Source: Candidatus Aenigmatarchaeota archaeon
GTDB lineage: Archaea; Aenigmatarchaeota; Aenigmatarchaeia; GW2011-AR5
DNA: 64,000 nucleotides
Direction of reading: 5' to 3'
Assembly: GCA_016187335.1 (NCBI GenBank)
Contig: JACPJW010000001.1
Span: forward strand, 416,001-480,000
Shown here: piece after piece, positions 1 to 64,000 of the stretch
Numbering within the stretch: the stretch's first letter is position 1
How the letters are laid out: every line of letters starts with the position of its first letter
Made by a program: the position numbers and the translations under genes
Notes under the pieces: model-generated
The model's database searches: none
What the model saw: the letters and a program-made list of their open reading frames with translations, nothing else
What the model was told of the DNA's origin: nothing

Positions 1-315
1 CTCGTTGCTGTCCGGCAGTGTCCTTTTCAGGTTGTAGTACATGTCTCGGATGCTGGCATGGATTTTCTCATCAATGAGCGATTTACAGAAAGCACCGACC
101 ATAAGCGTCTGCATGAACTTCTTGGAGTGCGCGACGTTGAAGTAATACCTTTTTGCTGTCTTGGTGCCAAGCCTGAGCTGGCCGGTTTTCCTGTCGTAAA
201 CTACGTTGGAAAGAGCGCGTATTGGTATCTCTATGTTCGGGTTCTCGCCTTTCTCTATGTCATGCACGACTTTCTTGCCCAGAACATTCAGTTCCTTTCT
301 TACGTCTTTTTCCAT
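1..315 (-). CDS. top6A: DNA topoisomerase VI subunit A, N-terminal part (runs off window start)
   Basis: Manual translation from ATG at 315: MEKDVRKELNVLGKKVVHDIEKGENPNIEIPIRALSNVVYDRKTGQLRLG...SIRDMYYNLKR. Matches the Spo11/Top6A N-terminus (R-D-x-Y-Y motif); directly downstream of top6B. Confidence 0.93.
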   Translation of the reverse strand, partial: MEKDVRKELNVLGKKVVHDIEKGENPNIEIPIRALSNVVYDRKTGQLRLGTKTAKRYYFNVAHSKKFMQTLMVGAFCKSLIDEKIHASIRDMYYNLKRTLPDSNE

Positions 316-353
316 AGAATCACTTTCCCAAAATATGGTTCCATTCCGCTTTA

Positions 354-2006
354 CTATTCTTCTTCAGCTTCTTCAGGCTTTTCTTTTTTAGGGTTCGACT
401 GCGCAGCCGCCAGCTGCGGCGGCTGGACCGTTTCCAGCTCTTCGAAATCTTTCATCTTGTTCTTGTTTTCTATTATGGACAGCAGCTTCTTTTCTATAAC
501 AGCATCCTTGTCGCCCGTGAGAACGGACAGCGACGAGGCAACCTCCTTTGCGTACCTTTCAAAAATCTGTATCCTGCGTTTCTGCTCGCCGGCGCGCCGC
601 TTTCCCGAAAGGTAGCGGGACAGCTCACGTGCCGCGTCCTGTATTGCCAGCTTCATTTCCTTGACAATTTCCGGGTACGGCGCAATGGCTTCTTTGCTTT
701 CCGAAACGAAGGGCACCCACACGGACGACATGTGTATTACGAGAATCATGGGGCCTGATGGCAGCGAGTTCTTCGGATGCTGCAAGCCATACCGCTTCCA
801 GTCCACGTCCTTGGCAGCTTCCGTCGTTGCGCAAGCGCCTGCTTGGTAGAGAAGAGGCACCCTGTTTGCAATTCTTATCACGTCTATCTGCTCTTCCAAA
901 GCGCCTACATTGCCGAAAACGATGCCGATTTCAATCTGGAAAGGCATGCCGCGATAAACTTCACTTTCCCTTCCAATCACGGTTATAAATTCAGCCTGCG
1001 GATATTCCTTTTTCAGGCTTTTCTCGAGCTCTGCTTTCCCTACAGGCGACAGGCAATCCAAAGGAGGCCTTTGTATCTTGACTTTCTGCATGGCGCTGAG
1101 CAGTTTTTCTATTCCCGCCCTGTCAAGCGCCTGGGGCTTTCCGTTCGGATCTATTTTTGCCGTTTTGCATATTTCCTTTGCTGTCTGCGACCCCACGGAA
1201 GAGAACTCGTTTACAAGAAATGACTGCACGGTCTTTGAATTTGTTTTTGACAGGAACCGCTGCAGAATTCCGAACTCAACGCCGTAGGGGTGCATTCTCA
1301 TTTCCTTCGGCGGCTTCGGGAGATCGTCAAAGCTCCTTGGAAATGCCATCTTTGTTCCGTCGGGGGCGTGATAATTTATCTTTGCGAAAGGGTTTGAGAT
1401 GCTCGTCTGCTTGAGATAGTCGTCAACGCCCTGCGTTTTCCTGTAGCGCCCGACAACATCAATTTCAACTTTAACGCCGCGCTCCAGCCCGTCTTCCAGC
1501 GTTTCTTCCTTCACGATTTCCGGCTCGTTCTTGCTTGTGTTGATAAAAAGCTCGTAGTAACTGACCTTTTTCTTTTCGTCGGTCCTGGACCATACCTTTG
1601 TGGGGGAGCCTGTTGTAAGCTGCGAATAGAGCACCACAGCGGAAATTCCTATGCCCTGCTGGCCTCTTGACTGGCGAAGACGGTGGAACTTGCTGCCATA
1701 AAGCAGTTTTCCGAAAATTCTGGGCACTTGTTCTTTCACGATGCCCGGTCCGTTGTCCTGTACGGTCACGCGGAAGCGGTCCTCCCCGGTCTGCTTTATT
1801 TTCACGTTGATGTCCGGCAGAATGCCTGCTTCCTCGCATGCGTCTAGGGAGTTGTCCACGGCTTCCTTTACGGTCATCAGCAGCGCTTTTGTCGGGTTGT
1901 CAAAGCCCAAGAGATGCTTGTTTTTTTCAAAGAACTCGCTTATTGATATTTCCTTCTGCTCTTTAGCAAACTCCTCAGCGGTTTTTTTCGGGGATTTGTC
2001 AGACAT
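354..2006 (-). CDS. top6B: DNA topoisomerase VI subunit B
   Basis: GHKL motifs EAVDNSLDA, DNGPGI, GKLLYGSKF, RGQQGIGIS, followed by H2TH and transducer regions. Confidence 0.97.
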   Translation of the reverse strand: MSDKSPKKTAEEFAKEQKEISISEFFEKNKHLLGFDNPTKALLMTVKEAVDNSLDACEEAGILPDINVKIKQTGEDRFRVTVQDNGPGIVKEQVPRIFGKLLYGSKFHRLRQSRGQQGIGISAVVLYSQLTTGSPTKVWSRTDEKKKVSYYELFINTSKNEPEIVKEETLEDGLERGVKVEIDVVGRYRKTQGVDDYLKQTSISNPFAKINYHAPDGTKMAFPRSFDDLPKPPKEMRMHPYGVEFGILQRFLSKTNSKTVQSFLVNEFSSVGSQTAKEICKTAKIDPNGKPQALDRAGIEKLLSAMQKVKIQRPPLDCLSPVGKAELEKSLKKEYPQAEFITVIGRESEVYRGMPFQIEIGIVFGNVGALEEQIDVIRIANRVPLLYQAGACATTEAAKDVDWKRYGLQHPKNSLPSGPMILVIHMSSVWVPFVSESKEAIAPYPEIVKEMKLAIQDAARELSRYLSGKRRAGEQKRRIQIFERYAKEVASSLSVLTGDKDAVIEKKLLSIIENKNKMKDFEELETVQPPQLAAAQSNPKKEKPEEAEEE

Positions 2007-2036
2007 TATTCCGGACTCCTAAGGTTTGAAAGTCGC

Positions 2037-2057
2037 CGAAACTTCTCTGAAGTTTCG
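2037..2057. repeat. Perfect 9-bp palindrome (family C: CGAAACTTC-TCT-GAAGTTTCG)
   Basis: Intergenic inverted repeat; related hairpins at 12058-12104, 39518-39541 (inside a tRNA intron) and 49640-49661. Confidence 0.75.
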
Positions 2058-2090
2058 TGCGAAATGCTTTTGCCTGCAATGCATTTTATT

Positions 2091-2585
2091 TTATACGAGG
2101 AGATGAATTCTTTTTATGCCAATGGATTTGTAAACACTTTTATGCGAGTGCCCTATAATTAATCTCTCAACGGCGCCTCTGGCCTTTTCTGCATCCTCGT
2201 ATCTGCCTATAATCGAGACAGTTCTGCCGTAAACGGATATGAACGTCTTCGTCATAATCTCTATGTTTTTTCTGGCCTTGCCTCTGGTTCCAATTATCCT
2301 TGAGCGAACCCTTTTTAATGCTTTTTCGTTTTTCGGAAGCGGTATCATGTCAAGGGTGTATTCCTCGTCCAGCAGGTACATGGACCTCTCAGGAGAAAAC
2401 CCGCGCCCTATGGCCTTCACTATGTTTTCCGCGTTCATTACGCGGAGCGCATCGCCCTCTATTTCAACATCTTCATTCACAGATATTTTTACTTCTGCAA
2501 GATTTTCTATCTCCTTTTTTACCAGGCCGCCTTTTCCTATCAGAACGGCAAGTCTCTCTTTTGGTATCTTGACAACCCTGAGCAT
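2091..2585 (-). CDS. dim2: KH-domain rRNA-processing protein (Dim2/Pno1 family)
   Basis: Two KH GxxG motifs (LIGKGG, IIGTRG) and AIGRGFSPE; next to aIF1A. Confidence 0.9.
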   Translation of the reverse strand: MLRVVKIPKERLAVLIGKGGLVKKEIENLAEVKISVNEDVEIEGDALRVMNAENIVKAIGRGFSPERSMYLLDEEYTLDMIPLPKNEKALKRVRSRIIGTRGKARKNIEIMTKTFISVYGRTVSIIGRYEDAEKARGAVERLIIGHSHKSVYKSIGIKRIHLLV

Positions 2586-2589
2586 AAAA

Positions 2590-2880
2590 TCACTCTACGA
2601 GAAGTATGCCTTTCCTTTTCAGCCACGAAGCCTCTGTGGGGTTGTATTTCCATATTATGTCGCCGCTTTTCTCTCCTTGCACGCTCCACGGCTCTACGAG
2701 GACGGCATCGTCCTTCCTTATCCATATCCTTTTTCTCAGCTTGCCCGGTATCCTGCATATCCGCATTCTGTTGTCCTGGCACCGGACCATGAGCTTGTTG
2801 GAGCCTAGCATGGATTCTACTATGCCCAAAACTTCCTTGCCCCTCGGGATCCTCACGCGGAATACAGGCTGCTCAACCAT
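2590..2880 (-). CDS. eif1a: Translation initiation factor aIF-1A
   Basis: OB-fold with LGSNKLMVRC, RICRIPGKLRKRIWIR, DIIWKY. Confidence 0.95.
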   Translation of the reverse strand: MVEQPVFRVRIPRGKEVLGIVESMLGSNKLMVRCQDNRMRICRIPGKLRKRIWIRKDDAVLVEPWSVQGEKSGDIIWKYNPTEASWLKRKGILLVE

Positions 2881-2884
2881 GAAA

Positions 2885-3505
2885 TCACCTTATGGAATAA
2901 TAGTCCCTGTAAAGCTTCTTTCCTTTCTTCTCCGTTATAAGCTTGTAGCTTTTCTTTATCTGAAAATTTTTAAGCATGCCAGCAATCCTTGCCGCGGTTC
3001 TTTTGTCGATAAATTTAACGTTGCAGCCGTCTTTGTCGCTTTCCGAAAACGCTTCGCCTTCCCCGGTCAGGAGAGAAACCTTTCTGATTATTTTTTTCAT
3101 TCTGTCGCCTCTTATCTGGAAGATTGCCTGGTAGTATCCGCTCAGCAATTTAATGCAGGAATCGCACTTTCCCCTTTCTATAAGGAGCGGCACTGTTTTT
3201 TTCTCTCCCTTTATTTTTTTGCTGGGTTTAACGTAACCGCTGCATGAAAATTCCGCCTTGCCGTTGCCAACCCTGATATTCATGTCCGATATCCTGTTTC
3301 TGGAAGATACCTTGCTTTCCAGTATTTTTTCCAGAGTGTTTTTTACCCACCCTTTGTCGTAATAAGCGCCGCAGCTGGTGCAGTGCCTGAGGAGTATTTT
3401 CTCCGGCACTTCAAAAAGGCTCCTGCTTTTCAGGAAGCATTTTTCACAGTAGTTGCTGGAGAAAACAGGCGAGCCGCAAACTATGCATATCTGCTGCGTT
3501 TTCAT
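2885..3505 (-). CDS. nmd3: NMD3-family 60S/50S export-like Zn-finger protein (short form); start re-placed at ATG 3505
   Basis: CxxC pairs (CIVC, CEKC, CTSC, CDSC) and YYQAIFQIRG motif; typical aIF1A neighbour. Confidence 0.75.
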   Translation of the reverse strand: MKTQQICIVCGSPVFSSNYCEKCFLKSRSLFEVPEKILLRHCTSCGAYYDKGWVKNTLEKILESKVSSRNRISDMNIRVGNGKAEFSCSGYVKPSKKIKGEKKTVPLLIERGKCDSCIKLLSGYYQAIFQIRGDRMKKIIRKVSLLTGEGEAFSESDKDGCNVKFIDKRTAARIAGMLKNFQIKKSYKLITEKKGKKLYRDYYSIR

Positions 3506-3551
3506 GCGATGAAATTTGCTGTAAAGTATAAGAACACATGACGGATACATT

Positions 3552-3641
3552 TTTTTGACAGAACTTTTTCCTAAAAAGTTCTTTTTGATTAAACTTTTTC
3601 CTAAAAAGTTCTTTTTGATTAAACTTTTTCCTAAAAAGTTT
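3552..3641 (-). repeat. Three tandem 30-bp units, each a family-B palindrome AACTTTTT-CCT-AAAAAGTT plus (A/G)TCAAAAA tail on the minus strand
   Basis: Palindromes at 3562-3580, 3592-3610 and 3622-3640 with exact 30-bp period; the first unit on the minus strand overlaps the TAA stop of the upstream pilin-like gene. Confidence 0.95.
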
Positions 3642-4695
3642 AGAAGAAGACCTTCCAGAACAACAGGCTCAATTCAAACTGATCGCCGCCAATTGATGAA
3701 AGGAGAGAGCTTTCCGAAAAAGACGGCGCCGGTGTTTTCTTGAAATTGTCCATTTTGTAATGTTCACCGGAAGCCCACATAAGCGCCGCCTTCGTAAGGT
3801 TCTTCGTCTCCTGCGCGCCCTGAGTGTCTTTTGCATAGTCGTATCCCGAAAACCACACGGTTCGCCCATGGTTGTTCACAATGAACTGGTTTATCTTCAC
3901 ATAGGATATCTGGTTTCCTGGCGATGTTATTATAACGGACTTGTCCGTTACTTCAATCTGGTTTACGCCGCCGCCTGAAAATTCGCTGAATGCCGCGCTG
4001 GCGGGGTCTTTGCCAGTTAAGCCTCTGTAATATTTCGCTATCTTGTAAGAAACCTTTGAAGGCGTTACGGTGCTGTAAAATATTCCTTCGCCCCCGCCGC
4101 TCCCGGTCCACCTCAAATCAAAGACGCTGTTCATGAATCCGTCGCTTACCTGGTTTTCCGTCAGGTGCCCGAGCATGAATATTGTCCCGCCGCCGTCAAG
4201 GAAGCTGTTCAGCGCTGACATGTACGGATTGAGATTCTCATACCCGATTATGAAGGCAACGTCGGTCCGGGGGTTTATGTTGTTCAGGTTGTCGAGCCTC
4301 TGGATCCTCACGTCTATTTCCCTGTCCTTGTAGCCGAAGCGAAGAGGTGCAAGGAGAGATTCAAGGTCATCTTTCTCTGTTTCACTGCAGAAGCATTCGA
4401 CGTAAATTATGTCGTTGGGAATATCCCTGACTTCCAGCGAGAATTCTATGTTAGGGGGAAGGGTTTTCCTAAGGTCGTTGTTCAGCGAAGCTGCGTCATT
4501 GTTCTTCACATAGCCGGCAAGTTTGCCGCTTTTTTCCAAAGCAATAAGCGATTCCTTTGTCCTGGTGCTCAGAACCACGTCGTCCCACGAAGTCTGCTGC
4601 GTTGTGGGCAGGAAAAAATAGGATACTGAGGCTATGAGGATTATGGAAGCTATGATGGCTTCAAGCACCCTTATGAAACCTTTCATTATACCCAC
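3640..4695 (-). CDS. Class III signal peptide (pilin-like) protein
   Basis: N-terminus MGIMKG|FIRVLEAIIASIIL: KG cleavage site, E+5-like residue and hydrophobic helix; in an operon with a T4P ATPase. Confidence 0.75.
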   Translation of the reverse strand: MGIMKGFIRVLEAIIASIILIASVSYFFLPTTQQTSWDDVVLSTRTKESLIALEKSGKLAGYVKNNDAASLNNDLRKTLPPNIEFSLEVRDIPNDIIYVECFCSETEKDDLESLLAPLRFGYKDREIDVRIQRLDNLNNINPRTDVAFIIGYENLNPYMSALNSFLDGGGTIFMLGHLTENQVSDGFMNSVFDLRWTGSGGGEGIFYSTVTPSKVSYKIAKYYRGLTGKDPASAAFSEFSGGGVNQIEVTDKSVIITSPGNQISYVKINQFIVNNHGRTVWFSGYDYAKDTQGAQETKNLTKAALMWASGEHYKMDNFKKTPAPSFSESSLLSSIGGDQFELSLLFWKVFF

Positions 4696-4729
4696 CTTCG
4701 TCCTTGCTGCGACCCCATTTCATTTTTCA

Positions 4730-5227
4730 TCATGCGACGCCTACTTCTATGCTCACCCTTTCTTTGCTTTCCAAGACCCCGTATCTTTTCACGAGCGACT
4801 GCGGCAAAACAAGCGTAGCGACGGGCGGGGCGCAGTAAACATAAACCTCGTTTGTTTCCACGTTGGTTATGTTTATGACGACAGCGAAATTGGGGTCGCC
4901 AGTTACCAGGTCCCTCACATTGTTGTAGTTATCGCTGCACATCCCCTTCAGGGCGTTTATTTTCTGCATTGATATGACATATTTTTCCGGGGTTGACAGC
5001 CCGATTCTCTTCACGTTGCCGCTGTTCCAGTTTTTTGGTGCTCCCTCGTCCAGAAGAAGCGCTTCGGACATGGAAAAGCTTCTTGACCTCAGGGAAGATA
5101 CCAGGGAGCCCTCGTGAAACTGCGGCACGTTGTTGGCCACGCTTATAATCAGAAAAAAAACCGTGCCTAAAAACACAAGGACAGAAATGATAAACTCTAT
5201 GTTCACTACTCCCTTCATTTTGAACAC
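4730..5227 (-). CDS. Class III signal peptide (pilin-like) protein
   Basis: MFKMKG|VVNIEFIISVLVFLG prepilin-type N-terminus. Confidence 0.8.
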   Translation of the reverse strand: MFKMKGVVNIEFIISVLVFLGTVFFLIISVANNVPQFHEGSLVSSLRSRSFSMSEALLLDEGAPKNWNSGNVKRIGLSTPEKYVISMQKINALKGMCSDNYNNVRDLVTGDPNFAVVINITNVETNEVYVYCAPPVATLVLPQSLVKRYGVLESKERVSIEVGVA

Positions 5228-5245
5228 CGATACGATTCTCTGTCT

Positions 5246-6196
5246 TCACGCGAACCCGGCTTTTATGACCAGTACGAATATGAAGAAGCCGCTCAGCGTC
5301 ATTATCAGGCTGTGCTTTATTCCCGCGGAAACGGAATCGGACACTATCTGGCCAGCTATAAGCCCGGAAAAGAATCCCTGGATGATTATCATGACAAGGA
5401 ACAGCGAGCGGTAGTAAGACTCCGGCGCCTTTGCCGGGCCGAAATCAAGCGAGGACGAAACGCCCATGAACAATGAGCATCCCAGGCATTCCGGGCTGTT
5501 CGACGAGATGCATGGCGTGCACGGGTTCGGGTTGAATTCCTGGAATATGCCGGCGATGCTTCCGCCTGTGCCGCCCGGCTGCAGGAGCGGTATAAGGAAT
5601 TTGAGCAGCGCTATGCTGATTCCCAGGAATATGAAGAATATTGCGTACATCATAAGCACCTGCTGGTTAAGCAGGGAGGATTTTTCTTCCTGGACTTCCT
5701 TTATCATTTCAATGTTTTTCGCAAGCGACTCCATCGTATCTTCTATGCTGCCGCCGGATTTGTTCGCCTCATGGATTATCATTATGGACCTGACGATTAT
5801 CCTGCTGTGCCTCATCCTTTTCGCCCAGTCATTGAGCACCTTTTCCAGCGGGATGTTCCAGCTGAGCTGGTTGTCTATCCTTTTTATCTCGGCGGTGAGC
5901 GGCCCGTAATCGGATTTTGCCGCGGATTTTATTGCCTGCAATACAGTAAGGCCAGCCCTTTGCGATTCCGACAAATCCCTGAGGAAGTTCGGGAACTCTT
6001 TTTCGTACGCCCGCACTTTCTTGAATTCAAAGAACCTGTAAAGGCTGTAAGGTATTGTCAGGACTGCAAGACCGATAAATACAAGGTTCAGCGCAAGAAC
6101 TATGTCGCCGGAAAGGATTCCCATGGCCAGCAGGGAAATAAAAATAGCCGATGAAACCAGGATAATCTTCCTGCCATGGCTTAGTTTTTTCAGCAT
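5246..6196 (-). CDS. Type II/IV secretion system F-family membrane platform protein (TadC/FlaJ-like)
   Basis: FPNFLRDLSESQRAG, YGPLTAEIKR, SGGSIED motifs; several TM helices. Confidence 0.9.
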   Translation of the reverse strand: MLKKLSHGRKIILVSSAIFISLLAMGILSGDIVLALNLVFIGLAVLTIPYSLYRFFEFKKVRAYEKEFPNFLRDLSESQRAGLTVLQAIKSAAKSDYGPLTAEIKRIDNQLSWNIPLEKVLNDWAKRMRHSRIIVRSIMIIHEANKSGGSIEDTMESLAKNIEMIKEVQEEKSSLLNQQVLMMYAIFFIFLGISIALLKFLIPLLQPGGTGGSIAGIFQEFNPNPCTPCISSNSPECLGCSLFMGVSSSLDFGPAKAPESYYRSLFLVMIIIQGFFSGLIAGQIVSDSVSAGIKHSLIMTLSGFFIFVLVIKAGFA

Positions 6197-6202
6197 GATG
6201 AT

Positions 6203-7075
6203 CTACTCTTCTATAGGCGATATTGACTTTATCAAAAGGATAAAGCCCACGGAGATAAGCGGTATCAGTATGAACACTATGAATGTCTGTATTGCTATCG
6301 TACCGAGTCCGCCCGAAAGCGCCGCCACTATTGACGACAGTATTATAAAAAATATTGAGCCGGTTATTATCAGCGTCAGGTATATCTCCATGAACAGCGA
6401 AAGGTCCTGAGAATATTTTCTTATTTTTCTTCTGTACTCGCCCATAAGCTCTTCGGATTTCTTTTCAAGGTATTCCGCAAGGTTTCCCCCGGAAGAAGTG
6501 ACGTTGTCTATGCCCCAGAAAAGCTCTCTCAACTCCGAGGACGGCGTCCTTCTGGCCTGCCTCCTCATGGCGTTTGAAAAAGTCATTCCGAACACTTCAA
6601 CATTCTGGACTATTTCCCTTGCTTCCCTGCTCACTTCGCCGTACTCTTCAAAGCCTGCCAGCGTCCTGAAAGAGTCTATAGGCGGCAGACGCGACGAAGA
6701 CATTGTGGCAAGGTATGAAACGGCGAAAGGCAGGGCCTTGTTAATCTTGCTGCTCCGGTTTTTCGATGCGGTCACGGGGTAAGAATAAAACAGGAAAAAA
6801 AGAATTCCCGACAGCGTAAAGGAAAGAGTGAGGCCAAGAATGATTGATGTCACAACAGGGAATCCCAGAAGCCCGAAGATGAAAGCGGACAGGGCTGCCT
6901 CAACGAGAAAGGTTACGGAAACGGCAAACAGCGCTATGGAAATGTATTCTTCCAACGTGTACTTGATGCCCGCCTTCTGCAAGTCGTCCTGCAAATCGCT
7001 CAGGTAATTCTTCAAGGACTTGCTGAGGCTGCCGAATATTTTGTAGGCAATAGCAGCATAATTAGGCATATTCAA
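6203..7075 (-). CDS. Type II/IV secretion system F-family membrane platform protein
   Basis: LPFAVSYLATMSSS, YGEVSREAREIV, SGGNLAEYL motifs; TM helices. Confidence 0.9.
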   Translation of the reverse strand: MNMPNYAAIAYKIFGSLSKSLKNYLSDLQDDLQKAGIKYTLEEYISIALFAVSVTFLVEAALSAFIFGLLGFPVVTSIILGLTLSFTLSGILFFLFYSYPVTASKNRSSKINKALPFAVSYLATMSSSRLPPIDSFRTLAGFEEYGEVSREAREIVQNVEVFGMTFSNAMRRQARRTPSSELRELFWGIDNVTSSGGNLAEYLEKKSEELMGEYRRKIRKYSQDLSLFMEIYLTLIITGSIFFIILSSIVAALSGGLGTIAIQTFIVFILIPLISVGFILLIKSISPIEE

Positions 7076-8909
7076 TCCTCTGCAGCAAGAACTCGGGAGC
7101 AGTATAGAACAAATTGAATACGGAACCTAATTTCTGGTAGTCGTTGAGGTTTTTTTCAGCAGACCACTTCAGGACATTTGATTTTCTTTTTATGTCCTCG
7201 TTTATTTCTTCTTCTGATGCTCCGGTTGTTTCGGAGATTTTCTTAAGCAGCGAACTCTTGTTAACTACAGTGTAGGAATCATTTTTGGGGTTCCACCTGA
7301 AAACCTCGTTGGATACCACGGAATTGCTTCTCCTGTCGTACCCGAGGATTTCTATTACAGAAGAAATCCTCCTCTTGTAGACGCGTCCGTACTTCACCCT
7401 TTTGACGAATATTATCACGTCCAGGTTCTGTATAAGCCCTATAGGAAGGCTTATCGGCGGCGTTGAAAGCCTGTCCATAAGCTTGTTGAAATTTTCCGCA
7501 TGTATTGTCGACAGGCCGGCATGGCCCACGGCCATCTGCTGGAAAAGAACGTACGCTTCGCGCCCGCGGACCTCGCCGACGATTATGTAGTCAGGCCTCT
7601 GCCTCAGTGATTCTCTGAGCAATTCAAACATGTCAACCTTGCCTTCTTCCGACAGCGGAGTTCTTGCCACTTCCGATATCCAGTGGGAATGCGGCAGCCT
7701 CAGTTCCGGCGTGTCCTCTATGCTCACTATTTTCATCTGCGGCTTGATGAACAGGGAAAGCGCGTTGAGGAGCGACGTCTTTCCGGTAGCAGTTCCCCCG
7801 GATATGAGCAGGCTCTGGTTGTGCTCTATAAGGTACCAGAAATACGAGAGCATCTTCAGGTCGCACGTCCCGAACTTTACCATGTCCACGGGTGTTAGCG
7901 GCTTTTCCGTGAACATTCTTATGGTGAAATTGCTGCCGTGCATTGCAACGTCGCTGCTCAGGGTTGCCTGGACCCTTGAGCCGTCGGGCAGCGCCCCGTC
8001 AAGGAGCGGCTTCGCGACAGAGATAAGCTTTCCGCACCTTTCGGCAAGCTTGTTTGCAAAGGAATCAAGGGAGTCCTTGTCGGAGAACTTTATGTTAGTC
8101 CTCATTGAGCCGAGCCGCGGGTCCCTGTGGTAAATAAAAATAGGGATGTTCATGCCGTCGCAGGATATGTCCTCTATCTGCTTGTCCTTCAGGAGGGGCT
8201 CTATTTTTTCCAGCCCGACAAAATCCCTTATAACGTAATACATGAGGACGTCTACATCCACGTCAGGCCCGGCGCGGAAATAAGAGAGCGCACCCTCAAA
8301 TATTTTTTTGATGTAGCTCGTGGCGTCGCCCCTTACTTCCCCGAAGTTCACGTCAATCTTTTCCTGTACATACTCCTTTATTTCCCTGAGCAGCGCAGAG
8401 CTTTTCTCGTCAAGCTGCGGCTCAACAATGTCGTAGACAATTTCATTTATTTTCGGATTGAAGTAAATATGGGCGTAAGCGAAGACGCGCTCGCCCTTTT
8501 TCGGCTCCGAGGGTATTAGCGGATATGTGATGTTGATTCTTCTCATCTCAATTGTTTCTTCAGTCATGCCGACGCTTTCAATAGTCGGGGACTCGGCGGT
8601 TTCAGGTATTTTTATCCCGCCTTTTACGAATTCCTTCATATCGTAATCTTCCGTCAGTATAACAGGTATGGGGCCTGCCGGAAGCGCTGCAGCAGGCGGC
8701 GTTGAATACCCGCGGAATTCTGAAGAAGAATCAGGCTGCGAAGAATGCGGGCTGATATCCTGGGAAATTATACCGGGTTGTTCTTTGGCTGGCTGGGTTT
8801 TCACTTTTAGCCTTATTTTCTTCAGGCCGGTGGAAGTTTTCATGGAAATTAACACGGTCTTTTCCGGCCATGCTTCCTTTTTAGCGAGTTTTATCTTCAT
8901 TCCAAACAC
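7062..8909 (-). CDS. Type IV pilus assembly ATPase (VirB11/TadA/FlaI family)
   Basis: IEDISCDG, Walker A GGTATGKTS, Asp box SIEDTPEL, LRQRPDYIIVGEVRG, His box GHAGLSTIHA. Confidence 0.95.
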   Translation of the reverse strand: MFGMKIKLAKKEAWPEKTVLISMKTSTGLKKIRLKVKTQPAKEQPGIISQDISPHSSQPDSSSEFRGYSTPPAAALPAGPIPVILTEDYDMKEFVKGGIKIPETAESPTIESVGMTEETIEMRRINITYPLIPSEPKKGERVFAYAHIYFNPKINEIVYDIVEPQLDEKSSALLREIKEYVQEKIDVNFGEVRGDATSYIKKIFEGALSYFRAGPDVDVDVLMYYVIRDFVGLEKIEPLLKDKQIEDISCDGMNIPIFIYHRDPRLGSMRTNIKFSDKDSLDSFANKLAERCGKLISVAKPLLDGALPDGSRVQATLSSDVAMHGSNFTIRMFTEKPLTPVDMVKFGTCDLKMLSYFWYLIEHNQSLLISGGTATGKTSLLNALSLFIKPQMKIVSIEDTPELRLPHSHWISEVARTPLSEEGKVDMFELLRESLRQRPDYIIVGEVRGREAYVLFQQMAVGHAGLSTIHAENFNKLMDRLSTPPISLPIGLIQNLDVIIFVKRVKYGRVYKRRISSVIEILGYDRRSNSVVSNEVFRWNPKNDSYTVVNKSSLLKKISETTGASEEEINEDIKRKSNVLKWSAEKNLNDYQKLGSVFNLFYTAPEFLLQRIEYA

Positions 8910-8917
8910 CAGAACGC

Positions 8918-9388
8918 TTACCCGCGCCTTATTTTTATTGTCTTCCCGTCCAAGTATATTTCTGCCCTGCCGGCTGTACTCAGGACCTCACCGCTCAGGC
9001 AGAAAATACCTTCAATACTACAATCTGTCTGGGCTATGTTAAATAGTTTTTGAGATACTTTTGTTTCCGGATCGCTGAAATCGTAAACTATAACGGAATC
9101 ATCCTTGAGGGACACGACATAAACCTTTCCCGATATTTTATCCGGCAAACTTATCACTGCAGAAGAATTCTGGGCTGCTGTCCTGACAACGCCTGCTGCC
9201 ACGACATCCCCGATGTTGCGGAAATGGTCCTTTGTGGAGACGCTGTTAAGCGATGCCTGTATTGTGCTGAAGCTGAGAGCAACATGGGCGGTTATCAGGA
9301 CTCCTATGGCAAACAGTAGAACTTCGTTGACGACGAGATGCTGGCCCTTCATTCCCTTATTAAGAATATTATTTTTCCTTTTTTTCAT
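8918..9388 (-). CDS. Class III signal peptide (pilin-like) protein
   Basis: Basic leader, then KG|QHLVVNEVLLFAIGVLI. Confidence 0.75.
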   Translation of the reverse strand: MKKRKNNILNKGMKGQHLVVNEVLLFAIGVLITAHVALSFSTIQASLNSVSTKDHFRNIGDVVAAGVVRTAAQNSSAVISLPDKISGKVYVVSLKDDSVIVYDFSDPETKVSQKLFNIAQTDCSIEGIFCLSGEVLSTAGRAEIYLDGKTIKIRRG

Positions 9389-9430
9389 AAATATTCTTTA
9401 TTGAGGCCGATAATAAAGATGCGGAATAAA

Positions 9431-10150
9431 TCAGATTAAGTCCAGATTTATGACGGTTTTTGTTATGATCTTGCCGTTTTCTTCCGTTTCCGACGTGCCT
9501 TTGCTTTCAATTATGATTGAGTGGTCAAGGCCGGCGCTTTTGACCTGGTCTGAAGTGAGCACAAGAGAATAAACCCTTATAGTCTGCGTTTTCAGCGGCA
9601 CATATCGCAGCGTATAAGATGTCAGGTACTTGTTTTCGTCAAGCTTCACGCTCTTGACGCACAGGATGCCTGCGTCGTCAGAGCCCCATGCCCCTTCCGA
9701 AGCCGTGCACGTGCTGTTCTTCAGCGGTATCTCCGCGCCCGTGGCGTATATCGTCCCTTGCGTATCTGCGTCGAGCTGGATTACCCAGCCGTTCGGGCTG
9801 CTGTCTATTTTCACGATGCCTGACGCCGTGATTTTCAGCTGGTCTCGTCCGCCGGTGTTTGCAACTGTCTTTATCTTGCTGTCCAGGGTTTTCATGAACT
9901 GCTCGCTGCTCTGCAGCAGCGAGACGTCCTTGTTTTTCTGTATAAGGGGTATTCCCCAAAGATAGACGGATCCCACGATGCCGATCAGTATCCCGCTCAG
10001 GAGTATCGCCGTGACAGCCTGTTCCTGGCCTTTAGAGGAGAAAAACCAAGGTTTTTCTCCCTCTACCCTCTTTTCCTTATTATTTTTTGATAGAACTTTT
10101 TTGTAAAAAGTTCTTCTCATTCCCTTATTAGAAATATTATTTGACATCAA
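9431..10150 (-). CDS. Class III signal peptide (pilin-like) protein with a long leader containing DNA palindromes
   Basis: KG|QEQAVTAILLSGILIGIVG; exact start uncertain (10150/10147/10120). Confidence 0.75.
   Translation of the reverse strand: MMSNNISNKGMRRTFYKKVLSKNNKEKRVEGEKPWFFSSKGQEQAVTAILLSGILIGIVGSVYLWGIPLIQKNKDVSLLQSSEQFMKTLDSKIKTVANTGGRDQLKITASGIVKIDSSPNGWVIQLDADTQGTIYATGAEIPLKNSTCTASEGAWGSDDAGILCVKSVKLDENKYLTSYTLRYVPLKTQTIRVYSLVLTSDQVKSAGLDHSIIIESKGTSETEENGKIITKTVINLDLI
10084..10113 (-). repeat. Family-B palindrome with ATCAAAA tail
   Basis: Minus strand AGAACTTTTTACAAAAAAGTTCT-ATCAAAAA; lies inside the pilin leader ORF. Confidence 0.85.
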
Positions 10151-10252
10151 AACCTAATTGTTTTCAAGGGTAATTAAGCTTTTCCAGATTTGGTAAAGCA
10201 AAGCTTTCCAAATCTTCAAGATGAATCAAAGATTTATCTTAGAAGAAAAAGT

Positions 10253-10660
10253 TCACACTATGGGCGCGGCTGGCATTCTTGGTCTTGCCATTTTCTTGGA
10301 CATCGCTGACATGAGGATGGCATTAACGCGCTTTTCTAATTTTGCCAGACGCTCGTCCATCTTCCTTTCAAGCTGTGGCGACTCTTCCTTTACTTCCTCG
10401 CCTTCTATCTCAACCCGTGCCATGAAATCATCCAGTCTTGCCGTCAGCGCGCTCACGGACTGAATAGTGCTGTTCACCCTGTCAACCATCTCCGAGTTGC
10501 TTTTCACTATTTCATCCACAATCTGCTGGTTTGTCTTGACTATTTCCATCAAATCCTTCATCAATTCCTCGGAACCGCCGGACCGCTCAATCTTGTCAAC
10601 CCTTTTTTCCAGCCGCCTTACCGGATTCATAGGCACAAGCTCGTATTCGTCTTCTTCCAT
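10253..10660 (-). CDS. Hypothetical coiled-coil protein (start re-placed at ATG 10660, MEEDEYELV)
   Basis: Heptad-rich; the upstream ORF extension merely translates a repeat; GGTG-like SD upstream of 10660. Confidence 0.7.
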   Translation of the reverse strand: MEEDEYELVPMNPVRRLEKRVDKIERSGGSEELMKDLMEIVKTNQQIVDEIVKSNSEMVDRVNSTIQSVSALTARLDDFMARVEIEGEEVKEESPQLERKMDERLAKLEKRVNAILMSAMSKKMARPRMPAAPIV

Positions 10661-10681
10661 GAACAATACACCACATATCCG

Positions 10682-10709
10682 TTTTGATAGAACTTTTTTG
10701 AAAAGTTCT
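10682..10709 (-). repeat. Family-B palindrome with ATCAAAA tail
   Basis: Minus strand AGAACTTTTCAAAAAAGTTCT-ATCAAAA; intergenic. Confidence 0.85.
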
Positions 10710-10746
10710 CTTTTATTATATTTGCAAAAGCGGTATAAATAGGTTT

Positions 10747-11064
10747 TCACGATCTCAAAGAGCTTCGCTCTTTGAGAATGTCCCCGAAAGCCCGGCAGAA
10801 ATATTCCTTTGCACGCATAACGGCTTTCTTGCCCTCAGGCGTCAGCGAGTACACAATTATTTTGCCCCTTTTATCCCCCTTTATGAGGCCCTTGCTTTTC
10901 ATGTCCTTCAGCGCAGGGTATATCGTTCCTGCCTTGGGCTTCTCGCCCCGGCGCTTCCCTATCTCCCCGGCAAGCTGCTCGCCGTTCATCTCCTTCTTTG
11001 ACAGAAGCCATAAAACCTGGAAGGACAGCATCCCCCGCATGTCGCAGCCGTGATCATGTTTCAT
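10747..11064 (-). CDS. PadR-family transcriptional regulator (start re-placed at ATG 11064)
   Basis: ILWLL-type helix, KPKAGTIYPALKDM, KIIVYSLTPEGK winged-helix motifs. Confidence 0.88.
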   Translation of the reverse strand: MKHDHGCDMRGMLSFQVLWLLSKKEMNGEQLAGEIGKRRGEKPKAGTIYPALKDMKSKGLIKGDKRGKIIVYSLTPEGKKAVMRAKEYFCRAFGDILKERSSLRS

Positions 11065-11144
11065 AGCAATTATAGGGCATCCTATATATTTAAATACATG
11101 ACCGATACATAATATCGGATATCCTATATGCAGGAAGTGATGAA

Positions 11145-11747
11145 ATGGCGTTTGACAAATTGGGAAGCGATGAAAGCATTGAAAAGGCTGTGGCTTCCTT
11201 GAAAGCCAACGGCATAGAAGCCTTTGTGGTTGAGAACGGCGAGCAGGCAAAGCAGAAAGCCCTGGAAATGATACCGGAGGGTGCGGAAGTGATGAACATG
11301 ACCTCCGTCACGCTTGATGCAATCGGCTTGACGGAAGAAATAATGTCTGGAAGGAATTCCGTCCGCAAAAAACTTATGAGCATGGACAGGACCAAGCATG
11401 GCAGCGAGATGAAAAAACTGGGGATTGCGCCTGATTACGCTGTCGGAAGCGTCCACGCCATTACCGAAGACGGCAAGGTGCTTATCGCTTCCGCTTCCGG
11501 GAGCCAGCTTCCCGCTTACGCTTACGGGGCAGGCAAGGTTATCTGGATAGCAGGCACCCAGAAGATTGTGAAAAATCTGGAGGAAGGCATGAAGCGGATT
11601 TATGAGTATACATTGCCGCTGGAGGACCAGAGGGCGAGGATAGCATACGGCGTCGGGAGCGGCGTCAACAAACTGCTGGTTGTAAACAAAGAATTCGCGC
11701 CCGGAAGGATAACCCTGATACTAGTGAAAGAAAAGCTCGGTTTCTGA
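11145..11747 (+). CDS. LUD/YkgG (LutC-like) domain protein
   Basis: AVGSVHAITEDGKVLIASASGSQLPAY and GTQKIV motifs. Confidence 0.8.
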   Translation: MAFDKLGSDESIEKAVASLKANGIEAFVVENGEQAKQKALEMIPEGAEVMNMTSVTLDAIGLTEEIMSGRNSVRKKLMSMDRTKHGSEMKKLGIAPDYAVGSVHAITEDGKVLIASASGSQLPAYAYGAGKVIWIAGTQKIVKNLEEGMKRIYEYTLPLEDQRARIAYGVGSGVNKLLVVNKEFAPGRITLILVKEKLGF

Positions 11748-11786
11748 TGTCTGTTTTGATGCTTAAACAAAAAGGAGTTGGTTGAA

Positions 11787-11918
11787 ATGTGCGTTGGTGC
11801 AATGAGAGGCTTCCTTACAAAGGAGGAAAAAATAGAAATGCTCAAGGAATACAAGGACTCCCTGGAAAAGGAAGCCGACGGGGTTGAGGAAAGAATCAAG
11901 GAACTGGAAAAAGACTGA
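11787..11918 (+). CDS. Small coiled-coil protein (DUF5320-like), 43 aa, not in ORF track
   Basis: MCVGAMRGFLTKEEKIEMLKEYKDSLEKEADGVEERIKELEKD; AGGAG SD upstream. Confidence 0.7.
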   Translation: MCVGAMRGFLTKEEKIEMLKEYKDSLEKEADGVEERIKELEKD

Positions 11919-12018
11919 TTTTTTCTTTGTTTTTTATAAATTTTTTCTGCTGCTCAGGCATGAAAGGGAGCTGGAAAAAAACCAGCAGCCTGTCGAGAAG
12001 CGCAGGAAGAAATGAAAA

Positions 12019-12122
12019 AAGAACTCTGAGAAGTTCTGCCCTTTTGGTTAAACTCCTTCGAAGAACAAAGTTCTTCGAGGTCTCAGAGAAACTTCGTTTC
12101 TCTGCAGATTTTGGAAAAGTTT
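12019..12122 (-). repeat. Composite hairpin cluster downstream of thermosome (split family-B element enclosing family-C hairpins, then a U-tract); probable terminator region
   Basis: Minus strand: TAAACTTTTCCAAAA..CAGAGAAAC-GAA-GTTTCTCTG..TCGAAGAAC-TTT-GTTCTTCGA..GAGTTTAACCAAAAGGG..TTTTTT. Confidence 0.65.
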
Positions 12123-13767
12123 ACTCCATGTCCATGTCTTCGCCGCCGGGCATTCCGCCAGGGCCGCCTCTCGGCATGCCGCCGCCGGACTTTGACGTTA
12201 TGACGTCGTCTATGCGCAGTATCATTTCCGCCGCTTCCGTTGCGGACTTGATGGCCTGCGTCTTTATCTTCAGCGGCTCGACGACGCCGTTCTTCTTCAT
12301 ATCCTCTACTTTTCCGTTGACAACATCTATGCCGTAAGCGGATTTTCCTTTGTCGTGCAGCGTCCTTAACTCTACAAGAAGATCAATAGGATCGCGTCCA
12401 GTGCTTTCAGCCAGCGTTCTTGGAATTATTTCAACAGCCTCGGCAAACGAATTTATTGCCAGCTGTTCTCTTCCGCCGACGGATTCTGCGTATTCCCTGA
12501 GCTTGCGGGCGATCTCTATCTCTACGGCTCCGCCGCCGTAGACAACCTTGCCTACTTCCAGGGCAGAAATAACACCCAGGACTGCGTCGTCCATTGCGCG
12601 CTTCGCCTCGTCAACAACATGCTCCGTTCCGCCGCGCACAAGAATGCTTACTGATTTAGGATCCTTGCAGTCGCGGACAAAGATCATCTCTTCGCCGGCA
12701 ATCTTCTGCTCCTCAACTAATCCGGCATAGCCTAAATCATCCTTTGATATCTCTTCCAGGTTCGAAACGATGTTGGCGCCCGTGGCTTTTGCCAGCTTTT
12801 CCATGTCGCTTTTCTTCACGCGCCTTGCAGCTATAGTGCCTTCCTTGGCAAGATAATGCTGCGCTAAATCATCAATGCCTTTCTGGCAGAAAACAACATT
12901 GCATCCTGTCGCTGACACCTTCTTTACCATTTCCTTGAGCATCTTTGTTTCCTGCTCGAGAAACGCCTGAAGCTGGTCAGGTGATGTTATTCTTATTTCC
13001 GCGTTCGTTTCGGTTTCCTTTACCTCCAGAGCCACATCCAGCAGCACTATTTTCGCATCCTTGACGCGCTTTGGCATGTTAGGATGCACAACTTCCTTGT
13101 CAATGACAATTCCCTTTATCAGTTCCGTGTCGTCAATTGAGCCGCCCTGCTTCTTCTCTATTTTCACATCGTCCTTGTCGATGACAACCTTGCCGTTGTC
13201 CTGTTCCGCGACCATCTTGACAGCTTCAACGGCTAATTTCGCCAGGGATTCCTTTGCCGCTTCGCCGCCCTTCCCTGTCATTGCTGTCATCGCTATTTTC
13301 TGCAGCATTTCCGTGTCATTAATGTCAATGTCTTCGCCTATTTCCTGCAAAACTTCCAGCGCTTTTGTCTTCGAAAGCCTGTAACCCCTTACGATCATCG
13401 TGGGATGTATTTCCTGCTCCAGAAGACCCTCTGCTTTCTTCAGCAATTCACCAGCAAGAATTACTGCCGTGGTCGTGCCGTCGCCGACCTCGTCTTCCTG
13501 CGTCTTCGCCACTTCAACAATCATCTTTGCGGCAGGATGCTCTATTTCCATGTCCTCCAGTATTGTCGCGCCGTCGTTGGTTATGGTGACGTCACCTATA
13601 GAATTAACAAGCATCTTGTCCATGCCGCGCGGGCCCAGCGTAGTCCTTACAGACTCAGCAACGGCTTTCGCTGCCATTATGTTGCGCGACTGCGCGTCCC
13701 TTCCAGTGTTCCTCAAAGTGCCTTCCGGCAGGATGAATATAGGCTGTCCGCCAAGCTGGTTCACCAT
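12121..13767 (-). CDS. ths: Thermosome subunit (group II chaperonin)
   Basis: [30 protein letters not shown] motifs; GGM-rich tail. Confidence 0.98.
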
Positions 13768-13813
13768 TTCAAATACACCTCGTTAATAGAATTTCTTTCC
13801 ATGCACGCTTTCA

Positions 13814-13843
13814 TTTTTGACGCAACTTTTTCCTAAAAGTTGC
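13814..13843 (-). repeat. Family-B palindrome with GTCAAAA tail
   Basis: Minus strand GCAACTTTTAGGAAAAAGTTGC-GTCAAAAA, upstream of the thermosome start. Confidence 0.85.
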
Positions 13844-13919
13844 CGTATACTTTCATGCACATACATAGAAGAAGCTAATCTTTAAAAGGGTTGCGGTGCG
13901 GCTTAGCGTGTCACACAAT

Positions 13920-14498
13920 TCACAGGAACGACAGGCCGTAGCTTCCCAGATGAAGCCTGTAGTGAGACCTTACGTTATCGCTTCCAAAATAGTTCAGCAG
14001 GCCGAGACTTCTTGCCGCTTTCAGCGCATGAGTCCATGCGAACCTCTCTGAAAATCTTTCGTATTCCTCATCCCCGAACGCTTTTATGCAGAATTCATGC
14101 ACGGCCGCCAGCTGCTCAGAGTAAGACCCTGACAGGCTGCCGTGGCATAGTAAGGCATGGAGCGAGTCGTAAGTTTTTGCATGTCCTATTTCATGAAAAG
14201 ACGACAGGATCCTTATCTCCCTTTCCCGCAGTTTCGGAATGCTTATTTGTATCTCCGGCACTGGCCTTATGACGCCGTTCTCCCTTATGCAAATTTTGAA
14301 ATTGGACCTGACAGGAATGAAAGTCCATCTGCCATTTTCCAGCAGATCGTTGAGCCTTATTACGCTTCCATTTACACGGTAGTCGAAGAAATAGTTGCCA
14401 CCTTCATGGGATTTGTCTTTGTAGAATGAAACCCCGTTTCCATTTTGATATTCGATTGAGCCCTCTTCGTATATTCTTGATGTAGGATTAGTATTCAC
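13920..14498 (-). CDS. Hypothetical protein with HExxH (zincin-like) motif
   Basis: SSFHEIGHAK followed by a downstream E-rich helix (EEYERFSERFAW); no recognised family. Confidence 0.55.
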   Translation of the reverse strand: MNTNPTSRIYEEGSIEYQNGNGVSFYKDKSHEGGNYFFDYRVNGSVIRLNDLLENGRWTFIPVRSNFKICIRENGVIRPVPEIQISIPKLREREIRILSSFHEIGHAKTYDSLHALLCHGSLSGSYSEQLAAVHEFCIKAFGDEEYERFSERFAWTHALKAARSLGLLNYFGSDNVRSHYRLHLGSYGLSFL

Positions 14499-14500
14499 GT

Positions 14501-15400
14501 TTAGCTTCCATCACCCTTCTTTGCTGCTCTGACAATGTCCCGCTTTGTCATCTCCTTCAGCTCATCGGCAGGAATAACCGGGATTTCCAGTTCCATTCTT
14601 TTCTTCGTGACAACAATGACGGGTTTTTCGGTTATTTCTGAAAACGCCAGCATATATCCCTCGTTCTTCTCCACTCTTTTCTCGTTTTCTTCAGCATCGG
14701 AGAATACCAGAAAACGCTCCTTGTCATGCGTTTTGGCAATGATGTTGAAAGGCGCCTGGTAAACAAAGGAAGTTCCAAAGCCCTTCCTTTTCAGCTCTTT
14801 TGATATTGCCCTTTCAAATGCAGTCCTCGGCTCTTTGCCTGCCTCTTCAAAAGAGAAAGAAGTGAAGTCAATGCTTCTCGTTACGGAGCCCAGCAGCCGC
14901 TCCATTTTCTTCGCTATAACATATTTTGATTTCATCATTTTCCTTTCATGTTCGTAGACGTTCTTCTTTGTCGTGCCCAGTTTTTCCGCCAGTTCGCTCT
15001 GAGAGAATCCCCTGCCCTCTCTGGCATCCCGCAGCAGTTCTGGATCCACTTCGGCAAAAAAGCCGCCCCTGAACCTGTAAATCAGCGGGTTTATGTTGTG
15101 CACAAGAATATTTTCAAGCGTCTTAGGCGTGAAGGTGGGTATATCAAACCTGTCGTATATCACATTGTCATGGAGCTTCTCGCGCCTTGTCCAGATGCCT
15201 ACCAGGGCGGGCGAGGCGTCCAGATTTGATGACAGCGTTTTCAGGTTGTCTGATTGCTCTTCCTGGAAAGAATCAACGTTCTCAAGAACCTTCAGCAGAA
15301 TCACTTCCTGCTTCCTGGCTATTATGTCAAAGCACCCGCTGTATTCGCTGTAATCGTAGTCAGACCTTTCCAGGATACGCCCGATTTCCTCCCTTAGCAT
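14501..15400 (-). CDS. Archaeal HTH (Cro/C1) transcriptional regulator, COG1395-like (start re-placed at ATG 15400)
   Basis: CFDIIARK, LKVLENVDSF N-domain; central HTH LRDAREGRGFSQSELAEKLGTTKKNVYEHE. Confidence 0.8.
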   Translation of the reverse strand: MLREEIGRILERSDYDYSEYSGCFDIIARKQEVILLKVLENVDSFQEEQSDNLKTLSSNLDASPALVGIWTRREKLHDNVIYDRFDIPTFTPKTLENILVHNINPLIYRFRGGFFAEVDPELLRDAREGRGFSQSELAEKLGTTKKNVYEHERKMMKSKYVIAKKMERLLGSVTRSIDFTSFSFEEAGKEPRTAFERAISKELKRKGFGTSFVYQAPFNIIAKTHDKERFLVFSDAEENEKRVEKNEGYMLAFSEITEKPVIVVTKKRMELEIPVIPADELKEMTKRDIVRAAKKGDGS

Positions 15401-15501
15401 GCATAACGTTTTCGGGAAAACTTTAAAACAATAATATCCAAGCAGATATTCAAAGAGCCAATTCAAAAGAGCTTGAAGCACTTTGTGCTTCGTTCGGCTA
15501 T

Positions 15502-15660
15502 GGGCCGGTAGCTCAGTGGTAGAGCACCTGTCTTATACGACGTGTTTTCTTAATTGGAAAAAGAAAACATTGCTAAGCCAGCAGGGGGTCGAGAGTCCGA
15601 TACAAACTTTTCCAAAAAGTTTGATCAAAAGGGAAAGTTGCGGAATCCTCTCCCGGCCCA
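15502..15660 (+). tRNA. tRNA-Ile(UAU) with two introns (37/38: 15538-15579; 59/60: 15602-15646)
   Basis: Acceptor GGGCCGG/CCGGCCC + A73; anticodon arm CCTGT-CT TAT AA-GCAGG; T arm GAGAG/CTCTC. Both introns have BHB geometry (CTTA/TAAG and TCCG/CGGA central helices, 3-nt bulges). Confidence 0.9.
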
Positions 15661-15703
15661 TTCGGCTCTTTCAGAAAATGGCGGAAAATGTAGCAGAATA
15701 AAT

Positions 15704-16177
15704 TTATCCCTGGTACGTTTGCCTTCTTTCCCTGAACTCCAGTTTTTGCCACGAATCAGAAAGCTTTTTAGAAACCTTCGACAGATCCGGTTCAAATTCT
15801 CCGTTCCAGAAGTCCCAGACCTTCTTGATCCATTCGGCTGTCGCGTTTTCATCCGGCTTGAGCGTCAGCATGGTGTTTTCCCATTTCAGGACCTGTATTT
15901 TCTTGTACAGCCTGAAAAGCTGCGTTACTTCCCTTTCCGTGAGCATGTTCTGCTCGTAAATGCCGGAAAACGAATCGTAACCGGAAATTATGGGCTCTAT
16001 TATCTTTTCCGTGAACATGAACAGTTTGTCTGACATCTCCGTTCTTATCTCGTCAAACGTCACTTCCTCGTCCTCAAGCTCCAGCTTGAACGCGGCTTTA
16101 AGGTCCGTCAGCTGGGGGAGCCCGAAGCGCTCTTGGATATTTTTGTATTTCTGAAAAGTAGGCTGCATTTTAGGCAC
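15704..16177 (-). CDS. Hypothetical protein
   Basis: 157-aa ORF with host-like codon usage; family not recognised. Confidence 0.7.
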   Translation of the reverse strand: MPKMQPTFQKYKNIQERFGLPQLTDLKAAFKLELEDEEVTFDEIRTEMSDKLFMFTEKIIEPIISGYDSFSGIYEQNMLTEREVTQLFRLYKKIQVLKWENTMLTLKPDENATAEWIKKVWDFWNGEFEPDLSKVSKKLSDSWQKLEFRERRQTYQG

Positions 16178-16320
16178 CTTCAGCGTTATTTTTTTCTAAA
16201 TCCAGGCAAAAATAAAAAAAGACTGATTTAATTGATAACAAATAAAGTATTAAAGCCTATTTCTGAAAAAGCACGAAGAAAATTTTGGAAAATTTTTCAA
16301 TGTTGCCGCATTTTCAGGAA

Positions 16321-16413
16321 TCAAAAGGCTATTTCAAACCTCAGAAGGAAAAAAAGAAGCAGTAAGTATATGGCAATCATCCCGAGCACAACGTATTTTT
16401 CTTCTTTTGGCAT
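16321..16413 (-). CDS. Possible 30-aa single-TM microprotein (MPKEEKYVVLGMIAIYLLLLFFLLRFEIAF)
   Basis: Manual translation in an otherwise empty AT-rich gap. Confidence 0.3.
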   Translation of the reverse strand: MPKEEKYVVLGMIAIYLLLLFFLLRFEIAF

Positions 16414-16464
16414 AATTTTATTTCTTTGCCACGCTTAAAAAGATTTTTGCCTTATTTTTTCGGT

Positions 16465-16971
16465 ATGACAGAATATTTTGATGTCGTGGACGAAGGAAAC
16501 AGCGTAATAGGAAGGGCAGCAAGGGAAGAATGCCACTCCAAAGGCTTGTGGCACAGGGCTTCGCACGTAATTATAGTTAATTCTAAGGGCGAGCTGTTAT
16601 TGCAGAAAAGGAGCATGAAGAAGGATCTGTACAAGGGGTACTGGATTGACGCAGCAGCGGGCCATGTGGACAGCGGAGAAGCCTATGAACACGCAGCAAA
16701 AAGGGAGCTGAAGGAAGAAATTGGAGTAACCGCTGCATTGATGCAGCTTTTTGATTTCAAGAAACAAACGGGCAATGACAATGAAATAATTAGGGTATTT
16801 GCAGCGAGGCACGACGGGCCGTTTTTTCCCAACAAGGAAGAAGTCGATTTTGTCAAGTTTTTCACTCTTGAGGAAATAAACGAGATGCTGAAAAAAGACA
16901 AATTCACCCCGGCAACCCTGGATATTCTCAAGGAAATAAACAGGGACCCGTCAATACTAAGCAGGTTTTAA
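16465..16971 (+). CDS. Nudix hydrolase of the IDI-1/YfcD-like group (start re-placed at ATG 16465)
   Basis: LWHRASHVIIVN, LLLQKRS, Nudix box GHVDSGEAYEHAAKRELKEEIG, DNE; lacks the IDI-1 catalytic Cys (WIDAAAGH); precedes the mevalonate genes. Confidence 0.8.
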   Translation: MTEYFDVVDEGNSVIGRAAREECHSKGLWHRASHVIIVNSKGELLLQKRSMKKDLYKGYWIDAAAGHVDSGEAYEHAAKRELKEEIGVTAALMQLFDFKKQTGNDNEIIRVFAARHDGPFFPNKEEVDFVKFFTLEEINEMLKKDKFTPATLDILKEINRDPSILSRF

Positions 16972-16996
16972 TCCTATTCTTCCGTAATTTTAGAAA

Positions 16997-17109
16997 GGGC
17001 TTGTAGTCTAGAGACCCTTTAGAAAAAGCGTCTACGAAAAGGGTTGGAAAATGGTTATGACGTCGCCTTCACACGGCGAAGGTCGGCGGTTCGAATCCGC
17101 CCGAGCCCA
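16997..17109 (+). tRNA. tRNA-Val(CAC) with one D-loop intron (16/17: 17013-17050)
   Basis: GGGCTTG/CGAGCCC + A73; TCGCC-TT CAC AC-GGCGA; GGCGG-TTCGAAT-CCGCC; BHB central helix TCTA/TGGA, outer helix ACCCTTT/AAAGGGT. Confidence 0.93.
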
Positions 17110-17111
17110 TA

Positions 17112-17134
17112 GCAACTTTCTGGAAAAAAGTTGC
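17112..17134 (+). repeat. Family-B palindrome just 3' of tRNA-Val
   Basis: GCAACTTT-CTGGAAA-AAAGTTGC; no ATCAAAA tail on this copy. Confidence 0.75.
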
Positions 17135-17162
17135 ATTTAAGCATTACGATATTAGTGGAAAT

Positions 17163-18152
17163 ATGAAATCAACAGCGGCAGCCAACGCGAATATTGCGCT
17201 GGTGAAATACTGGGGCAAAAGGGACAGCAGGCTCATTCTGCCACAGAACAGCAGCATATCCATGACCTGCGACGGTCTCACGACAAAGACAACTGTAGAA
17301 TTTTCCGAAAAATACGGCAAAGATACTGTGCTGATAAACGACGAGGAGCTTGTGAAGGACGAGCGTGACATATTAGGCCACATAGAGCGTATCCGAAGCA
17401 TGGCTGGAATAAAGGAAAAGGCAAAGGTGATTTCTGAATCTAATTTCCCTGTAGCTGCAGGGCTTGCCAGCAGCGCTAGTGGCTTTGCTGCCCTGACGCT
17501 TGCAGCAGCAACAGCTGCAGGTTTGAAGTTAAGTGAAAAAGAATTGACAATACTTTCAAGGCAGGGATCCGGTTCTTCATGCCGCTCAATTCCTGAAGGC
17601 TTTGTGGAATGGCACAAAGGAATCGCCGCGGACGGCAGCGACAGCTATGCGGAAAGCATTGCCGGCAAAAATCACTGGCATGATTTCAGTATGATAGCCT
17701 GCATTGTGTCAGAAGCGAAAAAGAAGGTCAGCAGCCGCGCAGGCATGGCGCAGACCGTTGCAACATCGCCTTATTATGACGGATGGCTGAGAACGGTTGA
17801 TGAAGACCTGAGAAAAATCAGGGAAGGAATATTGAACAAAGACTTTTCTTTGGTCGGCATTACAGCAGAGCAGAACTGCCTGAAGATGCATGCGCTGATG
17901 ATGACAACGAGGCCTTCCATAATCTACTGGATTCCTGCAACGCTTGAAATTATCCATCACGTTCAGGCGTGGAGAGAAGAAGGAATAGAGTGCTATTTCA
18001 CGATAGACGGCGGACCGCAGGTGAAGGTCATGTGCCTAGAAAAAGACGAAAAAGAATTAAACAAGAGATTGCTGGATCTGGAAGGCGTCAAAAAAACCGT
18101 GTTATGCAAGCCCGGTGATGGCGCCCAGCTTATAGGAGAACATTTGTTCTGA
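17163..18152 (+). CDS. mvaD: Diphosphomevalonate decarboxylase
   Basis: ANIALVKYWGKRD, LPQNSSISMT, AGLASSASGFAA, SRQGSGSSCRS, FTIDGGPQVK. Confidence 0.96.
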   Translation: MKSTAAANANIALVKYWGKRDSRLILPQNSSISMTCDGLTTKTTVEFSEKYGKDTVLINDEELVKDERDILGHIERIRSMAGIKEKAKVISESNFPVAAGLASSASGFAALTLAAATAAGLKLSEKELTILSRQGSGSSCRSIPEGFVEWHKGIAADGSDSYAESIAGKNHWHDFSMIACIVSEAKKKVSSRAGMAQTVATSPYYDGWLRTVDEDLRKIREGILNKDFSLVGITAEQNCLKMHALMMTTRPSIIYWIPATLEIIHHVQAWREEGIECYFTIDGGPQVKVMCLEKDEKELNKRLLDLEGVKKTVLCKPGDGAQLIGEHLF

Positions 18153-18157
18153 TTGGT

Positions 18158-18901
18158 ATGAAAGTAATCGCACTTGATTTTGACGGCGTCATTGTAGACA
18201 GCATCGGCGAGCACTATTACCTTGCTGTTTCAGCCTTTGAAGAGATGAGAAGGAACGCACAAAAATTCAGAAACCTCAGGAAGAACTTCGATTTTTTCCG
18301 CAGATTCGCAAAGGTAGCCGAGGATTTTTACGCATTTTTCGTCATGATGGAACGCGGCAAGATTCCAAAGGACGAAAAAAAGCTTGTCGCAATGCGCGAT
18401 GAAATACTGAAAAAGGAAAAGAAAAACGCCGAAAGTTTTGCGAAAATTTATTTTGACATAAGAAAAAGAACGAAAGGCAGCGAAAATTGGGCAAGGTTTT
18501 TCAAGCCAAATAAGAAGTTCGTGAGCATGGCAAGGAAGCTTTCTTTGGAACATCCCATATTCATAGCGACAACAAGAGACGGAGAAACCGCTTACAGCAT
18601 TCTCCAAAGACTCGGCGTTGAAATATCCATGGGAAATATTTTATCAAAGGATGACACTACAAACAAAGGAGAGCAGATGAGAATAATAGCCCAAAGAAGC
18701 GGCGCCAGTCTTGGCGACATAATCTTCATTGAGGATAACTTCGAGAATCTCGTGGAATCTTCCAAGACAGGCATAAAGCCCGTCCTTGTTGAATGGGGTT
18801 ACAACACGCCTAGCCAGAGAAAAGAAGCCAGGAAACTCGGCATACCTGTCCTTAAGAAAAAAGGATTTGAGAAGCAGCTTATGGAAATAATTGGGAATTG
18901 A
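18158..18901 (+). CDS. HAD-superfamily hydrolase inside the mevalonate cluster
   Basis: Motif I ALDFDGVIVD, motif II IATTRD, motif IV FIEDNFENL. Confidence 0.85.
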   Translation: MKVIALDFDGVIVDSIGEHYYLAVSAFEEMRRNAQKFRNLRKNFDFFRRFAKVAEDFYAFFVMMERGKIPKDEKKLVAMRDEILKKEKKNAESFAKIYFDIRKRTKGSENWARFFKPNKKFVSMARKLSLEHPIFIATTRDGETAYSILQRLGVEISMGNILSKDDTTNKGEQMRIIAQRSGASLGDIIFIEDNFENLVESSKTGIKPVLVEWGYNTPSQRKEARKLGIPVLKKKGFEKQLMEIIGN

Positions 18902-18905
18902 TAGA

Positions 18906-19934
18906 ATGATTACCGTCTCCGCACCGGGAAAGGTTCACCTGATAGGCGAGCACGCTGTCGTATACGGCGAGCCTGCAATAATAGCTGCTATAGGTAAGAG
19001 AACTTTTGTAACACTGGAAAAATCCCCTTCATTTGTTTACAAAGACGGCAGGTTTGACGAAGCCACGGAATTTTCCTTGGAAGAAGCCTTTGAGAAAGCC
19101 GGTGAGGCGAAAAAATTGTGGCAGGAATGTTTTGAAAAAAAGGACTTCTCGCAGCTTTTTGCTTTTGTAAAGAAGGATTACTACGGCAATTACAGAAAAG
19201 CCGCCGTCGGCTTGCTTGCGAAGAAATTCGGAATTGACCATGGACTGAAAATTCATATTCACTCAGAAATCCCGGCAGGCTCCGGCCTGGGTTCTTCTGC
19301 CTCTCTTGCGGTTGCTTTAACAAAAGGGCTTGCAGAATTTGCCGGAAAGAGACTATCCTTGGAAGAAATATACAACACTGCCTTTGAGCTTGAGCATTTT
19401 ATTCACGGCACTCCGTCAGGCGGCGACCATTCACCGCCATGTTATGGAGGCTTGATATGGTTCCAGAGAAGCCAGCCGAGAAACATAATAAAATCGCTGA
19501 AGCAGGAAATCCCATACCAGCTGGAAAACTTTGTTCTTGTTTACACAAAGGAGCCGGAAAAAAACACGGGCGAACTGGTGCAGGCAGTAAGAAACCTGCC
19601 TGAAGATTACAGAAACCCAAGAATTAAAGAAATAGGCTTGATGACGGAAGAAATGAAAGGCGCACTGATCAGGAAAGATTTCTTTAAAGTGAAGGAACTG
19701 ATGAATAAAACGCAAAGGATTCTGGCAGAGCTTGGCGTTTCCGTTCCGGAGATAGACGAGATTCACGAGGCTGTCAAAGCGATAGGCGGCGCGGCAAAGC
19801 TTTCGGGCGCAGGCGGAGGCGGCGTTATGATCTGCTATCACGAAGACAATGAAAAACTCAACGAAACAATCCGCTCCCTGGGCTACGAGCCTTTGGAAAC
19901 GGACTTGGGTGTGGAAGGAGTTAGGGTAGAATGA
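18906..19934 (+). CDS. mvk: Mevalonate kinase (GHMP)
   Basis: SAPGKVHLIGEHAVVYG, IPAGSGLGSSAS, HGTPSGGD, AKLSGAGGGG. Confidence 0.95.
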   Translation: MITVSAPGKVHLIGEHAVVYGEPAIIAAIGKRTFVTLEKSPSFVYKDGRFDEATEFSLEEAFEKAGEAKKLWQECFEKKDFSQLFAFVKKDYYGNYRKAAVGLLAKKFGIDHGLKIHIHSEIPAGSGLGSSASLAVALTKGLAEFAGKRLSLEEIYNTAFELEHFIHGTPSGGDHSPPCYGGLIWFQRSQPRNIIKSLKQEIPYQLENFVLVYTKEPEKNTGELVQAVRNLPEDYRNPRIKEIGLMTEEMKGALIRKDFFKVKELMNKTQRILAELGVSVPEIDEIHEAVKAIGGAAKLSGAGGGGVMICYHEDNEKLNETIRSLGYEPLETDLGVEGVRVE

Positions 19935-21034
19935 TTCATTATTCCGCTCCCGGCAAGCAGTTCATATCGGGCGAATGGTCTATCCTTGAAATGGGCAACG
20001 TAGGCGTCGTTGCGGCCGTGAACAAACGAGTGCACGCTGTTGTTCAGGCTGCTGAAAAAATTACAATAAGCATAGATGATTTTGCTATCAGCGGTCTGGA
20101 AGCGGATTGGAACGGGAAGGAGATTGTTATTTCAGGCGGCCATGAAAAAGAAAAGCTGCAGTTCATCAAGGAATCCATGGAGACAACGCTGCGTTTCCTG
20201 CAGGACAAAGGCATCAAAACAAAGCCGTTCAAAATCCGCAGCTGGGGCGAGCTTTCGCAAATAATTGTGAATGGCGAAGCCAAGAAAATCGGCTTCGGCT
20301 CGTCTGCTTCGGTTACAGTGGCTGTAACCGCGGTGCTTCTGGATTATCACGGGTATGAAGCAAGCAAGGAAGAAATATACAAATTAGCGACAATAGCTCA
20401 TTACTTCGCGCAAGGAAAGGTCGGCTCTGCCTTTGATGTTGCCGCATCCACATATGGCGGCGTCTTTGCTTATTCCCGTTTTGATCCTGGCTGGCTGACA
20501 AGCAAAATAGAAAGAGTAGAAAGAATTGCAGACATAGTGAAGGAAAAGTGGCCCGGGTTCTTCGTGGAGCAGCTCGAAGTCCCTGCGGATTTTTACTTGC
20601 TTATTGCTTGGACAGGAGAATCCTTTTCCACGTCCGCAGCCATAAAAAAGATGAACGAGTTCAAGGCGGCAGATTCCGGGCAGTACCAGGAACTTATTGG
20701 AAGGGTTGCAAATACGGCCCGAAGCGTTGCTGATTACTGGAAAAGAAAAGAACGGTCTTCGGTGCTGGAATTGCTGCGGAAGAACGAGGATTATTTGCGC
20801 GAGCTTGGGGAAAAATCCGGGGTTCCTATAGAAACGCCTGCGCTGAAGCTATTGGCAGATATTGCAAACAAGTGCGGCGCTGCCGGGAAGCTCTCTGGCA
20901 GCGGCGGCGGAGACTGCGGCATCGGCGTATGCTTTGATGACAGGACGGCTGGAAAAGTTAAGGAAGAATGGGAAAAAGCAGGTTTGTACTTTGTTGATGC
21001 CACAATAGACTATGAAGGCGTCAAGAAGCATTAG
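19931..21034 (+). CDS. mvaK2: Phosphomevalonate kinase (GHMP, MvaK2/ERG8-type)
   Basis: SAPGKQFISGEWSIL, KIGFGSSAS, GSAFDVAASTYGG, KLSGSGGGDCGI. Confidence 0.92.
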   Translation: MIHYSAPGKQFISGEWSILEMGNVGVVAAVNKRVHAVVQAAEKITISIDDFAISGLEADWNGKEIVISGGHEKEKLQFIKESMETTLRFLQDKGIKTKPFKIRSWGELSQIIVNGEAKKIGFGSSASVTVAVTAVLLDYHGYEASKEEIYKLATIAHYFAQGKVGSAFDVAASTYGGVFAYSRFDPGWLTSKIERVERIADIVKEKWPGFFVEQLEVPADFYLLIAWTGESFSTSAAIKKMNEFKAADSGQYQELIGRVANTARSVADYWKRKERSSVLELLRKNEDYLRELGEKSGVPIETPALKLLADIANKCGAAGKLSGSGGGDCGIGVCFDDRTAGKVKEEWEKAGLYFVDATIDYEGVKKH

Positions 21035-21219
21035 GCCTTTCTTTTGGCTACCCGGGCGATGTAGCCGGCGACCTTGTTCCTTACTATCTTGCTTTCAAAT
21101 AATTTCAGTTCCTCAAGGATTTTCTTGTTTGCTTCAAAATCCCTGGAAAATCTGTCAGGGAATTTTTCCAGCAGGTCGTTGCTTACGCCTTTGATGTCAG
21201 ATGTCATTATATTGCCCAT
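21031..21219 (-). CDS. rps17e: 30S ribosomal protein S17e
   Basis: FSRDFEANKKIL...SKIVRNKVAGYIAR signature. Confidence 0.95.
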   Translation of the reverse strand: MGNIMTSDIKGVSNDLLEKFPDRFSRDFEANKKILEELKLFESKIVRNKVAGYIARVAKRKA

Positions 21220-21296
21220 TTTTTCACCGTGAACCTTCCATTTGGATTGCTTCTTTTCCCGAAGGTTTTAATAGTATATAAAAAACTTAAATATCC

Positions 21297-22271
21297 ATGA
21301 AAGCCTTTGTCGTAAAATCGCCAATAGGCGTCTTCGCCTTCAGCGAAAGCGGCGAACTGGTTTACTACAGGGTATTCAGCAGCGATCCGCCAAAGGCGCT
21401 GCAGGAGTTTGAAAGCGTTATCGACAAAGACTTCATAGACGACCTGAAGGACTATGAATTAGCAGAAGACAAGGGCGCGCAAATGATTCTCAGAAAGCAC
21501 TTCCGGGAATATGCATTGTCTCTGGGCTTTGCAAAAAGCAGCGAGGAACTGAATAAATTTCTTTCTTCTTTTGCTGCGCTGCTCTCGCGCAAGAGGATGA
21601 AGCAGCAGATGAGTCGCGACAGGCTCATTATACAGGCATCCAACGCTTTGGAGGACATAAAGAAGACAGAAAACCTGCTTTCAGAGCGGTTCAGGGAATG
21701 GTACACCCTTCATTATCCCGAGCTGAAGAGCGTTAAAGCAGAAGATGTCATCAAATACGGCCCGCGCGAAGCGTTCCCCGATTTTAGGGAAAGCGTCGGC
21801 GTTGATCTGGCGGAAAACGATTTAGAAATAATCCTGGAGCAGGCAAAGACCCTGAAATCCGTGCAAGAGCACAGGAAAAGCCTGGAAAGGTATATCCGGA
21901 ATGCCGCAAGGGAAGTGATGCCGAATTTTTCATCTCTTATTGAACCCTTTTTGGCAGCGCGCTTTCTTTCACTGGCCGGCTCTCTGGAAAAGCTGGCCAA
22001 GATGCCTGCCTCGACGCTGCAGCTGCTTGGCGCAGAGAAGGCCTTGTTCAGGCATCTCCGTGAGAAAGGAAAGTCGCCGAAATACGGCATCCTGTTTTTG
22101 GACACCCGCATCCATACTGCGCCTGACGAGCAAAGGGGCAAAATAGCCCGCGCCATATCGTCAAAACTTATGCAGGCCGCGCGCATAGATTTTTACTCAG
22201 GCAGGGAAGAGCCGCGCCTGAAAGCAGAGCTTGGTCAAGAAATAAAGAAAATCAATGAGGAAAGGAAATGA
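21297..22271 (+). CDS. nop5: C/D box sRNP protein Nop5 (Nop56/58)
   Basis: REWYTLHYPEL, LAKMPASTLQLLGAEKALFRHL, SPKYGILF, RGKIARAIS. Confidence 0.95.
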   Translation: MKAFVVKSPIGVFAFSESGELVYYRVFSSDPPKALQEFESVIDKDFIDDLKDYELAEDKGAQMILRKHFREYALSLGFAKSSEELNKFLSSFAALLSRKRMKQQMSRDRLIIQASNALEDIKKTENLLSERFREWYTLHYPELKSVKAEDVIKYGPREAFPDFRESVGVDLAENDLEIILEQAKTLKSVQEHRKSLERYIRNAAREVMPNFSSLIEPFLAARFLSLAGSLEKLAKMPASTLQLLGAEKALFRHLREKGKSPKYGILFLDTRIHTAPDEQRGKIARAISSKLMQAARIDFYSGREEPRLKAELGQEIKKINEERK

Positions 22272-22918
22272 AAGAGATTTTTCCCGGCGTGTTCAGGTCA
22301 GGCAAAGACTTGCTTACTGTTAATTTAGTTCCCGGAAAGAGGGTCTACGGCGAAAAGCTGCTTGCCAAAGGCAGGCAGGAATTCAGGGAATGGGTCCCCC
22401 AGAGGAGCAAGCTTGCCGCAGCGATAATGAACGGGCTACAGAACATGCCGATGAAGCAGGGCAGCAGGATACTCTATCTAGGCGCAGCATCAGGGACAAC
22501 GCCGTCGCACGTGAGCGATATTGTTGGCCATGACGGAATTGTCTATGCCCTGGAATTCTCTGAACGCCCGTTCAGGTCACTGATAGAGCTGGCGCGAACC
22601 CGCAAGAACATTGCCCCGCTGCTTGCTGACGCGCGGAAGACAGAGGATTATTACTGGGTCGAGGCGTGCGACATTCTATATTGCGACATCGCGGACCCCC
22701 AGCAGACTGAGATTGCTATCCGCAATTTTGAAGAATTCATTGCCGAAGGTTTTCTTTTACTTTCAATAAAATCACAGAGCATCGACGTTGTCAAGGAGCC
22801 GCTGCGCGTTTACGAAGAGGAAAAAAGGAAATTAGAGAAAGCGGGATTTGACGTTCTTGAACTGATCGACCTAGAGCCATACGAGGAAAAGCACTGCTTC
22901 ATCGTAGCGAAGAAATAA
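22268..22918 (+). CDS. flpA: Fibrillarin-like rRNA/tRNA 2'-O-methyltransferase
   Basis: REWVPQRSKLAAAI, ILYLGAASGTTPSHVSDIV, YALEFS. Confidence 0.96.
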   Translation: MKEIFPGVFRSGKDLLTVNLVPGKRVYGEKLLAKGRQEFREWVPQRSKLAAAIMNGLQNMPMKQGSRILYLGAASGTTPSHVSDIVGHDGIVYALEFSERPFRSLIELARTRKNIAPLLADARKTEDYYWVEACDILYCDIADPQQTEIAIRNFEEFIAEGFLLLSIKSQSIDVVKEPLRVYEEEKRKLEKAGFDVLELIDLEPYEEKHCFIVAKK

Positions 22919-23971
22919 TCACTTGCACAGCTTCGCCAGGTGCTCCTTGAACTTTTCCCAGTCGCTGGTATTCAGAGTCGCGCCGGCTGCGGCTTCGTGC
23001 CCGCCTGCCGATGCTTTCAGCCCACGAGCGGCTTTCTGCAGCAGCTTTGCCACATCCATGCCGCTGTGCGTTCTTGCGGACATCTTCGCTTTCGCGCCGC
23101 TTTTCTCGTAAACGACAATTATTTTGTTCTTGTGCTTTTCCGCCAGCTTTGTTGAAATTATGGAAGAAATATTGTATCTTGATTTTATGCCGTACAAGAC
23201 AAGTCTGCCTAAAATCTCCGAGTTAACTTCGGCATCGGCGAACGTCATGTCAATTTCCGACTGCAGTTCCCTGTAGGCTTCCGTCATCTTTTCCGCGTCT
23301 TTGCTTTCCAAGAATTCTTTGTAGTCTTCGTGCCTTGCCAGAACGTTCACGATTTCCTCGCACGTCATTTTTTTCGTTGCTCTTGACGACTCGATCATGA
23401 AAGAAATCATTGAAAAATCCCCCATCGCATCATGGCCGTATCTATTTTTCACTTCGTCAACAAGCTCCTTTGAGTGGGAAAGGTCGTAATCCGCAACCAT
23501 GCCTATTGCGGCGACCCATAAATACTGCGAAATATCGTGGACCCTTGAGCAAATCTTGTAAGCTAAATAAGAAGTGGACTGGTAGATCTTTGGATTCCTG
23601 AATCGCGGGTTGTAATGCACGACGTTGCCGCTGTTTAAATTTTTGAAGACCTGGTGGTGGTCGATAATCAGGATGTCGCAGATGCCCTTCAGCTTTTTTA
23701 CAACATCCTCTTTCTGGTCTATGGCCATGTCAAGAAATATCATCTTGTTGGGCAGAGAAGTCTGAACCCTTTTTATCAAATTTTTCTCGGGCGGCATAGG
23801 CTGCGCTATGATGAAAGGCTTCTTCACGCCGTTCTTTTCCAGGGTTTTCATGACGAGCAAACAGGAAGCAATGCCGTCGCTGTCGTTGTTGAATATGATG
23901 ACTACGCCGTCTTTTGCCGTTGTGTTCTTCAGGAACTCTACGGTCTTGTCTGTTTCAGTCATGACAATCAA
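22919..23971 (-). CDS. DHH-family phosphoesterase with DHHA1 domain
   Basis: NDSDGIAS, IFLDMA, IIDHHQ, GMVADY, C-terminal AGGHEAAAG. Confidence 0.9.
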   Translation of the reverse strand: MIVMTETDKTVEFLKNTTAKDGVVIIFNNDSDGIASCLLVMKTLEKNGVKKPFIIAQPMPPEKNLIKRVQTSLPNKMIFLDMAIDQKEDVVKKLKGICDILIIDHHQVFKNLNSGNVVHYNPRFRNPKIYQSTSYLAYKICSRVHDISQYLWVAAIGMVADYDLSHSKELVDEVKNRYGHDAMGDFSMISFMIESSRATKKMTCEEIVNVLARHEDYKEFLESKDAEKMTEAYRELQSEIDMTFADAEVNSEILGRLVLYGIKSRYNISSIISTKLAEKHKNKIIVVYEKSGAKAKMSARTHSGMDVAKLLQKAARGLKASAGGHEAAAGATLNTSDWEKFKEHLAKLCK

Positions 23972-24072
23972 CAGAATAATTGAAGGAAAGGCTTAAATGA
24001 AGTTCAGAATGTTGAGGCAGAAGTCCCGGGCAAAGCTCTGTTGGAGGCAGAAAACCAATCTCCCTTTTGTTC

Positions 24073-27000
24073 TTACTTTATTTTCTTTATCTCTATACCT
24101 ATTTTCCTGCCTTCAAAGTCCAGTTTTTCCCCTTCCGCCTTCGCGAACACGACCTTCGCCGCCCCCACTTCGTTCTTTATTTCTTTTTCCCATTTCTTCA
24201 GTTCCCCGGCCCCTTCTATTTTCAAGGCAATTTTGTCCATGACAACAAGCCCTGATTTCTTGCGCATATCCTGCACTTTTCTGACAACCTCGCGGAGCAG
24301 GGCCTCTTTTTTCAGCTCGTCGGTGAGCAGCGTGTCCAGTTCCAGCTTGCCGCCGTCAAAGGGAACGCCATTGTTCGTGTTTGCAAAAACAGCGGCTTTG
24401 ACATTGCACATATTCTTTATTATTTCTGCAAAAGGCTTGAGATTCTCTTTGCTGTCCACTGTAAGCTTTGCCAGGGGCCACCTTATTTTTATGTTGCTTT
24501 CATGCCTTTGCGAGTTGGATGCTTCGACAAGGTTTTTTACGATATTCATGGCTTTCTCCGCCTTTGCGCTGATGTATTTTGAATCGTACTTAGGCCAGTC
24601 CCTGGTATGCACGGATTCCTTTTCGCCGAGGATTTCGAGGTTTATCTGCTCGGCGAGATACGGCGTTATAGGCGCTAAAAGCTGCGATGTTTTTTCTGCT
24701 ATCTCGTATAAGGTGTAAAAGGCCGCTTCCTTGTCTTTCCCTGAATACGCCGGCCATACGCGGTCCCGGATCAGCTTTATGTACCACCTTGAAAAGTCGT
24801 TTACTAGGAAATCATGCAGCTCTGTTACGGCCTTGTGGCCGTTGTAGCTGCAGAAATGCTGGGTGCAGTTCTTTATGGTGGTGTTCAGGCGCGAAAGAAT
24901 CCATTTGTCCTCTATATTCAGTTTTTTTGGCATTGAACCGCTTGACGCGTCGGTCTGTTTCGGTTTTGTTGCGTAGGTCTTCACGAAATTAAAGCTGTTT
25001 TCTATCACAATAAGAGACCTCGCAATGGCTTCAACGTCCGGCCACTTGAAGTAGAAGTCATCCCACGGCGCGCTTGACAGCAGATAGAAGCGAAGCACGT
25101 CCCGGCCGTATTTTTTTATAATGTCCTCCGGCTCGACAATATTTCCTTTGCTCTTTGACATTTTCACGCCGTGAGCGTCAAGTATGAAGCCGTGGAAAAG
25201 TATGTTCGTGAAGGGCTTCTCATCAAATGTTATTACCGACGTTATCAGCTCGGCGTTCCACCAGCCTCTGATTTGATCCGGGCCTTCTGTCTGGAAGTCG
25301 CTTGGCCACAGTTTCTTGAACAACGCCTTGTTTTTCGGGTAGCCGAGGGATGCCCATCCGGCAAGGCCGGCGTCAAACCAGACATCAAGGACATCGGCTA
25401 TCCGTTTCATCGCAGAGCCGCACCTGCATTTCAAAAAAACGTTATCAATGTAAGGCCTGTGCAAATCACGGGGTATTTCCGGCAATTCGTCAGCGGAGCC
25501 GATGACCTTGACGCTTTCGCATTTCTCGCATATCCATATCGGCAGCGGTATGCCCCAGTAGCGCTGCCTTGATATAGGCCAGTCGCCGAGGTTTTCAAGC
25601 CAGTTGTTGAACCGTTGCTTTGCCCATTCAGGGTACCAGTTCACATTCTTGTTTTCCTTGATGAGCTTGTCCCTTATCTTCGTCACGCGGAAGAACCACT
25701 GCGACACGGATATCAGCAGCAGGGGAGTGCTGCAGCGCCAGCATTGCGGGTAGTCGTGCGTTATCGTTTCCTCCTTCAGCAGCAGGTCTTTTTCCTTCAG
25801 CAGTTCAATTATTTTTTTGTCGCTTGCCTTGACAGGATTTCCAGCAAAAGCACCGCATTTCTCGTCAAAAGTGCCGTTGATTTTCACCGGAGATATTATG
25901 GGCAATTTGTTTTCCAGACCGACTTTGTAGTCCTCCTGTCCGTGCCCGGGGGCGGTGTGGACAAGCCCGGTGCCGTCTTCCATGCTCACGTACTGCTCTG
26001 AAAGCACAACCTTGTGCGCGCCTTTGAGCTGCTGCTGGAATGTAAAAATGTCCCGGAGCGGATGCTCGTATTCTGTCCCAGCCAGCTTTTTTCCGGGAAA
26101 CGTTTCCACAATGCTGAATGGCAGTCCGGCTTTCTTCATAACAGCTTCAAGAAGCGGCTTTGCCAGGATAAGAAATTCAGTTCCACCAGAACTTTCCACC
26201 ATTACCTTGACATATTCGTGCTTCGGATGCGCCATGATGCCTGTATTAGCTGGTAACGTCCACGGCGTTGTCGTCCATATGACCAGGAACACGTTTTCTT
26301 GTCCTTTCACCGGAAACTTAACATAAATAGAAGGGTCCTTGGCTTTGCTGTATTCTATTTCGTTGTACGCAACGGCTGTTTCGCAATTATGTGTCAAGAA
26401 GCCGTTAGTTATAAAGTTGTGATGAGTTTCAACTGCTATATCACATACTTTCCGTTTCCCCTTATATTTTATAGAATTTATTTCATCCCAAATAAATCCG
26501 TCTCTGAGGTCTTTTGCAGCATTTTTTAACCATGCATCGAATGCAGGGGTATATTTGGCAGCACGAACTGACTTAGACTTGCCATAAACCACATGCCTTA
26601 CATAAAGTTCAGGTAAGTTAAGCATAATTGCGATTTTGCTGCAAGGGATCTTAGAATGTCTTAGTGATAAGATCCTACCTTTCAATTTTCTGTATTGTTT
26701 CTCAAGTGATTTTTTGTACAGAAGATAGCCCAAAACATGCGAAGCCCTGATTTTTCTGTATTTACAGTACTCGTATCCTAAATACCGTATGAATTTAATG
26801 AGGTTGTAATCGTTGCAATCTATACTGATAGTGGTCTTCGATTTTTCTATTTTATTAACAATATTTCTTTCTGTTTTTATTTCTCCTGTCGATACCCCAA
26901 ACTTATTGATAAGCGCGCATATCTGTTTTGCAAATTCCATCCCGTTTTCTTCTAGATGTCTATTTTTTGTAAGGTAAAGCCTCAGGCATTCAAATCCCTT

Positions 27001-28590
27001 TCCATATTTTCTGGGGCTTATTATCTGGAGTTCGCTTCCGAAGTAAGATGCCAAAAATTCCCTTGTTAATTTTTTATTGGACTTTATCCATTTTGGCACA
27101 AATGTCTTTGTTTCCGTCTTTTTTCCTATAGGACAGCCTAGCGTTATAAGCAAAACAGCCAAAGACAAAGAATAACATCTCATGGATGTTGTAAATCCCT
27201 TTATTGCTCTGCCATTTACGACAGATTTAGTTGGCACGGTTGAAATATCCGAATGGCTAAAGCCAAGAATCTTTAGGTCTTTTTGGATTTCTTTTAAATC
27301 TTCCTCTTTTCCGCAGAAATCTATGCCAAATACCGGGAATTTTCTGTTTTTAGATGTACGTACAACAATAGATCCATCACCAAAAATATGACCTGCCAAT
27401 CTGGCTAAAATAAATGATTTTGTAGATTTACTGTGAAGAGGTATCAGTTCTTTATCTTTCAATTCATTTATTATAGAATCGTAGCGCGTAAACGTATTTA
27501 CTTTTAAAATTTTTGCTACCCATGATTTTGAAACTCTTATTTTGAAGGCGTTTTGTATTTCTTTAATAATTTTAGTATATGAATAGTTATTTTTTCTAAG
27601 TTCGGCAACAAAGTTCTTAATTTTAATTTTCGAATGACTTGTAAGGTCGTTAAATTTATGCAGATCTCTGAAAACTATATTTTCTAAGTTCTGCAAAGTA
27701 AACATTACATTATTCTCATTTACAAGAGCTTTGCCTGTTTCCGTAATTTCCGGCAGTCTGCTTTCCACATTATTATATACGGCCACTTTGGTTCCTATTC
27801 TGAGCTTAGAAAGAGTCATCCATCCATCTTGCGTCCAGAACGGATGATCACTCGAAGCGATTAGTTTCTTTCCTGTTAGCGTTTTTACAAGAAATACATT
27901 ATCTTCCAATTCCACATAGCCCAGAGGTTTTGCCGTAGTTAGAAGTTTAGAATTAGTATCAACAGCTACAACCGTGTTGTGTTTCCAGCAGCCTTTCAGT
28001 TCTCCTATTTTTCTTGTTCCCCCTTCAACAAGAATAGTAGAATTAGGATCAACGCATCTCGGGCATACATGCACCGGATAAAGACCCTTGTAGAGCAGTC
28101 CCTTGTCGTAAGCGGTCTTGAACGTGTGCCACGCGCCCTCTATGTACTCGTTGTTGTACGTTATGTAAGGGTTGTCCCAGTCCATCCACACGCCAAGATT
28201 CAGGAACTGGTTATTCATGACAGAAATGAACTGGCTGACGAACGCCCTGCATTCCTTGTTGAATCTCTCGACGCCTAGCCTTTCTATATCAGCCTTTGAT
28301 TTTATCTCCAGTTTTTGCTCGACCTTGTTTTCTATCGGCAGCCCGTGGGTGTCGTAGCCCGGCTGGTCCCATACGTCGAAGCCGGACATGCGCCAGAATC
28401 GGATGTAGCTATCCTTCAATATTTTGTTCCAGGCAGTGCCTATGTGTATGTAGCCCGTGGCGTAAGGCGGGCCGTCAAGGAAGTAGAATTTCTTCTTTCC
28501 TTTTCTTTTTGTCTTGGCCTTCTGGTAAATGCCGTCTTTTGCCCAGAACTCGGCGATTTCTTCTTCTTTTTTCTTGCGGCTTTCTATCAT
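24073..28590 (-). CDS. ileS: Isoleucyl-tRNA synthetase containing an intein (spliced length 948 aa)
   Basis: DGPPYATG-HIGT (HIGH), GYDTHGLP, WTTTPWTLPAN, GTGLVHTAPGHG, WPISRQRYWG, KMSKS; CPR|CETAVA is interrupted by the intein. Confidence 0.97.
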   Translation of the reverse strand: MIESRKKKEEEIAEFWAKDGIYQKAKTKRKGKKKFYFLDGPPYATGYIHIGTAWNKILKDSYIRFWRMSGFDVWDQPGYDTHGLPIENKVEQKLEIKSKADIERLGVERFNKECRAFVSQFISVMNNQFLNLGVWMDWDNPYITYNNEYIEGAWHTFKTAYDKGLLYKGLYPVHVCPRCVDPNSTILVEGGTRKIGELKGCWKHNTVVAVDTNSKLLTTAKPLGYVELEDNVFLVKTLTGKKLIASSDHPFWTQDGWMTLSKLRIGTKVAVYNNVESRLPEITETGKALVNENNVMFTLQNLENIVFRDLHKFNDLTSHSKIKIKNFVAELRKNNYSYTKIIKEIQNAFKIRVSKSWVAKILKVNTFTRYDSIINELKDKELIPLHSKSTKSFILARLAGHIFGDGSIVVRTSKNRKFPVFGIDFCGKEEDLKEIQKDLKILGFSHSDISTVPTKSVVNGRAIKGFTTSMRCYSLSLAVLLITLGCPIGKKTETKTFVPKWIKSNKKLTREFLASYFGSELQIISPRKYGKGFECLRLYLTKNRHLEENGMEFAKQICALINKFGVSTGEIKTERNIVNKIEKSKTTISIDCNDYNLIKFIRYLGYEYCKYRKIRASHVLGYLLYKKSLEKQYRKLKGRILSLRHSKIPCSKIAIMLNLPELYVRHVVYGKSKSVRAAKYTPAFDAWLKNAAKDLRDGFIWDEINSIKYKGKRKVCDIAVETHHNFITNGFLTHNCETAVAYNEIEYSKAKDPSIYVKFPVKGQENVFLVIWTTTPWTLPANTGIMAHPKHEYVKVMVESSGGTEFLILAKPLLEAVMKKAGLPFSIVETFPGKKLAGTEYEHPLRDIFTFQQQLKGAHKVVLSEQYVSMEDGTGLVHTAPGHGQEDYKVGLENKLPIISPVKINGTFDEKCGAFAGNPVKASDKKIIELLKEKDLLLKEETITHDYPQCWRCSTPLLLISVSQWFFRVTKIRDKLIKENKNVNWYPEWAKQRFNNWLENLGDWPISRQRYWGIPLPIWICEKCESVKVIGSADELPEIPRDLHRPYIDNVFLKCRCGSAMKRIADVLDVWFDAGLAGWASLGYPKNKALFKKLWPSDFQTEGPDQIRGWWNAELITSVITFDEKPFTNILFHGFILDAHGVKMSKSKGNIVEPEDIIKKYGRDVLRFYLLSSAPWDDFYFKWPDVEAIARSLIVIENSFNFVKTYATKPKQTDASSGSMPKKLNIEDKWILSRLNTTIKNCTQHFCSYNGHKAVTELHDFLVNDFSRWYIKLIRDRVWPAYSGKDKEAAFYTLYEIAEKTSQLLAPITPYLAEQINLEILGEKESVHTRDWPKYDSKYISAKAEKAMNIVKNLVEASNSQRHESNIKIRWPLAKLTVDSKENLKPFAEIIKNMCNVKAAVFANTNNGVPFDGGKLELDTLLTDELKKEALLREVVRKVQDMRKKSGLVVMDKIALKIEGAGELKKWEKEIKNEVGAAKVVFAKAEGEKLDFEGRKIGIEIKKIK
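26386..28056 (-). mobile_element. Intein (557 aa) with LAGLIDADG homing endonuclease in the IleRS CxxC zinc knuckle
   Basis: Starts CVDPNSTILV; block B ASSDHPFWT; LAGLIDADG blocks LAGHIFGDGS and FLASYFGSE; ends VCDIAVETHHNFITNGFLTHN followed by Cys+1; visibly AT-richer than the flanks. Confidence 0.96.
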
Positions 28591-28769
28591 CGTTGAACAC
28601 CGGAAAATACCATAACGGAAAGAAAAGGGAAATCCCAGGCATAACCTTTCTTTTCCGCCTTAATTACCCTTTTAAACCTAACTCTGTTGCTTAATTTTTT
28701 AAGCATTGAATGGTACTCTTATTAATCAAAGCCAGTGAGGTCATGTAGTCAGTTCTCGATGGTGCTTTC

Positions 28770-29207
28770 ATGACAGAATGCGAAATGTGCGGCTGGAACG
28801 GCGATTTGGTCAGGGCCAACGTCGAGGGCACGATCCTGAGGGTCTGCAAAAAATGCTCCGTCCTGGGCGCAAAAATGGAAGAAGCGAAAACGGAGCAGAA
28901 GCCGCTGAGTTTAGCCAGAAAGATGGAAATCTCCGAATTCGTGCCGGATTTTGCCGAGAAAATAAGGCACGCCAGGGAGTCAGCAGGAATGAACAAAAGC
29001 GACCTGGCGCGCAGGATTGGCGTGAGCCCGTCATTGCTGTCGCGCATCGAGAAGGGCATGCGCCCTACCGATGCTTTGGCAAGAAAGCTGGAAAAAGAGC
29101 TGAAGATAGGCTTGTTCTACACGGACACATTGACCACGGTAAAGGCGGAAAGAACGCCTGAAGTAACCCTAGGCGACGTCGTTGAGCTGAGGATAAGGAA
29201 GAAGTAG
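28770..29207 (+). CDS. mbf1: Archaeal multiprotein bridging factor aMBF1
   Basis: N-terminal CEMCG...CKKC Zn ribbon plus HTH; C-terminal TLGDVV motif. Confidence 0.93.
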   Translation: MTECEMCGWNGDLVRANVEGTILRVCKKCSVLGAKMEEAKTEQKPLSLARKMEISEFVPDFAEKIRHARESAGMNKSDLARRIGVSPSLLSRIEKGMRPTDALARKLEKELKIGLFYTDTLTTVKAERTPEVTLGDVVELRIRKK

Positions 29208-29364
29208 TTTTTTCTAAAGCGGACATTCCATTTCCGATGGTTATCCCACGTTTTCTTATTTAAGTCTTGGCAAATTATTAGCAAAAGCAAACTGACTGAT
29301 ACACTTTGTACGTCAGTCAGGAATGGCCATTAAGAATCGGCATTGCTGGTAATGACTTAATCAT

Positions 29365-29499
29365 GGCCGCCATGGTGTAGAAAGCCCTTTTTGACGCTTC
29401 GCTTATCAAAAAGCGCTTGCGGAAATAATTAGGGTTTGCAAATTGGTAGCATCGGAGCCTGTGGAGCTCCTTGGCTGGGTTCGAATCCCAGTGGCGGCC
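29365..29499 (+). tRNA. tRNA-His(GUG) with genome-encoded G-1 and a D-loop intron (16/17: 29382-29442)
   Basis: G-GCCGCCA/TGGCGGC-C73; GGAGC-CT GTG GA-GCTCC; CTGGG-TTCGAAT-CCCAG; BHB TGTA/TGCA, outer helix AGCCCT/AGGGTT. Confidence 0.93.
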
Positions 29500-29529
29500 C
29501 TAAATTATTGTTATGATTAAGAAAATAAT

Positions 29530-30417
29530 TCAATAACATAAATTCAAGCCAAGATGTCTGTCCAACTGTTCTTTTGCCATTCTTTGTTCTCTGTTGTTAA
29601 GATGCCAATATCGAAATGATTCTCTACGACAAAGATCCGTTCCTTCGTAGCATTCCAATAAATGCGGATACCCTGCGCCTATTATTCTCGGCTTCCCACC
29701 GTATTGGGAAGCCACGATTATTGGCGTGTCAAGGCTGTTTGGCGACAAGTTTGCAGGATAGAAAGTGATGTGCATTTTTGCCGGGTCAAATTCGAAATAG
29801 GGCACTATGGTAAATCCATTTCTCTTGTAATCAAGCTCTACAGGCCTTTGTTGTGCTCTTTTCCCCCGTCGCCTCAATCCTTCGACAAGATTTCTGTAAA
29901 ACTTGGAAGTTTTTACAGGCGATGCCAACAGTGGCATGTTTGCACTCTTAACATATCCGCTTGGTGTATCATAATTTGGTTCGATTTCACCAAAGCGGAA
30001 GGAATACCAGAAGAAGTGCTTACCGGTAGTTTCTACTGCAATGCCTCTTATGTGAGGAGTTTCATAAGATGATGGCGGAAAGCCAAATTCATCCCTTCCT
30101 GAAATATCTAGTCGGGGCCAATGAGATGCCGGCTTAACAGAAATAAAACATGGGACATTCAATCCATCTATATTGACGTCTCTGACCAATATAGGAACAT
30201 CATTTCTTGTCCACAGGCGAAATTCCTTCTCATCTTTATCCCCACGTCTGTTAATGAATACATGCCACTTAACTGTTGTCAGGCCTGCGCTGAATTCATC
30301 TTCTGTAAAAATTCGCCTTCCTTCAAAACCAAGCTGCCACCAGAATAAGTACCTTTTGTCTATTATCTTTTCCCCATCTAGTTTGTCAACTAGGCTTCTG
30401 TCAATCATATATAACAA
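29530..30417 (-). CDS. Hypothetical protein (orphan, AT-richer)
   Basis: 295-aa ORF converging on the tRNA-His 3' end; no recognised motif. Confidence 0.65.
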   Translation of the reverse strand: MLYMIDRSLVDKLDGEKIIDKRYLFWWQLGFEGRRIFTEDEFSAGLTTVKWHVFINRRGDKDEKEFRLWTRNDVPILVRDVNIDGLNVPCFISVKPASHWPRLDISGRDEFGFPPSSYETPHIRGIAVETTGKHFFWYSFRFGEIEPNYDTPSGYVKSANMPLLASPVKTSKFYRNLVEGLRRRGKRAQQRPVELDYKRNGFTIVPYFEFDPAKMHITFYPANLSPNSLDTPIIVASQYGGKPRIIGAGYPHLLECYEGTDLCRRESFRYWHLNNREQRMAKEQLDRHLGLNLCY

Positions 30418-30469
30418 GAATCAGGAAAATATTTAGCTGTAAAATAAACCACAGAAAATAAAATCAGCC

Positions 30470-30745
30470 CTATCCAGTCCTCTTTATCACGTGCCAGCCG
30501 AACTCGGTTTTCACGGGCTGGGAAATCTGGTCCTTTTCCAGAGCGAATGCAGCCATCTCGAACGTCCTGACCATCATGCCCCTTCCAAAAGAACCAAGGT
30601 CTCCGCCATGCTTTCTTGACGGGCATAAAGAATGCTGCTGCGCAAGCTCCGCGAAGCTCTCGCCTTTCTTGATCTTGTCAAGGATAAGCTTTACTTCCTG
30701 CTCAGTTTTCACAAGGATGTGCGAGCATCGCACTTGGGATGGCAT
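30470..30745 (-). CDS. ppiC: Parvulin-type peptidyl-prolyl isomerase
   Basis: VRCSHILVK, FAELAQQHSLCPS, GGDLGSF, PVKTEFGWHVI. Confidence 0.96.
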   Translation of the reverse strand: MPSQVRCSHILVKTEQEVKLILDKIKKGESFAELAQQHSLCPSRKHGGDLGSFGRGMMVRTFEMAAFALEKDQISQPVKTEFGWHVIKRTG

Positions 30746-30811
30746 CGTTCAATTTACCCACAAAAACTTTATATATTTCTTAGTAGGTTAATACAGACGG
30801 TGACAGAATGA

Positions 30812-31039
30812 CCGGCTCAAGAAGGGATCTACTTCACTCGGCGCAGGAAGCGCGGTTCAGTTAGTTTACTTAATTCTCAAAACAGGTTTTCTGTCACCAT
30901 TGATGACCGCGGAAGGATATTCATCCCGGCAGAGATACGAAGGTCTTTCGGAATGACCGCAGGCGAGACGCTGTTCCTTTACCCGATTACTTCTGAGAAT
31001 GCTGTTTTGATTAAGAGAGGTGTTGGAAATGCTAAATGA
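30812..31039 (+). pseudogene. AbrB/MazE/SpoVT-type DNA-binding domain frame with no in-frame ATG/GTG/TTG upstream of the domain
   Basis: Open frame ...FSVTIDDRGRIFIPAEIRRSFGMTAGETLFLY...; bounded upstream by TGA at 30809-30811; an out-of-frame ATG lies at 30808. Confidence 0.6.
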
Positions 31040-31664
31040 TTGTCTACTTTTCATATTCGATCTTGATGGAACGCTGTATTCTAAGGATAGGGAAAAAAAT
31101 TACTACAGAGAGCTTCAAAAATTGAGGAAAAGATTCATTGCTAAAACATTAGGCGTACCATTGAAAGAAGCGGATAGAATTCTTGCAGGTCTAATCAGCA
31201 ATTATGGTGAAAATATAGATATCACCTTAGAAACCGAATATGGTGTACCAAAGCCGAGATACTATGCAGAAACTGCAGGTTCTGTTCCTGTTGAAGACAT
31301 AATTTCTTATGACCCAAAACTACGTTGCATCTTATGTCAAATAGACTCTACGAAATCTGTTTTGACAAATGCACCTAGTGTCTGGGCAGAAAAAGCGATA
31401 GGACAGCTAGGAATTGCAGACCAGTTTGGCTTGGTAATGACATGTGATGACGGCATCGTAAAGCCGCAGGAAGAAGCCTTTCTAAGGGTATGCAGAGGCG
31501 CCGCTGTGGAACCAAAAAGAGCCATTGCCGTAGGAGATAACCCTCAACGGGACTTATACGTTCCAAGAAAGCTCGGGATGAAAACTGTTTCTGTGGGTGT
31601 TTTTGACACAAATGCAGATTTCTTCATAGATTCCATTTACGGGTTGCCAGAAATTTTGAGGTGA
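31029..31664 (+). CDS. HAD-superfamily hydrolase (pyrimidine 5'-nucleotidase-like)
   Basis: FDLDGTLY, VLTNAP, KPQEEAF, VGDNPQRD. Confidence 0.88.
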   Translation: MLNDCLLFIFDLDGTLYSKDREKNYYRELQKLRKRFIAKTLGVPLKEADRILAGLISNYGENIDITLETEYGVPKPRYYAETAGSVPVEDIISYDPKLRCILCQIDSTKSVLTNAPSVWAEKAIGQLGIADQFGLVMTCDDGIVKPQEEAFLRVCRGAAVEPKRAIAVGDNPQRDLYVPRKLGMKTVSVGVFDTNADFFIDSIYGLPEILR

Positions 31665-31673
31665 TAGTCATGG

Positions 31674-32423
31674 GTGAATTACTTCATCGGCGAGAAAGTT
31701 GAAGGCAGTATCTTTGTGCTAGATGACGCAAAGCCTTTTGGGATAAAGTTTCCAGATGATTACGAAAAACTGCTCAGAAAAAATAACGGCACTCTGAGAG
31801 TCATTGATGCAGAAGAGCTTACTTTTTACTTGATGTATTTTATGGAAACATCAACTGGGCAGAAGCCTGTTACCCTTATAGGAAAGGGCGGTGCATTGAC
31901 AGGAGTTCTTCTGAGGCGCAGAGGATTCTCAAAACAAATGAGTTTTGCGGATGTTGAAAGGACTTACAGCAGCGATGGAAATGGTACGAAGATAAACTAC
32001 CGTATTATTTCCTGCGATGATGAACTATACCCTCGCATAGCTGACGATGTAATTGCAAGCGGGACGACTTTGAATTTTCTGATGAGAGAACTTGGCCTGA
32101 GGGAGTCTGATGTATATACATTGGTCCTGAGCGGAGATACGAACAGCGGCTGGAGAGATGCAACAGGCAGTACACTGGCGAATTCAAGGAATGTTTACGC
32201 AGCTGCTGTTGCACTACGTCCTAACGCAAAGCCTGCAATATTTTCTACACGATATCTTTTGTACGGCGTCAAAAACAATCCAAGATACAGGGATTATTTG
32301 GCAAAATACGTCGGCGGGGAGCAGAATGTTCGTAGTATTCTGCCAATGCTCAGGGAAATTGATTTGTCACCTTTTGATTTGCTGTACAAAGAACCGCGAG
32401 AATTTCTCCGGAAATATGGATAG
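31674..32423 (+). CDS. Divergent type I phosphoribosyltransferase-fold protein
   Basis: PRPP-loop-like RIADDVIASGTTL; upstream IGKGG. Confidence 0.65.
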   Translation: MNYFIGEKVEGSIFVLDDAKPFGIKFPDDYEKLLRKNNGTLRVIDAEELTFYLMYFMETSTGQKPVTLIGKGGALTGVLLRRRGFSKQMSFADVERTYSSDGNGTKINYRIISCDDELYPRIADDVIASGTTLNFLMRELGLRESDVYTLVLSGDTNSGWRDATGSTLANSRNVYAAAVALRPNAKPAIFSTRYLLYGVKNNPRYRDYLAKYVGGEQNVRSILPMLREIDLSPFDLLYKEPREFLRKYG

Positions 32424-32430
32424 TGATTCT

Positions 32431-32967
32431 ATGAAGATTCAGGTTGGAGTTATAGGTCCTGCGGAAGAAGAGTATTCTTCTGACAAAAAAATGCGCGAAA
32501 AAATTGAGATAACGGCAGAGAGATTAGGCGAACTTGTCGCAGAAAGCGGCGCTGTTTTGTTTACAGGCGGCATGAGCGGCGTAATGGAAGCTGCATCGCG
32601 GGGTGCAAAAAAGAAAGGAGGTTTGACCATCGGCACGCCCGGACGAGACAGAGGAATTTCAAACAAATACGTGGATGTGGAAATATGCACGCCTATAGAC
32701 ATAGGCGACTTTTTGTTTGCCGGGACGTGGAGCTGTGACGCAATTATTGTTGTTCCCGGAAGCGCAGGAACACTGGCGGAAATGTGCCTGGCTTACAGGG
32801 CTAAAAAACCTATAATCGTATTGAGAGGATTTGATGAAATATACGAAAAATGGATAGATAACTACATTGACGAAGGAAAGTTCGTAAAAATCTTAGGGAC
32901 AGAAACTCCAGAAGAAGCAGTTGAAATGGCTATTAAAATCGCCAAATTAAATCTAAATAAAAAGTGA
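32431..32967 (+). CDS. LOG/SLOG-family (TIGR00725-like) protein (start re-placed at ATG 32431)
   Basis: IQVGVIG, LFTGGMSGVMEAASRGAKKKGGLTIG, VPGSAGTLAE. Confidence 0.85.
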   Translation: MKIQVGVIGPAEEEYSSDKKMREKIEITAERLGELVAESGAVLFTGGMSGVMEAASRGAKKKGGLTIGTPGRDRGISNKYVDVEICTPIDIGDFLFAGTWSCDAIIVVPGSAGTLAEMCLAYRAKKPIIVLRGFDEIYEKWIDNYIDEGKFVKILGTETPEEAVEMAIKIAKLNLNKK

Positions 32968-34238
32968 TTATCATGCCCAAATTCCAGACGCCACGAGGCA
33001 CCAGGGACTTTTTGCCTGAGAAGATGCTCAGAAGGCAGTTCGTTCTGGATACGCTGCGCGCTGTCTTTGAGAAATGGGGCTACGAGCCTTTGGAAACGCC
33101 TGCATTCGAGGACTGGGCCTTGCTGTCGGCGAAGCAGGGCGGCGGAGAAGAGATCAAGAAAGAGATATTTTATTTCAAGGACAAGGGCGACAGAGAAGTT
33201 GGCTTGCGTTTTGACCTGACCGTGCCGCTTGCCCGCGTTGTTGCAGGCAATCCCCAGCTGCCTAAGCCTTTCAAAAGATACGCCATCGGCAGGGTGTGGC
33301 GCTACGACGAGCCGCAGGCCGGCAGGTACAGGGAATTCTGGCAGGCTGACGTTGATATTATAGGCTCGCCCGAGAGCGACGCTGACGCCGAAATAATTGC
33401 TATAGCCTGCGAAGCCCTGCTGGTTCTAGGTTTCAAGGAATTCCAGATACGGCTGAACAACAGGAAGATTCTGGAATCCTTTGTGAAGTCTCTGGGCATC
33501 AAGGACCCTATGGCTGTTTTCCGCGCCGTTGACAAGCTGGAAAAGACAGGAGAGGAGCAGGTCAGAAAAGAGCTGAAAAAAACAGTCAGCAGCGCCCAGG
33601 CAGACGAAATAATGAAATTCCTGAAGATTAGGGAAACGGAAGAATTGCGTTCCTTGGCAAAAAGCGACGAGATGAGGGAAGCCATAGCGGAATTGGAATC
33701 GGTCCTTAACTCAATGAAGGGCTACGGCTATTCTGCTTTTGTTCGCAGCGACATGTCCCTGGTCCGCGGCCTTGAATATTATACAGGGCCGGTTTTCGAA
33801 ATAAAGGTGGGCAAAGCCAGGCTAAGCATAGGCGGCGGCGGCAGGTATGACAAGCTCATAGAATTGTTCGGCGGCAAGCCAACGCCTGCCACGGGCATTT
33901 CCTTCGGCGTTGAAAGGCTTGTGGATATCATGGAAGCGGAGAAAATGCTGGACACGCCGAAAACCATTGCAAGGGTGTTTATTGCGAGCGCCGGCGACGT
34001 CCGTCCGGCTGTCCTGAAAGCCGCCAAGGAGCTGAGAAGGCTTGGCATCAATTGCGAATACGACGTCATGCAGCGCGACTTGGGCAAGCAGCTGCAGTAC
34101 GTCAACGCCAGAAGCGTTCCTTTCGTGCTGATTATCGGCGAGAAAGAGGTTAAGGAAGGCGTTTATCGGCTAAGGGACATGAAAAGCGGCGAAGAGCAGT
34201 TGTTGAAAAGCTTGGAAGACGTGAAAAAGTGGGGTTAA
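32964..34238 (+). CDS. hisS: Histidyl-tRNA synthetase
   Basis: PRGTRDF, LRFDLTVPLAR, WRYDEPQAGRYREFWQADVD, LVRGLEYYTG, GGGRYD. Confidence 0.97.
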   Translation: MIIMPKFQTPRGTRDFLPEKMLRRQFVLDTLRAVFEKWGYEPLETPAFEDWALLSAKQGGGEEIKKEIFYFKDKGDREVGLRFDLTVPLARVVAGNPQLPKPFKRYAIGRVWRYDEPQAGRYREFWQADVDIIGSPESDADAEIIAIACEALLVLGFKEFQIRLNNRKILESFVKSLGIKDPMAVFRAVDKLEKTGEEQVRKELKKTVSSAQADEIMKFLKIRETEELRSLAKSDEMREAIAELESVLNSMKGYGYSAFVRSDMSLVRGLEYYTGPVFEIKVGKARLSIGGGGRYDKLIELFGGKPTPATGISFGVERLVDIMEAEKMLDTPKTIARVFIASAGDVRPAVLKAAKELRRLGINCEYDVMQRDLGKQLQYVNARSVPFVLIIGEKEVKEGVYRLRDMKSGEEQLLKSLEDVKKWG

Positions 34239-34298
34239 AGGAAAAAATTTGCAGGCCAGAAAGAGTCTCTCCTGTATCAAAGCCCTGTATCGCTGTTT

Positions 34299-34430
34299 TT
34301 ATGACTTAACCAAGATGTACGAGCACGCCATGCAGATGAATTCTTCATCCGCGCTGTAAGTCCTGTACGAGCCGCATCTCGGGCAGCCTTTTCTTGTTTT
34401 TGCTTCTGCAAGTCTTGTCTTTGCTTTCAT
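34299..34430 (-). CDS. Small CPxCG-type zinc-finger protein, 43 aa, not in ORF track
   Basis: MKAKTRLAEAKTRKGCPRCGSYRTYSADEEFICMACSYILVKS; GGTGG SD upstream. Confidence 0.65.
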   Translation of the reverse strand: MKAKTRLAEAKTRKGCPRCGSYRTYSADEEFICMACSYILVKS

Positions 34431-34702
34431 TTTCGTCAGCCCACCTGTTCCCACAATATCGGCATCAGAATATAAAGCTTCTAGCGGCGGAAACTATCTT
34501 TTACCCTACAATAATGCTTTTATGCGTAGTCTCTGGCAAGGGGTGAAAGCTTTAAAAAGGTTCCAGCCAAGTATAAAATGCTCTTACTTCTACGGTGTTT
34601 TAGCCAATGACAGTAAGGTTAGACAAAAATATGCAAAGCGGAAGAGCAGAACCGATTTCCGGCTTTTGGTGAGCTTCCGCCTTAGAAAAAGGTGAAAATA
34701 TT

Positions 34703-36496
34703 ATGGCAAAGGAAAAAATAGTGCCTGATACGTCAGTGATTATTTCAGGCATCTTAACGGATCTGATAGCCAAAGGCGAGCTGTCGGACGCGGAAATAAT
34801 CATGCCGGAGTTCGTTGTGGAAGAGCTTCGCGCCCAGTCGTCAAAAGGCAGGGAAATAGGCTTCAAGGGCCTGGAAGAACTGAAGAAATTGCGGGAGCTC
34901 AGCGGCGAGAAAATCAAGCTTGTCAAAATAGGCCGCAGGCAGACGATGGAGGAAATACAATTGGCAAAATACGGCAGGATAGACGCTCTAATCATTGATA
35001 TTGCCAGGGAATACGATGCCGTTCTTTACACTGCTGACTATGTCCAGTTCCTCGTGTGCGATGCCGAGGGCATCAAGACGCGCTACTTCAAGCCTTACGA
35101 AAAAAAAATAGAAACAAAGCTTTCCTCGATGCTGACCAAGGATACAATGTCCCTGCATCTGAAGGAAGGGACGGTGCCGATGGCGAAGCGAGGCCTGCCC
35201 GGTAAGTTTTCTTTAGTCAAGCTGAGGGAGGAGCTGCTGACAGAGGACGAACTGGAAGAGATTATCAAGGAGGTCATGGACGCGGCCAGGTATGAAGAGG
35301 ACACGTTCATAGAAGTGGGCGGCCACGTGGCTTCTGTCGTGCAGATGGGCGACATGAGGATAGCGATAGCACGTCCTCCTTTCTCCGACGGCGTAGAGAT
35401 TACAGTGGTCAGGCCAATAATCAAGCTGACGCTGGAAGACTACAAGCTTTCTGAAAAGCTCAAAGAGCGCCTTGCAAAGCGCGCTGACGGAATTCTCATA
35501 GCCGGCCCGCCCGGCTCAGGAAAAAGCACTTTTGCCGCCTCCCTTGCGGAGTTTTATGAAAGACAGGGCAAGATTGTGAAGACAATGGAATCACCAAGGG
35601 ACTTGCAGGTAGGCCCGGAGATAACGCAGTACAGCAAATTGAAGGGCTCTTTCGAGAATACAGCGGACATGCTCCTGCTTGTGAGACCGGACTACACTGT
35701 TTTCGACGAGGTGCGGAAAACCGAGGACTTTCTTATATTCAGCGACATGCGCCTTGCGGGAATAGGCATGATCGGCGTTGTCCATGCCACGGAGCCCGTT
35801 GACGCCGTGCAGCGCTTCATCGGCAGGATTGAACTGGGCATGGTGCCTCACATCATTGACACAATCATATACATCAAGGACGGCGTCATCAAAAATGTTT
35901 ACGTATTGTCTTTGGTCGTGAGGACGCCGACAGGCATGACAGAAGCTGACCTGGCAAGGCCTGTTGTTGAAGTCAGGGATTTTGAAACAGGAACAATGGA
36001 ATACGAAATATACACCTACGGCGAGGAGAACGTAATCATACCGGTGAAAGAGAAAAAAGAATCAGCGCTGCAAAGGCTTGCCAAAAAACACATATTCGAG
36101 GAAATCAAGCGCTTCGACAGGGACGCGCAGGTGGAATTCATGAGCGACGAGAAGATCCTCGTCAAGGTGGACAACGAAATTATCCCAAGAATCATCGGCA
36201 AGGAAGGCGTGACTATAAAGCATCTGGAAGAAAAGCTGGGATTGCACATTGACATCCTGCCGAAGGTGGAAACATTCGGAAAGGAGACGAAGTTTGACCA
36301 GGAAGAGAGCGGCGCGTACATGCAGTTCGTTTTCAGCGAGAAGCAGGGCAGGATTGTCAACTTCTACGCAGGAAAGGATTATTTGTTCTCGGCAACAATA
36401 GGCAAGAACGGCCGCATCAAGGTCAGCAAGGATTCCGATATAGGCAAGGAAGCCATGAAGGCGCTGGCCAAAGGGACCCTGAAGACGTTTGTATAA
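34703..36496 (+). CDS. PIN-domain/VapC-like ATPase with KH domain (PINA family)
   Basis: N-terminal PIN (VPDTSVII, IDALI), Walker A GPPGSGKST, MESPRDLQ, LLVRPDYTVFDEVR, GMIGVVHA, KH IIGKEG. Confidence 0.92.
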   Translation: MAKEKIVPDTSVIISGILTDLIAKGELSDAEIIMPEFVVEELRAQSSKGREIGFKGLEELKKLRELSGEKIKLVKIGRRQTMEEIQLAKYGRIDALIIDIAREYDAVLYTADYVQFLVCDAEGIKTRYFKPYEKKIETKLSSMLTKDTMSLHLKEGTVPMAKRGLPGKFSLVKLREELLTEDELEEIIKEVMDAARYEEDTFIEVGGHVASVVQMGDMRIAIARPPFSDGVEITVVRPIIKLTLEDYKLSEKLKERLAKRADGILIAGPPGSGKSTFAASLAEFYERQGKIVKTMESPRDLQVGPEITQYSKLKGSFENTADMLLLVRPDYTVFDEVRKTEDFLIFSDMRLAGIGMIGVVHATEPVDAVQRFIGRIELGMVPHIIDTIIYIKDGVIKNVYVLSLVVRTPTGMTEADLARPVVEVRDFETGTMEYEIYTYGEENVIIPVKEKKESALQRLAKKHIFEEIKRFDRDAQVEFMSDEKILVKVDNEIIPRIIGKEGVTIKHLEEKLGLHIDILPKVETFGKETKFDQEESGAYMQFVFSEKQGRIVNFYAGKDYLFSATIGKNGRIKVSKDSDIGKEAMKALAKGTLKTFV

Positions 36497-36543
36497 CGGG
36501 TTGATTCTACAAGTTTTAATACTTTAAAGTAGTAACGAGTCGT

Positions 36544-37131
36544 GTGGTTAGAATGCCCAATGAAGGTTCAGGTCTAATCGTATTTCTTAATGGCACAAGC
36601 AGTTCTGGAAAAACCAGTATAGCTGCTGAGCTGACCAGAACACTGTTTGGCTACGAGTACATGGGGGTAGATGAATATTTAACGCGTGACAGAAATTTAG
36701 ACGAACAACTTCAAAGACAGGATGAGCAAGGCATAGTTAAAGCGGCTACAGATGCCATTTATAATTTCCACAACTCAATTGCGGCCAGGGCTGCTGCAGG
36801 ACGGAACGTTGTCGCGGATCATGTTCTTTGGGATTCCGAACTGACAGAGCACGCCGCGAGAACCCTAGGGCCTTACCATGTCCTTCTCGTGGGCGTATAT
36901 TGCCCTCTTGATATCGCAAAGGAGAGGGAAAAGAAACGTGGTGACAGAATTCTAGGGATTGTGCAATGTCAATTTCCGGTTGTTCATGAAGGCAAGCTAT
37001 ATGATGTGACGGTCGATACTTCTGTTTTGAGACCCGAGCAGTGCGCAACAGAAATTATAGACGCAATTAATAGTAGGCAGTATATTTCTCGGCCTACTCG
37101 TGAAAAATTTGTTGTACCAACTGAATTATAA
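36544..37131 (+). CDS. Chloramphenicol-phosphotransferase-like P-loop kinase
   Basis: IVFLNGTSSSGKTS, NVVADHV, VGVYCPL...REKKRGDR, YDVTVDTS. Confidence 0.8.
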   Translation: MVRMPNEGSGLIVFLNGTSSSGKTSIAAELTRTLFGYEYMGVDEYLTRDRNLDEQLQRQDEQGIVKAATDAIYNFHNSIAARAAAGRNVVADHVLWDSELTEHAARTLGPYHVLLVGVYCPLDIAKEREKKRGDRILGIVQCQFPVVHEGKLYDVTVDTSVLRPEQCATEIIDAINSRQYISRPTREKFVVPTEL

Positions 37132-37169
37132 ATAATAAGAGAAAGAAATCAAGGAAAACAAAGGAGAGG

Positions 37170-37490
37170 TTGGTCTTGTCTATGGACATAGAGTTTTGTG
37201 GTTGCGGCGGCATGCTTGCGCCTGCCGGAAAGGGATTGCTAAGGTGCAGGTCCTGCGGCAAGGAACTGGAAAAAAAATTTCATGGCAAAATAACGGCAAA
37301 GTCCGAGAAAAAGGAAATCGTCGTGATAGAAGACAACGCTCCTGATCTGCCGACAACTGACAAGGAATGCCCGAAGTGCAAGCATGGAAAGGCTTACTGG
37401 TGGCTCATCCAGACAAGGAGCGCGGACGAGCCGCCCACGCAGTTCTTCCGATGCATAAAGTGCAGGCACGTGTGGCGGGAGTACAAGTGA
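37170..37490 (+). CDS. tfs: Transcription factor S (TFS/RpoM family); likely start ATG 37182
   Basis: C-terminal Zn ribbon CPKC...QTRSADEPPTQFFRCIKC with the catalytic DE pair. Confidence 0.93.
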   Translation: MVLSMDIEFCGCGGMLAPAGKGLLRCRSCGKELEKKFHGKITAKSEKKEIVVIEDNAPDLPTTDKECPKCKHGKAYWWLIQTRSADEPPTQFFRCIKCRHVWREYK

Positions 37491-37563
37491 TTTTTTCGCA
37501 GTCTTCACGTGATTAATTAAAGTTTTCAATTTCCTTTAAGAAAATTGTTTCCAAAGGAAATTC

Positions 37564-38634
37564 ATGAATTCTTCAGATGCACTTCTCAGGGAGCTTTCTC
37601 CTTATTTCATACCGCCTGAAAAGACCCGTGCAAGGCAGCGTTTCGGCGGCTTTGATGCGGCGAAAACAACATTCAGGGATGCGAAGGTCATCGTATACGG
37701 CGTGCCGTTTGAAGGCACACAGACATATCATGCGGGCAGTCACCTCGGGCCGTGGGCAATCAGGGACGTAACGGGCAACCAGCTTGAACCCTTTGTAATC
37801 GACCAGGGAATCGATCCTTATGCCGCAGTCGGAGTTTTTGATATCGGCGACTTCAAACTTCGCGTTTATAGAAACGATAGAAAACTGATTTATGATGTAA
37901 TGCATCCTTCTGTCAGGGCAACCAAAAGGCAGATAGAAGCAGCCAAAGCCAGAGTAAACAGGGCTGTTGAAAAGCTAGGTAGCCTGGAAAGAATTACCGA
38001 AATGCTGAGGAATGAAGGCAAAGTTCCGCTCATGCTTGGAGGCGAGCATCTGGTTTCTTTGTGGCCTATCAGGGGCGTTTCCAGAGAAAATCCTGTAGTT
38101 CTTCATTTTGACGCTCATATGGACATGAAAAGACAGTATTTAGGCGTCGTTTATTCTCATACAACACCGATGTATCATGTGATTTACGGCGACAAGCCTG
38201 TTGAGGGCAGGGATTTTGTCCAGATAGGAATAAGGCAGGCGTCACCTGATGAGATTGGTAACGCCAAGGAAAAAGGCGTAAATGTTTTTTATTCGCTGAA
38301 ACACACATGGAGAGGAATAGAATCGCAGTTTTCGGATGAAATGATAGCTGATGTGAAAACCTTTGTAAGGGAAATCACGCATGGCAGGCGGGTTTACGTG
38401 ACATTTGATATGGACGTTTTGGATTGCCCTTACGTCCCATTCAGTGGAACTCCCGAGCCTTTTGGAATAACTCCGCTACAGGCTTACAAAATATTTCAGT
38501 CAATAGATGACGGTGCCGAAATAATAGGCATGGATTTTGTTGAAACAAGTTCTGATGGCAAAAGCACAATAGAAGGAGCTGTTGCCTCGCATCTGATTCT
38601 AAGAATGCTCTGCCACCCTTCACTGAGGCGCTAA
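37564..38634 (+). CDS. speB: Agmatinase/arginase-family ureohydrolase
   Basis: GSHLGPWAIR, GGEHLVS, HFDAHMD, QIGIR, TFDMDVLD, SGTPEPFG. Confidence 0.88.
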   Translation: MNSSDALLRELSPYFIPPEKTRARQRFGGFDAAKTTFRDAKVIVYGVPFEGTQTYHAGSHLGPWAIRDVTGNQLEPFVIDQGIDPYAAVGVFDIGDFKLRVYRNDRKLIYDVMHPSVRATKRQIEAAKARVNRAVEKLGSLERITEMLRNEGKVPLMLGGEHLVSLWPIRGVSRENPVVLHFDAHMDMKRQYLGVVYSHTTPMYHVIYGDKPVEGRDFVQIGIRQASPDEIGNAKEKGVNVFYSLKHTWRGIESQFSDEMIADVKTFVREITHGRRVYVTFDMDVLDCPYVPFSGTPEPFGITPLQAYKIFQSIDDGAEIIGMDFVETSSDGKSTIEGAVASHLILRMLCHPSLRR

Positions 38635-39332
38635 ACCCAAACCCCCAGCAATGAGCCGATAAGGAAGCCTGTCAATGCCGCTGCCATCCCGACCAAGGAC
38701 ATCTCTATTCCGCTCTTCCACCATGTGCCCAGAGTCATCTTCGCCTTGACGGAGCCGGCGATGAACAAAGTGATAGTTGAAATTATTACGGAAACAATTA
38801 TAGCATCCTTTATCGGTATGAAGAAGAAAGGCAGCAGCGGTATCAGCGAGCCGATGATAGCTGAGAATCCTACGACGAATGCGCTTTTTGTCGGGTTCTC
38901 AGAGTCCTCAGGCGATACGTGAAGTTCCTCTGTCATCATCGTGTCCAGCCACACCTTCTTGTCGGACGTGATTTTGTCCACTATTTTTTTCAGCGGGGCG
39001 CCGCGGAATCCTTTCCTGTAATAAATGTCGCGAATTTCCTTCCTTTCGACATGCGGCAGTTCCCTTATCTCCTTCATCTCCCTTTCCTTTTCGCTTTTGT
39101 AGAAATCCCTGCTTGCCTTGAAGGACGTGTAAGCGACAGCTGCCATGGAAATGCTCTCCGCAAAGGTGGCGGCAATGCCGGCAATAATGACTATTCTGGC
39201 GTCCTGCACGGCTGTCGCGACACCGAGAATGATTCCCAGAACATTGACGAGGCCGTCCTGCCCGCCGAGGATGAAGTCGCGCAGCGTAGAGCCGCTCTTG
39301 TGCATTTCCCTGTGAACGTCTGCTGACGACAT
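38631..39332 (-). CDS. VIT1/CCC1-family metal transporter
   Basis: LRDFILGGQDGLV, AESISMAAVAY, PTKSA, GSLIPLLPF. Confidence 0.92.
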   Translation of the reverse strand: MSSADVHREMHKSGSTLRDFILGGQDGLVNVLGIILGVATAVQDARIVIIAGIAATFAESISMAAVAYTSFKASRDFYKSEKEREMKEIRELPHVERKEIRDIYYRKGFRGAPLKKIVDKITSDKKVWLDTMMTEELHVSPEDSENPTKSAFVVGFSAIIGSLIPLLPFFFIPIKDAIIVSVIISTITLFIAGSVKAKMTLGTWWKSGIEMSLVGMAAALTGFLIGSLLGVWV

Positions 39333-39397
39333 GGTTTTCTCTTGGCGAAAACGTGATTTAAAGATTTTAGTTGAGTTTTAGTGTAGCATTAGTTCAT

Positions 39398-39661
39398 GCG
39401 CCCGTAGCTCAGCTTGGCAAACTTTGCTACTCCAAAGTTTGATCAAAAGAGGTCTGTGACGAAGTTTGAGCAAATAGAGCACTTCTCTCCTAGAGGTGAA
39501 TTGAGCGCAACGGAAGACTGAAGTTTCTGAAGAAACTTCAGCCGGTTTTGTGCGATGATAATTTCCTGAAGTGAGGAAGGGGCCGCGCGTTCGAATGCAC
39601 CCTTTCTTGGAAAGAAAGCGTGCACGGAAAGAAAAGGGTGCCGAATATCGCGCCGGGCGCG
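39398..39661 (+). tRNA. tRNA-Arg(CCU) with three introns (19/20: 39418-39473; 37/38: 39493-39573; 59/60: 39596-39647)
   Basis: GCGCCCG/CGGGCGC + G73; spliced D-loop AGCTTGGATA; CTTCT-CT CCT AA-GGAAG; GCGCG-TTCGAAT-CGCGC. BHB central helices GCTT/GAGC, CTCC/GAAG (one mismatch), TTCG/CGAA. Confidence 0.92.
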
Positions 39662-39664
39662 CTT

Positions 39665-39967
39665 ATGTTCCATTACAGAGATCCGATAAGGGAAATAGCG
39701 GAAGAAGACGGATATTTCCTCACCGAGACAGCCGAAGGTATGAATCTTGCCTTGAAGACAATCTTAGGCTTTGCAAGCATAATACTCAGGGAACTGGAAG
39801 GGGGGAAATGTTATGTAAAAATAGTACTTGAGCCTCCTAGAGGTTTATCAAGGACAGCCGAAGAAATTTTTGAAAGTCCTTATTCCGCGGCCGGATATGT
39901 TGCAAAATGGATGTGCGGACCTATCTATACGGATCTGGTTCAAGAAGTTGAGGCGTTAATTCTCTAA
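39665..39967 (+). CDS. Hypothetical protein, 100 aa (start re-placed after the tRNA)
   Basis: ATG at 39665, 4 nt after tRNA-Arg; the ORF-track extension overlaps the tRNA intron. Confidence 0.5.
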   Translation: MFHYRDPIREIAEEDGYFLTETAEGMNLALKTILGFASIILRELEGGKCYVKIVLEPPRGLSRTAEEIFESPYSAAGYVAKWMCGPIYTDLVQEVEALIL

Positions 39968-40001
39968 TCTTTATATTCCGCCTTCGCACAAAAGATTCAT
40001 T

Positions 40002-41339
40002 ATGAGGAAATATCTGTTATCAATAGTCCTGCTGCTGCTTTCGTCTGTACCTGTTTTTGCAGTGGGCAACCTCACGGTTTTCAGCGTTCCTTTATCACAG
40101 CCGGCTGTCTACGCAAACACCAACCAGTCCGTTAACGTCCTTAACCTGACCCTGAACGTGACGGCGGGCAGCGGCGCGGACGGCGTCATCAACATAACTG
40201 TCATCAATATTACGGTGACCAACAGCAGCGAAGGCAACCTGTCAGCGGGCAATATATCAGCGGTTGAGGTCAGGAACAGCACGGGGTTCCCGATAGCAAG
40301 GAACACAACAGTCAATCCTGCAAACAACATGACGTTCACGATTTCAATCCCGGGAGGGCTGACCATAAACACATCTAATGCGACCATATGGATTGCCATC
40401 AACATATCAAGGTCGGCGGCGCGCTTCCTGAACATATCAGTGAACATAACGGGTCCCGGGGAAATAGGCACGAACAGCTCTGTGAACAATATCACGATAT
40501 CAGGCGTTTCAATAAAGTCAAACGGCGTGCAGATACAGAATTTACATTCAAACTCAACAATATCGCCGCGCTTTGTGGACACGGGCGTTGAGAACCAGTC
40601 GTTCACTTACACCTTGGTTCCGCCGACTGGAACGGATGCAATAAAGAACGTCAGTATTTCGTTCCCGGCCAATTACACCTTGTCCAAGCTCATTTCAATA
40701 ATGGTTGGCGGCGGCGTCCCGGACGGCGCGACAAACAATACAGCCGTCAACGGCATAAACATTTCCCTGAGCACGGCCACGACCCAGACAATACAGGTAA
40801 ACTTCACCGCCAACACTTCCGTCAATCCTATCCAGAACAGGGCGTTCTCATCAACCCTGGACGGAGGAAACCTCTCTGCCGTGTCAACTGATCCCACGCT
40901 GGAAGGGGTGAATGTAAGCACACAGCCCATACTGAACCTTACGAACGTCACCCTGGTAAAAAGCACTGCAATAATCAACGGCACCGATTACTGGGAATTC
41001 AATTTCACTTTGAATTACACTGCCAACATATCAACAGGAGGCCTGATTCAGTTCAGGCTCACGGACTGGAACACTTCTTCCGGCAGCACGCTTGCATTGA
41101 ACAATTCATTGTGCGATGGCAGCAGGTGCGCGTCCCTGAGGAACGAGACAACCATGAACACCACAGGGAAATTCAACATAACGAATGATTACGAATCTTT
41201 CACAAAGGGAATCACCATATCGTCCATAACACAGGGCACCCTGACAATACTGGTCTTGAGAATGGTAATACCTTCAAATGCCCCGACATCATCCAACTGG
41301 CAGGCTGCTTACGGATTTTTGTTCAGGTCAAGCCCTTGA
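40002..41339 (+). CDS. Secreted Asn/Thr/Ser-rich surface glycoprotein (beta-rich)
   Basis: Sec-type signal peptide; very high density of N-x-S/T sequons. Confidence 0.75.
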   Translation: MRKYLLSIVLLLLSSVPVFAVGNLTVFSVPLSQPAVYANTNQSVNVLNLTLNVTAGSGADGVINITVINITVTNSSEGNLSAGNISAVEVRNSTGFPIARNTTVNPANNMTFTISIPGGLTINTSNATIWIAINISRSAARFLNISVNITGPGEIGTNSSVNNITISGVSIKSNGVQIQNLHSNSTISPRFVDTGVENQSFTYTLVPPTGTDAIKNVSISFPANYTLSKLISIMVGGGVPDGATNNTAVNGINISLSTATTQTIQVNFTANTSVNPIQNRAFSSTLDGGNLSAVSTDPTLEGVNVSTQPILNLTNVTLVKSTAIINGTDYWEFNFTLNYTANISTGGLIQFRLTDWNTSSGSTLALNNSLCDGSRCASLRNETTMNTTGKFNITNDYESFTKGITISSITQGTLTILVLRMVIPSNAPTSSNWQAAYGFLFRSSP

Positions 41340-41360
41340 CGTTTTTAATAGTGATGCTGA

Positions 41361-42572
41361 ATGGATTATCGCCTTTCAATACTTTTAGCTGCGGCATGCC
41401 TGCTTCTGCTGTCCTTCGTTTCCAGAGGAGAAACAACCGGCAATGTAAGCATCTCAACGCAGGGAAATATTTCCCCGTCAACAGGGGTTTACGGATATGT
41501 AGCTCCCGGCGGATGCAACAGCAACGCGGAGTGCTACGACTATAAATGCTTCCAGGATTTTTTGGTGCCATCCGGAAACAAGACCGGCAGGTGCGACGTC
41601 CCGGCAACCACAAAATGCTTTCACAGCGGGACAGGCTATTCAACCGGCACTTATTATTGCTCGGCTAACACATCGTATTACCGGTGCGATACAGGCGGCA
41701 ACGGAAGCTGGACAGGCGCGTTTTCGTGCTCGTCAGGCCAGACGTGTTCTGTTGATAGTACGTCGTCTTCAGCCCCTTGCTCAACATCGTCGCCTTCAAG
41801 CAGCTCAAGCAGCAGCGGAGGCGGAGGCACAGCAATAAAGAAAGCCTCTGTCCAGCTTGTCTCGGGCATAGCCGGCTTTGAAATTTATCAGGAGGAAGAT
41901 GTCAACAAAACGGTTATCGTGAAAAACAACGGCGATTATGTCCTTGGCAATGTCTACCTTGACATACAGGGAATTCCTTTTGCTTCCGTCCTTACGGGCA
42001 GCAGCGAGATCAATTTGTCAAAAAATTACAACTTCACCGTGTCTTTCATGCCCAAAAACTCTACTGAAATCAGGACGTACCCCGCCAATGCAACGGTTTA
42101 TACCAACTTCACCAATACGACGGCAAACTTTTCCTTCACAGTCAAAGTACTCCCAAGCAACAGGACCGTTTCAGAGTCAATCATTCCCGCGTACGCAGAA
42201 TATATCAACCTTTCTCTGGAATACGAAAAGAACGTAACGGCCCTGGAAAAGGAAGGGCATAACCTCACGGATGCGAGGGCGATTCTTACGACAATAAAGG
42301 CAAAGATGCAGGACATCAACCAGTCGATATCCAAGAAGGACTACTTTTCTGCTGCATCCCAGATCAGCGAGGTGAAGGTTCTTTTTGATGAGCTCCAGAA
42401 AACCATTTCAAAATCCGAAAAGCCGAAAGGAACGGATATAATAATTTATCTGGCCGTCGCCGCTGCCATTCTGGTGGCAGTTATTCTGGCCTACCTTCTG
42501 TGGCCGTCAAAGCAGCAAAGAAGAGTTTTTCAGGGCCAGCAGTATTCGCAAGCAGCAGTAATTAAGCAATAG
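41361..42572 (+). CDS. Membrane-anchored surface protein: Cys-rich domain, Ser/Gly linker, Ig/CARDB-like domain, coiled coil, C-terminal TM
   Basis: Signal peptide; multiple Cys; SSSSSSSGGGG linker; VIVKNNG; terminal IIIYLAVAAAILVAVILAYLLW. Confidence 0.75.
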   Translation: MDYRLSILLAAACLLLLSFVSRGETTGNVSISTQGNISPSTGVYGYVAPGGCNSNAECYDYKCFQDFLVPSGNKTGRCDVPATTKCFHSGTGYSTGTYYCSANTSYYRCDTGGNGSWTGAFSCSSGQTCSVDSTSSSAPCSTSSPSSSSSSSGGGGTAIKKASVQLVSGIAGFEIYQEEDVNKTVIVKNNGDYVLGNVYLDIQGIPFASVLTGSSEINLSKNYNFTVSFMPKNSTEIRTYPANATVYTNFTNTTANFSFTVKVLPSNRTVSESIIPAYAEYINLSLEYEKNVTALEKEGHNLTDARAILTTIKAKMQDINQSISKKDYFSAASQISEVKVLFDELQKTISKSEKPKGTDIIIYLAVAAAILVAVILAYLLWPSKQQRRVFQGQQYSQAAVIKQ

Positions 42573-42927
42573 AGATCCGGCCGGCGTCAGCGGCTGGTGG
42601 TTTCTTTCCCTGAACCGACCTTTCTGCGGCAAACTTGCAGAGGATGACAAATCTGCTGTTCAGTTCGCCGCGGTCAAGCTTGTTTTCAAAAATCACGGAA
42701 GCCAGTTTTCTCGCCTCTGAAATTATTTCGTCGTTGGAAAAAACCCTGTCGTTTTTCCCCCTTATCCTGCGCAGGTATTGCGATATTGCCGGCTGCGATA
42801 TTCCCATCAGCCTTGCGGCCTCGCTCTGGTTAAGATTGTAGCCCTCAATAAGCTCTCTGGCTATCAATGATCTCAGAGACGGAACTATTTCGCTGGCAAT
42901 CAGTTCCCATTCAATTTTCATTTTCAA
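42562..42927 (-). CDS. Archaeal HTH transcriptional regulator (COG2522-like)
   Basis: IVPSLRSLIARELIEGYNLNQSEAARLMGISQPAISQYL. Confidence 0.85.
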   Translation of the reverse strand: MKMKIEWELIASEIVPSLRSLIARELIEGYNLNQSEAARLMGISQPAISQYLRRIRGKNDRVFSNDEIISEARKLASVIFENKLDRGELNSRFVILCKFAAERSVQGKKPPAADAGRISIA

Positions 42928-42999
42928 TCACCGATGCAAGGAGAAGCAAAGCTTCTATGATAAGAGATTGAAACAAACGTTTTTAAGCCTGATAAGTTT

Positions 43000-43107
43000 C
43001 TAGAATTTTATTATACCGAGGGCTATGAGGCCTGTCACCAGAACGATGGCCGTTATGAGTATCCAGAAATAAGTGTAAACGTAATCATGCGTCGACTTTT
43101 CTTTCAT
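43000..43107 (-). CDS. Possible 35-aa single-TM microprotein
   Basis: MKEKSTHDYVYTYFWILITAIVLVTGLIALGIIKF; manual translation. Confidence 0.4.
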   Translation of the reverse strand: MKEKSTHDYVYTYFWILITAIVLVTGLIALGIIKF

Positions 43108-43162
43108 AATCAGAACCCATCATGTTAATTAATTTTATTTAGTCGGTTCCGGTACCTCCGAC

Positions 43163-43687
43163 TTATTTCTTCATCATCAGGGGCTCCCCTTTTTCAGGGT
43201 AATGCACGTCAATCAGCTCGTAATCCTGCAGTACGCGGGCCCACTGCTCTACAAGGCCTTCATGGACGCCGAATTTCTTCGCGGCGTCTTTCAGTTTCAC
43301 CTTTTTGTTTTTCATCACCAGGTCAAACAGCTCGTCCAGAGGCGCCTTGTAATCCTTCTTCAAATCAGCAATAACCTTTTCATTGCTCACGATGCCTTCC
43401 TTGGCGACTCTTTCAAAGAACTTTGCATTATCAATGATTATCTGCTTTGCAGGCTTGACAATGCTTTCTTTTACCGGCTCTGAAATGCTTGGCAGCTTTC
43501 TCAGAATATCCTTGTATCTTTCAAGAAGAAAATCCCTGTCGCTTTTCAGCTCGATGTTTTCTTTTTTCAGCTTGATTATAGTATCCTTCATGATGGAGAA
43601 GGATTCCTCCATGCGCTGCATCCTCCTGTTCATTTCCCTTTCAAGTCTGGCAATTTTTTTTTCGGCGTCGTCAGCGAATAGAGGCAT
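43163..43687 (-). CDS. Hypothetical coiled-coil protein with C-terminal winged-HTH-like region
   Basis: Heptad repeats, then LDELFDLVMKNKKVKLKDAAKKFGV...WARVLQD. Confidence 0.65.
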   Translation of the reverse strand: MPLFADDAEKKIARLEREMNRRMQRMEESFSIMKDTIIKLKKENIELKSDRDFLLERYKDILRKLPSISEPVKESIVKPAKQIIIDNAKFFERVAKEGIVSNEKVIADLKKDYKAPLDELFDLVMKNKKVKLKDAAKKFGVHEGLVEQWARVLQDYELIDVHYPEKGEPLMMKK

Positions 43688-43747
43688 AAGAAAAAATTCT
43701 TTTGATATTTTTTAAAGCTTATAACGAACGGGAGCGAACACATATGC

Positions 43748-44548
43748 ATGTACGTTGTCAAGGCCGACGGCCGGCGCGAGACTTTCAGCAAAGAGAAAAT
43801 AATAAATACATGCCTCAAGGCCGGAACCGACAGGAAGAAGGCTGAGGAAATATCAGGAAAAGTTTTTTCGTCCGTCAAAGACGGGATTGCCACGAAGGAA
43901 ATATACAGAATGATTCTGAATCTTCTTGAAAAAGCGAGCCATAGGTCATCTTTCTTTTTCCGCCTCAGGGACGCAATAGCAAAGCTCGATTCTGAAAGCT
44001 ATGAACTCTATGTAAAAGAGCTTTTGGAATCCATGGGCTACAAATGCTCGTGGAATAAAATCATTGCCGGAAAATCCGTGGAGCATCAGGTTGATATTGT
44101 TGCAAAAAACGCGAAAGGCAGAATGTTTCTTGTTGAATGCAAAAGGCACGTGAACCCCCACAGGTTCTGCGGCCTGGGCGTCATTTTGCAGGTCCAGGCG
44201 CGCCTTGAGGACATAGATGACGGCTTCGAATCAGGGAAAAATAATTGCAGGTTTGACCAGGCGTGGATATTCAACAACACGAAATTCTCGGAGCACGCAA
44301 AGCAGTACGCTGCGGCAAAAAATATCCTCCTGAGCGGATGGGGGTACAAAGGAAGCATTTCTATAGAAAAGCTTGCTGGCAGGAACAGGATATATCCCGT
44401 GACGCTGCTGAAAGCAGACAATTCAACAATACAGCAGCTGCTCCGTCAGAAAATAATCACGGTGGAGGATGTCCTGAAAGAAAAGATAAGCATGCCGAAG
44501 AGCGTTGCCGATGAGCTCAGGAAGCAGGCACGTATCATTCTTTCTTAA
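43748..44548 (+). CDS. ATP-cone domain fused to Mrr-like PD-(D/E)xK restriction endonuclease domain
   Basis: MYVVKADGRRETFSKEKI (ATP cone); SYELYVKELL, QVDIVAK, FLVECK, NTKFS. Confidence 0.85.
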   Translation: MYVVKADGRRETFSKEKIINTCLKAGTDRKKAEEISGKVFSSVKDGIATKEIYRMILNLLEKASHRSSFFFRLRDAIAKLDSESYELYVKELLESMGYKCSWNKIIAGKSVEHQVDIVAKNAKGRMFLVECKRHVNPHRFCGLGVILQVQARLEDIDDGFESGKNNCRFDQAWIFNNTKFSEHAKQYAAAKNILLSGWGYKGSISIEKLAGRNRIYPVTLLKADNSTIQQLLRQKIITVEDVLKEKISMPKSVADELRKQARIILS

Positions 44549-44573
44549 AAATTATCTGTGCAGTTATTAGCAG

Positions 44574-44678
44574 GCCGGCGTCGCATAATCTGGTGGTGCA
44601 CTGATTGCATGCGAAGCAAGTGTATGTCTCGAAAACCAGCGGGCTCTGCCCATGCAGGTTCAAATCCTGCCGCCGGCG
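44574..44678 (+). tRNA. tRNA-Ser(CGA) with one anticodon-stem intron (29/30: 44604-44625)
   Basis: GCCGGCG/CGCCGGC + G73; CTG|GT-CT CGA AA-ACCAG; long variable arm GGGC-TCT-GCCC; BHB GCAC/GTGT, outer helix TTGC/GCAA. Confidence 0.92.
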
Positions 44679-44682
44679 CTTT

Positions 44683-45150
44683 ATGATAGAAATAAAACTA
44701 GCTGCTGAAAAGGATAGGCAAGGCTTTGAAAATCTGGCTGCAGAAAGAGACAAAGAAATAAGGCAGCGCAGGGCAAAAAATTACTGGGGCAAAAAATTCA
44801 CGAAGCTTGTCATGGAAAAGAGGCTGGTAATTAGCCTTGACAAAGGCAAGCCATCAGGATTTCTTTATTTTACATTCGAATTTATCGACTATCCTGCGGC
44901 GTACGTTGAGCTTATTTTTGTTTCAAAGAAGAGCCGGAGAAAGGGTTCAGCCTTGTATTTGTTGAATAGATTCGAGCGGCTCGCGTCAGAAAACGGTTTT
45001 GTCAATGTATTTTCCAGCACAAATCCAAGCAACAGGATCTCGCTGAAATTGCACAAGAAGCTCGGCTACAAAGAATGCGGCTTTATCTACGGCATAGAAA
45101 ACAGGCGCAGCAAGGAGATTTTTCTCTCAAAAGAACTGAAAAAAACCTAA
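44683..45150 (+). CDS. GNAT-family N-acetyltransferase (start re-placed at ATG 44683)
   Basis: YVELIFVSKKSRRKGSA acetyl-CoA loop; STNPSNRISLKLHKKLGY. Confidence 0.85.
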   Translation: MIEIKLAAEKDRQGFENLAAERDKEIRQRRAKNYWGKKFTKLVMEKRLVISLDKGKPSGFLYFTFEFIDYPAAYVELIFVSKKSRRKGSALYLLNRFERLASENGFVNVFSSTNPSNRISLKLHKKLGYKECGFIYGIENRRSKEIFLSKELKKT

Positions 45151-45191
45151 ACTTCCTTTTTAAGTTTTGAAACAAGTTCTTAGTATTTCAT

Positions 45192-45451
45192 GCCGGGATA
45201 CCGAAATCAGGTCTCTCAAGATAAGAGTGAAGAAATTCACGATGATTGCCTTTCATTGGTAAACGGGCCAGTGCAGTTCCGCTTCAAAGAAGCGGTGCGG
45301 CCAACCTTGAGAGCTGGTGCGCCTTCGGCGCGTGGGGGTTCAAAGCACCCTTTCTTTTTGCAAAAGAAAGCGTGCGCGGAAAGAAAAGCAACTTTTCAGA
45401 AAAGTTGCATCAAAAATAAAGGAAAGGGCTGTGAAATTCCCTCTCCCGGCG
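45192..45451 (+). tRNA. tRNA-Ser(UGA) with three introns (17/17a: 45209-45256; 30/31: 45272-45304; 59/60: 45345-45437)
   Basis: GCCGGGA/TCCCGGC + G73; spliced D-loop AATCTGGTAA; CCAG|C-CT TGA GA-GCTGG; long variable arm. BHB central helices GAAA/TTTC, GGCC/GGCC, TTCA/TGAA. Confidence 0.92.
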
Positions 45452-46054
45452 CTTTTTTCTTGAAGATGCAAGAAGCTTTTAAAATAACCATTTCTAATTA
45501 TAAACATGGCAAGCGATTTTTACCGCCAGCTGGGGTCAGGCGTTGCCAGCCTGACGTTCGGCGTTGCGCTTTCCGTATTCATTTACGCTGCCGCTTCTGG
45601 TGCGGCAAGCAGCCTGCAGTCATGGCTGCTCTTTGCGGCATCGTTCCTGCTGATGCTCAGGTTCTGGTGGCGGTACAGCGAACTTTTCGTGCAGTTCCTG
45701 CCGTCCCGCACGTTTTCGCATTTCCTGTTTGACTTTGCGATTTCATTCTTCGGCATTCTGGCAGTGCTTTTTGTAAGCGCTATGCAGACATGGGCAGCCT
45801 TGGGGGCACTGGCTATGCTTTCAAGCGCGATACGATGCAGGCTTTCGTGGAACGAAGCATCCAAGGATGTAAAGGCAAAGCTGAAAAGAACTTTTGCAGG
45901 AGCATTGGCGATGCTTTTTGTCTTCGCTGCGATATACGCCCTTGCACCGGTCTTTGATCAGATTTTGCTTGCTGCATTAGTATTTCTCATAGTTCTGCTG
46001 TTCGTTGTTTACGCCTCAAGAAAGCCGTGATTTTGAAATCTCCCGGCGCTTTTT
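45442..46054. mobile_element. Possible one-gene islet bounded by a 16-bp direct repeat of the tRNA-Ser(UGA) 3' end
   Basis: TCTCCCGGCGCTTTTT at 45442-45457 and 46039-46054; no integrase in the interval. Confidence 0.45.
45506..46030 (+). CDS. Hypothetical integral membrane protein (about 6 TM)
   Basis: Successive hydrophobic helices; no recognised family. Confidence 0.75.
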   Translation: MASDFYRQLGSGVASLTFGVALSVFIYAAASGAASSLQSWLLFAASFLLMLRFWWRYSELFVQFLPSRTFSHFLFDFAISFFGILAVLFVSAMQTWAALGALAMLSSAIRCRLSWNEASKDVKAKLKRTFAGALAMLFVFAAIYALAPVFDQILLAALVFLIVLLFVVYASRKP

Positions 46055-46135
46055 ATATTCTGAAGAATATATGTCAGCCAAGACAAAAGTATTTAAATCT
46101 TTAATCACTAATAAGTAGTATCAAAATTATGAGGT

Positions 46136-46399
46136 GTGGATATGGTAGAACATTTCATTGGAAAGATATCAACTCAAGTTCTTACGGATTTAAATAGAGG
46201 CAGGGATACGTGGGAAGTTCCATATGAAGCCGTGATTTATGTAAAGGAAGGTCCAGAAGCATGTGGACAGGTTCTTGGAATAGTTCCGGGACTTAGCCCT
46301 GATATGAGAATGCGTACAATGAGCGTTTATGCAGGCAGAAAATTCGTGTCAAAGCCTTCAGAACACGGCTACAAAGATATTTTCGAAATCGTGGAATAG
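46136..46399 (+). CDS. Hypothetical protein, 87 aa
   Basis: AT-richer ORF preceded by GAGGTG SD. Confidence 0.5.
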   Translation: MDMVEHFIGKISTQVLTDLNRGRDTWEVPYEAVIYVKEGPEACGQVLGIVPGLSPDMRMRTMSVYAGRKFVSKPSEHGYKDIFEIVE

Positions 46400-46600
46400 A
46401 AATTTTCTAACGTAAAACAAAAACGTTGATTATTTTACAATTCTCTTTTTTATTTCACTATTTATCTTTCTTTTATTTCAAATTATAAAATTCTTTGATT
46501 AATTCTTCAAAATCCCGTGCTTCTCTCGTGCTTTCTGCGTAATTTGCGCCTTGGAAAATCTTTATTAATGGGTTTTTACAAGAACTATAAAGGTGAAGAA

Positions 46601-47236
46601 ATGGTATCCCAGATAGTAGATGTATTATCTCAGTTTACCGTTGGTACAGTGTCTTTCCTGCCAAGCCTGGTTGCTGCCGTCATTCTTCTGGTCATCGGCT
46701 TGGTTGTTGGAAAAATAGTGGGAAGGGTAGTCAAGGAAGCCTTGGAAAAGCTGAAGGTTGACTACTACGTTTCGGAAACCAAGAAGCCCGTTGTGATGCT
46801 GAGCGATTTGTTCGCCCTCATAGCAAGATGGTGGATATACCTTGCGTTCGTAACGGCGGCTTTGTCCACGAACGTTCTTGGCATACCGTCATTGGCGTTG
46901 TGGGTTTCTGAAATCAATGCATTCATCCCGCGAATCATCGGCGCAGCCGTGATTCTGATTTCGGGCTACATCCTGGCTGAGTACATCAGGGGTCACTTGG
47001 TGTCATTGAAGAAACTCTATGCAGAGGTTGTCGGCAAGATGCTATTCTTCTTCGTCATGTACGTGGCGCTTGCGCTTGCCCTGCCTATTCTAGGGGTTTC
47101 AGCAATCCTGGTGAACAACATCCTGATAGTAATCATAGCCTCGATAGGGCTTGCAATGGCAATAGCCCTGGGCCTGGGATTGAAGGACGCTGTTTCTGAC
47201 GTTTCCAAGAGATATGTCAAAAAGCTGAAAGTTTGA
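46601..47236 (+). CDS. TM-helix-repeat membrane protein (CmpX / MscS TM1-like); start re-placed at ATG 46601
   Basis: Repeated FLPSLVAAVILLVIG and FIPRIIGAAVILISG units; C-terminal IALGLGLKD. Confidence 0.8.
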   Translation: MVSQIVDVLSQFTVGTVSFLPSLVAAVILLVIGLVVGKIVGRVVKEALEKLKVDYYVSETKKPVVMLSDLFALIARWWIYLAFVTAALSTNVLGIPSLALWVSEINAFIPRIIGAAVILISGYILAEYIRGHLVSLKKLYAEVVGKMLFFFVMYVALALALPILGVSAILVNNILIVIIASIGLAMAIALGLGLKDAVSDVSKRYVKKLKV

Positions 47237-47266
47237 TTTTTTTGCTTTCATTTCAATTTTTCATTT

Positions 47267-47611
47267 CTAATGACTAGGCCGCCAAGCAATGGGATTGAGG
47301 CCTGATATTTCCCACCATGAAAAATCCTTGCCGGTTAAAATTTCCCTCGGGTCGTGTATTCCCGCTTTTCCGGAATGAACCGGCAGTTCTACCCCTTCCA
47401 GTTCCTGCTCACTTACAACACAGTAGTGTTCGTCGGATCTGGCGTGGCTGAATACAAGCCTGATTGAAGCAATCCCCGGAGCGATATACCCTTTATCCCA
47501 TAATTGCTGGTACGGCTCAAGCCCTCTGAAAGCAAAGGGAAGGTTCGTCTCCCTGCGGTTTTTCAGATAATTTTCAATAGTTCCGTCCCTTTCAGGTTTA
47601 TAAAATGGCAT
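47267..47611 (-). CDS. Hypothetical protein
   Basis: 114-aa ORF, divergent from tRNA-Gly. Confidence 0.5.
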   Translation of the reverse strand: MPFYKPERDGTIENYLKNRRETNLPFAFRGLEPYQQLWDKGYIAPGIASIRLVFSHARSDEHYCVVSEQELEGVELPVHSGKAGIHDPREILTGKDFSWWEISGLNPIAWRPSH

Positions 47612-47653
47612 ACCCTTAGTTCTTAAGAATTAAGCATAAATAGAAATCTTGAC

Positions 47654-47834
47654 GCGATGGTAGTCTAGGAACCCTTTTTCTCGTTGCGCTCGAAAAAGCG
47701 TTCACGGAAAATGGGTTGGAAGATGGTAGGATACAACCTTGCCAACGGCCCTTTTCAAAAAGCGCCGGCGGAAAATGCAAACAGGTTGAGAGGCGAAAGC
47801 CCGACAAACCCGGGTTCAAATCCCGGCCGTCGCA
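47654..47834 (+). tRNA. tRNA-Gly(GCC) with three introns (16/17: 47670-47722; 37/38: 47745-47782; 45/46: 47791-47807)
   Basis: GCGATGG/CCGTCGC + A73; CAACC-TT GCC AA-GGTTG; spliced variable loop AG|AC; CCGGG-TTCAAAT-CCCGG. Central helices TCTA/TGGA, TTGC/GCAA, GTTG/CGAC. Confidence 0.92.
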
Positions 47835-47928
47835 TAAACAAGAAAAAAATAGCCGGAAACAAGGGTCCCAGTCAGGCAACGCATCTCAATTATTTATATA
47901 GCCCCCTGACAAATATTGTATTGATATC

Positions 47929-48411
47929 ATGTTCTTCAAAAAGAAAGACAATTACGAGGAAATAAAGCGCGCCGTTGAAGAGCCTGTTTCTTCCGAGCCG
48001 ACATTGCAGGACCTGGAAATAGAGGACCTGCCGCCGGAAATGCGCTACGACAAGAATTATGCGGAGCCCCGGGACAGCGCGCCTCTTTTCGTCAAGGTGG
48101 AGAAGTACAAGGAACTGATAGGCCTCATACAGGAAATGCGGGCATTTACAAACGGATTGAAGCAGACGTTTTCTGTGATACACGAGTCTGATGCGCTGCG
48201 CAACGATGCCGTTAAAATCATGCGCACGACGGTCCAGCGGCTGGACAAGACCTTGGCAGAAATTGACAGCGAGCTGGTAAGGCCGCGCGGCATTGACATG
48301 GAAAAGCCGCCTTACGCCGGCAGCGAAATGAAATACATTGAAGGATCGCTGTCAGAATTGCAGCGCCATTTGGCTGTTTTGCGCAAGGATCTGCAGGAAA
48401 TGAAGGAATGA
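47929..48411 (+). CDS. Hypothetical coiled-coil protein
   Basis: APLFVKVEKYKE motif followed by heptads; family not confidently named. Confidence 0.7.
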   Translation: MFFKKKDNYEEIKRAVEEPVSSEPTLQDLEIEDLPPEMRYDKNYAEPRDSAPLFVKVEKYKELIGLIQEMRAFTNGLKQTFSVIHESDALRNDAVKIMRTTVQRLDKTLAEIDSELVRPRGIDMEKPPYAGSEMKYIEGSLSELQRHLAVLRKDLQEMKE

Positions 48412-48460
48412 TCAGGTTATCTGGTTCTTAAATATTTCATCAAAAATTACTACATTCAGT

Positions 48461-48732
48461 GCGGCCGTCGCCAAGAGGCCCTTTTTAGAAAAAAGCGTCT
48501 ACGGAAAAACTAAAAAGCGTCTGGAAATCTGGTCAAAGGCGCGGGTTTCACTTGAGTGTTGATGCGCAAGCAGGTGAAAGCGTAACTCAAGGCAGCTGAC
48601 GAGGCTGACGCACTTCGTGCGTCATGCTGTTTGATATCCCGTCGGTTAGTCCGTTCGGCGGTTCGAATGCACCCTTTCTTAGAAAGAAAGCGTGCACGGA
48701 AAGAAATGGTGCCGAAAATCCGCCCGGCCGCA
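48461..48732 (+). tRNA. tRNA-Leu(CAA) with four introns (15/16: 48476-48527; 30/31: 48546-48584; 37/38: 48592-48635; 59/60: 48668-48718)
   Basis: GCGGCCG/CGGCCGC + A73; spliced D arm GCCAAG|TCTGGTCAAAGGC; CGGG|A-CT CAA G|A-TCCCG; variable arm CGG-TTAGT-CCG; GGCGG-TTCGAA|T-CCGCC. The first three BHBs are relaxed (mismatched central helix); the third junction could shift by 1 nt. Confidence 0.87.
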
Positions 48733-48790
48733 TTTATTCAATTTTCGCTTCACCAAAACCCTTAAAACCGCTCACTTTAAAGTAGCAACC

Positions 48791-49564
48791 ATGGATGAGT
48801 ACCTGCTGACAGTGGGCATCGGCGTATTGATTCTTGCGCTCCTGCTGCTGATAACGAATGCCCAGTTCATAACCGGCGCCGCCCCTTCAAGGCAGCTTGT
48901 CCCGGCTACGAGCGTTTTTGACCTTGGCAGTTTCAGCTCAACCTTCGTCAAGGAAACGAAAACTTATGATTTGGGCAGCAAGGAAGTGTCTAATGGTGTT
49001 TTGTTTGGCGAAAACAAGCTGGAGTTCCACGCAGAAGCGCCTGAGATCGAATCAGCACTGGTAAAATTCCGTGTCGCGCGCATGAATGACCTGGGACCTC
49101 TTTTCGTGAAGTACAACGGCGACGTCGTTGAAAAAAAGCGCTACGCTGCGGGGGATTATGCCGTAAGAGTGCCAAAAGAAATGCTTAACGAATCAAGCAC
49201 CATTGAAATGTCTGCTTCATCATCGCTTTGGCAGTTCTGGGCGCCCAATATCTACAGCCTCAGGAATATAAATCTTATAGTGAAATCCTTTGATTTCAGC
49301 CCCGCGGAGCTTAACTTCACGCTTGGCGAGGAATACACAACGCTGAAGCAGGGAAGGATTGAGTTCAGCTTAGAAGAAAACACTGGAAGAATGGCTGTTG
49401 TTCTCAACGGGAAAGAAATCATGAATGATTTTGCGCGCAACGAGCAGTCCGTGCCATTCAGCAAAGAGGAAGCGAGAGCAGGGGAAAACAAAATAAGGAT
49501 TGTGCCGCTGCAGGGCTCGCGCTTCAGCGGAACTGCGCATGTTGTCGTGTTTTGGGAGAAATAG
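48791..49564 (+). CDS. Membrane-anchored beta-rich surface protein (start re-placed at ATG 48791)
   Basis: N-terminal TM LLTVGIGVLILALLLLI; the ORF-track extension overlaps tRNA-Leu. Confidence 0.7.
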   Translation: MDEYLLTVGIGVLILALLLLITNAQFITGAAPSRQLVPATSVFDLGSFSSTFVKETKTYDLGSKEVSNGVLFGENKLEFHAEAPEIESALVKFRVARMNDLGPLFVKYNGDVVEKKRYAAGDYAVRVPKEMLNESSTIEMSASSSLWQFWAPNIYSLRNINLIVKSFDFSPAELNFTLGEEYTTLKQGRIEFSLEENTGRMAVVLNGKEIMNDFARNEQSVPFSKEEARAGENKIRIVPLQGSRFSGTAHVVVFWEK

Positions 49565-49639
49565 AAATTCGTTTTCTGTGTAATGTTTTTGCCTTACTAG
49601 TTTTCTGGAAACCTATATATTGCGCTTCTCACAAATCTA

Positions 49640-49661
49640 TTGCAGAACAAAGTTTCTGCAA
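49640..49661. repeat. Family-C-like palindrome TTGCAGAA-CAAAGT-TTCTGCAA upstream of the giant gene
   Basis: 8-bp arms; loop resembles the GAAC-AAA-GTTC hairpin at 12058-12078. Confidence 0.55.
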
Positions 49662-49708
49662 TTTGTGAAACTATGGTTCCACAGTATTGCAGTTAGTCGT
49701 AACTATCT

Positions 49709-52700
49709 GTGGTAAAGATGACGCTTATACTAAGAATAAACGGGCATAACGTTGCAATAGCCCCGGGCGCTCCTTATCCGACAGGGGCGTTTCCGCCCGC
49801 AGGAGTTGTTTTGCCTGCCGGCGAGCAGGAGCTGGATTTTTATTGCGAAGTCCAGACTGGCGGTCCAGGTGCTATTCCTGCCGGCTACGGTGGAAACTGG
49901 TTCTTTAATTTCTTTTCAGTGGACGACGGGATTTCCATAAATCCCAATCCCGAAACTCCAAGGCCGACAAACGCTGTGAAATTCAAGGCAAAACTGAAGC
50001 CCGGGGCTCACCAGATACTTGTAAGGGTTCAGGGAAGCCTGAGATTGCCGGCAGGGTACCCTCCTGTTGAATACGTCATGTTAACAATAACAATCCCGCC
50101 GCCGATAACGACATTGACAGTCAAAATAAAAAGCCCTGAAAACAATTCCAACGTAGTCCTAAAAAGAACTCCTGCAGGACTGCCTTATCACGACCCCCTG
50201 AATTTTCAGTGCGAAATAAAAGGCGGAAGGTCTCCTTACATTGTCAGATGGTTTTCATATTCTGAATCAAATTTTAATGTATACACCGTGTCCAAAATAC
50301 TCGTACACGAGGAAACGACAAAAAGCGGTTCTGTATCTTTTTCGCGCGGAGGAGAAGAATACCCGGTTCCTGCAAAGACGCTTCCACCTCCTCCAGCGCT
50401 ACCTCCACCGTTTCCACCGCCTCCGGATCCAAAAATTCCGTTCAGCCTGCTTGAAGGCAGGCATACAATTAGTGTAAACGTAGTAGATTCAACTGCGCCT
50501 GCGCCAATAACAGTCGGTGATATGGTCAATATCACGGTGAGCACGGAGCCTAAAAAAGCAGGAGACATACTTCCGGGCGGCGACGAAAGCCTGGGAGGCG
50601 CTGCCCGCGGCAGGGAAGGCATGGGGCTTGCGGGCCTTCCCGGAATCAGGAAAAGGCTCGGCAAAGAAGTGGGAAGGCTTGACTGGTCAAAGCGTGCGGC
50701 AAATCCTGCATTGCGCTCAGCTATCAACAGAGGCAAGAAACTGCTTGACCAGGCGACCAATGCCGCTTACTACAGGCTCTTTGATGGCCCCGGCGGCGTC
50801 CAGCAAAGGCAGCAAAGAAGAATACGGGAGCTTGAGGACGCGAGAAAGGATTACGAAGCATCGATGAACTCACTGAGAAAATATTTCCGGAAATACAAGA
50901 TAAAGGCAGGCGTTCCGTTGCTCGTGACGGCAAGGATGGCATCCGCTCAGGACCTGACGAACATTGCAAACACGATTGCGCAGGAGCAGCCCGCGCTTCA
51001 GGCGCAGATGCAGGAGCACCAGAACGCAATAAAAAGATACCTTGAGCTGCGGGACAAATTCGACGAGACTTCCGAAAACGAAATTGATAAAGCAGGCAAG
51101 GAGCTTCAGGAATATGCAAAGCAAAGGGCAGGAACCTTTGCAACAAGGCTCGGATACCAGTACGGATTCCCTGCTAACCCTCCCGATGAAAGAAACGCCC
51201 TGAAAACCGAGCTTGAACAATACGCTGTTGATATTGCAGAAGAATTCCTGAGGCGCGGAAGGTCAAAATTTTTTGCAGCGGCGAGGTTCATGCGCCGCGT
51301 CGGACTGGGAACGGAAACAATCGCAGAAAGTTATTATAACGTTATCCGCAGCCTGTGGGACCTGATAACCGGTCCTTGGACAATCGCGTGGCTTTTCGTG
51401 GTTGCGCAGTTTTACTTCTCCTTGAGCTACATAGGCTACCAGCCTACCCTGTTGTTCACCATGCCGGCCGGCGGCGCCGTGATGATGTTCCTCATGAACT
51501 TTTCGCAGATAAAACGGCCTCTTGACGGCGTCACGCACGCGGGCGTCGGAGCGCTCTTAGGTCAGGGCATCATAATCTTCATGTTCGCCCTGGGCATCAC
51601 GCCGAACCTCTGGGGATGGGGATGGTTCGTTGGAATATGGTTCATCTTCGGCACCATAGGCGCGTTTGAGTTCTATCCCGTCGGCGGACCGCAGATAATG
51701 TTCCAGACAGCCGTGCTTGTCATCATTTTCGGCTACATAGCACTCGGCCCTTACAAGGGCTACTGGGAACTTGTAAAAGACCAGCTGAGGGCGCCTTTGT
51801 ACACCATGTACGTATCTATGAAAAACGCCGTCAATGACGTCTGGCTGCTGGCTACAAACCCCACTGCCTGGTACGCGAAGCAGCAGGTTATCAATGTCCG
51901 GCCCGAGCAGCCCATATCGTTCCCCGTGGAGATAGAAACGCCTGTTTTTGAAGGCCTGCCGCCGTCAGCGCCGGCAGGCACAGCTTTCTCCGTATCAATA
52001 GTTACGAAAAACAGCGGCAAGCTTGACGCGAAGAACATTGTCATAGAGCACGCATGCAACGAGTGGTGCGAGAACAGGGGCGCAATCGTGCCTGATGCAT
52101 ATCCGCTGCTGCATCCCGGAGAAAGCCAGGCGTTCTTCATGCAGAAGTTCGCAGCAAAGAAAGCCACGGGCCGCGAAGCGGAGTTCCGCCGTGCCCGCGT
52201 ATTCTTCAACATATCATACGTTTACCAGACCAACTCCTCTTTGCGCGTGCAGGTAATAAGCGAGGACGAGTTGAAAAGAAAGTTCCGCGACCGCGAGGAC
52301 GTTTTCAAGCCTGAGCTGGCTACGGACAAGGCAACGTCCGTGAAATTCTCGCTGAACGTAGGGCCGCAGCCGATTGTTTACAATGACAAGAAACAGGACG
52401 GGTCGGCATTCCCCAGCGAGAAGGAACGCCAGGATGCCAACAAAGGGCAGCTGCTCGTTTCCGTCAGCAACCGCAGGCCAGACGGCTTGATTATCCTGAA
52501 GTCCGAGAAGAAGAGCAACGGGGTTATTACGCAAAGAGGCAACGTGGTAATCATTCATTTCCCCGGCTCCGTCGGCAATGGCCTTAACTGCAACGGCCAG
52601 GACGCAAGGACGACAAGGGCCATGGACGGTCCGCCCGAGGACAAGGACAGGTACAGGAATATGGCGAATGAGGATGCGAAAAACGGCAAGGAGCTTGTGG

Positions 52701-54187
52701 TCTACAAAATACCGAAAGACATCGAGATGAAGCCCTTTGAGTTCCAGACGACGTTCGCGCTCTTGTGCGAGTTCAATCTGGCAAAAGTGGATACGCTCCG
52801 CACGGATTACGTTATTGCTGAATTGCCTGAGTACACCTTCAGGCTGCAAAAGACTTTGGACGTCCCAGTCACGCCTCCTATAGGCATACTGTTCGACCCT
52901 GACGAGGACACTTGCTTAAGTAAGTGCGCTGCAGGGATTGGCGTGCCGTGCATTGAAACCAGGTGCACCAGCGCGAGCAATCCTGACAGCTCTGACCAGT
53001 ATCTCCGCAGGCTTTACAACGACCCGAACACGCCGCGGTGCTGGTACGACCCGGTAGGCGGCAATATTGAAAACCCATCCGCATCTGACATACCTGGCCA
53101 GTATATCGGCTCGGCGCTCACGTTCAACAAATGCCGCTCGTGCGGCGCGTTCAGGGGCGACACTGCGTGCGAGGTTTTCTACAACAAGCAGCTCTGCGAC
53201 GAGCAAGGCAGCAAGCAATGCAACCTGAAGTGCAAGTGGACGCCTATTGAGGAGCTGAAGAAAAAGACGGCGCAGCCGACCCAGCAGGAAATCCTGCATG
53301 ACGGAAAATGCGAAAAAATGCCGGAAGCGCCTGCGCAGCCAACAACGCCCGCGGCGCCTGCAACCGGTACTGTTGGTCCTGTTTCAGCTGGCGCAAGCAA
53401 GGAACAGGTTGTAGCAAGAATAGCTGATGTATCAAAAGCAACGGGATTCAGCCAGACGGATGTTGAATGGATTTTGAAGCTTGTGATGACTGAAAGCACT
53501 CTGGCGCACTGCTGGGACGGGACAAATAGCTGCGGTGAAGACAGCAAGAATAGCGTTAAATGCGGCGACAACGGCAATTCCTGCGGATTGTTCCAGCTTA
53601 ACAAGGCTGCGCACCCGCAGTGGTACAATCCGTCGACAGCAGGATGTGATGGAAAGACAGCCTACGATATTGACTGCAACATAAGAGTAGGAGTTTCTCA
53701 CCTAAGGTCACTATACAATAGCTATTATAACAATGCGCCAAGAACGTACGCATGCAAAGGCATTCAATACAGCGGATGGGAAGCTGTGCTGAGGTATTAC
53801 AACGGCTGGCCACCATCAGGATCATCAGCATGCTCGGGAGACCCTAATTATGTCAATAATGTTGAAAGCAAAACAATTCCAGACAGCTACTTGAATATAA
53901 TTGCGTCTGTTTATCAGGGCACTCAATTCGGCGGGCCTAATTACTGCTCCTCGCTGCCAAGCAGGGCAGCGGGCGCGAAATGCCAGATAGGGGAAGGCGG
54001 ATGCAAGAGCACGAGCGAGTGCGAAGAAGTAAGGCAGGAAGTATTGATTAATGGCGAAGTGAAAGTGCTTACGCCTGACTGCAGGGACCCTGGCGCAGGA
54101 ATAAAGCTGTGCTGCTACAGCAAGGTTGAAGGCTTTGATTCCGATGCGCATTGCATAAATAAATACAACCAGAAAAAGAGCGAATGA
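49709..54187 (+). CDS. Giant (1492 aa) multi-domain membrane protein: Pro-rich Ig-like N-terminus, coiled coil, multi-TM block, shared surface domain, Cys-rich region, SLT/lysozyme-like domain, Cys-rich tail
   Basis: Hydrophobic helices at about 51370-51760; many extracellular-type Cys; lysozyme-fold motifs near the C-terminus. Confidence 0.85.
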   Translation: MVKMTLILRINGHNVAIAPGAPYPTGAFPPAGVVLPAGEQELDFYCEVQTGGPGAIPAGYGGNWFFNFFSVDDGISINPNPETPRPTNAVKFKAKLKPGAHQILVRVQGSLRLPAGYPPVEYVMLTITIPPPITTLTVKIKSPENNSNVVLKRTPAGLPYHDPLNFQCEIKGGRSPYIVRWFSYSESNFNVYTVSKILVHEETTKSGSVSFSRGGEEYPVPAKTLPPPPALPPPFPPPPDPKIPFSLLEGRHTISVNVVDSTAPAPITVGDMVNITVSTEPKKAGDILPGGDESLGGAARGREGMGLAGLPGIRKRLGKEVGRLDWSKRAANPALRSAINRGKKLLDQATNAAYYRLFDGPGGVQQRQQRRIRELEDARKDYEASMNSLRKYFRKYKIKAGVPLLVTARMASAQDLTNIANTIAQEQPALQAQMQEHQNAIKRYLELRDKFDETSENEIDKAGKELQEYAKQRAGTFATRLGYQYGFPANPPDERNALKTELEQYAVDIAEEFLRRGRSKFFAAARFMRRVGLGTETIAESYYNVIRSLWDLITGPWTIAWLFVVAQFYFSLSYIGYQPTLLFTMPAGGAVMMFLMNFSQIKRPLDGVTHAGVGALLGQGIIIFMFALGITPNLWGWGWFVGIWFIFGTIGAFEFYPVGGPQIMFQTAVLVIIFGYIALGPYKGYWELVKDQLRAPLYTMYVSMKNAVNDVWLLATNPTAWYAKQQVINVRPEQPISFPVEIETPVFEGLPPSAPAGTAFSVSIVTKNSGKLDAKNIVIEHACNEWCENRGAIVPDAYPLLHPGESQAFFMQKFAAKKATGREAEFRRARVFFNISYVYQTNSSLRVQVISEDELKRKFRDREDVFKPELATDKATSVKFSLNVGPQPIVYNDKKQDGSAFPSEKERQDANKGQLLVSVSNRRPDGLIILKSEKKSNGVITQRGNVVIIHFPGSVGNGLNCNGQDARTTRAMDGPPEDKDRYRNMANEDAKNGKELVVYKIPKDIEMKPFEFQTTFALLCEFNLAKVDTLRTDYVIAELPEYTFRLQKTLDVPVTPPIGILFDPDEDTCLSKCAAGIGVPCIETRCTSASNPDSSDQYLRRLYNDPNTPRCWYDPVGGNIENPSASDIPGQYIGSALTFNKCRSCGAFRGDTACEVFYNKQLCDEQGSKQCNLKCKWTPIEELKKKTAQPTQQEILHDGKCEKMPEAPAQPTTPAAPATGTVGPVSAGASKEQVVARIADVSKATGFSQTDVEWILKLVMTESTLAHCWDGTNSCGEDSKNSVKCGDNGNSCGLFQLNKAAHPQWYNPSTAGCDGKTAYDIDCNIRVGVSHLRSLYNSYYNNAPRTYACKGIQYSGWEAVLRYYNGWPPSGSSACSGDPNYVNNVESKTIPDSYLNIIASVYQGTQFGGPNYCSSLPSRAAGAKCQIGEGGCKSTSECEEVRQEVLINGEVKVLTPDCRDPGAGIKLCCYSKVEGFDSDAHCINKYNQKKSE
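53395..53900 (+). other. Lytic transglycosylase (SLT)/lysozyme-fold-like domain within the giant protein
   Basis: Motif I ILKLVMTES (Glu1262, codon 53492), motif II SCGLFQLN, DIDCNIRVGVSHL, motif III WEAVLRYYNG. Confidence 0.8.
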
Positions 54188-54197
54188 TTCAGAAATC

Positions 54198-54812
54198 TTA
54201 AGGCGGGCGGATGACGCCTGTCCCGCTTCTTGTGGGCTCCACTAGTCTTTGTGCGAGGTTGTACACGTCTAAAAAGTCGGGGTCGTCTATAAACAGCGTA
54301 TCTTTGCCGTCAAGTTTCTTTATCGGAGTCTCTTTCCCCGCATCAAGTTCGCTTTTAGTAAGCCTCCTTACCCTCAGCCATGCATGCCTGTCCCTAAAGC
54401 CCAAAACACTTTCTATTCTTTGCACTAATTCATCCGCTCCTTCTCTCGGGCCGTTATAACAAACAGGAAGCTCCCGTCCTGTAGGTTTCATATGAGGATT
54501 GCCATTATATGTTGTCGGGTCCCCTACATCATATGTTCTGAAGCGTATGCTGCAGGGACCTCTTCCGCCTAAAGATGGCGTATAGCCTGCAAGAAGAAAT
54601 TCTCTGGAAGTATTGTCCTGCCTTCTGTATCCGGTTATTTCTTGAACATTTTCTTCTGCTTTTCTTTCCGCGTAATTTAATCCTTCAACACCCCCGATTA
54701 ATCTGAGACCGCCAACGGCGCCTACAACTGTGAGGGACGCCAGCAGAATCCATCTAACAGCTCTGCCGTAACTTCTTCTCGGCTGATACCCTTGCGGCGG
54801 CTGCGTTGACAT
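54198..54812 (-). CDS. Orphan membrane-anchored protein
   Basis: Pro/Gln/Arg N-terminus, one TM (WILLASLTVVGAVGG). Confidence 0.65.
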   Translation of the reverse strand: MSTQPPQGYQPRRSYGRAVRWILLASLTVVGAVGGLRLIGGVEGLNYAERKAEENVQEITGYRRQDNTSREFLLAGYTPSLGGRGPCSIRFRTYDVGDPTTYNGNPHMKPTGRELPVCYNGPREGADELVQRIESVLGFRDRHAWLRVRRLTKSELDAGKETPIKKLDGKDTLFIDDPDFLDVYNLAQRLVEPTRSGTGVIRPP

Positions 54813-54814
54813 AT

Positions 54815-55387
54815 TTATTTCACCGAGTAAAATCTAGGCAATAAGAGGATGCACCTGTCTTCGCCGACATGACGGTCCCATGCGGATCCGTTGAGGGTGG
54901 CACTTGTTATTTCTTTTGATTCTATTCTTTGTCTTGCTCTAGCGGCTTGATTTCTTGTTCGGTATTCCAAAAAACTAACAATACCGCCCTCCAATCTTAC
55001 AGGTACGTACCTGCCTGCTGGGGCGGAAAGATATTCGTTGCACATTTCTTCCTCCGTAGGAGTTGCTATGCGCTGGATTGCTAAAGATCTGCCCCAGATG
55101 TCGGTTTCATAGCCGGCAGAGCCTACAACATAATCCCTTCCTGTTTGAACAGCCTTGGTACCTTGCCTTACGCCGTAATCCCTGATCCTGTCGGCTGATG
55201 TGCACGCCTTAATTGCTAAACCGAAAACAATTACTGCGCCAAGCCCCAGCAAAACGCGCCTAGTGGAAGGAGGAATATTCTGGTAAGCTTGTCCAGGATG
55301 CCACCAAGGCGGCTGCGGTTGTGCTGGTTGCTGTGCCTGCGGCTGTCCCTGACCAGGCGGCTGTCCCGGCGGTGGGTTGATTGCCAT
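54815..55387 (-). CDS. Orphan membrane-anchored protein with P/Q-rich N-terminus
   Basis: MAINPPPGQPPGQGQPQAQQPAQPQPP, TM VLLGLGAVIVFGLAI. Confidence 0.65.
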   Translation of the reverse strand: MAINPPPGQPPGQGQPQAQQPAQPQPPWWHPGQAYQNIPPSTRRVLLGLGAVIVFGLAIKACTSADRIRDYGVRQGTKAVQTGRDYVVGSAGYETDIWGRSLAIQRIATPTEEEMCNEYLSAPAGRYVPVRLEGGIVSFLEYRTRNQAARARQRIESKEITSATLNGSAWDRHVGEDRCILLLPRFYSVK

Positions 55388-55415
55388 AACTAAACTAGCC
55401 TCATAAAGTATTTAA

Positions 55416-55868
55416 ATGTTACCATTTAGTAATCACATTATGGCAACAAGGCCTGAGGAAACACAACAACAGCTTCCCAGATCGAGGGACGCAAGTACTT
55501 ACGGAAGAGCAGCACTTTATGTTGGAGCAGGAATAGTAGCATCTTCTACATTGGGCTACGCTTTCGGAGCAGATGTCTTTAATTCAATCCCTAAAATGTT
55601 AGCTGGCTGGGGAGTTGGAGGAGTAGCGTGGGGCGTGCTTTACGCCATATCAGGGGCTTTTCCTGAACAGCGCCTCGCAGAAGCAGAACCAAGGCCTCCG
55701 GAACAAATCGAGCATCGTGCAGTGCTGAGAGAAGATGAACCTACCGAGCACGGGTTACTAGGACCCGGTGAGCCTGGTTTGCGCAGGTACGAAGAAAGAC
55801 GACCAGATGGTTCGGGTCACATAAGAACCGTAGAAATTTTACCGCCCCGGCAAAATGGAAACCCTTGA
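55416..55868 (+). CDS. Orphan two-TM protein with charged, Pro-rich C-terminus
   Basis: Two Gly-rich hydrophobic helices; likely start ATG 55440. Confidence 0.55.
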   Translation: MLPFSNHIMATRPEETQQQLPRSRDASTYGRAALYVGAGIVASSTLGYAFGADVFNSIPKMLAGWGVGGVAWGVLYAISGAFPEQRLAEAEPRPPEQIEHRAVLREDEPTEHGLLGPGEPGLRRYEERRPDGSGHIRTVEILPPRQNGNP

Positions 55869-55907
55869 AGGCGAACATCTTAAGGCGTTTAAATTCTTTG
55901 CAGTTTC

Positions 55908-56753
55908 TTGAATTTAGGATTAAAAATGACTTTACTCACTTACCTGGACAGGGCAAAGAGCTACCTTGGCGCAGGAATAGGCGGGCTTGCCGGCGGGTTC
56001 AAAGCCGCCGAAGCCTTCAAGGGTCTAAAAAGCCATGTAGAGCAGACTGTTATTGCTGATCCGCGTAAAAAGCAGAGCATCCTCAATGACCTTGAAGACG
56101 TATATAAGCAGGCACTGGATGGTCATCTGATTCAAAGCTTCAGAAGCGCTAAATATCTTATTTCTGACTTGTACGGCGAAATATTTCTCTACCCGGATTA
56201 CGTCAAGGGCAGGATTCGGGATTATATCAAGAGGGATGAAATATTAACCGATGCAGCATTTGCCGTTGACCTGGCAGAATTCTTGCCTCCTTACAAGAGA
56301 TTGGTTGAGAGGCTCTTGAAATTAAGACCGGTAAAATGGTTAAACGGTCTGGTAGGGACAGACCTGGATCCGATAGATTTGGGCATGATAACTTACATAG
56401 GCATAAAAACCGGTTATTTCAAGCACTACTGGCACGATGTTTTCGCAGAGCACGGATACACATGGCGGGCTTTGAACGAAGCGTTTCGCGGGACATTCAA
56501 GGTCATCATTCATGTCGGCATAGAAAAAGCGCTGCCAGGAGAAACGGCTGCGTTCTATCCTGACGATCTCGGGTTTGCATTAGATGCCTACAGGTCGCAA
56601 ATAGAAAGAGCCATTCCTCAGCAGGTTCATATGACCAGAGAAGAGCGGGCAAGAGCCAGACACAGCAGTTCATGGCATCCAAGCATAGAAGAAGACATAA
56701 GATGGATGCGAGAAAGAATAAACAGCTTTGCTTACGGCCCGCAACCTGCATAA
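55908..56753 (+). CDS. Hypothetical protein
   Basis: 281-aa ORF (likely start ATG 55926); no recognised motif. Confidence 0.65.
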   Translation: MNLGLKMTLLTYLDRAKSYLGAGIGGLAGGFKAAEAFKGLKSHVEQTVIADPRKKQSILNDLEDVYKQALDGHLIQSFRSAKYLISDLYGEIFLYPDYVKGRIRDYIKRDEILTDAAFAVDLAEFLPPYKRLVERLLKLRPVKWLNGLVGTDLDPIDLGMITYIGIKTGYFKHYWHDVFAEHGYTWRALNEAFRGTFKVIIHVGIEKALPGETAAFYPDDLGFALDAYRSQIERAIPQQVHMTREERARARHSSSWHPSIEEDIRWMRERINSFAYGPQPA

Positions 56754-56794
56754 CAGAAAAATCCTGCATTTAACAATTATCATCTAGGAAAAAG

Positions 56795-58048
56795 TCAGTT
56801 GCAGCCTCCTGCTAACTTTAGTGCAGTTTCTATGGGCCCTCCGGCACCTATGGCGCCCCGTGCCATGCTTGATGCTTGTGAGCACCGGGCCTGCGTTGCT
56901 TCCCTCTTTTTTTCGCTCACAGAGTTTTGAAATTCTTTCTGGGCTTCTTCCTGGGTGCTGAAAGAACGGTACTGGTCCCCTGTCCTAAACTCGTAGCCGC
57001 CGCCAGCCGCTTGTTGCGGCCTGGAGATGTTCATCTCCTTGAGCTGCTGGTCTTCCAGACTTCTCCATTCATTAGAAGCATGATAAGCAACCCTCTGAAG
57101 AAAGAAAGTCTTCAGGTCAGGGCTTCCTATAATGTCTGATGGCGGCGGCCTAGTTATTCCTGCATCAAAAGCAGCAGCCGCGGCGATAATACTTTTGATT
57201 TCCTCGCTGTCAAAAGGATTCAGGTAGGCTTCCATTTCCTGCATTTTCCTTTCAGGCGCTGTACGGCGCTGGTTTGCTATCAGCCTGATGTTCTGCTTTG
57301 CCCTGTTTATCTGCCGGGTTGCTTCAGCGTCTTTTTCATAAACGCCCTTGCCTTCGTTCCACCTATAGGACGTCAGCTGGCTGTAATATCTCAGGTCGCT
57401 CATGGGAACATTTCTCTGCCCTGGGTAAGGGGCTTTTGATTGGCCAATAATCTCGACAGGCGACAGAAAGTTGAAAGTGTCCTCGGTTTCAGAGAGCACC
57501 CTGTTTATGCCGCTTTCATCAAAGGCATAAACGCCAAAATTTGTCCACCACCTTGTGGCGGAGAACTCCATTCTCTTTGCGCCCATGAACAGCTTTCCTT
57601 CGTATGTCTTGAAGCCGGTTTCATCCCACTTAAAACCGTCAAAAACTTCATCCTTTACTTCCTTGACTCTGGCGCCTGAGCCGTCGTAAACAAACAACGC
57701 CGCTATGCCGCCGTTATCACATTGGTCATCGTCTTTTCCATAAGTTTCAGGAGCGCAATCAATCAACTGCACTACCGTATACCTGCCGCCCCTGAATTCC
57801 ACATTGTATGCCTTTGTTGCCTTCAGCCCTTCAAGCCATGAAGAATCAACGTTGGAAACATGAAATTCGCTGACATAAAGTTCTTCTTGAGAAGGGCGCC
57901 GCCTCTGGGTGTCAGCAAAAATAGCGGCACCGATTACCAGCGTTGCTGCAGCCCCTCCGATTGACAGCGCACGGATAAAGTTTTTCGGCCACTCTGGAGG
58001 TCTTTGGTGCTGCATAAGAAATAATATTTTTATGCCCTTATAAATCAA
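56795..58048 (-). CDS. Orphan membrane-anchored protein with beta-rich ectodomain and helical tail
   Basis: TM LSIGGAAATLVIGAAIFA; terminal CS...GGC Cys pair. Confidence 0.7.
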   Translation of the reverse strand: MIYKGIKILFLMQHQRPPEWPKNFIRALSIGGAAATLVIGAAIFADTQRRRPSQEELYVSEFHVSNVDSSWLEGLKATKAYNVEFRGGRYTVVQLIDCAPETYGKDDDQCDNGGIAALFVYDGSGARVKEVKDEVFDGFKWDETGFKTYEGKLFMGAKRMEFSATRWWTNFGVYAFDESGINRVLSETEDTFNFLSPVEIIGQSKAPYPGQRNVPMSDLRYYSQLTSYRWNEGKGVYEKDAEATRQINRAKQNIRLIANQRRTAPERKMQEMEAYLNPFDSEEIKSIIAAAAAFDAGITRPPPSDIIGSPDLKTFFLQRVAYHASNEWRSLEDQQLKEMNISRPQQAAGGGYEFRTGDQYRSFSTQEEAQKEFQNSVSEKKREATQARCSQASSMARGAIGAGGPIETALKLAGGCN

Positions 58049-58930
58049 TCACACCCCCATTACGGTCCTCAGGAAATTGCGCAGTCCGGGGCCGAGGCCT
58101 AGGGCAAGTATTGCGATTTTCAGGAAATTTCTTTTTTCTGCATCGTGCTTTTCAGGCATTTCCTTGTCAAGATAGTAAAGGACCAGAAGGATTACCGGAA
58201 GCTTCAGGACATAAATCCCTGCAGGGCCGAAAATGCTGATGAAAAATCCCGCGACAACATGCTGCTCGAAGTAGGGAAAAAACTGGATGGCAACAAAAGT
58301 GGTCGTGGCGTCAAACATGTGCGCGCCCAGAAGCATTGAGTTTTCCTGTGAAAGCACCTTGTCGCGCAGGCCGAAGATGTTTTTTTCTCTAGCAAGCCAT
58401 ATAACGAAGAACCAGGCAGCTGATATTGACAGCACTGATACAAGAGCGAAGACGTCGGCAATCCTTACCTGTGAAAGCAGCATAAGGTTCAGGGCAGCGC
58501 CGATGGCAAACCATGACTTGTGGTATTCTATCCTGCTTTTTCTTTCAATGAGCAGCGCAAGCAGGAGCGCTGCCAGGGCGACAAAAAACACGAATATGTA
58601 AATCAGCGGCGAAGTGAACAGGAGGTTTCTTGCCACATTGTACGCGTCAACAAGTATGAGCGGCGAAAAGAAAGTTTTCTGCAGCGCGAAATTGGTCCCT
58701 GCTGACTCCCACAAGTCCTCAACGGCGCGCAGGATGCCGCCCATCGCGATGTAAGGTATTACTGCGAAAATGAATTTTTTGTCCACAGCAACCCCCAGTT
58801 TTTTAAGCAGCTTGTAAACGCCGAACACCATCAGCACGAAGATTATCGCGTAAACGGATGTGTTGACGATGTTGTAGCCCGCGTTGTAGCGTATCGGGTC
58901 TATGAAATACTGCTGGAAAAAACCGGCCAT
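58049..58930 (-). CDS. DUF63-family archaeal membrane protein (start re-placed at ATG 58930)
   Basis: GYNIVNTSVYA, LRAVED, LFTSPLIY, AHMFDATTTFVAI, YFEQHVV, LGLGPGLRNFLR. Confidence 0.88.
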   Translation of the reverse strand: MAGFFQQYFIDPIRYNAGYNIVNTSVYAIIFVLMVFGVYKLLKKLGVAVDKKFIFAVIPYIAMGGILRAVEDLWESAGTNFALQKTFFSPLILVDAYNVARNLLFTSPLIYIFVFFVALAALLLALLIERKSRIEYHKSWFAIGAALNLMLLSQVRIADVFALVSVLSISAAWFFVIWLAREKNIFGLRDKVLSQENSMLLGAHMFDATTTFVAIQFFPYFEQHVVAGFFISIFGPAGIYVLKLPVILLVLYYLDKEMPEKHDAEKRNFLKIAILALGLGPGLRNFLRTVMGV

Positions 58931-59076
58931 GCTATCTAATTGGAAATCAAGCGTAAAAGCTTTTGTTTTAATTGTAATAACGGAAGCTTGGTCTGCTTTC
59001 AGTTTACAATTCAACAGCTAAACAGAACCCAACCGTATCTGGTTTCTCTTTCTGACTTGCTTCTTTGTTAAAAGTC

Positions 59077-59169
59077 TTTATACGAGGAGAATACCACTAT
59101 TTTGAAATAGTGGTATTATGGCATTCTCCTGTATAAAAGAATCCACAAATAAGATGGCGGATTCTTTTT
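59077..59169. promoter_or_regulatory. Nested long inverted repeats in the divergent intergenic region
   Basis: Perfect 13-bp arms AATACCACTATTT-TG-AAATAGTGGTATT (59090-59117) inside TTTATAC-G-AGGAGAAT/ATTCTCCT-GTATAAA; then AAAGAATCC/GGATTCTTT. Confidence 0.6.
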
Positions 59170-59204
59170 ATATTGCGGGTCAAATAATACATTTTAGTGT
59201 TATC

Positions 59205-60626
59205 ATGAATGCGTTTAGCAGTAAGAATGTGAAATTTGTTCTGCTTATTATTGCCGTCGTTTTTGCGGCCGGATGCACCTCCCAGCTGCCCACATTCGGC
59301 CTGGACGCCATAAGCGTGAACAAGGAAATCAGCATTGAGGGCGACCGCGACGTCCTTGCAATCAGGGACAAATTGACAATACCAAAATCGCCCATACTCA
59401 CGGACCAGTCCGTCCAGTTTTCTTATGTTTTGGAAAACAAGGACACGGCAAAAAAGGCTGAGAACGTAAGGATAGATTTGTTTGACGCGCCACTGATGAA
59501 AAGAAAGAGCTCTGACGGGCCTTTGTGCAATTTCGGCAGGGACTCCAGCGGGAACTTCGCGGAAAGCCGTTCGTGCTTTCCCAACGAATGCAAATCTAGG
59601 GACGGCAATGCATGCGTTTTATCGGATATACTGCCGGGCGAGCAGCGCCAGGTTACCTTTGACTTGTTCTCGCCTTCGCAGGGGCAGATAGCGGGCCTGA
59701 AAACGGATTTGAAGATGAACTTCAAGGTCACATACAATTTTGAGGGCTCCACTTCATTCACGGTTCCTGTCGTGAACCTTGAGGAAATAACAGCGAGGCA
59801 GCGCGCAGGCGACAAGATAAAGGTTGATGTGACGAAAAGCATAGGCTCGGGCCCGATACAGGTTGACCCCGAGCTTTTCGGATCTTCTTACATTTTAGGC
59901 GGCCAGTCAGGAACGTTCTTCTTCGTCATAAAAAACAAGGGAAAAGGAAATTTGCCTTCGTCGCAGGTGCCGAAAGGCGGGCTTTGCGTCTATTTCCCTA
60001 AGGAATTCTTCACTGAAAATACAATTCTGGTAAATCCTGACGGCATAGAATGCAGGGGTCCTGAGTGCCAGAAAGGCAATGCAGCAACCGGTGAAGTAAT
60101 ATCCAAATACATAAGTGATATTACGGGAACAGGCGACAAGCCGCTTGTAACCGGATACGCAACTGACGCCAGAAGTTACAGATGCTATTCTTCTTCATCC
60201 AATGCATGCCTGGAACCGTACCCAACCCTGGAAGAATGCCAGAACGCATGCTCAGACTTGGATGTTTCATGCATCCCTGCGGACGAATGCCTTCAGGACC
60301 AGGGCGGAAGCGGAACGGCGGTTCCCGCTGCAACACAGCAGAAAAAATCAGATCCCTTGTTTGATTGCATGAGCGTTTCCAGCGCACCGGATGCTGGATG
60401 CTACGAAAAAGACAAGCCCGAGCTAAGCAACATGGTTTTGTGCTACAACAGCCGCGCCATAGAGCTGTTCAGGGACGAATCGCGCGTGTCGATGAGGTTT
60501 TCAATCCACAAGATAAGCGAAATAAAGGACCAGCCTTTCAGGTCGATGACAGTCATTTCAAGGATAAAGTATCCTTACGAGCTGCGGGATTCTTTTGGAA
60601 TAACAGTAATACCAGCAAAGGAATAA
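59205..60626 (+). CDS. Putative lipoprotein, surface paralog family member 1 (with Cys-rich inserts); start re-placed at ATG 59205
   Basis: Lipobox-like VFAAG|C; VLENKD...VTYNF...VPVVNLEE...FFVIKNKGKG. Confidence 0.75.
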   Translation: MNAFSSKNVKFVLLIIAVVFAAGCTSQLPTFGLDAISVNKEISIEGDRDVLAIRDKLTIPKSPILTDQSVQFSYVLENKDTAKKAENVRIDLFDAPLMKRKSSDGPLCNFGRDSSGNFAESRSCFPNECKSRDGNACVLSDILPGEQRQVTFDLFSPSQGQIAGLKTDLKMNFKVTYNFEGSTSFTVPVVNLEEITARQRAGDKIKVDVTKSIGSGPIQVDPELFGSSYILGGQSGTFFFVIKNKGKGNLPSSQVPKGGLCVYFPKEFFTENTILVNPDGIECRGPECQKGNAATGEVISKYISDITGTGDKPLVTGYATDARSYRCYSSSSNACLEPYPTLEECQNACSDLDVSCIPADECLQDQGGSGTAVPAATQQKKSDPLFDCMSVSSAPDAGCYEKDKPELSNMVLCYNSRAIELFRDESRVSMRFSIHKISEIKDQPFRSMTVISRIKYPYELRDSFGITVIPAKE

Positions 60627-60698
60627 TGAAGCAAGAATAGAATGAAGCAGAACCTTTTGCTGGAAATTTTTGGAATAAACATCAGGGAAGTAATCTTA

Positions 60699-61520
60699 AT
60701 GGAAAGAAAAATATTTTTAAAAATATTTTTTCTTATTGCTCTTGCCGTTGCGGCGCTGGGATGCATTTCTTTCGGAGGCGTCACGAAGCTGAGCAGCGGC
60801 ACGCTTGTCATGAAGATAACTGCGGACCCGCCTGAAGTCTTCATTGACGGCCTGAGCAATGTATACGTTGACGTGGCCAACAAAGATGTGAAGACGCTGG
60901 AATCGGTAAGCATAGACGTGTTTGAAACAGGCTTAATGGACAGGAGCGGGGACTGCAGGCAGTCCGTTTCCGAGATGAAGCCGAACCAGTCGTTCACGGT
61001 GAAGTGCATGCTCAGGGCAAGGACGGAAATAACAAGCAGTGAAGTGAGCAATGATGTCCATGCCCGCGCAAAGTTCAGCGCGGTGCTGAGCATTCTGCAG
61101 CCCGTTGACTTTATCAGCAGCGACTGGTACGAGCGCCAGCGCCTTCTGGGCCTGCAGCTGAAGCCGAGAAAATTCGCTTATGCCGACCAGAATCTGCAAG
61201 CAACAGTTGAGTTCAGCGACAACATGCCCTTTGTGGTGCGCGAAGGCAAAAAATACTACATGTACATAACGGTTGAGAATGTAGGCGGCGGAATCATGAG
61301 CCAGATAGAGCCGCCTAAAATAGAATACGTTGACAAGTCGGCAAGAATAGCAAGGGAATGCGTGTTCGAAAAATTGCTTATAGTGGGGAAGAAATTCCCG
61401 CGCATTGCCTGCGAAATCACCCCGCCTGAAACGGATACGCAGAAGACTGTTGATTTAATATTGAACATAGGGTATAATTATGACATCAGGGATTCTGTTG
61501 TCGTGAAAATAAAGAAGTGA
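60699..61520 (+). CDS. Putative lipoprotein, surface paralog family member 2; start re-placed at ATG 60699
   Basis: AVAALG|C; VDVANKD, YITVENVGGG, LNIGYNY. Confidence 0.75.
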   Translation: MERKIFLKIFFLIALAVAALGCISFGGVTKLSSGTLVMKITADPPEVFIDGLSNVYVDVANKDVKTLESVSIDVFETGLMDRSGDCRQSVSEMKPNQSFTVKCMLRARTEITSSEVSNDVHARAKFSAVLSILQPVDFISSDWYERQRLLGLQLKPRKFAYADQNLQATVEFSDNMPFVVREGKKYYMYITVENVGGGIMSQIEPPKIEYVDKSARIARECVFEKLLIVGKKFPRIACEITPPETDTQKTVDLILNIGYNYDIRDSVVVKIKK

Positions 61521-61521
61521 T

Positions 61522-62994
61522 ATGATGAAGCAGAAAAAAAATCGCCTGTACTTTTTTCGTTTTGACGGAAAAAAATCTCTAGCACTTCTTCTTCTTATTA
61601 TTTTTCTCGCGCTTGGGTGCGTGCAGAAGCAGGTGAAGACAGATCCCAACGACGGGCTGAAGATATCGGAGTTCGTCATAGACCCGGACGATGTCGAGGG
61701 CTCGGATTATTTCTGGATATCCGCCCTGGTTGAGAACGTCGGCGGCACAACGGCAAGGAATGCGGAAGTCCAGGTTTACGGGATTTCATGGAAGGAAGAG
61801 AAAGTGACTTTGTTTTCCAGCAAGGAATTAAGGCCCCCCGAGCCGGAAAGGAACGTGGAAGGAGGAGTCGCTTTCGGCCAGAGGCGCATCCAGGCTCCGC
61901 AGCTTCCCGAAGGCATAACACACAAATTCAATTTCGTCGCCCGCGCATTATATGATTACTCAACGTCAGCTGTCACCCAGATTCCTGTAATGAGCAAGAC
62001 GGAGTTTGACAGGCAGAAGCTGAGGGGCAGCGTACTGCCTGCGCTGAAAATAACAAACACAAACGCGCCGATAAAGATTGACATGAGCGGCGGGAGCCCG
62101 ATAATCGCCGAGGAAGAGGATTCAGGGGAATTCTTTTTCAAGATACACCTGAAGAATACGGGGAGCGGAATTCCGATAACCAACGGCGTTACAGGTCTCA
62201 TAACAGGAACCGTAAGCATAGAGGGCGGCGGCAGGTTCAAGGAGTGCCTTGGGGTTAAAGACACGAGCAAGATAAAGCTGCCGGTTGATTCTTCCGGCAT
62301 CCTTCTGAGGCGCGGCGAATCGGTGACATTGCCCTGCTCTATTGAGCTTGATACTTCAAGGTGGGAGCAGATACCGCAGGGGGCGCTTCTGATAAGGTTT
62401 GAACTTACTTACAGGTATTTCACGGAAAATGAAGGGCAGCTTGTCGTTCACGGAAGAAGGCTGCGCAAGGGAGGAGAAACAGAGCCGGTCCCGACCGCTC
62501 CGAGCCGCGTGCCTTCGGATGTATTCCAGACGTCGACTCAATGCTATGCCCAGAAGGGCAGTTGCGTCAGCGGCGAGTGCAGCATTGACGAAGAGCAGAT
62601 AGGATACTGCGGAAATTTCAATGTAGTCTGCTGCAGGGCGCTTACGGAACCGGTCCCGGCGCCGACAGAGCCAGTACCTGCAAAGCCCACAGAGCCTGCG
62701 GAACCCACACCTTCAAAGCCTTCGTACTGCGATGTTCTTACATTCTGTGGCCCCAGGCCGGCTGACGAAAAGTGCAATCTGGATGACCAGGGCGGCCTCT
62801 ACAGGTCAGGGGCATCCAGGCCGTTCGGGACATTCTGCAATTTTGACAGCAAAGGAGATTATTTCATAGGCAGTATGCAGTCGTGGTTCAGGTGCGTTTC
62901 AGGATGTTACGACGACATCTACATAGACAAATACGACACGCCTATTCGCATAAAGGTGCCAGAATTCAACGAGTGCAGGCCTGAGTGCAAATGA
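61522..62994 (+). CDS. Putative lipoprotein, surface paralog family member 3 (Pro-rich linker, Cys-rich C-terminus)
   Basis: FLALG|CVQKQVKTD; LVENVGG, ALYDYSTSA...IPVMSKTEF, IHLKNTGSG; repeated TEPVPA motifs. Confidence 0.78.
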   Translation: MMKQKKNRLYFFRFDGKKSLALLLLIIFLALGCVQKQVKTDPNDGLKISEFVIDPDDVEGSDYFWISALVENVGGTTARNAEVQVYGISWKEEKVTLFSSKELRPPEPERNVEGGVAFGQRRIQAPQLPEGITHKFNFVARALYDYSTSAVTQIPVMSKTEFDRQKLRGSVLPALKITNTNAPIKIDMSGGSPIIAEEEDSGEFFFKIHLKNTGSGIPITNGVTGLITGTVSIEGGGRFKECLGVKDTSKIKLPVDSSGILLRRGESVTLPCSIELDTSRWEQIPQGALLIRFELTYRYFTENEGQLVVHGRRLRKGGETEPVPTAPSRVPSDVFQTSTQCYAQKGSCVSGECSIDEEQIGYCGNFNVVCCRALTEPVPAPTEPVPAKPTEPAEPTPSKPSYCDVLTFCGPRPADEKCNLDDQGGLYRSGASRPFGTFCNFDSKGDYFIGSMQSWFRCVSGCYDDIYIDKYDTPIRIKVPEFNECRPECK

Positions 62995-63064
62995 TTGATG
63001 CAATGCGGCCTAGATAAAAAAACTATTTAAGCGACCTCTGAGAAAAGATTAATTGGTGCCGCGA

Positions 63065-64000
63065 GTGAGAAATTATACCATAATATTTCTTCTGATTGCT
63101 GCTGTTGCCGTGTCCGGATGCGTGCAGGGAAAGCAGGTTAAGACGGACGACAACAACGGCCTGGTCATAAACTCGTTCACAGCAGAGCCGAAGACGGCTT
63201 TTCCTACGGATTCAGTCAGCTTCTTCCTGGATGCGGAGAACGTAGGCAGCTTTACTTCTGAATGCGCAAGGGCGCAGTTGTTCAATGTAGACAGCTGGCG
63301 CCTTACTGACGGAAGAAAGGTCAGCGACGAGCTTGAGGGCGTTCCTTTCCGTGGAGTCCAAGTAAGCCCGGGAGGAATTAGCATAAACATAGTGTTCGGC
63401 AGGCCCGTAAGCGTGAGCGTGAACATCCCGTTCGGCGACGCGGATCCAATCAAGCAGCAGTTCAAGGACGTCCTGTGCGGCTTCAACAGCCTCGGCTCGT
63501 TCAGCGACCAGCTTGTCAAGACGGACATTGATATTCTTCCTCCTGATGTTGACAGGAACAGGGCGGGCAAGATATTTGCGACGTCATGGACTTTGTTCCC
63601 GCCCGTGCTTCCCGAGGGCGTTTCAACCACATTCAATCCGAAGGCGCGCGTTTATTACCTTTATCAGAGCAACGCCATTGCGAAAATACCTGTCCTCTCA
63701 ATAAACGAATTCAGGAGAAGGCAGAATACCGGCCAGGACACAACGCTTGTCGCGGACATCTCCAACCAGCACTCGCCCGTAAAAATCGCGCTGACAAGGG
63801 GAGGGGACAGGCCCATAGTTGTTGACACGAACCCGAAGCTCCTGCAGAATTTCAATACGCAGAAAGAGCGCTCTACGTTTGTCTTTGAGATGCAGAACGT
63901 CGGCAACGGCTTCGTAACACCCGCTGAATTCATAGACGGCAAGCAGGGCGGATTCATTTTCGGCAAAATAATTCTTGACGGAACCGGCGTTGAGTTCTCC
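63065..64000 (+). CDS. Putative lipoprotein, surface paralog family member 4 (partial, runs off window end; not in ORF track)
   Basis: GTG 63065: MRNYTIIFLLIAAVAVSG|CVQGKQVKTDDNNGLVINSF...DAENVG...VYYLYQSNAIAKIPVLSINEF...FEMQNVGNG. Confidence 0.8.
   Translation, partial: MRNYTIIFLLIAAVAVSGCVQGKQVKTDDNNGLVINSFTAEPKTAFPTDSVSFFLDAENVGSFTSECARAQLFNVDSWRLTDGRKVSDELEGVPFRGVQVSPGGISINIVFGRPVSVSVNIPFGDADPIKQQFKDVLCGFNSLGSFSDQLVKTDIDILPPDVDRNRAGKIFATSWTLFPPVLPEGVSTTFNPKARVYYLYQSNAIAKIPVLSINEFRRRQNTGQDTTLVADISNQHSPVKIALTRGGDRPIVVDTNPKLLQNFNTQKERSTFVFEMQNVGNGFVTPAEFIDGKQGGFIFGKIILDGTGVEFS

Follow-up and report, generated by a model that had tools for sequence, protein, structure and literature searches.

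The window analysed here is a 64,000-nt stretch of the genome of a Candidatus Aenigmatarchaeota archaeon (GCA_016187335.1, contig JACPJW010000001.1, positions 416,001 to 480,000 of the forward strand), and it contains several intron-bearing tRNA genes on its plus strand. The tRNA-Ile(UAU) gene (15502-15660) is interrupted by two introns (15538-15579 and 15602-15646); it is called by ARAGORN once these are excised, in agreement with two custom finders, and forms 21 of 21 stem pairs. Its second intron, 45 nt at position 59/60, consists largely of a palindromic module referred to as Family B and can be divided into a first arm (15603-15613), a second arm with a tail (15614-15630) and a third arm (15631-15640). 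The intron is framed by a strict hBHBh' motif with the central helix TCCG/CGGA and the bulges AUA and AUC, whose outer helix is the T-stem. In the minimum-free-energy fold, the first arm pairs with the third, while the second arm and the tail form a 17-nt loop. The tRNA-Arg(CCU) gene (39398-39661) carries three introns, located in the D-loop, the anticodon loop and the T-loop. The D-loop (19/20) intron (about 39418-39473) is built on a core at 39420-39439 that represents a variant termed B3, i.e. AACTTTG, a 6-nt loop, CAAAGTT and TGATCAAAAGAGG. With an identical tail extension, this variant recurs at no fewer than 10 further loci, including post-stop and tRNA-trailer sites, and is present in the congener as well. 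The tRNA-Ser(UGA) gene (45192-45451) likewise has three introns (45209-45256, 45272-45304 and 45345-45437). In the last of these, 93 nt at position 59/60, a CCCTTTC...AGCGTGCGCGGAAAG module precedes the nested Family B core (45390-45406), and a strict BHB (TTCA/TGAA) again uses the T-stem as outer helix. The custom finders rebuild the Ile, Arg and Ser tRNAs after excision with 20-21 of 21 stem pairs, and the tRNAs into which the preliminary description had placed Family B, as core of the Ile 59/60 and Arg 19/20 introns and nested in the Ser 59/60 intron, are thus real. Finally, tRNA-Val(CAC) (16997-17109) contains one D-arm intron.

Family B also occurs outside introns in the window. On the minus strand, three tandem copies with a 30-nt period (3552-3642; cores 3562-3580, 3592-3610 and 3622-3640; RNA fold z = -3.9 for the array) occupy the entire spacer between two minus-strand ORFs. 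The TAA stop codon (3640-3642) of ORF 3640-4695 forms the base of the first hairpin, and the last tail stops 1 nt before the ATG (3550) of ORF 2885-3550. A further minus-strand copy (10084-10114; core 10094-10112; z = -4.8) is flanked by two 'ATAATAAGGRAA..GAG' repeat modules, and this composite has a near-identical counterpart at position 81527 of contig C2. The position of this copy is upstream of what is probably the true start of the minus-strand gene 9431... The copy at 10682-10709 (minus strand; core 10691-10707; z = -2.7) has a TATA-like AATATAATAAAAG on one side and, on the other, an ATG that probably starts a minus-strand gene, and it is thus placed 5' of a gene and not behind a stop codon. 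The gene calls used throughout are home-made, with unreliable starts. The copy at 13814-13843 (minus strand; core 13824-13841; z = -2.7) is followed by a AGCGTGCATGGAAAG module and is placed between two minus-strand ORFs. On the plus strand, a hairpin at 17112-17134 (core 17114-17132) resides in the 3' trailer of tRNA-Val(CAC) with the layout A73, UA, hairpin. It is tail-less, as had been noted before, and the orthologous trailer of the congener harbors a full hairpin, tail and third arm. Overall, the folds of the Family B copies in the window have z values from -2.7 to -4.8.

The motif had originally been described as AACTTTT-N2-3-AAAAGTT. This core is found at every coordinate for which it was claimed, with exact matches at 10691, 15605 and 45390 (chance expectation 0.01) and close variants at the remaining sites, among them T5 arms in the copies 3562-3580, 3592-3610, 3622-3640, 10094-10112 and 13824-13841. 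The true stem, however, is 2 bp longer. Both extra pairs covary: among 131 copies they are Watson-Crick in 117 and 119, respectively, across at least 10 pair combinations. The complete unit is therefore a hairpin of 9-10 bp (two outer pairs that covary, AACTTTT, loop, AAAAGTT) followed by an ATCAAAA tail, which is conserved although unpaired. In this 1-Mb archaeal genome, a loose regex detects 121 loci, a fuzzy regex 131 tail-bearing copies and a strict 26-28-nt pattern 73 copies, while the same strict pattern read backwards yields 0 matches. Intron and free copies have about 21 specific bases plus the tail in common, which confirms a dispersed family with a true sequence relation between intron cores and free copies. 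At gathering score, the only Rfam matches in the whole window are two tRNAs. The stems are almost perfectly Watson-Crick, with 15 G·U against 11 A·C pairs across the 131 fuzzy-regex copies. An excess of G·U over A·C, as an RNA-level stem would show, is thus missing from these copies, and the stems do not discriminate between a role of the hairpin as RNA and one as DNA.

The orientation of the tail had been said to match that of the transcription unit, and this holds both in the window and genome-wide. The tRNA-associated copies are sense in 29 cases and antisense in 1, and between co-directional ORFs 50 sense copies face 9 antisense ones (p = 5e-8). Exceptions are these 9 antisense copies, the single antisense copy inside a tRNA intron, some copies located 5' of genes and one or more copies in frame inside an ORF (position 888710 of contig C2), which is a rare location. 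The near-perfect Watson-Crick stems and an overall strand bias on the contigs (88 vs 31) would be compatible with a DNA-level palindromic binding site or a cruciform for a DNA-binding protein of the nucleoid, replication or recombination, with the orientation as a by-product of gene orientation. Yet, the orientation follows the local gene strand and not the contig, the outer pairs covary rather than hold one sequence, and copies abut RNA ends to the nucleotide and lie inside introns with a BHB. We regard such a DNA-level role as quite improbable.

The precision with which free copies adjoin RNA ends is evident at several kinds of site. The hairpin base lies -3 to +7 nt from a same-strand stop codon in 25 of 66 copies, and in 20 of these within -3 to 0, the stop codon often contributing to the base of the stem. 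In tRNA trailers, all 8 copies are sense, most of them with the layout A73, 2 nt, hairpin. The 3' end of the 16S rRNA is directly adjoined by 1-2 copies, and the ribosomal-protein cluster has copies after the stop codons of S19, SUI1, S17 (two copies) and L30. These copies are hence not simply free or randomly placed, but anchored at stop codons, discriminator bases and the 16S 3' end. Sense copies directly after stop codons and tRNA 3' ends, together with the T-run in the 5' arm, could suggest an ordinary transcription terminator, with the intron copies alike merely as AU-rich hairpins. Archaeal intrinsic terminators generally depend on oligo-T tracts. Among 98 free copies, the arm contains T5 or longer in just 21 and T4 or shorter in the other 77, and 67 are devoid of any T5 run across the element plus 25 nt downstream. 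In addition, the tail is A-rich, and copies are located between ribosomal-protein cistrons, in introns and inside essential tRNA and rRNA genes. On these grounds, an oligo-T intrinsic terminator was rejected, and the bases and tail common to intron and free copies go far beyond generic hairpin likeness. An ordinary terminator is consequently improbable, and the suspicion that the motif might be only a generic terminator is not borne out.

Genome-wide, no fewer than 21 tRNA introns contain Family B, as do 3 rRNA mini-introns. The tRNA introns comprise D-loop, anticodon-loop and T-loop introns of at least 15 tRNAs, with different isoacceptors and different positions. A strict BHB surrounds 13 of the 21 tRNA-intron copies (62%), the remainder having a relaxed BHB or no clear call; the corresponding proportions are 33% among free copies and 31% among shifted controls. 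The proposed tie between introns and BHB is thereby corroborated, whereas in free copies a BHB is no commoner than chance. Of 25 intron copies, 14 have a third arm, against 1 of 25 after shuffling; among 98 free copies the number is 18, identical to the shuffled value (intron vs free, p = 5e-4). The intron copies are accordingly a distinct derivative with a third arm, and the notion of an intron as a plain drop-in of a free copy has to be abandoned. The splicing endonuclease EndA is encoded by a 202-aa ORF with PF02778 and PF01974 domains (contig C2, 410505-411113), the single such gene detected. With a restored cloverleaf (Ile, Arg and Ser), a BHB (Ile and Ser 59/60) and an encoded endonuclease, these inserts have the features of archaeal BHB (EndA-spliced) introns, and their excision is predicted from the sequence.

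Comparison between genomes reveals that copies come and go. In a congener at about 70-80% nucleotide identity, some 6 copies are common to both genomes and some 10 are congener-only. Roughly half of the sites are different. For tRNA-Ile(UAU) and tRNA-Phe(GAA), the congener has genes with an intact T-loop and Family B in the trailer; in the genome studied here, both carry it as a 59/60 intron, a difference that may reflect gain here or loss in the congener, and the Ile trailer here retains a decayed Family B remnant. At one 37/38 intron site, Family B in one of the two species is replaced by a different module in the other, and the genome studied here lacks a copy that follows secY in another genus. 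On a larger scale, 45 of the 251 class genomes contain the exact motif; they belong to many families, and the distribution is patchy with lineage-specific bursts. Four class genomes have 15, 10, 21 and 73 exact-motif copies, related genomes range from 0 to 73, and other genera show Family B in these three kinds of context as well. In three genera, an orthologous intron of the anticodon region has retained the motif, with covarying outer pairs. The earlier portrayal as a MITE-like repeat is in line with the high copy number and the bursts, but the exact motif extends across many families and is more conserved than an ordinary young MITE.

This conservation of an exact 26-nt motif exceeds that of most selfish repeats and may point toward a conserved trans-acting factor. 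One alternative takes this as its starting point and regards Family B as a conserved cis-acting RNA signal for an RNA-binding protein, a nuclease or possibly the 3'-end or splicing machinery. Hairpin and AUCAAAA would mark mature ends of mRNA, tRNA and 16S rRNA, introns would retain the motif because the same factor helps in their processing or disposal, and spread as a repeat would be secondary. The motif conservation with its zero reversed control, the recurrence of the three contexts in distant genera, the precise placement at stop codons, at A73 plus 2 nt and at the 16S 3' end, the conserved unpaired tail and the intron kept in three genera all argue for such a signal. However, most genes and most tRNAs do not possess the element, which excludes it as the general 3'-end signal, and the site differences between congeners, the range of 0 to 73 copies and the intron fold, with second arm and tail in a loop instead of a hairpin plus tail, are difficult to accommodate. 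As no candidate factor was identified either, we consider this alternative rather doubtful.

With respect to the means of spread, no RVT_1 reverse transcriptase was found in this genome, which is 91% complete, and the search for a RAYT/IS200-type TnpA (PF01797) gave only a 16.7-bit fragment with a stop codon. The proposed partner enzyme thus did not emerge here; a PF01797 Y1 transposase is present in 1 of 5 copy-rich relatives and in none of the other 4. Target-site duplications, likewise anticipated, were not seen at a small set of three filled/empty site pairs, and no autonomous parent element for Family B was found. The strong sense bias and the intron copies within BHB motifs could suggest RNA-mediated spread, conceivably by reverse splicing of an excised cassette into BHB-like sites, reverse transcription and recombination into the genome. 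The lacking reverse transcriptase, the absence of a G·U excess, free copies without BHB above chance and flank copies without the intron-type third arm lend it no support, and of the explanations considered, this one appears the most remote.

Taken together, we moderately favor the view that Family B is a structured, REP/BIME-like repeat residing in transcribed spacers and also forming BHB introns. It would then be one module in a set of small structured repeats, each a hairpin with an A-rich tail, that occur in this DPANN-type archaeon and in its class and occupy, in sense orientation, RNA that is transcribed and then discarded. In the flank form, hairpin and ATCAAAA lie immediately 3' of mature RNA ends, namely stop codons, the tRNA discriminator base plus 2 nt, the 16S 3' end and sites between ribosomal-protein cistrons, most likely acting, by analogy with bacterial REP/BIME, as an intercistronic or 3'-end RNA hairpin in stability or processing. 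In the intron form, the same module is joined by a third arm complementary to the first, which closes the inner helix (h') of the BHB and may thereby allow the splicing endonuclease to remove the cassette from tRNAs and rRNAs. Copies turn over rapidly, probably through copy-and-paste or recombination of DNA, and inside tRNA and rRNA genes survival would be limited to those that form a BHB. A bolder and more speculative version holds that BHB introns of tRNAs and rRNAs in this class were born from the dispersed 3'-flank hairpin, a flank copy being copied into a gene and gaining a third arm, and that flank copies are a sequence-specific RNA 3'-end or intercistronic signal for a conserved factor. 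If true, this would amount to an archaeal mechanism of intron gain together with a previously unknown RNA-end element. The presence of one repeat at introns and gene ends provides a concrete lead on the origin of archaeal tRNA introns.

Among known systems, REP/BIME (with RAYT) and Correia elements are short palindromic repeats with about a hundred or more copies that are extragenic but transcribed, often located at gene 3' ends and between cistrons, arranged in tandem or mosaic arrays with other modules and subject to fast turnover. Family B shares these features, including the many short extragenic palindromes in tandem or mosaic arrays. It differs in the lack of a Y1 (RAYT) transposase here and in 4 of 5 copy-rich relatives, in its archaeal host, in its additional use as intron core and in the very strong orientation bias relative to transcription. 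Like MITEs, it is small, non-coding and high-copy with lineage-specific bursts. Unlike MITEs, it shows neither target-site duplications at the three site pairs nor an autonomous parent, and its "terminal inverted repeat" amounts to one hairpin that makes up the entire element. The palindromic elements of Rickettsia (RPE) can be inserted in frame inside protein-coding genes, as is the Family B copy on contig C2; for Family B such a site is rare, its main habitats being RNA 3' flanks and BHB introns. A further parallel is offered by the transposed BHB intron families in tRNA genes of the Thermoproteales (Fujishima et al. 2010, as summarized in PMC4090602 and cited in PMC3239211). According to these summaries, close relatives differ in intron presence, a BHB is required at the junctions and transposition is thought to act at the DNA level; free-standing copies are not mentioned in them (PMC4090602, PMC3239211). 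As far as these summaries go, Family B likewise occupies different isoacceptors and positions and differs in presence between close relatives. In contrast to the Thermoproteales families as summarized there, Family B is at least as common outside tRNA genes, i.e. after stop codons, in tRNA trailers, after the 16S rRNA and in rRNA mini-introns, it is sense-oriented, and its exact core is conserved across a class of small-genome archaea.

Family B, a short repeat composed of a hairpin (AACTTTT-loop-AAAAGTT) and an ATCAAAA tail, was found on sequence inspection at all the coordinates listed for it in the preliminary description, and its exact pattern matches three times in the window versus 0.01 expected. 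Across the two contigs of the genome (C1 and C2, whose names mark whole-contig coordinates here; all others refer to the window, which is C2:416001-480000), a loose regular expression returns 121 loci, a fuzzy one 131 tail-bearing copies, and a strict 26-28-nt pattern 73 copies, with no match to the pattern read backwards. The layout is N N AACTTT(T) - loop - (A)AAAGTT N' N', followed by ATCAAAA. At least 10 pair combinations occupy the two outer stem positions, yet these are Watson-Crick in 117/131 and 119/131 copies; the hairpin therefore comprises 9-10 bp and covaries. Non-canonical pairs are few and symmetric (G·U 15, A·C 11), so that an RNA and a DNA role of the stem are not told apart by them. 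The copies of the window fold with z-scores of -2.7 to -4.8, as expected. Sub-families are distinguished by the sequence after the tail (GGGAAAG or CGGAAAG), by an AACTTTG arm with 6-nt loop and the tail extension AAAAGAGG, as exemplified by the Arg intron, by T5-7 arms, or by a three-hairpin version, and copies are often joined to other repeat modules, namely a GACCTTCTCAGAGGTC hairpin, an AGCG-N5-CGGAAAG motif and a CCCTTT lead-in. A reading as C/D-box or H/ACA RNA was rejected: the apparent 'UGAUGA' arises only where the variable outer pair meets the tail, and an internal pocket is missing from the stem. The fuzzy match at C2:731021 is probably not a member.

The genome (1.01 Mb, 47% GC, 91% complete by marker genes) is archaeal according to its matches to archaeal SSU and LSU rRNA models, as well as its EndA splicing endonuclease gene (C2:410505-411113) and a ribosomal-protein cluster of archaeal type that includes SUI1 and RNase P p29. 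Standard tRNA finders overlook most tRNAs of such genomes: ARAGORN reports none in the window and an Rfam search only two, and at least seven intron-bearing tRNA genes lie there (15502-15660, 16997-17109, 29366-29499, 39398-39661, 44574-44678, 45192-45451 and 47654-47834). tRNAs were rebuilt by excising introns and rescanning with ARAGORN, plus two purpose-written finders. One of these, demanding a strict bulge-helix-bulge (BHB), recovered only about 10 tRNAs; the other, with free introns, needed a GC-weighted stem score to tell 37 true tRNAs apart from numerous false cloverleaves. Thus 37 tRNA genes were rebuilt genome-wide, with six further ones from other evidence. The intron positions first proposed for Ile, Arg and Ser proved correct upon excision and rebuilding. 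tRNA-Ile(UAU) (15502-15660) harbors introns at 15538-15579 (37/38) and 15602-15646 (59/60), tRNA-Arg(CCU) (39398-39661) a D-loop intron at about 39418-39473 (19/20) and two more, and tRNA-Ser(UGA) (45192-45451) introns at 45209-45256, 45272-45304 and 45345-45437 (59/60). The rRNA genes are enlarged as well: the 23S gene (C2:208273-212555) spans 4.3 kb versus a 2987-position model and the 16S gene (C2:239678-242953), whose match is split in two blocks, 3.3 kb versus a 1478-position model; each therefore carries well over 1 kb of insertions.

The placement of Family B follows RNA ends and introns, and nearly always the direction of transcription. Among the 131 tail-bearing copies, those in tRNA introns are oriented 21 sense to 1 antisense, and all eight copies in tRNA 3' trailers are sense (8/8), usually in the layout discriminator A73, two nucleotides, hairpin. 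The sole antisense intron copy lies at C2:906829-906847 (-) within a tRNA at 906692-906883 (+). No leader-tail pairing that would give a BHB around the tRNA ends was seen in 37 leaders. Three copies (C2:209934, 242109 and 242574) form inserts of 44-50 nt in the 23S and 16S genes, each with a perfect BHB, and the 16S 3' end is directly trailed by two copies. In spacers between co-directional ORFs, the ratio of sense to antisense copies is 50 to 9 (binomial p = 5e-8), which bears out genome-wide the co-orientation with transcription that had been noted for the window. Where a same-strand ORF precedes the copy (66 cases), the hairpin base falls -3 to +7 nt from the stop codon in 25 and -3 to 0 nt in 20; in the latter the stop codon (TAA, TGA or TAG) itself belongs to the stem, e. 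g. at 3640-3642. Family B likewise trails each of the stop codons of S19, SUI1, S17 (two copies in tandem) and L30 in the conserved ribosomal-protein cluster upstream of secY. Copies flagged as inside ORFs are mostly at ORF ends or in over-extended ORFs. At C2:888710-888736, a perfect copy is situated in frame within a high-scoring 385-aa ORF, to which it adds about 10 residues, with no BHB around it; this recalls the palindromic elements of Rickettsia. A sequence-specific hairpin so closely tied to stop codons and to the ends of tRNAs and 16S rRNA may represent an element of RNA ends not yet described for DPANN-type archaea.

Such positions invite the reading of a plain terminator, which was rejected on several grounds. 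Merely 21/98 free copies have a T-run of at least five in an arm, and 67/98 lack any T5 run in the element plus 25 nt downstream; moreover, the tail is A-rich. Copies also occur in a normally co-transcribed cluster and in essential tRNA and rRNA genes. Finally, what intron copies have in common with free ones, about 21 fixed bases, covarying pairs and the tail, far exceeds generic hairpin resemblance.

The intron copies are a derivative of Family B that carries what a BHB requires. The 59/60 intron of tRNA-Ile shows a classic hBHBh' with the T-stem as outer helix, a TCCG/CGGA central helix and the bulges AUA and AUC; its fold of lowest free energy has arm 1 paired to GGGAAAGUUG, a third arm, instead of arm 2, and arm 2 together with the tail forms a 17-nt loop. 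A third arm, defined as at least 7 contiguous pairs with arm 1 directly after the tail, is present in 14/25 intron copies (1/25 when shuffled) versus 18/98 free copies (18/98 when shuffled; Fisher p = 5e-4). As a first, looser test of BHB enclosure gave 100% everywhere, a tighter one was used, in which a strict BHB consists of the 4 central bp plus at least 5/6 flanking pairs. It is found around 13/21 copies in tRNA introns, 33/101 free copies and 203/655 shifted positions; with 6/6 flanking pairs the counts are 6/21, 6/101 (three being the rRNA inserts) and 25/655, respectively. No BHB encloses the tRNA-trailer copies (0/8). The flank copies, i. e. those 3' of RNA ends, are therefore not cryptic introns. 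T-run length does not differ significantly between free and intron copies (p = 0.16).

The strict motif occurs in 14/31 genomes of the order and in 45/251 genomes of the class, over many families, with zero matches to the reversed control throughout. Copy numbers are uneven, mostly 0-6 per genome with bursts of 73, 21, 15 and 10 in four. In other genera and families the element resides again in D-loop, anticodon-region and T-loop introns, tRNA trailers again read A73-UU-hairpin, and TAA is again fused to the hairpin. Individual sites turn over: at orthologous positions, where the flanks share about 70-80% nucleotide identity, about 6 copies are common to the studied genome and its congener G001 and about 10 are present in G001 only. 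A copy 3' of secY in another genus is missing at that site here, and one 37/38 intron site is occupied by Family B in G001 and by a CCCTTT/AGCG...CGGAAAG module in the studied genome. Three filled/empty pairs between the two congeners display no target-site duplication.

Two orthologous tRNAs differ in exactly the state of the element. In G001, tRNA-Ile(UAU) (locus L022) has an uninterrupted T-arm and the full element in its trailer, whereas its counterpart has the 59/60 intron and a trailer with only a decayed remnant. The same contrast applies to tRNA-Phe(GAA) (L036 in G001 versus C2:411913-412149). A search for tRNA-Ile(UAU) in five other genera to polarise gain versus loss gave no match, and searches for the Arg and Ser orthologues in relatives returned repeat modules only. 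The spliced tRNA-Ile(UAU) (15502-15660) has the T-loop UCCGAUC, in which C55 replaces the near-universal U55, and the G001 orthologue UUCGAUC; in tRNA-Phe (C2:411913-412149), UCCAAAU is found there too.

Two arguments thus pull in different directions. Rapid turnover and bursts in single lineages favour a copied repeat; a core kept exact across the class, together with anchoring at RNA ends to the nucleotide, favours some conserved factor that reads it. That Family B is primarily a functional signal appears rather unlikely to us. We lean towards a REP/BIME-like repeat whose hairpin probably acts between cistrons or at 3' ends. Family B would then represent structured repeats held in sense orientation in RNA that is transcribed and discarded, the flank form sitting at RNA 3' ends and the intron form providing the inner helix of BHB introns.

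As to how such a repeat might spread, the preliminary description had suggested looking for a partner enzyme of the RAYT/IS200-type TnpA or reverse transcriptase kind. No reverse transcriptase was found in the genome at its 91% completeness, and the search for Y1 transposase gave nothing beyond one sub-threshold fragment interrupted by a stop codon. This Y1_Tnp-like fragment (C2:791846-791974; 16.7 bits, E = 0.005) is located between the Family B copies at 789698 and 793732. Among five copy-rich relatives, one encodes a Y1 transposase. RAYT-type or reverse transcriptase-mediated spread is therefore unsupported.

Other modules accompany Family B. AGCG-N5-CGGAAAG, often with the CCCTTT lead-in, is found at 13780-13813, 45357-45385 and 39607-39635 as well as at C2:903802, C2:525034 and C1:53605; its habitats are tRNA introns and also 3'-flank composites of about 150 nt with multiple hairpins that covary between copies. 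Another module, ATAATAAGGRAA(A)TGAG followed by a covarying hairpin (GAGGGAGAAAAACC..GGTTTTTCTCC), lies at 10040-10084, C2:81480-81530, C2:716230-716290 and C2:739040-739100 and might constitute a promoter with a 5' hairpin. At C2:738831-739025, an exact 16-nt duplicate of a tRNA 5' end and then a Family B copy precede the tRNA gene. The locus would fit a leader remnant as well as a D-loop intron containing a copy of exon 1, and may be an intermediate of intron formation.

The literature searched yielded no account of a dispersed intergenic repeat also serving as the core of BHB introns. What is added here is the anchoring to stop codons and 3' ends, the contrast of the two forms in third arm and BHB, the class-wide census, the negative enzyme searches and the two pairs of orthologous tRNAs that contrast a trailer copy with an intron. 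A single small repeat can be traced through its states, free at RNA 3' ends, in trailers, and in introns with the arm for spliceability, and two tRNAs of sister species differ in precisely this respect; intron gain and loss hence become testable by comparative genomics and EndA assays. Both a 2014 review (PMC4090602) and a 2026 preprint devoted to the tRNA introns of Asgard archaea (10.64898/2026.10.13.758758) call the arrival of archaeal tRNA introns unknown, the latter having found no route that holds generally. In Thermoproteales, families of similar introns 'transpose' among tRNAs by an unknown mechanism (PMC4090602; also cited in PMC3239211). With respect to the splicing machinery, EndA of the studied genome is a 202-aa two-domain protein and as such differs from the three-unit epsilon type enzyme (PMC3239211).

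Follow-up and report, generated by a model that had tools for sequence, protein, structure and literature searches.

A dispersed structured repeat as the probable source of a tRNA intron family in a Candidatus Aenigmatarchaeota genome

Eight intron sequences in six tRNA genes of a groundwater archaeon (Candidatus Aenigmatarchaeota) form one real family, here called family A, and carry a structured module which is also dispersed outside introns in the same 1.01-Mb genome. We consider it probable that this dispersed repeat has repeatedly been recruited as introns of the splicing endonuclease and was then copied between equivalent sites of different tRNAs. The eight copies lie within a stretch of 64,000 nucleotides (the window), all on the plus strand, which is the sense strand of the tRNAs, and each shows CCCTTT-hairpin-AAAGCG-N4-CG(G)AAA, the consensus that a preliminary description of the window had assigned to a single intron family. 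When allowing at most one mismatch, AAAGCG-N4-CGRAAA gives 13 matches in the window compared to a mean of 1.7 after shuffling, a count reached by none of 100 shuffles. The assumption that the family is specific to introns did not hold, as free copies also follow stop codons and tRNA genes, and others lie in genes for rRNA, SRP RNA and, probably, RNase P RNA.

In the module, a 5' arm with the layout xyz-CCC-UUU(n) is connected by a hairpin top, which varies, to a 3' arm, (A)nAAA-GCG-x'y'z', which pairs with the 5' arm, the middle C standing opposite a C, and is followed by N-CGGAAA. Among 186 distinct copies, N1-N3 form all three base pairs with the bases preceding CCC in 171 cases (shuffles: mean about 31, maximum 45), hence an invariant C.C mismatch lies within the helix. 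Anchored counts on the same 186 copies give 19 triplet types in this helix; 18 core letters are invariant across phyla, and helix base and hairpin top covary. These counts were made in Python in place of RNAalifold, which returned no structure for a MAFFT alignment (A1) because the 5' arm was one column off in half of the rows. The helices are almost purely Watson-Crick, and with G.U not clearly exceeding A.C, pairing at the RNA level is not established over pairing in single-stranded DNA. The T-run after CCC equals the A-run after CGG in 122 of the 186 copies, while many arms are of mixed sequence. Rfam 15 covariance models gave no match to the module at gathering or E-value thresholds, placing it outside every curated RNA family. 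K-turn, box C/D, tetraloop receptor and minihelix/CCA mimic were dropped as candidates, as were the small ribozymes (hammerhead, twister, pistol), the defining letters of these elements appearing to be absent from the module.

Judged by their sequence, the eight copies are archaeal introns of the bulge-helix-bulge (BHB) kind. Two 3-nt bulges with a 4-bp helix (H) between them and helices flanking them (hBHBh'), or a relaxed form of this motif, can be drawn for the family-A introns: the strict motif for the T-loop introns of Arg and Leu, the Val D-loop intron and a copy in 16S rRNA (at GCCAGCC|A), and only the relaxed one for both Gly introns and the His intron. The described pairing of four 3' intron bases with the host exon is found, albeit not for the very last four, since two bulge bases come after them. 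In the raw 64-kb window, ARAGORN finds no tRNA and Rfam only two partial ones. A tRNA-Ser at C2:161xxx is found by ARAGORN only once its intron is removed in silico, and the spliced Gly and Leu sequences match intron-less orthologues. Automated splicing and testing of 45 regions for strict BHB motifs recovered two tRNAs only; most tRNA contexts were read by eye because many introns are relaxed or nested. The genome encodes RtcB (528 bits) and a single EndA of 202 aa with N-terminal and catalytic domains (PF02778 and PF01974), and the family-A introns are likely to be actually spliced. In older work, single-unit (alpha4) EndAs were regarded as strict for the BHB motif. DPANN alpha4 EndAs with an extra loop have been linked to disrupted tRNA genes (PMC5829648).

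The most similar copies are the T-loop introns at 59/60 of tRNA-Arg(CCU) (39596..39647, plus strand) and tRNA-Leu (48668..48718, plus strand), which are identical at 48 of 52 positions (three substitutions and one indel, confirming the about four differences noted before; local-alignment z=28 versus shuffles) although the T-stems of their hosts differ. The former has a perfect hBHBh' motif with H = TTCG/CGAA, a 9-bp h' (GCACCCTTT/AAAGGGTGC) and the 5-bp T-stem as h, and the Leu copy shows an hBHBh' motif as well. Whereas the tRNA-Arg orthologue of the related genome G015 bears a degenerate, diverged relative of the intron at the same site, the Leu T-loop is uninterrupted, GGTTCGAATCC, in the orthologues of G019, G007 and G015. 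On this comparison, the Arg T-loop reads as an old site, occupied in G015 too, and the Leu T-loop as a new one. The third 59/60 intron, in tRNA-Ser(UGA) (45345..45437, plus strand), is composite, with a family-A module followed by a family-B hairpin (AACTTTT..AAAAGTT+ATCAAAA) and a closing segment. A contig from a related population (X7, a run about 90% identical) fuses 45344 to 45438, thus restoring the Ser T-loop TTCAAAT, which is weak evidence as one flank measures only 23 nt. The X7 joint 39597-39641 was set aside, its flank also being 23 nt, as were the joints 48632-48686, 48513-39589 and 45415-48479, which are repeat-induced mis-joins.

The remaining plus-strand copies interrupt D-loops, with one exception in an anticodon loop. 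For the Val D-loop intron (17013..17051, ends uncertain by about 3 nt; core motif 17015-17040; tRNA-Val gene at about 16997-17109), strict BHB cuts fall at 17013|17014 and 17049|17050; ARAGORN calls a tRNA-like gene at this locus only after intron removal, with isotype and anticodon miscalled and the type left open. The His(GUG) D-loop intron (about 29381..29442, core 29385-29425) has boundaries deduced from D-loop logic with an uncertainty of a few bases, a strict BHB was sought there and not found, and in X7 a 23-nt hairpin without the motif replaces 29381-29437. Val and Leu D-loop copies are akin as described earlier (z=10), and so are those of Val and Gly (z=12). The Gly(GCC) D-loop intron (47669..47723) had been placed at 16/17, but intron-less orthologues put it at 15/16, as for the Leu D-loop; the syntenic tRNA-Gly genes of G019, G007, G014 and G015 read GTCTAG(T)TGGTAGG without an intron in the D-loop. 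A second Gly(GCC) intron at 37/38 (47745..47782), with H = TTGC/GCAA, the module's own helix as h' and CGGAAAAU unpaired between h' and H, is absent in G019, G014 and G015 and present in X7. The Leu D-loop intron at 15/16 (48476..48529) contains two tandem 3' halves, AAAAAGCGTCTACGGAAA and AAAAAGCGTCTGGAAATC; its site is intron-free in G007 and G014, and G015 and G019 have an intron at 20/21 only.

Genome-wide, about 45 module copies could be classified, all of them sense to a transcript and none antisense. About 24 are tRNA introns, their contexts having been judged by visual inspection of the D-arm and T-arm sequence around them. Further copies lie inside 16S and 23S rRNA, at the beginning of an SRP RNA insert 142 nt long and probably inside the RNase P RNA gene, where the match to RNase P RNA is weak. 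Eleven free copies start 0-4 nt past the stop codon of an ORF that has the same orientation and 77 codons or more, and TAG is the stop of seven of these 11 genes compared to 20% genome-wide (P=0.002); others directly follow the 3' ends of tRNA genes. An AT-rich ATATTA box often lies 3' of free copies. According to our reading of their sequences, free copies behind stop codons possess no splice motif. Other hairpin modules are nested in the hairpin top of some copies, and partial tandem duplications occur, tandem 3' halves being seen in free copies as in the Leu D-loop intron.

The module was found in 25 of 41 relatives and, as exact motif, in 142 of 371 genomes of the phylum, with three matches for the reversed control pattern. 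Copy number is patchy, ranging from 0 to 41 per genome, and whole families of the phylum lack the motif (0/21, 0/23 and 0/19 genomes). Other archaeal phyla carry the module as well: in an all-species scan, the pairing test was passed, among the matches listed, by 56 of 60 copies in archaeal-titled records versus 2 of 28 bacterial ones. A core conserved phylum-wide and beyond indicates that the family as such is ancient. However, two of three free-copy sites are empty in a genome of the same genus, the Gly and Leu introns are missing in syntenic genes of four sister genera, and variants occur in the related population X7, which makes the module old and its single insertions young. Hence, the recent origin formerly suggested stands for the insertions, as the presence/absence check in relatives bears out, and fails for the family. 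At C2:78268, comparison of empty and filled site shows no target duplication, and TAGAA before CCC is kept in the empty site, supporting that the pre-CCC bases are host sequence; in the Gly and Leu introns these bases belong to the insert, which contradicts this.

The favored reading would proceed from a dispersed repeat that is found in sense orientation only, either free behind stop codons and tRNA genes or inserted in stable RNA genes. An intron copy would comprise the module plus an extra 3' segment closing the structure. This segment resembles a second, adapted 3' half (AAAGGG-x'y'z' + CGAA/TGGA + 2 nt) and would form h' by perfect pairing with the 5' arm and H by pairing with four bases of the exon, leaving two 3-nt bulges at which the 202-aa EndA would cut before RtcB joins the exons. 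The closing segment may have arisen by duplication of the 3' half; a regex test of this idea gave only 12 clean closures, and the similarity is largely forced by the required pairing. An intron fitting one site, such as the universal T-loop TTCGAA, could then spread as a copy to the corresponding site of a different tRNA, presumably from Arg to Leu, by whatever mechanism of movement may apply.

A possible, though on balance unlikely, alternative is that introns, once excised as linear or circular RNA, are ligated back into other pre-tRNAs by reversed EndA/RtcB chemistry, copied into DNA and fixed, the family thus being an intron-specific mobile element. This would account for the sense orientation of all classifiable copies, for near-identical introns at the same structural position of different tRNAs and for new sites missing from relatives, and both enzymes are encoded. 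Moreover, a free copy is laid out like an excised minimal intron (hairpin plus a 6-7-nt 3' tail resembling CGAA+2), and the junction z|CCC, lying within a helix splinted by the module's 3' arm, should be a good ligase substrate. The reverse transcriptase proposed alongside RtcB was, however, not detected, as RVT_1 gave no match in this genome, which is 91% complete. An exon-pairing tail has to differ with the position in the tRNA, a change not provided by reverse splicing, and as free copies after stop codons lack a splice motif, reverse splicing alone, the route of spread suggested at first, does not account for the family.

Insertion at the DNA level offers another explanation with some, albeit minor, likelihood: a non-autonomous repeat of the REP, MITE or hairpin-element kind, possibly triplex-forming, would insert anywhere and survive where sense copies are tolerated. 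Free intergenic copies, tandem partial duplications, nested hairpin modules, patchy copy number, empty sites in the congener and almost purely Watson-Crick helices fit this idea. Bacterial REP/RAYT and IS200/IS605-derived repeats are similarly short, imperfect multicopy hairpins, often just 3' of genes, with few conserved letters and variable stems. In contrast to these, the search for a Y1 (HUH) transposase gave only a 16.7-bit fragment with a stop codon (cut-off 23 bits), copies are strictly co-oriented with transcription instead of forming inverted pairs, and some sit within essential RNA genes from which they have to be removed. A shared neighboring gene was sought in non-DPANN archaea and not found. 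Against a MITE stands the lack of terminal inverted repeats and of clear target duplications; the apparent CGAA repeat at T-loops is the complement of palindromic TTCGAA, and introns at TTCAAA sites carry TGAA, not CAAA. Complete absence of antisense orientation among about 45 classified copies would, in addition, require very strong selection. As to triplexes, the T-run/A-run mirror in 122 of 186 copies recalls the pyrimidine-purine-purine repeats of bacteria (PIT/BoxC/TMECO; Holder et al., 2015, PMC4666352), of which some family-A copies also have the pyrimidine arm, the purine arm and the mirrored purine tail, and in both cases context varies between close strains. However, the host here is archaeal, many hairpin arms are mixed instead of homopurine/homopyrimidine, so triplex formation could not apply to the whole family, and the mirror often amounts to a plain complement too, given the symmetry of TTTTCTTTT, the A-run being the Watson-Crick partner of the T-run in short introns (16S copy, Val). 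The bacterial repeats have nothing that corresponds to the invariant CCC/GCG/CGGAAA letters or to the pairing of the flank with N4.

That the module is instead a functional RNA signal under selection, such as a hairpin marking a 3' end or acting as terminator, or a site bound by protein, with introns as by-product and no current mobility, we regard as doubtful. Oligo-T tracts act as archaeal terminators, and the T-rich 5' arm is similar to them; invariant core letters, covariation, and the precise position 0-4 nt past stop codons and after tRNA 3' ends, often with the ATATTA box next, also speak for a signal. Nevertheless, it is missing from whole families of the phylum, orthologous sites are empty in the congener, no Rfam family matches, and a terminator within tRNA or rRNA genes would be harmful. 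A role of CGGAAA plus ATATTA as BRE/TATA promoter is not general either, some free copies facing convergent genes; at C2:78268, a better TATA box than ATATTA lies further downstream.

Rather improbable, too, is a pan-archaeal mini-intron mobile at the RNA level, excised by EndA and fixed in DNA after RtcB had attached it to RNA ends, or to sites of cleavage, that pair with its internal triplet, the module's 3' arm serving as splint of the junction z|CCC, with free copies as reservoir seeding introns of tRNA, rRNA and SRP RNA. If true, archaeal intron gain would for the first time have a concrete source population and a concrete route. Two further readings can practically be dismissed, namely that short, A/T-rich intron hairpins are alike by chance, or that ancient introns were simply inherited vertically, to which the Arg intron positions common to G015 might point. 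The former is refuted by the shuffles (0/100, z up to 28) and the reversed control with its three matches; Gly and Leu insertions missing from syntenic orthologues argue against the latter.

The closest known parallel to the favored recruitment of a repeat as introns is the transposition of tRNA introns in Thermoproteales (Fujishima et al., 2010, Mol. Biol. Evol. 27:2233, as cited in PMC3239211), where similar BHB-bounded introns are reported to occupy different positions of unrelated tRNAs, including non-canonical ones (59/60, D-loop), and recent gain was deduced. Family A likewise combines similar introns in unrelated tRNAs (Arg/Leu, 48/52) with variable presence (Leu site empty in G019, G007 and G015). 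It differs from the Thermoproteales introns in residing also outside introns and in rRNA, SRP RNA and, probably, RNase P RNA genes, in having an invariant core and covarying helix shared across its DPANN phylum and other archaeal phyla, and in a host with a single-unit instead of an (alpha-beta)2 EndA. With archaeal BHB introns of tRNA, rRNA and Cbf5 pre-mRNA, family A has in common the splice motif and the enzymes, EndA for cutting and RtcB for joining, and the permuted SRP RNA of Thermoproteus (PMC4731332) illustrates that stable RNAs besides tRNA can be processed at BHB motifs. In the open-access literature, we found no report of one module common to tRNA, rRNA and SRP RNA introns and free repeats. 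The 18 invariant core letters, together with helix covariation in archaeal phyla far apart, imply a conserved factor that reads the module. For the acquisition of introns by RNA genes, a census of tRNA introns in Asgard archaea from 2026 found no general arrival route (bioRxiv 10.64898/2026.10.13.758758). The module bears on such gain, since one genome and its relatives show it in three states, free at the ends of genes, as an intron predicted to be spliceable in almost all kinds of stable RNA, and missing from orthologous sites, making gain events directly comparable.

The 3' half also occurs on its own in the window, as an intergenic free copy, AAAGCGTGCATGGAAA, directly after a family-B hairpin (13796..13811, minus strand; C2:429796 in the genome).

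All eight family-A copies named in the preliminary description, distributed over six tRNA genes of the window, were recovered, invariably in the sense orientation of the tRNA. Against an expectation of 1.7, the window contains 13 instances of the 3′ motif AAAGCG-N4-CGRAAA, the T-loop introns of tRNA-Arg and tRNA-Leu are identical at 48 of 52 positions (three substitutions and one indel; z = 28), and the D-loop introns of Val, Gly and Leu are clearly related (z = 10–12). Chance resemblance, as gauged against the shuffled background, is thus excluded and the proposed single sequence family holds.

Judging from folds and flanks, the eight copies are predicted to be introns removed by splicing endonuclease. 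Textbook folds are seen in the T-loop copies of Arg and Leu, where the T-stem, a 4-bp helix (TTCG/CGAA), a pair of 3-nt bulges and an inner helix of 5–9 bp are combined, the tRNA-Val copy bears the strict splice motif, and the Gly 37/38 copy combines a good 4-bp helix (TTGC/GCAA) with a relaxed inner junction. Spliced Gly and Leu D-loops exactly match the intron-less orthologues of sister genera, which places both introns at 15/16. In a contig of a related population (X7, about 90% identical), 45344 is joined to 45438, restoring the Ser(UGA) T-loop with the weak support that a short flank provides. A single EndA splicing endonuclease of 202 aa with N-terminal and catalytic domains is encoded in the genome. 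Standard finders (ARAGORN, Rfam search) missed almost all window tRNAs, because each gene is split by several introns; in tRNA-Arg(CCU) (39398-39661), three introns stretch the gene to about 264 nt. Two inserts absent from population X7, one of 33 nt in the anticodon stem of tRNA-Ser(UGA) (45272-45304) and one forming a 17-nt hairpin in the tRNA-Gly variable region (47792-47808), are additional small introns with presence/absence variation.

The consensus of the preliminary description (CCCTTT-hairpin-AAAGCG-N4-CG(G)AAA) was found in all eight copies but masks a pairing. Reading all copies together, the three bases preceding CCC (xyz) are complementary to N1–N3 of the N4 box (x′y′z′), so that xyz-CCC-TTT and AAA-GCG-x′y′z′ make up a single helix that includes an invariant C·C mismatch. 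Among 186 distinct archaeal copies with nineteen different xyz triplets, all three pairs are present in 171, compared to a mean of 31 and a maximum of 45 in shuffles; N1–N4 pairing is found in 158, and in 122 the T-run following CCC is as long as the A-run following CGG. The hairpin top is variable and may contain other repeat modules (AACTTTT..AAAAGTT or GACGCAC..GTGCGTC hairpins). No Rfam family is matched by the module.

Family A is not intron-specific. The host genome (1.01 Mb in two contigs, 47% G+C; DNA of the organism occurs in groundwater metagenomes) contains about 58 strict matches to the 3′ motif, and the full pattern is present in exact form 35 times. About 24 copies are located in tRNA genes, as judged from flanking D-arm or T-arm sequence and partial Rfam hits, three in the 16S and one in the 23S rRNA gene, a few directly after tRNA 3′ ends, and eleven start 0–4 nt past the stop codons of ORFs that run in the same direction and comprise 77 codons or more. 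Seven of these eleven genes end with TAG, versus 20% genome-wide (P = 0.002). No antisense copy, relative to the gene containing or preceding it, was found among the classified copies of this genome.

Both rRNA genes, encoded on the minus strand, are heavily interrupted, as evident from spans of 3.3 kb for 16S (C2:239678-242953; C2, contig of the host genome) and 4.3 kb for 23S (C2:208273-212555). One rRNA copy splits a universal site between GCCAGC and CGCCGCGGTAA with a clean 4-bp helix (CCAG/CTGG), and another is located at GGATTAGATA/CCC. Outside the window, the plus-strand SRP RNA gene (C2:74695-75085; locus L214:246-636) carries after ...GCCUGUA a 142-nt insert in place of 23 positions of the Rfam model; a complete family-A module (TAGAGA-CCCTTTTCTTTTGGAAAGAAAAGCGTCTACGGAAA) stands at the beginning of this insert. 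On the minus strand, a 48-nt insert and a family-A-like segment that violates the pairing rule (cca versus CGGC) lie within a weak match to RNase P RNA (C2:205798-206071, locus L217), which at 48 bits stays under the gathering score.

Free copies possess neither closing segment nor splice motif. In intron copies, a further 3′ segment is present, whose first part (AAAGGG-x′y′z′) is fully complementary to the 5′ arm and is followed by four exon-pairing bases and two bulge bases. This closing segment resembles, with small changes, a second 3′ half: AAAGCGTCGACGGAAAA versus AAAGGGTCG--GGAAAT (C2:259547), AAAGCGCTTGCGGAAAT versus A-GGGTTTGC--AAAT in the His copy, and AAAGCGCTTGCGGAAA versus AAAGG-CT-GCG-AAAT in a copy of the sister-genus genome G015. 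Several free copies, as well as the D-loop intron of Leu, do contain two 3′ halves in tandem. We hypothesize that the closing segment is an altered second 3′ half, by gain of which a free module would become an intron. The likeness is, however, largely forced, as the segment must make the same pairing, and an automatic test for a second 3′ half in this role yielded too few clean cases. The frequent use of the T-loop site 59/60 may be due to the near-complementarity of CG(G)AA to the universal T-loop TTCG.

Of 41 close relatives, 25 contain the exact pattern. Phylum-wide, 142 of 371 genomes do, with a maximum of 41 copies in a single genome and complete absence from several entire families, whereas the reversed control pattern gave three matches in total. 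Prokaryotic species were also scanned, each represented by one genome; carriers among the matches listed are ANME-1/Methanophagales, Bathyarchaeia, Nitrosotalea, Woesearchaeota, Nanoarchaeota, Micrarchaeia, Altarchaeum, Iainarchaeum, Hadesarchaea, Methanocellales and Thermococcaceae. Among these listed matches, the pairing rule is obeyed by 56 of 60 in archaeal-titled records versus 2 of 28 in bacterial records; the latter are chance hits. The letters invariant across phyla imply a conserved factor that would read the module. Use as an intron is not confined to Aenigmatarchaeota, since modules also reside inside tRNA genes of Methanocellales (L162), Micrarchaeia (L113, L163) and Woesearchaeota (L166), at anticodon-loop, D-loop and T-loop sites. 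In some genomes, module plus spacer forms tandem arrays of at least three units, whose periods are 71 and 85 nt (Altarchaeum L106, 4889-5070; L070 in G026; L065 in G032); identical spacers rule out CRISPR arrays.

Despite this wide spread of the family, individual insertions are young. Syntenic tRNA-Gly genes bear five different intron sets in five genera of one family, and of the five genera compared, this genome alone has the D-loop (15/16) and T-loop introns of Leu. Of the free copies at C2:78268, C2:69845 and C2:520299, a genome of the same genus has only the last, and there the hairpin top differs. In tRNA-Arg(CCU), all three intron positions are common to the window and G015 with diverged sequences, the T-loop intron of G015 being a degenerate relative of the window copy. 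An old Arg site and a new Leu site with a 92%-identical intron point to copying from Arg to Leu.

Movement may proceed via RNA, as formerly suggested by reverse ligation of excised circles into other pre-tRNAs. Copies are strictly in the sense orientation, a helix splints their 5′ junction and the RtcB ligase is indeed encoded, all of which favor this route, whereas the splice motif is absent from free copies and the reverse transcriptase sought in the 91%-complete genome was not found. The earlier interpretation is supported in part: single insertions are young and RtcB is encoded, but the family extends beyond introns. Equally, a DNA route may operate, in line with the existence of free copies, nesting and tandem duplication, and patchy bursts. 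Against it, neither a Y1 transposase in the genome nor terminal repeats and target duplications were found, nor a neighboring gene common to the copies in other archaea, where ordinary housekeeping genes adjoin. In the helices of the 186 copies, G·U is not clearly more frequent than A·C, so these counts fit an RNA fold and a single-stranded DNA fold alike.

The nearest precedent is found in Thermoproteales, with introns transposing among tRNA genes (work cited in PMC3239211). In contrast, here one module with an invariant core and a covarying helix is common to free gene-end copies and to the introns of almost every stable RNA, and is distributed over many archaeal phyla. This combination is new; no paper describing the family-A module was found in the open-access literature.

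Further repeats accompany family A. The family-B hairpin (AACTTTT-N3-AAAAGTT with an ATCAAAA tail; window 45389-45416, 39425-39457 and 3562-3642, plus many genome sites) is nested in or adjoins family-A modules, in both introns and free copies. A third hairpin, GACGCAC-TTCG/AAAG-GTGCGTC with flanks ...GCTGTTTCGA (window 48603-48621; C2:821421; C2:132912; G001:C82 around 7320), is hosted by the tRNA-Leu intron, another tRNA intron and a family-A hairpin top in a sister genome. Finally, TCTGCAAAGAGCAAAGCTCTTTGAGATGCCAG follows CGGAAA in several copies (C2:525070-525110, C2:210400-210440; L086 in G014, L042 in G029, L061 in G001), is kept between genera, and one copy bearing it sits inside 23S rRNA.

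Follow-up and report, generated by a model that had tools for sequence, protein, structure and literature searches.

The window, a contiguous stretch of 64,000 nt from the genome (G000) of a groundwater Aenigmarchaeote, harbors a leucine tRNA gene of 272 nt (48461-48732, +) that consists of five exons and four introns. In all likelihood it is a functional, single-copy tRNA-Leu(CAA) gene, the transcript of which would be cut by EndA at four BHB-type motifs and joined by RtcB. Spliced alignment of the deduced mature sequence against the window gave intron lengths of 52, 39, 44 and 51 nt, so that 186 of the 272 nt (68%) are intronic, and placed the insertions at 15/16, 30/31, 37/38 and 59/60 in standard numbering; the last could equally be set anywhere from 58/59 to 60/61 with the product unchanged, and BHB geometry favors 59/60. 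A sequence-only reading of the window had proposed the same tRNA identity, the same four introns and the same sites in three arms (one in the D arm, two in the anticodon arm and one in the T arm); the alignment reproduced the lengths and recovered the same coordinates, and the identity agrees with that of 30 orthologs.

Followed from its 5′ end, exon 1 (48461-48475) comprises the 5′ strand of the acceptor stem, positions 8-9, the 5′ strand of the D stem and the D loop to G15. Intron 1 (48476-48527), of relaxed hBH type and recognized from the BHB test, an ortholog and a paralog, separates it from exon 2 (48528-48545), which holds the remainder of the D loop with GG18-19, the 3′ strand of the D stem, G26 and positions 27-30 of the anticodon stem. 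Intron 2 (48546-48584), of relaxed hBHBh' type, is backed by the BHB test and by orthologs and is followed by a micro-exon of only 7 nt (exon 3, ACTCAAG, 48585-48591) that runs from A31 to G37 and includes the anticodon CAA. Intron 3 (48592-48635) lies at the canonical 37/38 site, to which the BHB test and the conservation of A38 assign it, and exon 4 (48636-48667) supplies A38, the 3′ strand of the anticodon stem, the long variable arm, the 5′ strand of the T stem and the T loop to A59. Finally, intron 4 (48668-48718), a strict hBHBh' intron with all 10 tested pairs, precedes exon 5 (48719-48732), made up of T60, the 3′ strands of the T and acceptor stems and the discriminator A; the CCA end is not encoded. 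Since the inserts measure only 39-52 nt, group I and group II introns were set aside, and there is no sign of a split or permuted tRNA gene, as the five exons are colinear, on one strand and within 272 nt.

When all four introns are removed, the resulting 86-nt sequence (plus CCA) is called tRNA-Leu(caa) by ARAGORN with all stems intact. In the predicted cloverleaf the 7-bp acceptor stem is perfect, the D stem has 3 bp, with GG in the D loop, and the anticodon stem (CGGGA/TCCCG) and T stem (GGCGG/CCGCC) have 5 bp each. It carries the features of a class II tRNA-Leu, namely a 15-nt variable arm whose stem is 3 bp long, A73 (48732) and the anticodon CAA. The Leu-type D arm, paired anticodon stem and long variable arm foreseen in the sequence-only reading can all be seen in this cloverleaf. 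ARAGORN detected no tRNA in the unspliced 272 nt, nor anywhere in the whole window, and Rfam returned no match in 48350-48850, even at E≤10, with only two tRNAs elsewhere in the window. The gene sits in a 380-nt gap between a 160-aa ORF (end 48411) and the next gene. Approximately 24-33 nt upstream of the mature 5′ end, on the same strand, we read a TATA-like box (TTAAATATTT, 48428-48437), a putative promoter element; similar A/T boxes, equally far from the gene, precede tRNA-Ser(CGA) and one more tRNA gene in this genome. The discriminator is immediately followed by a T-rich stretch (TTTATT..ATTTT, 48733-48745, +) that is likely to act as an archaeal termination signal.

Orthologs were sought in 41 relatives and then in 150 genomes of the class, with recovery by spliced alignment, and 30 orthologous Leu(CAA) genes encoding the same mature tRNA were obtained from the same class. 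The anticodon CAA and A38 are present in 31/31 genes (the window gene and the 30 orthologs), as are canonical pairs at all 7 acceptor and all 5 T-stem positions, most of which occur as several pair types, and the anticodon stem alternates between CGGGA/TCCCG and CAAGA/TCTTG. The long variable arm, the discriminator A and the Leu anticodon are identical in the orthologs. This pattern points to purifying selection on the spliced product, and the recovery of 30 orthologs that share the mature sequence and show compensated stem changes excludes a chance origin of the gene; that independently defined intron boundaries resemble BHB motifs is a further argument against chance.

The intron load of the orthologs ranges from 0 (L043) to 3, and each of the four sites is filled in some and empty in others. 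An intron of 77 nt fills 15/16 in G012; 30/31 is filled in 13 further distinct orthologous genes, 37/38 in most orthologs and 59/60 in G017, G028, G025 and G052. The 7-nt micro-exon between the 30/31 and 37/38 introns recurs in about ten orthologs. It should be kept in mind that the automated spliced aligner puts the 30/31 intron of orthologs at 25/26, and counts were corrected by eye where stated. The 30/31 and 37/38 introns are probably old in the clade, and the 15/16 and 59/60 introns look like later additions, since they are built on a small hairpin module that is repeated in many tRNA introns of this genome and its relatives. No Leu(CAA) ortholog was found in the same-genus genome G001 (56% complete). 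As a separate observation, the 59/60 intron of ortholog L030 (1380-1500, -; genome G043) has a length of ~100 nt, within which a ~45-nt unit (GGGGCTGTTCAAAACATGCAACCCCTTATCAAC) is duplicated in tandem.

The splice motifs were assessed under a geometry in which the cut falls after nucleotide 2 of each 3-nt bulge and the central helix is formed between exon positions i-5..i-2 and intron positions j-5..j-2. This geometry was checked on tRNA-Ser(CGA) (44574-44678, +), for which the right product was obtained, by removal of a 22-nt 29/30 intron, only with this geometry; the latter gene is itself an example of a tRNA gene with a single non-canonical intron, of hBH type. A permissive BHB scan yielded hundreds of chance motifs and, being uninformative alone, was replaced by a test against a null in which each intron was scored, after removal of the remaining introns, at the boundaries that the mature sequence dictates. 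The score is the number of paired positions in the central (4), outer (3) and inner (3) helices. Intron 4 reached 10/10 (central 4/4, outer 3/3, inner 3/3; null 3.5e-5), intron 2 reached 8/10 (3/4, 2/3 and 3/3; null 0.85%), intron 3 likewise 8/10 (2/4, 3/3 and 3/3; null 0.85%) and intron 1, the 5′ half of which is well formed, reached 6/10 (3/4, 0/3 and 3/3), a total found at 13% in the null; a central helix of at least 3 pairs together with a full inner helix, as in intron 1, has a null frequency of 0.9%. Only intron 4 has a strict BHB; the motifs of introns 1, 2 and 3 are relaxed, those of introns 2 and 3 with correct spacing. In the tRNA-Leu(UAA) gene of the same genome, located outside the window (G000:C2:161412-161673, +), the same four sites are occupied by introns of 52, 30, 44 and 52 nt, which score 9, 9, 9 and 10 of 10 in the BHB test; after splicing, ARAGORN identifies tRNA-Leu(taa).

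The boundaries of intron 2 were drawn with the help of the orthologs. The register with the best pairing, which is also thermodynamically best (48545-48585), was dropped because it deletes G30 and A31, both of which are conserved and uninterrupted in orthologs. All orthologous 30/31 introns share the 3′ end (T)GCG-NA↓ (the arrow marks the boundary), and in several the central helix with positions 25-28 is complete, at 4 bp; the working register was fixed on these two grounds and thus owes its support to ortholog homology, not to the window sequence alone. In this register the central helix pairs positions 25-28 with AGCG, including one G.A mismatch, and the inner helix is TTCAC/GTGAA. In intron 3 the outer helix is the anticodon stem itself and the inner helix is CAGC/GCTG. 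Since intron 2 splits the anticodon stem, the score of intron 3, 8/10 in the spliced context, is 6/10 with intron 2 still present.

If these motifs are used as predicted, transcription would generate a precursor of ~272 nt, in which EndA would cleave eight phosphodiester bonds at the 15/16, 30/31, 37/38 and 59/60 motifs, RtcB would ligate the five exons, one of them just 7 nt long, and CCA would be added after exon joining. As the outer helix of intron 3 is split by intron 2, we infer that intron 2 would be removed before intron 3, an order that would also avoid free release of the 7-nt exon.

It is improbable, in our estimation, that the gene is real and spliced in a different manner, with intron 3 excised in the register 48593-48636, leaving G38, or with intron 1 or 3 processed by another route or with a helper factor. 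The shifted register has a perfect 4-bp central helix, compared with 2/4 pairs in the canonical one, but it lacks flanking helices, moves T39 into the bulge so that the 31-39 pair is broken, and produces G38 where A38 is invariant in 31/31 genes. We therefore judged it less likely and kept intron 3 at 37/38, flagging the ambiguity of its register. Intron 1 has no outer helix, which would also suit an unconventional route, but its architecture (a central helix that uses positions 11-13 of the D stem, is mismatched at position 10 and is followed by the boundary AA↓T) recurs in the 15/16 intron of L007/G012 and in the Leu(UAA) paralog, and its inner helix covaries, as its sequence differs in both the G012 ortholog and the paralog. 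The 3′ boundary TGGAAA↓T is common to the 15/16 introns of the window gene and of L007/G012. The last point on which a different mode of splicing can draw is a conserved TTGAGT element in intron 2, whose pairing with the anticodon-loop exon has no place in a standard BHB. That the locus is a decaying relic or pseudogene, UUG being read by tRNA-Leu(UAA) instead, would accord with the degenerate central helix of intron 3, the mismatch in that of intron 2 and the absence of any score from standard tRNA finders at the locus, but is most improbable given the five intact stems of the spliced product (the 7-bp acceptor and the 5-bp anticodon and T stems being perfect), the conservation of all exons with compensatory changes relative to the orthologs, the perfect BHB of intron 4, the promoter-like and terminator-like signals that flank the gene, the failure to find a second Leu(CAA) gene in the assembly and the equal invisibility of most tRNA genes of G000 to standard finders. 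Excision of all four introns at the predicted BHB-type motifs is hence the reading that we retain.

The TTGAGT element (48552-48557, +) is complementary to the ACTCAA of exon 3. TTGAG is found in 13/14 distinct 30/31 introns of Leu(CAA) orthologs, compared with an expectation of ~0.04 per intron; besides the window gene, TTGAG(T) is carried by L007, L008, L011-L013, L015-L017, L019, L020, L035 and L039, and it lies directly after the 5′ strand of the inner helix of these introns. RNAfold pairs TTGAGT with exon 3, a pairing that is pseudoknotted relative to the BHB and incompatible with the full inner helix, and BHB conformers were absent from the minimum-free-energy folds of the precursor. The element may serve as a guide, as an anti-misfolding element or as a switch of splicing order.

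Comparison of the two leucine genes of G000 revealed that the mature tRNAs are identical at 63/86 positions (73%), whereas introns 1 and 4 are more alike between the two genes than the exons are, with 42/52 (81%) and 48/52 (92%) identical positions, respectively; the corresponding figures are 18/39 for intron 2 and 27/44 for intron 3. Introns 1 and 4 of the window gene share a repeated module, CCCTTT(T/C)TT..AAAGCGT..ACGGAAA, which takes the form CCCTTTTT-AGA-AAAAAG-CGTCTACGGAAAAA in intron 1 (48479-48509) and CCCTTTCTT-AGA-AAGAAAG-CGTGCACGGAAAGAAA in intron 4 (48672-48706). BLAST of the two introns gave ~30 matches across the genome. Over 39 nt, intron 4 matches the 59/60 intron of a different tRNA (window 39596-39634) at 97% identity, a further copy of the module lies in an intron upstream of a tRNA fragment at 17010-17040, and the module is also present in D-loop, 37/38 and 59/60 introns of orthologs. 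The hairpin GACGCAC-TTCG-GTGCGTC of intron 3 (48607-48624) is a second small repeated module of tRNA introns, with copies of 92-100% identity over 19-27 nt at G000:C2:821379-821405 and G000:C1:32898-32921 and in G002, G024 and G027; G002 has five copies, and another is contained in the 30/31 intron of ortholog L013.

The genome as a whole (1.01 Mb, 47% GC, 90.8% estimated completeness) contains only 12 Rfam tRNAs above threshold, as compared with 42 in the same-class relative G103, from which it follows that most tRNA genes of G000 must be disrupted. The suggestion made in the sequence-only reading, that the genome be checked for another tRNA-Leu(CAA) gene, was followed, and a second copy was found neither by BLAST with the mature sequence, nor with a regular expression for an intact anticodon arm, nor by a template scan of the 30% of G000 that lies outside long ORFs; the assembly is 90.8% complete. 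For a census of the other genes, 41 tRNAs of G103 served as templates for a spliced scan of this non-ORF portion, and products accepted by ARAGORN were kept. This gave 32 tRNA loci with ~69 introns, or ~2.2 per gene, figures that are partly curated and in which some counts are aligner artefacts; two of the 32 loci are without an intron, so that ~94% of the recovered genes are interrupted. The artefacts arise because the aligner invents introns where acceptor stems differ from those of the template, and tRNA-Arg(UCU) (C2:401772-401953), with four introns called by the aligner of which two are real, was rejected as a four-intron gene. Another four-intron candidate, outside the window, is tRNA-Ala(UGC) (G000:C2:236556-236856, -), which has the G3:U70 pair; it would contain two D-loop introns leaving a 5-nt exon (GAACG), one intron at 37/38 and one T-loop intron of 101 nt. 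A homologue of the T-loop intron is found in tRNA-Phe(GAA) (C2:411912-412149).

Both splicing enzymes are encoded in the genome. The single EndA homolog (202 aa, single-unit; G000:C2:410505-411113, -) lies ~5 kb upstream of the window, scores 97 bits to PF01974 and has as its best PDB matches the alpha4 EndA of M. jannaschii (1a79, 6e-33) and the catalytic subunit of N. equitans (3iey_A, 4e-31). A 187-aa ORF located just upstream of it on the same strand had no PDB match. One match to PF01139 (528 bits) represents the RtcB ligase. Between the catalytic Tyr and His, the EndA carries a Lys-rich insertion of 5-6 residues, KKG(P/K)xS, which aligns gap-free with the EndA alpha of N. equitans and is absent from M. 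jannaschii EndA. Among the loop-bearing EndA types of broad substrate range in Kaneta et al. 2018, the catalytic unit has an L1/CSL, L2/ASL or L3 insertion. These authors reported the 'L3' loop in DPANN alpha-type EndAs, where it is associated with increased tRNA gene disruption, and, going by the description in that paper, the insertion is probably this loop.

With regard to known systems, the older literature (reviews and the ARMAN paper, PMC3239211) allows archaeal tRNA genes between one and three introns at most. The sequence-only reading had left it unconfirmed whether four have been described, and recent work on Asgard archaea shows that they have: in Valentin-Alvarado et al. 2024, Supplementary Data 4 provides for a fourth intron in its columns and lists a tRNA-Lys(TTT) of Atabeyarchaeia with four introns by tRNAscan-SE and three by R2DT (PMC11291895), and a 2026 preprint describes a single Asgard tRNA gene interrupted by as many as five intervening sequences (bioRxiv 10.64898/2026.10.13.758758). 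Four introns per archaeal tRNA gene are thus recorded but not widely known, and are no longer unprecedented. For Aenigmarchaeota, Micrarchaeota or other DPANN we found no literature report of four-intron tRNA genes, and the gene is of note for its lineage, for the near-record fragmentation in combination with a different type of endonuclease, and for the natural series of orthologs.

The closest parallel is provided by the Asgard lineages Atabeyarchaeia, Freyarchaeia and Jordiarchaeaceae (PMC11291895, 10.64898/2026.10.13.758758), which likewise carry BHB-type introns in canonical as well as non-canonical positions, the D arm among them, with more than half of their genes multi-intron and many missed by standard annotation. 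In the most interrupted Asgard families the average is 2.20 introns per gene (10.64898/2026.10.13.758758), and our rough census value of ~2.2 is of the same order. The present genome differs in belonging to the DPANN superphylum, in the small dispersed hairpin modules that underlie three of the four introns and in its EndA, a single alpha-type unit with what is probably a DPANN-type C-terminal loop insertion, whereas Asgard and TACK EndAs have their own conserved loop. The Thermoproteales (Thermofilum, Pyrobaculum, Caldivirga) also have multi-intron tRNA genes, interrupted for instance at 30/31 and 59/60, and relaxed hBH/HBh' motifs (Sugahara et al. 2008 and Fujishima et al. 2010, cited in PMC3239211 and PMC4090602), as well as near-identical introns at different tRNA sites, read there as intron transposition (PMC3239211, PMC4090602). 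They differ in a stated maximum of three introns, in a heterotetrameric (alpha-beta)2 EndA with a Crenarchaea-specific loop and in being hyperthermophilic Crenarchaeota. ARMAN-2 (Ca. Micrarchaeum acidiphilum; Fujishima et al. 2011, PMC3239211) is, like the present organism, an ultrasmall DPANN archaeon with a ~1-Mb genome, in which 56% of tRNA genes are disrupted, 59/60 introns and two-intron genes occur and manual tRNA discovery was needed. Its EndA is, however, the three-unit epsilon2 form (4fz2), unlike the single-unit enzyme here, and the intron load here is higher, with ~94% of the recovered genes interrupted and up to four introns in a gene.

Taking these observations together, we tentatively offer a broader reading, which as a whole we regard as possible and rather doubtful. 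It would see in this organism a member of an Aenigmarchaeote family with an intron load as heavy as that of the record Asgard lineages (~2 per gene), handled by a DPANN-type EndA, with four introns in two or more genes, probably in three, and with micro-exons of 5-7 nt. The intron sets would have been assembled from small mobile hairpin modules landing at the same sites in different tRNAs, and the TTGAGT of the ancient 30/31 intron would be an anti-anticodon-loop guide that holds or presents the 7-nt exon and imposes the splicing order. If true, such a guide-type element would be undescribed for BHB introns.

For the biology of these archaea, the gene extends extreme tRNA-gene fragmentation beyond Thermoproteales and Asgard to the ultrasmall DPANN archaea, whose splicing endonuclease is of a different type. 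To decode UUG, this organism most likely has to make eight accurate cuts and four ligations. Because genes of this kind are invisible to ARAGORN and Rfam, the tRNA complements of such genomes are badly under-annotated, which affects completeness estimates as well as inferences on codon usage and genetic code. Together, the locus, its paralog and 30 orthologs carrying 0-3 introns constitute a natural series for BHB intron gain and for the recognition of relaxed motifs.
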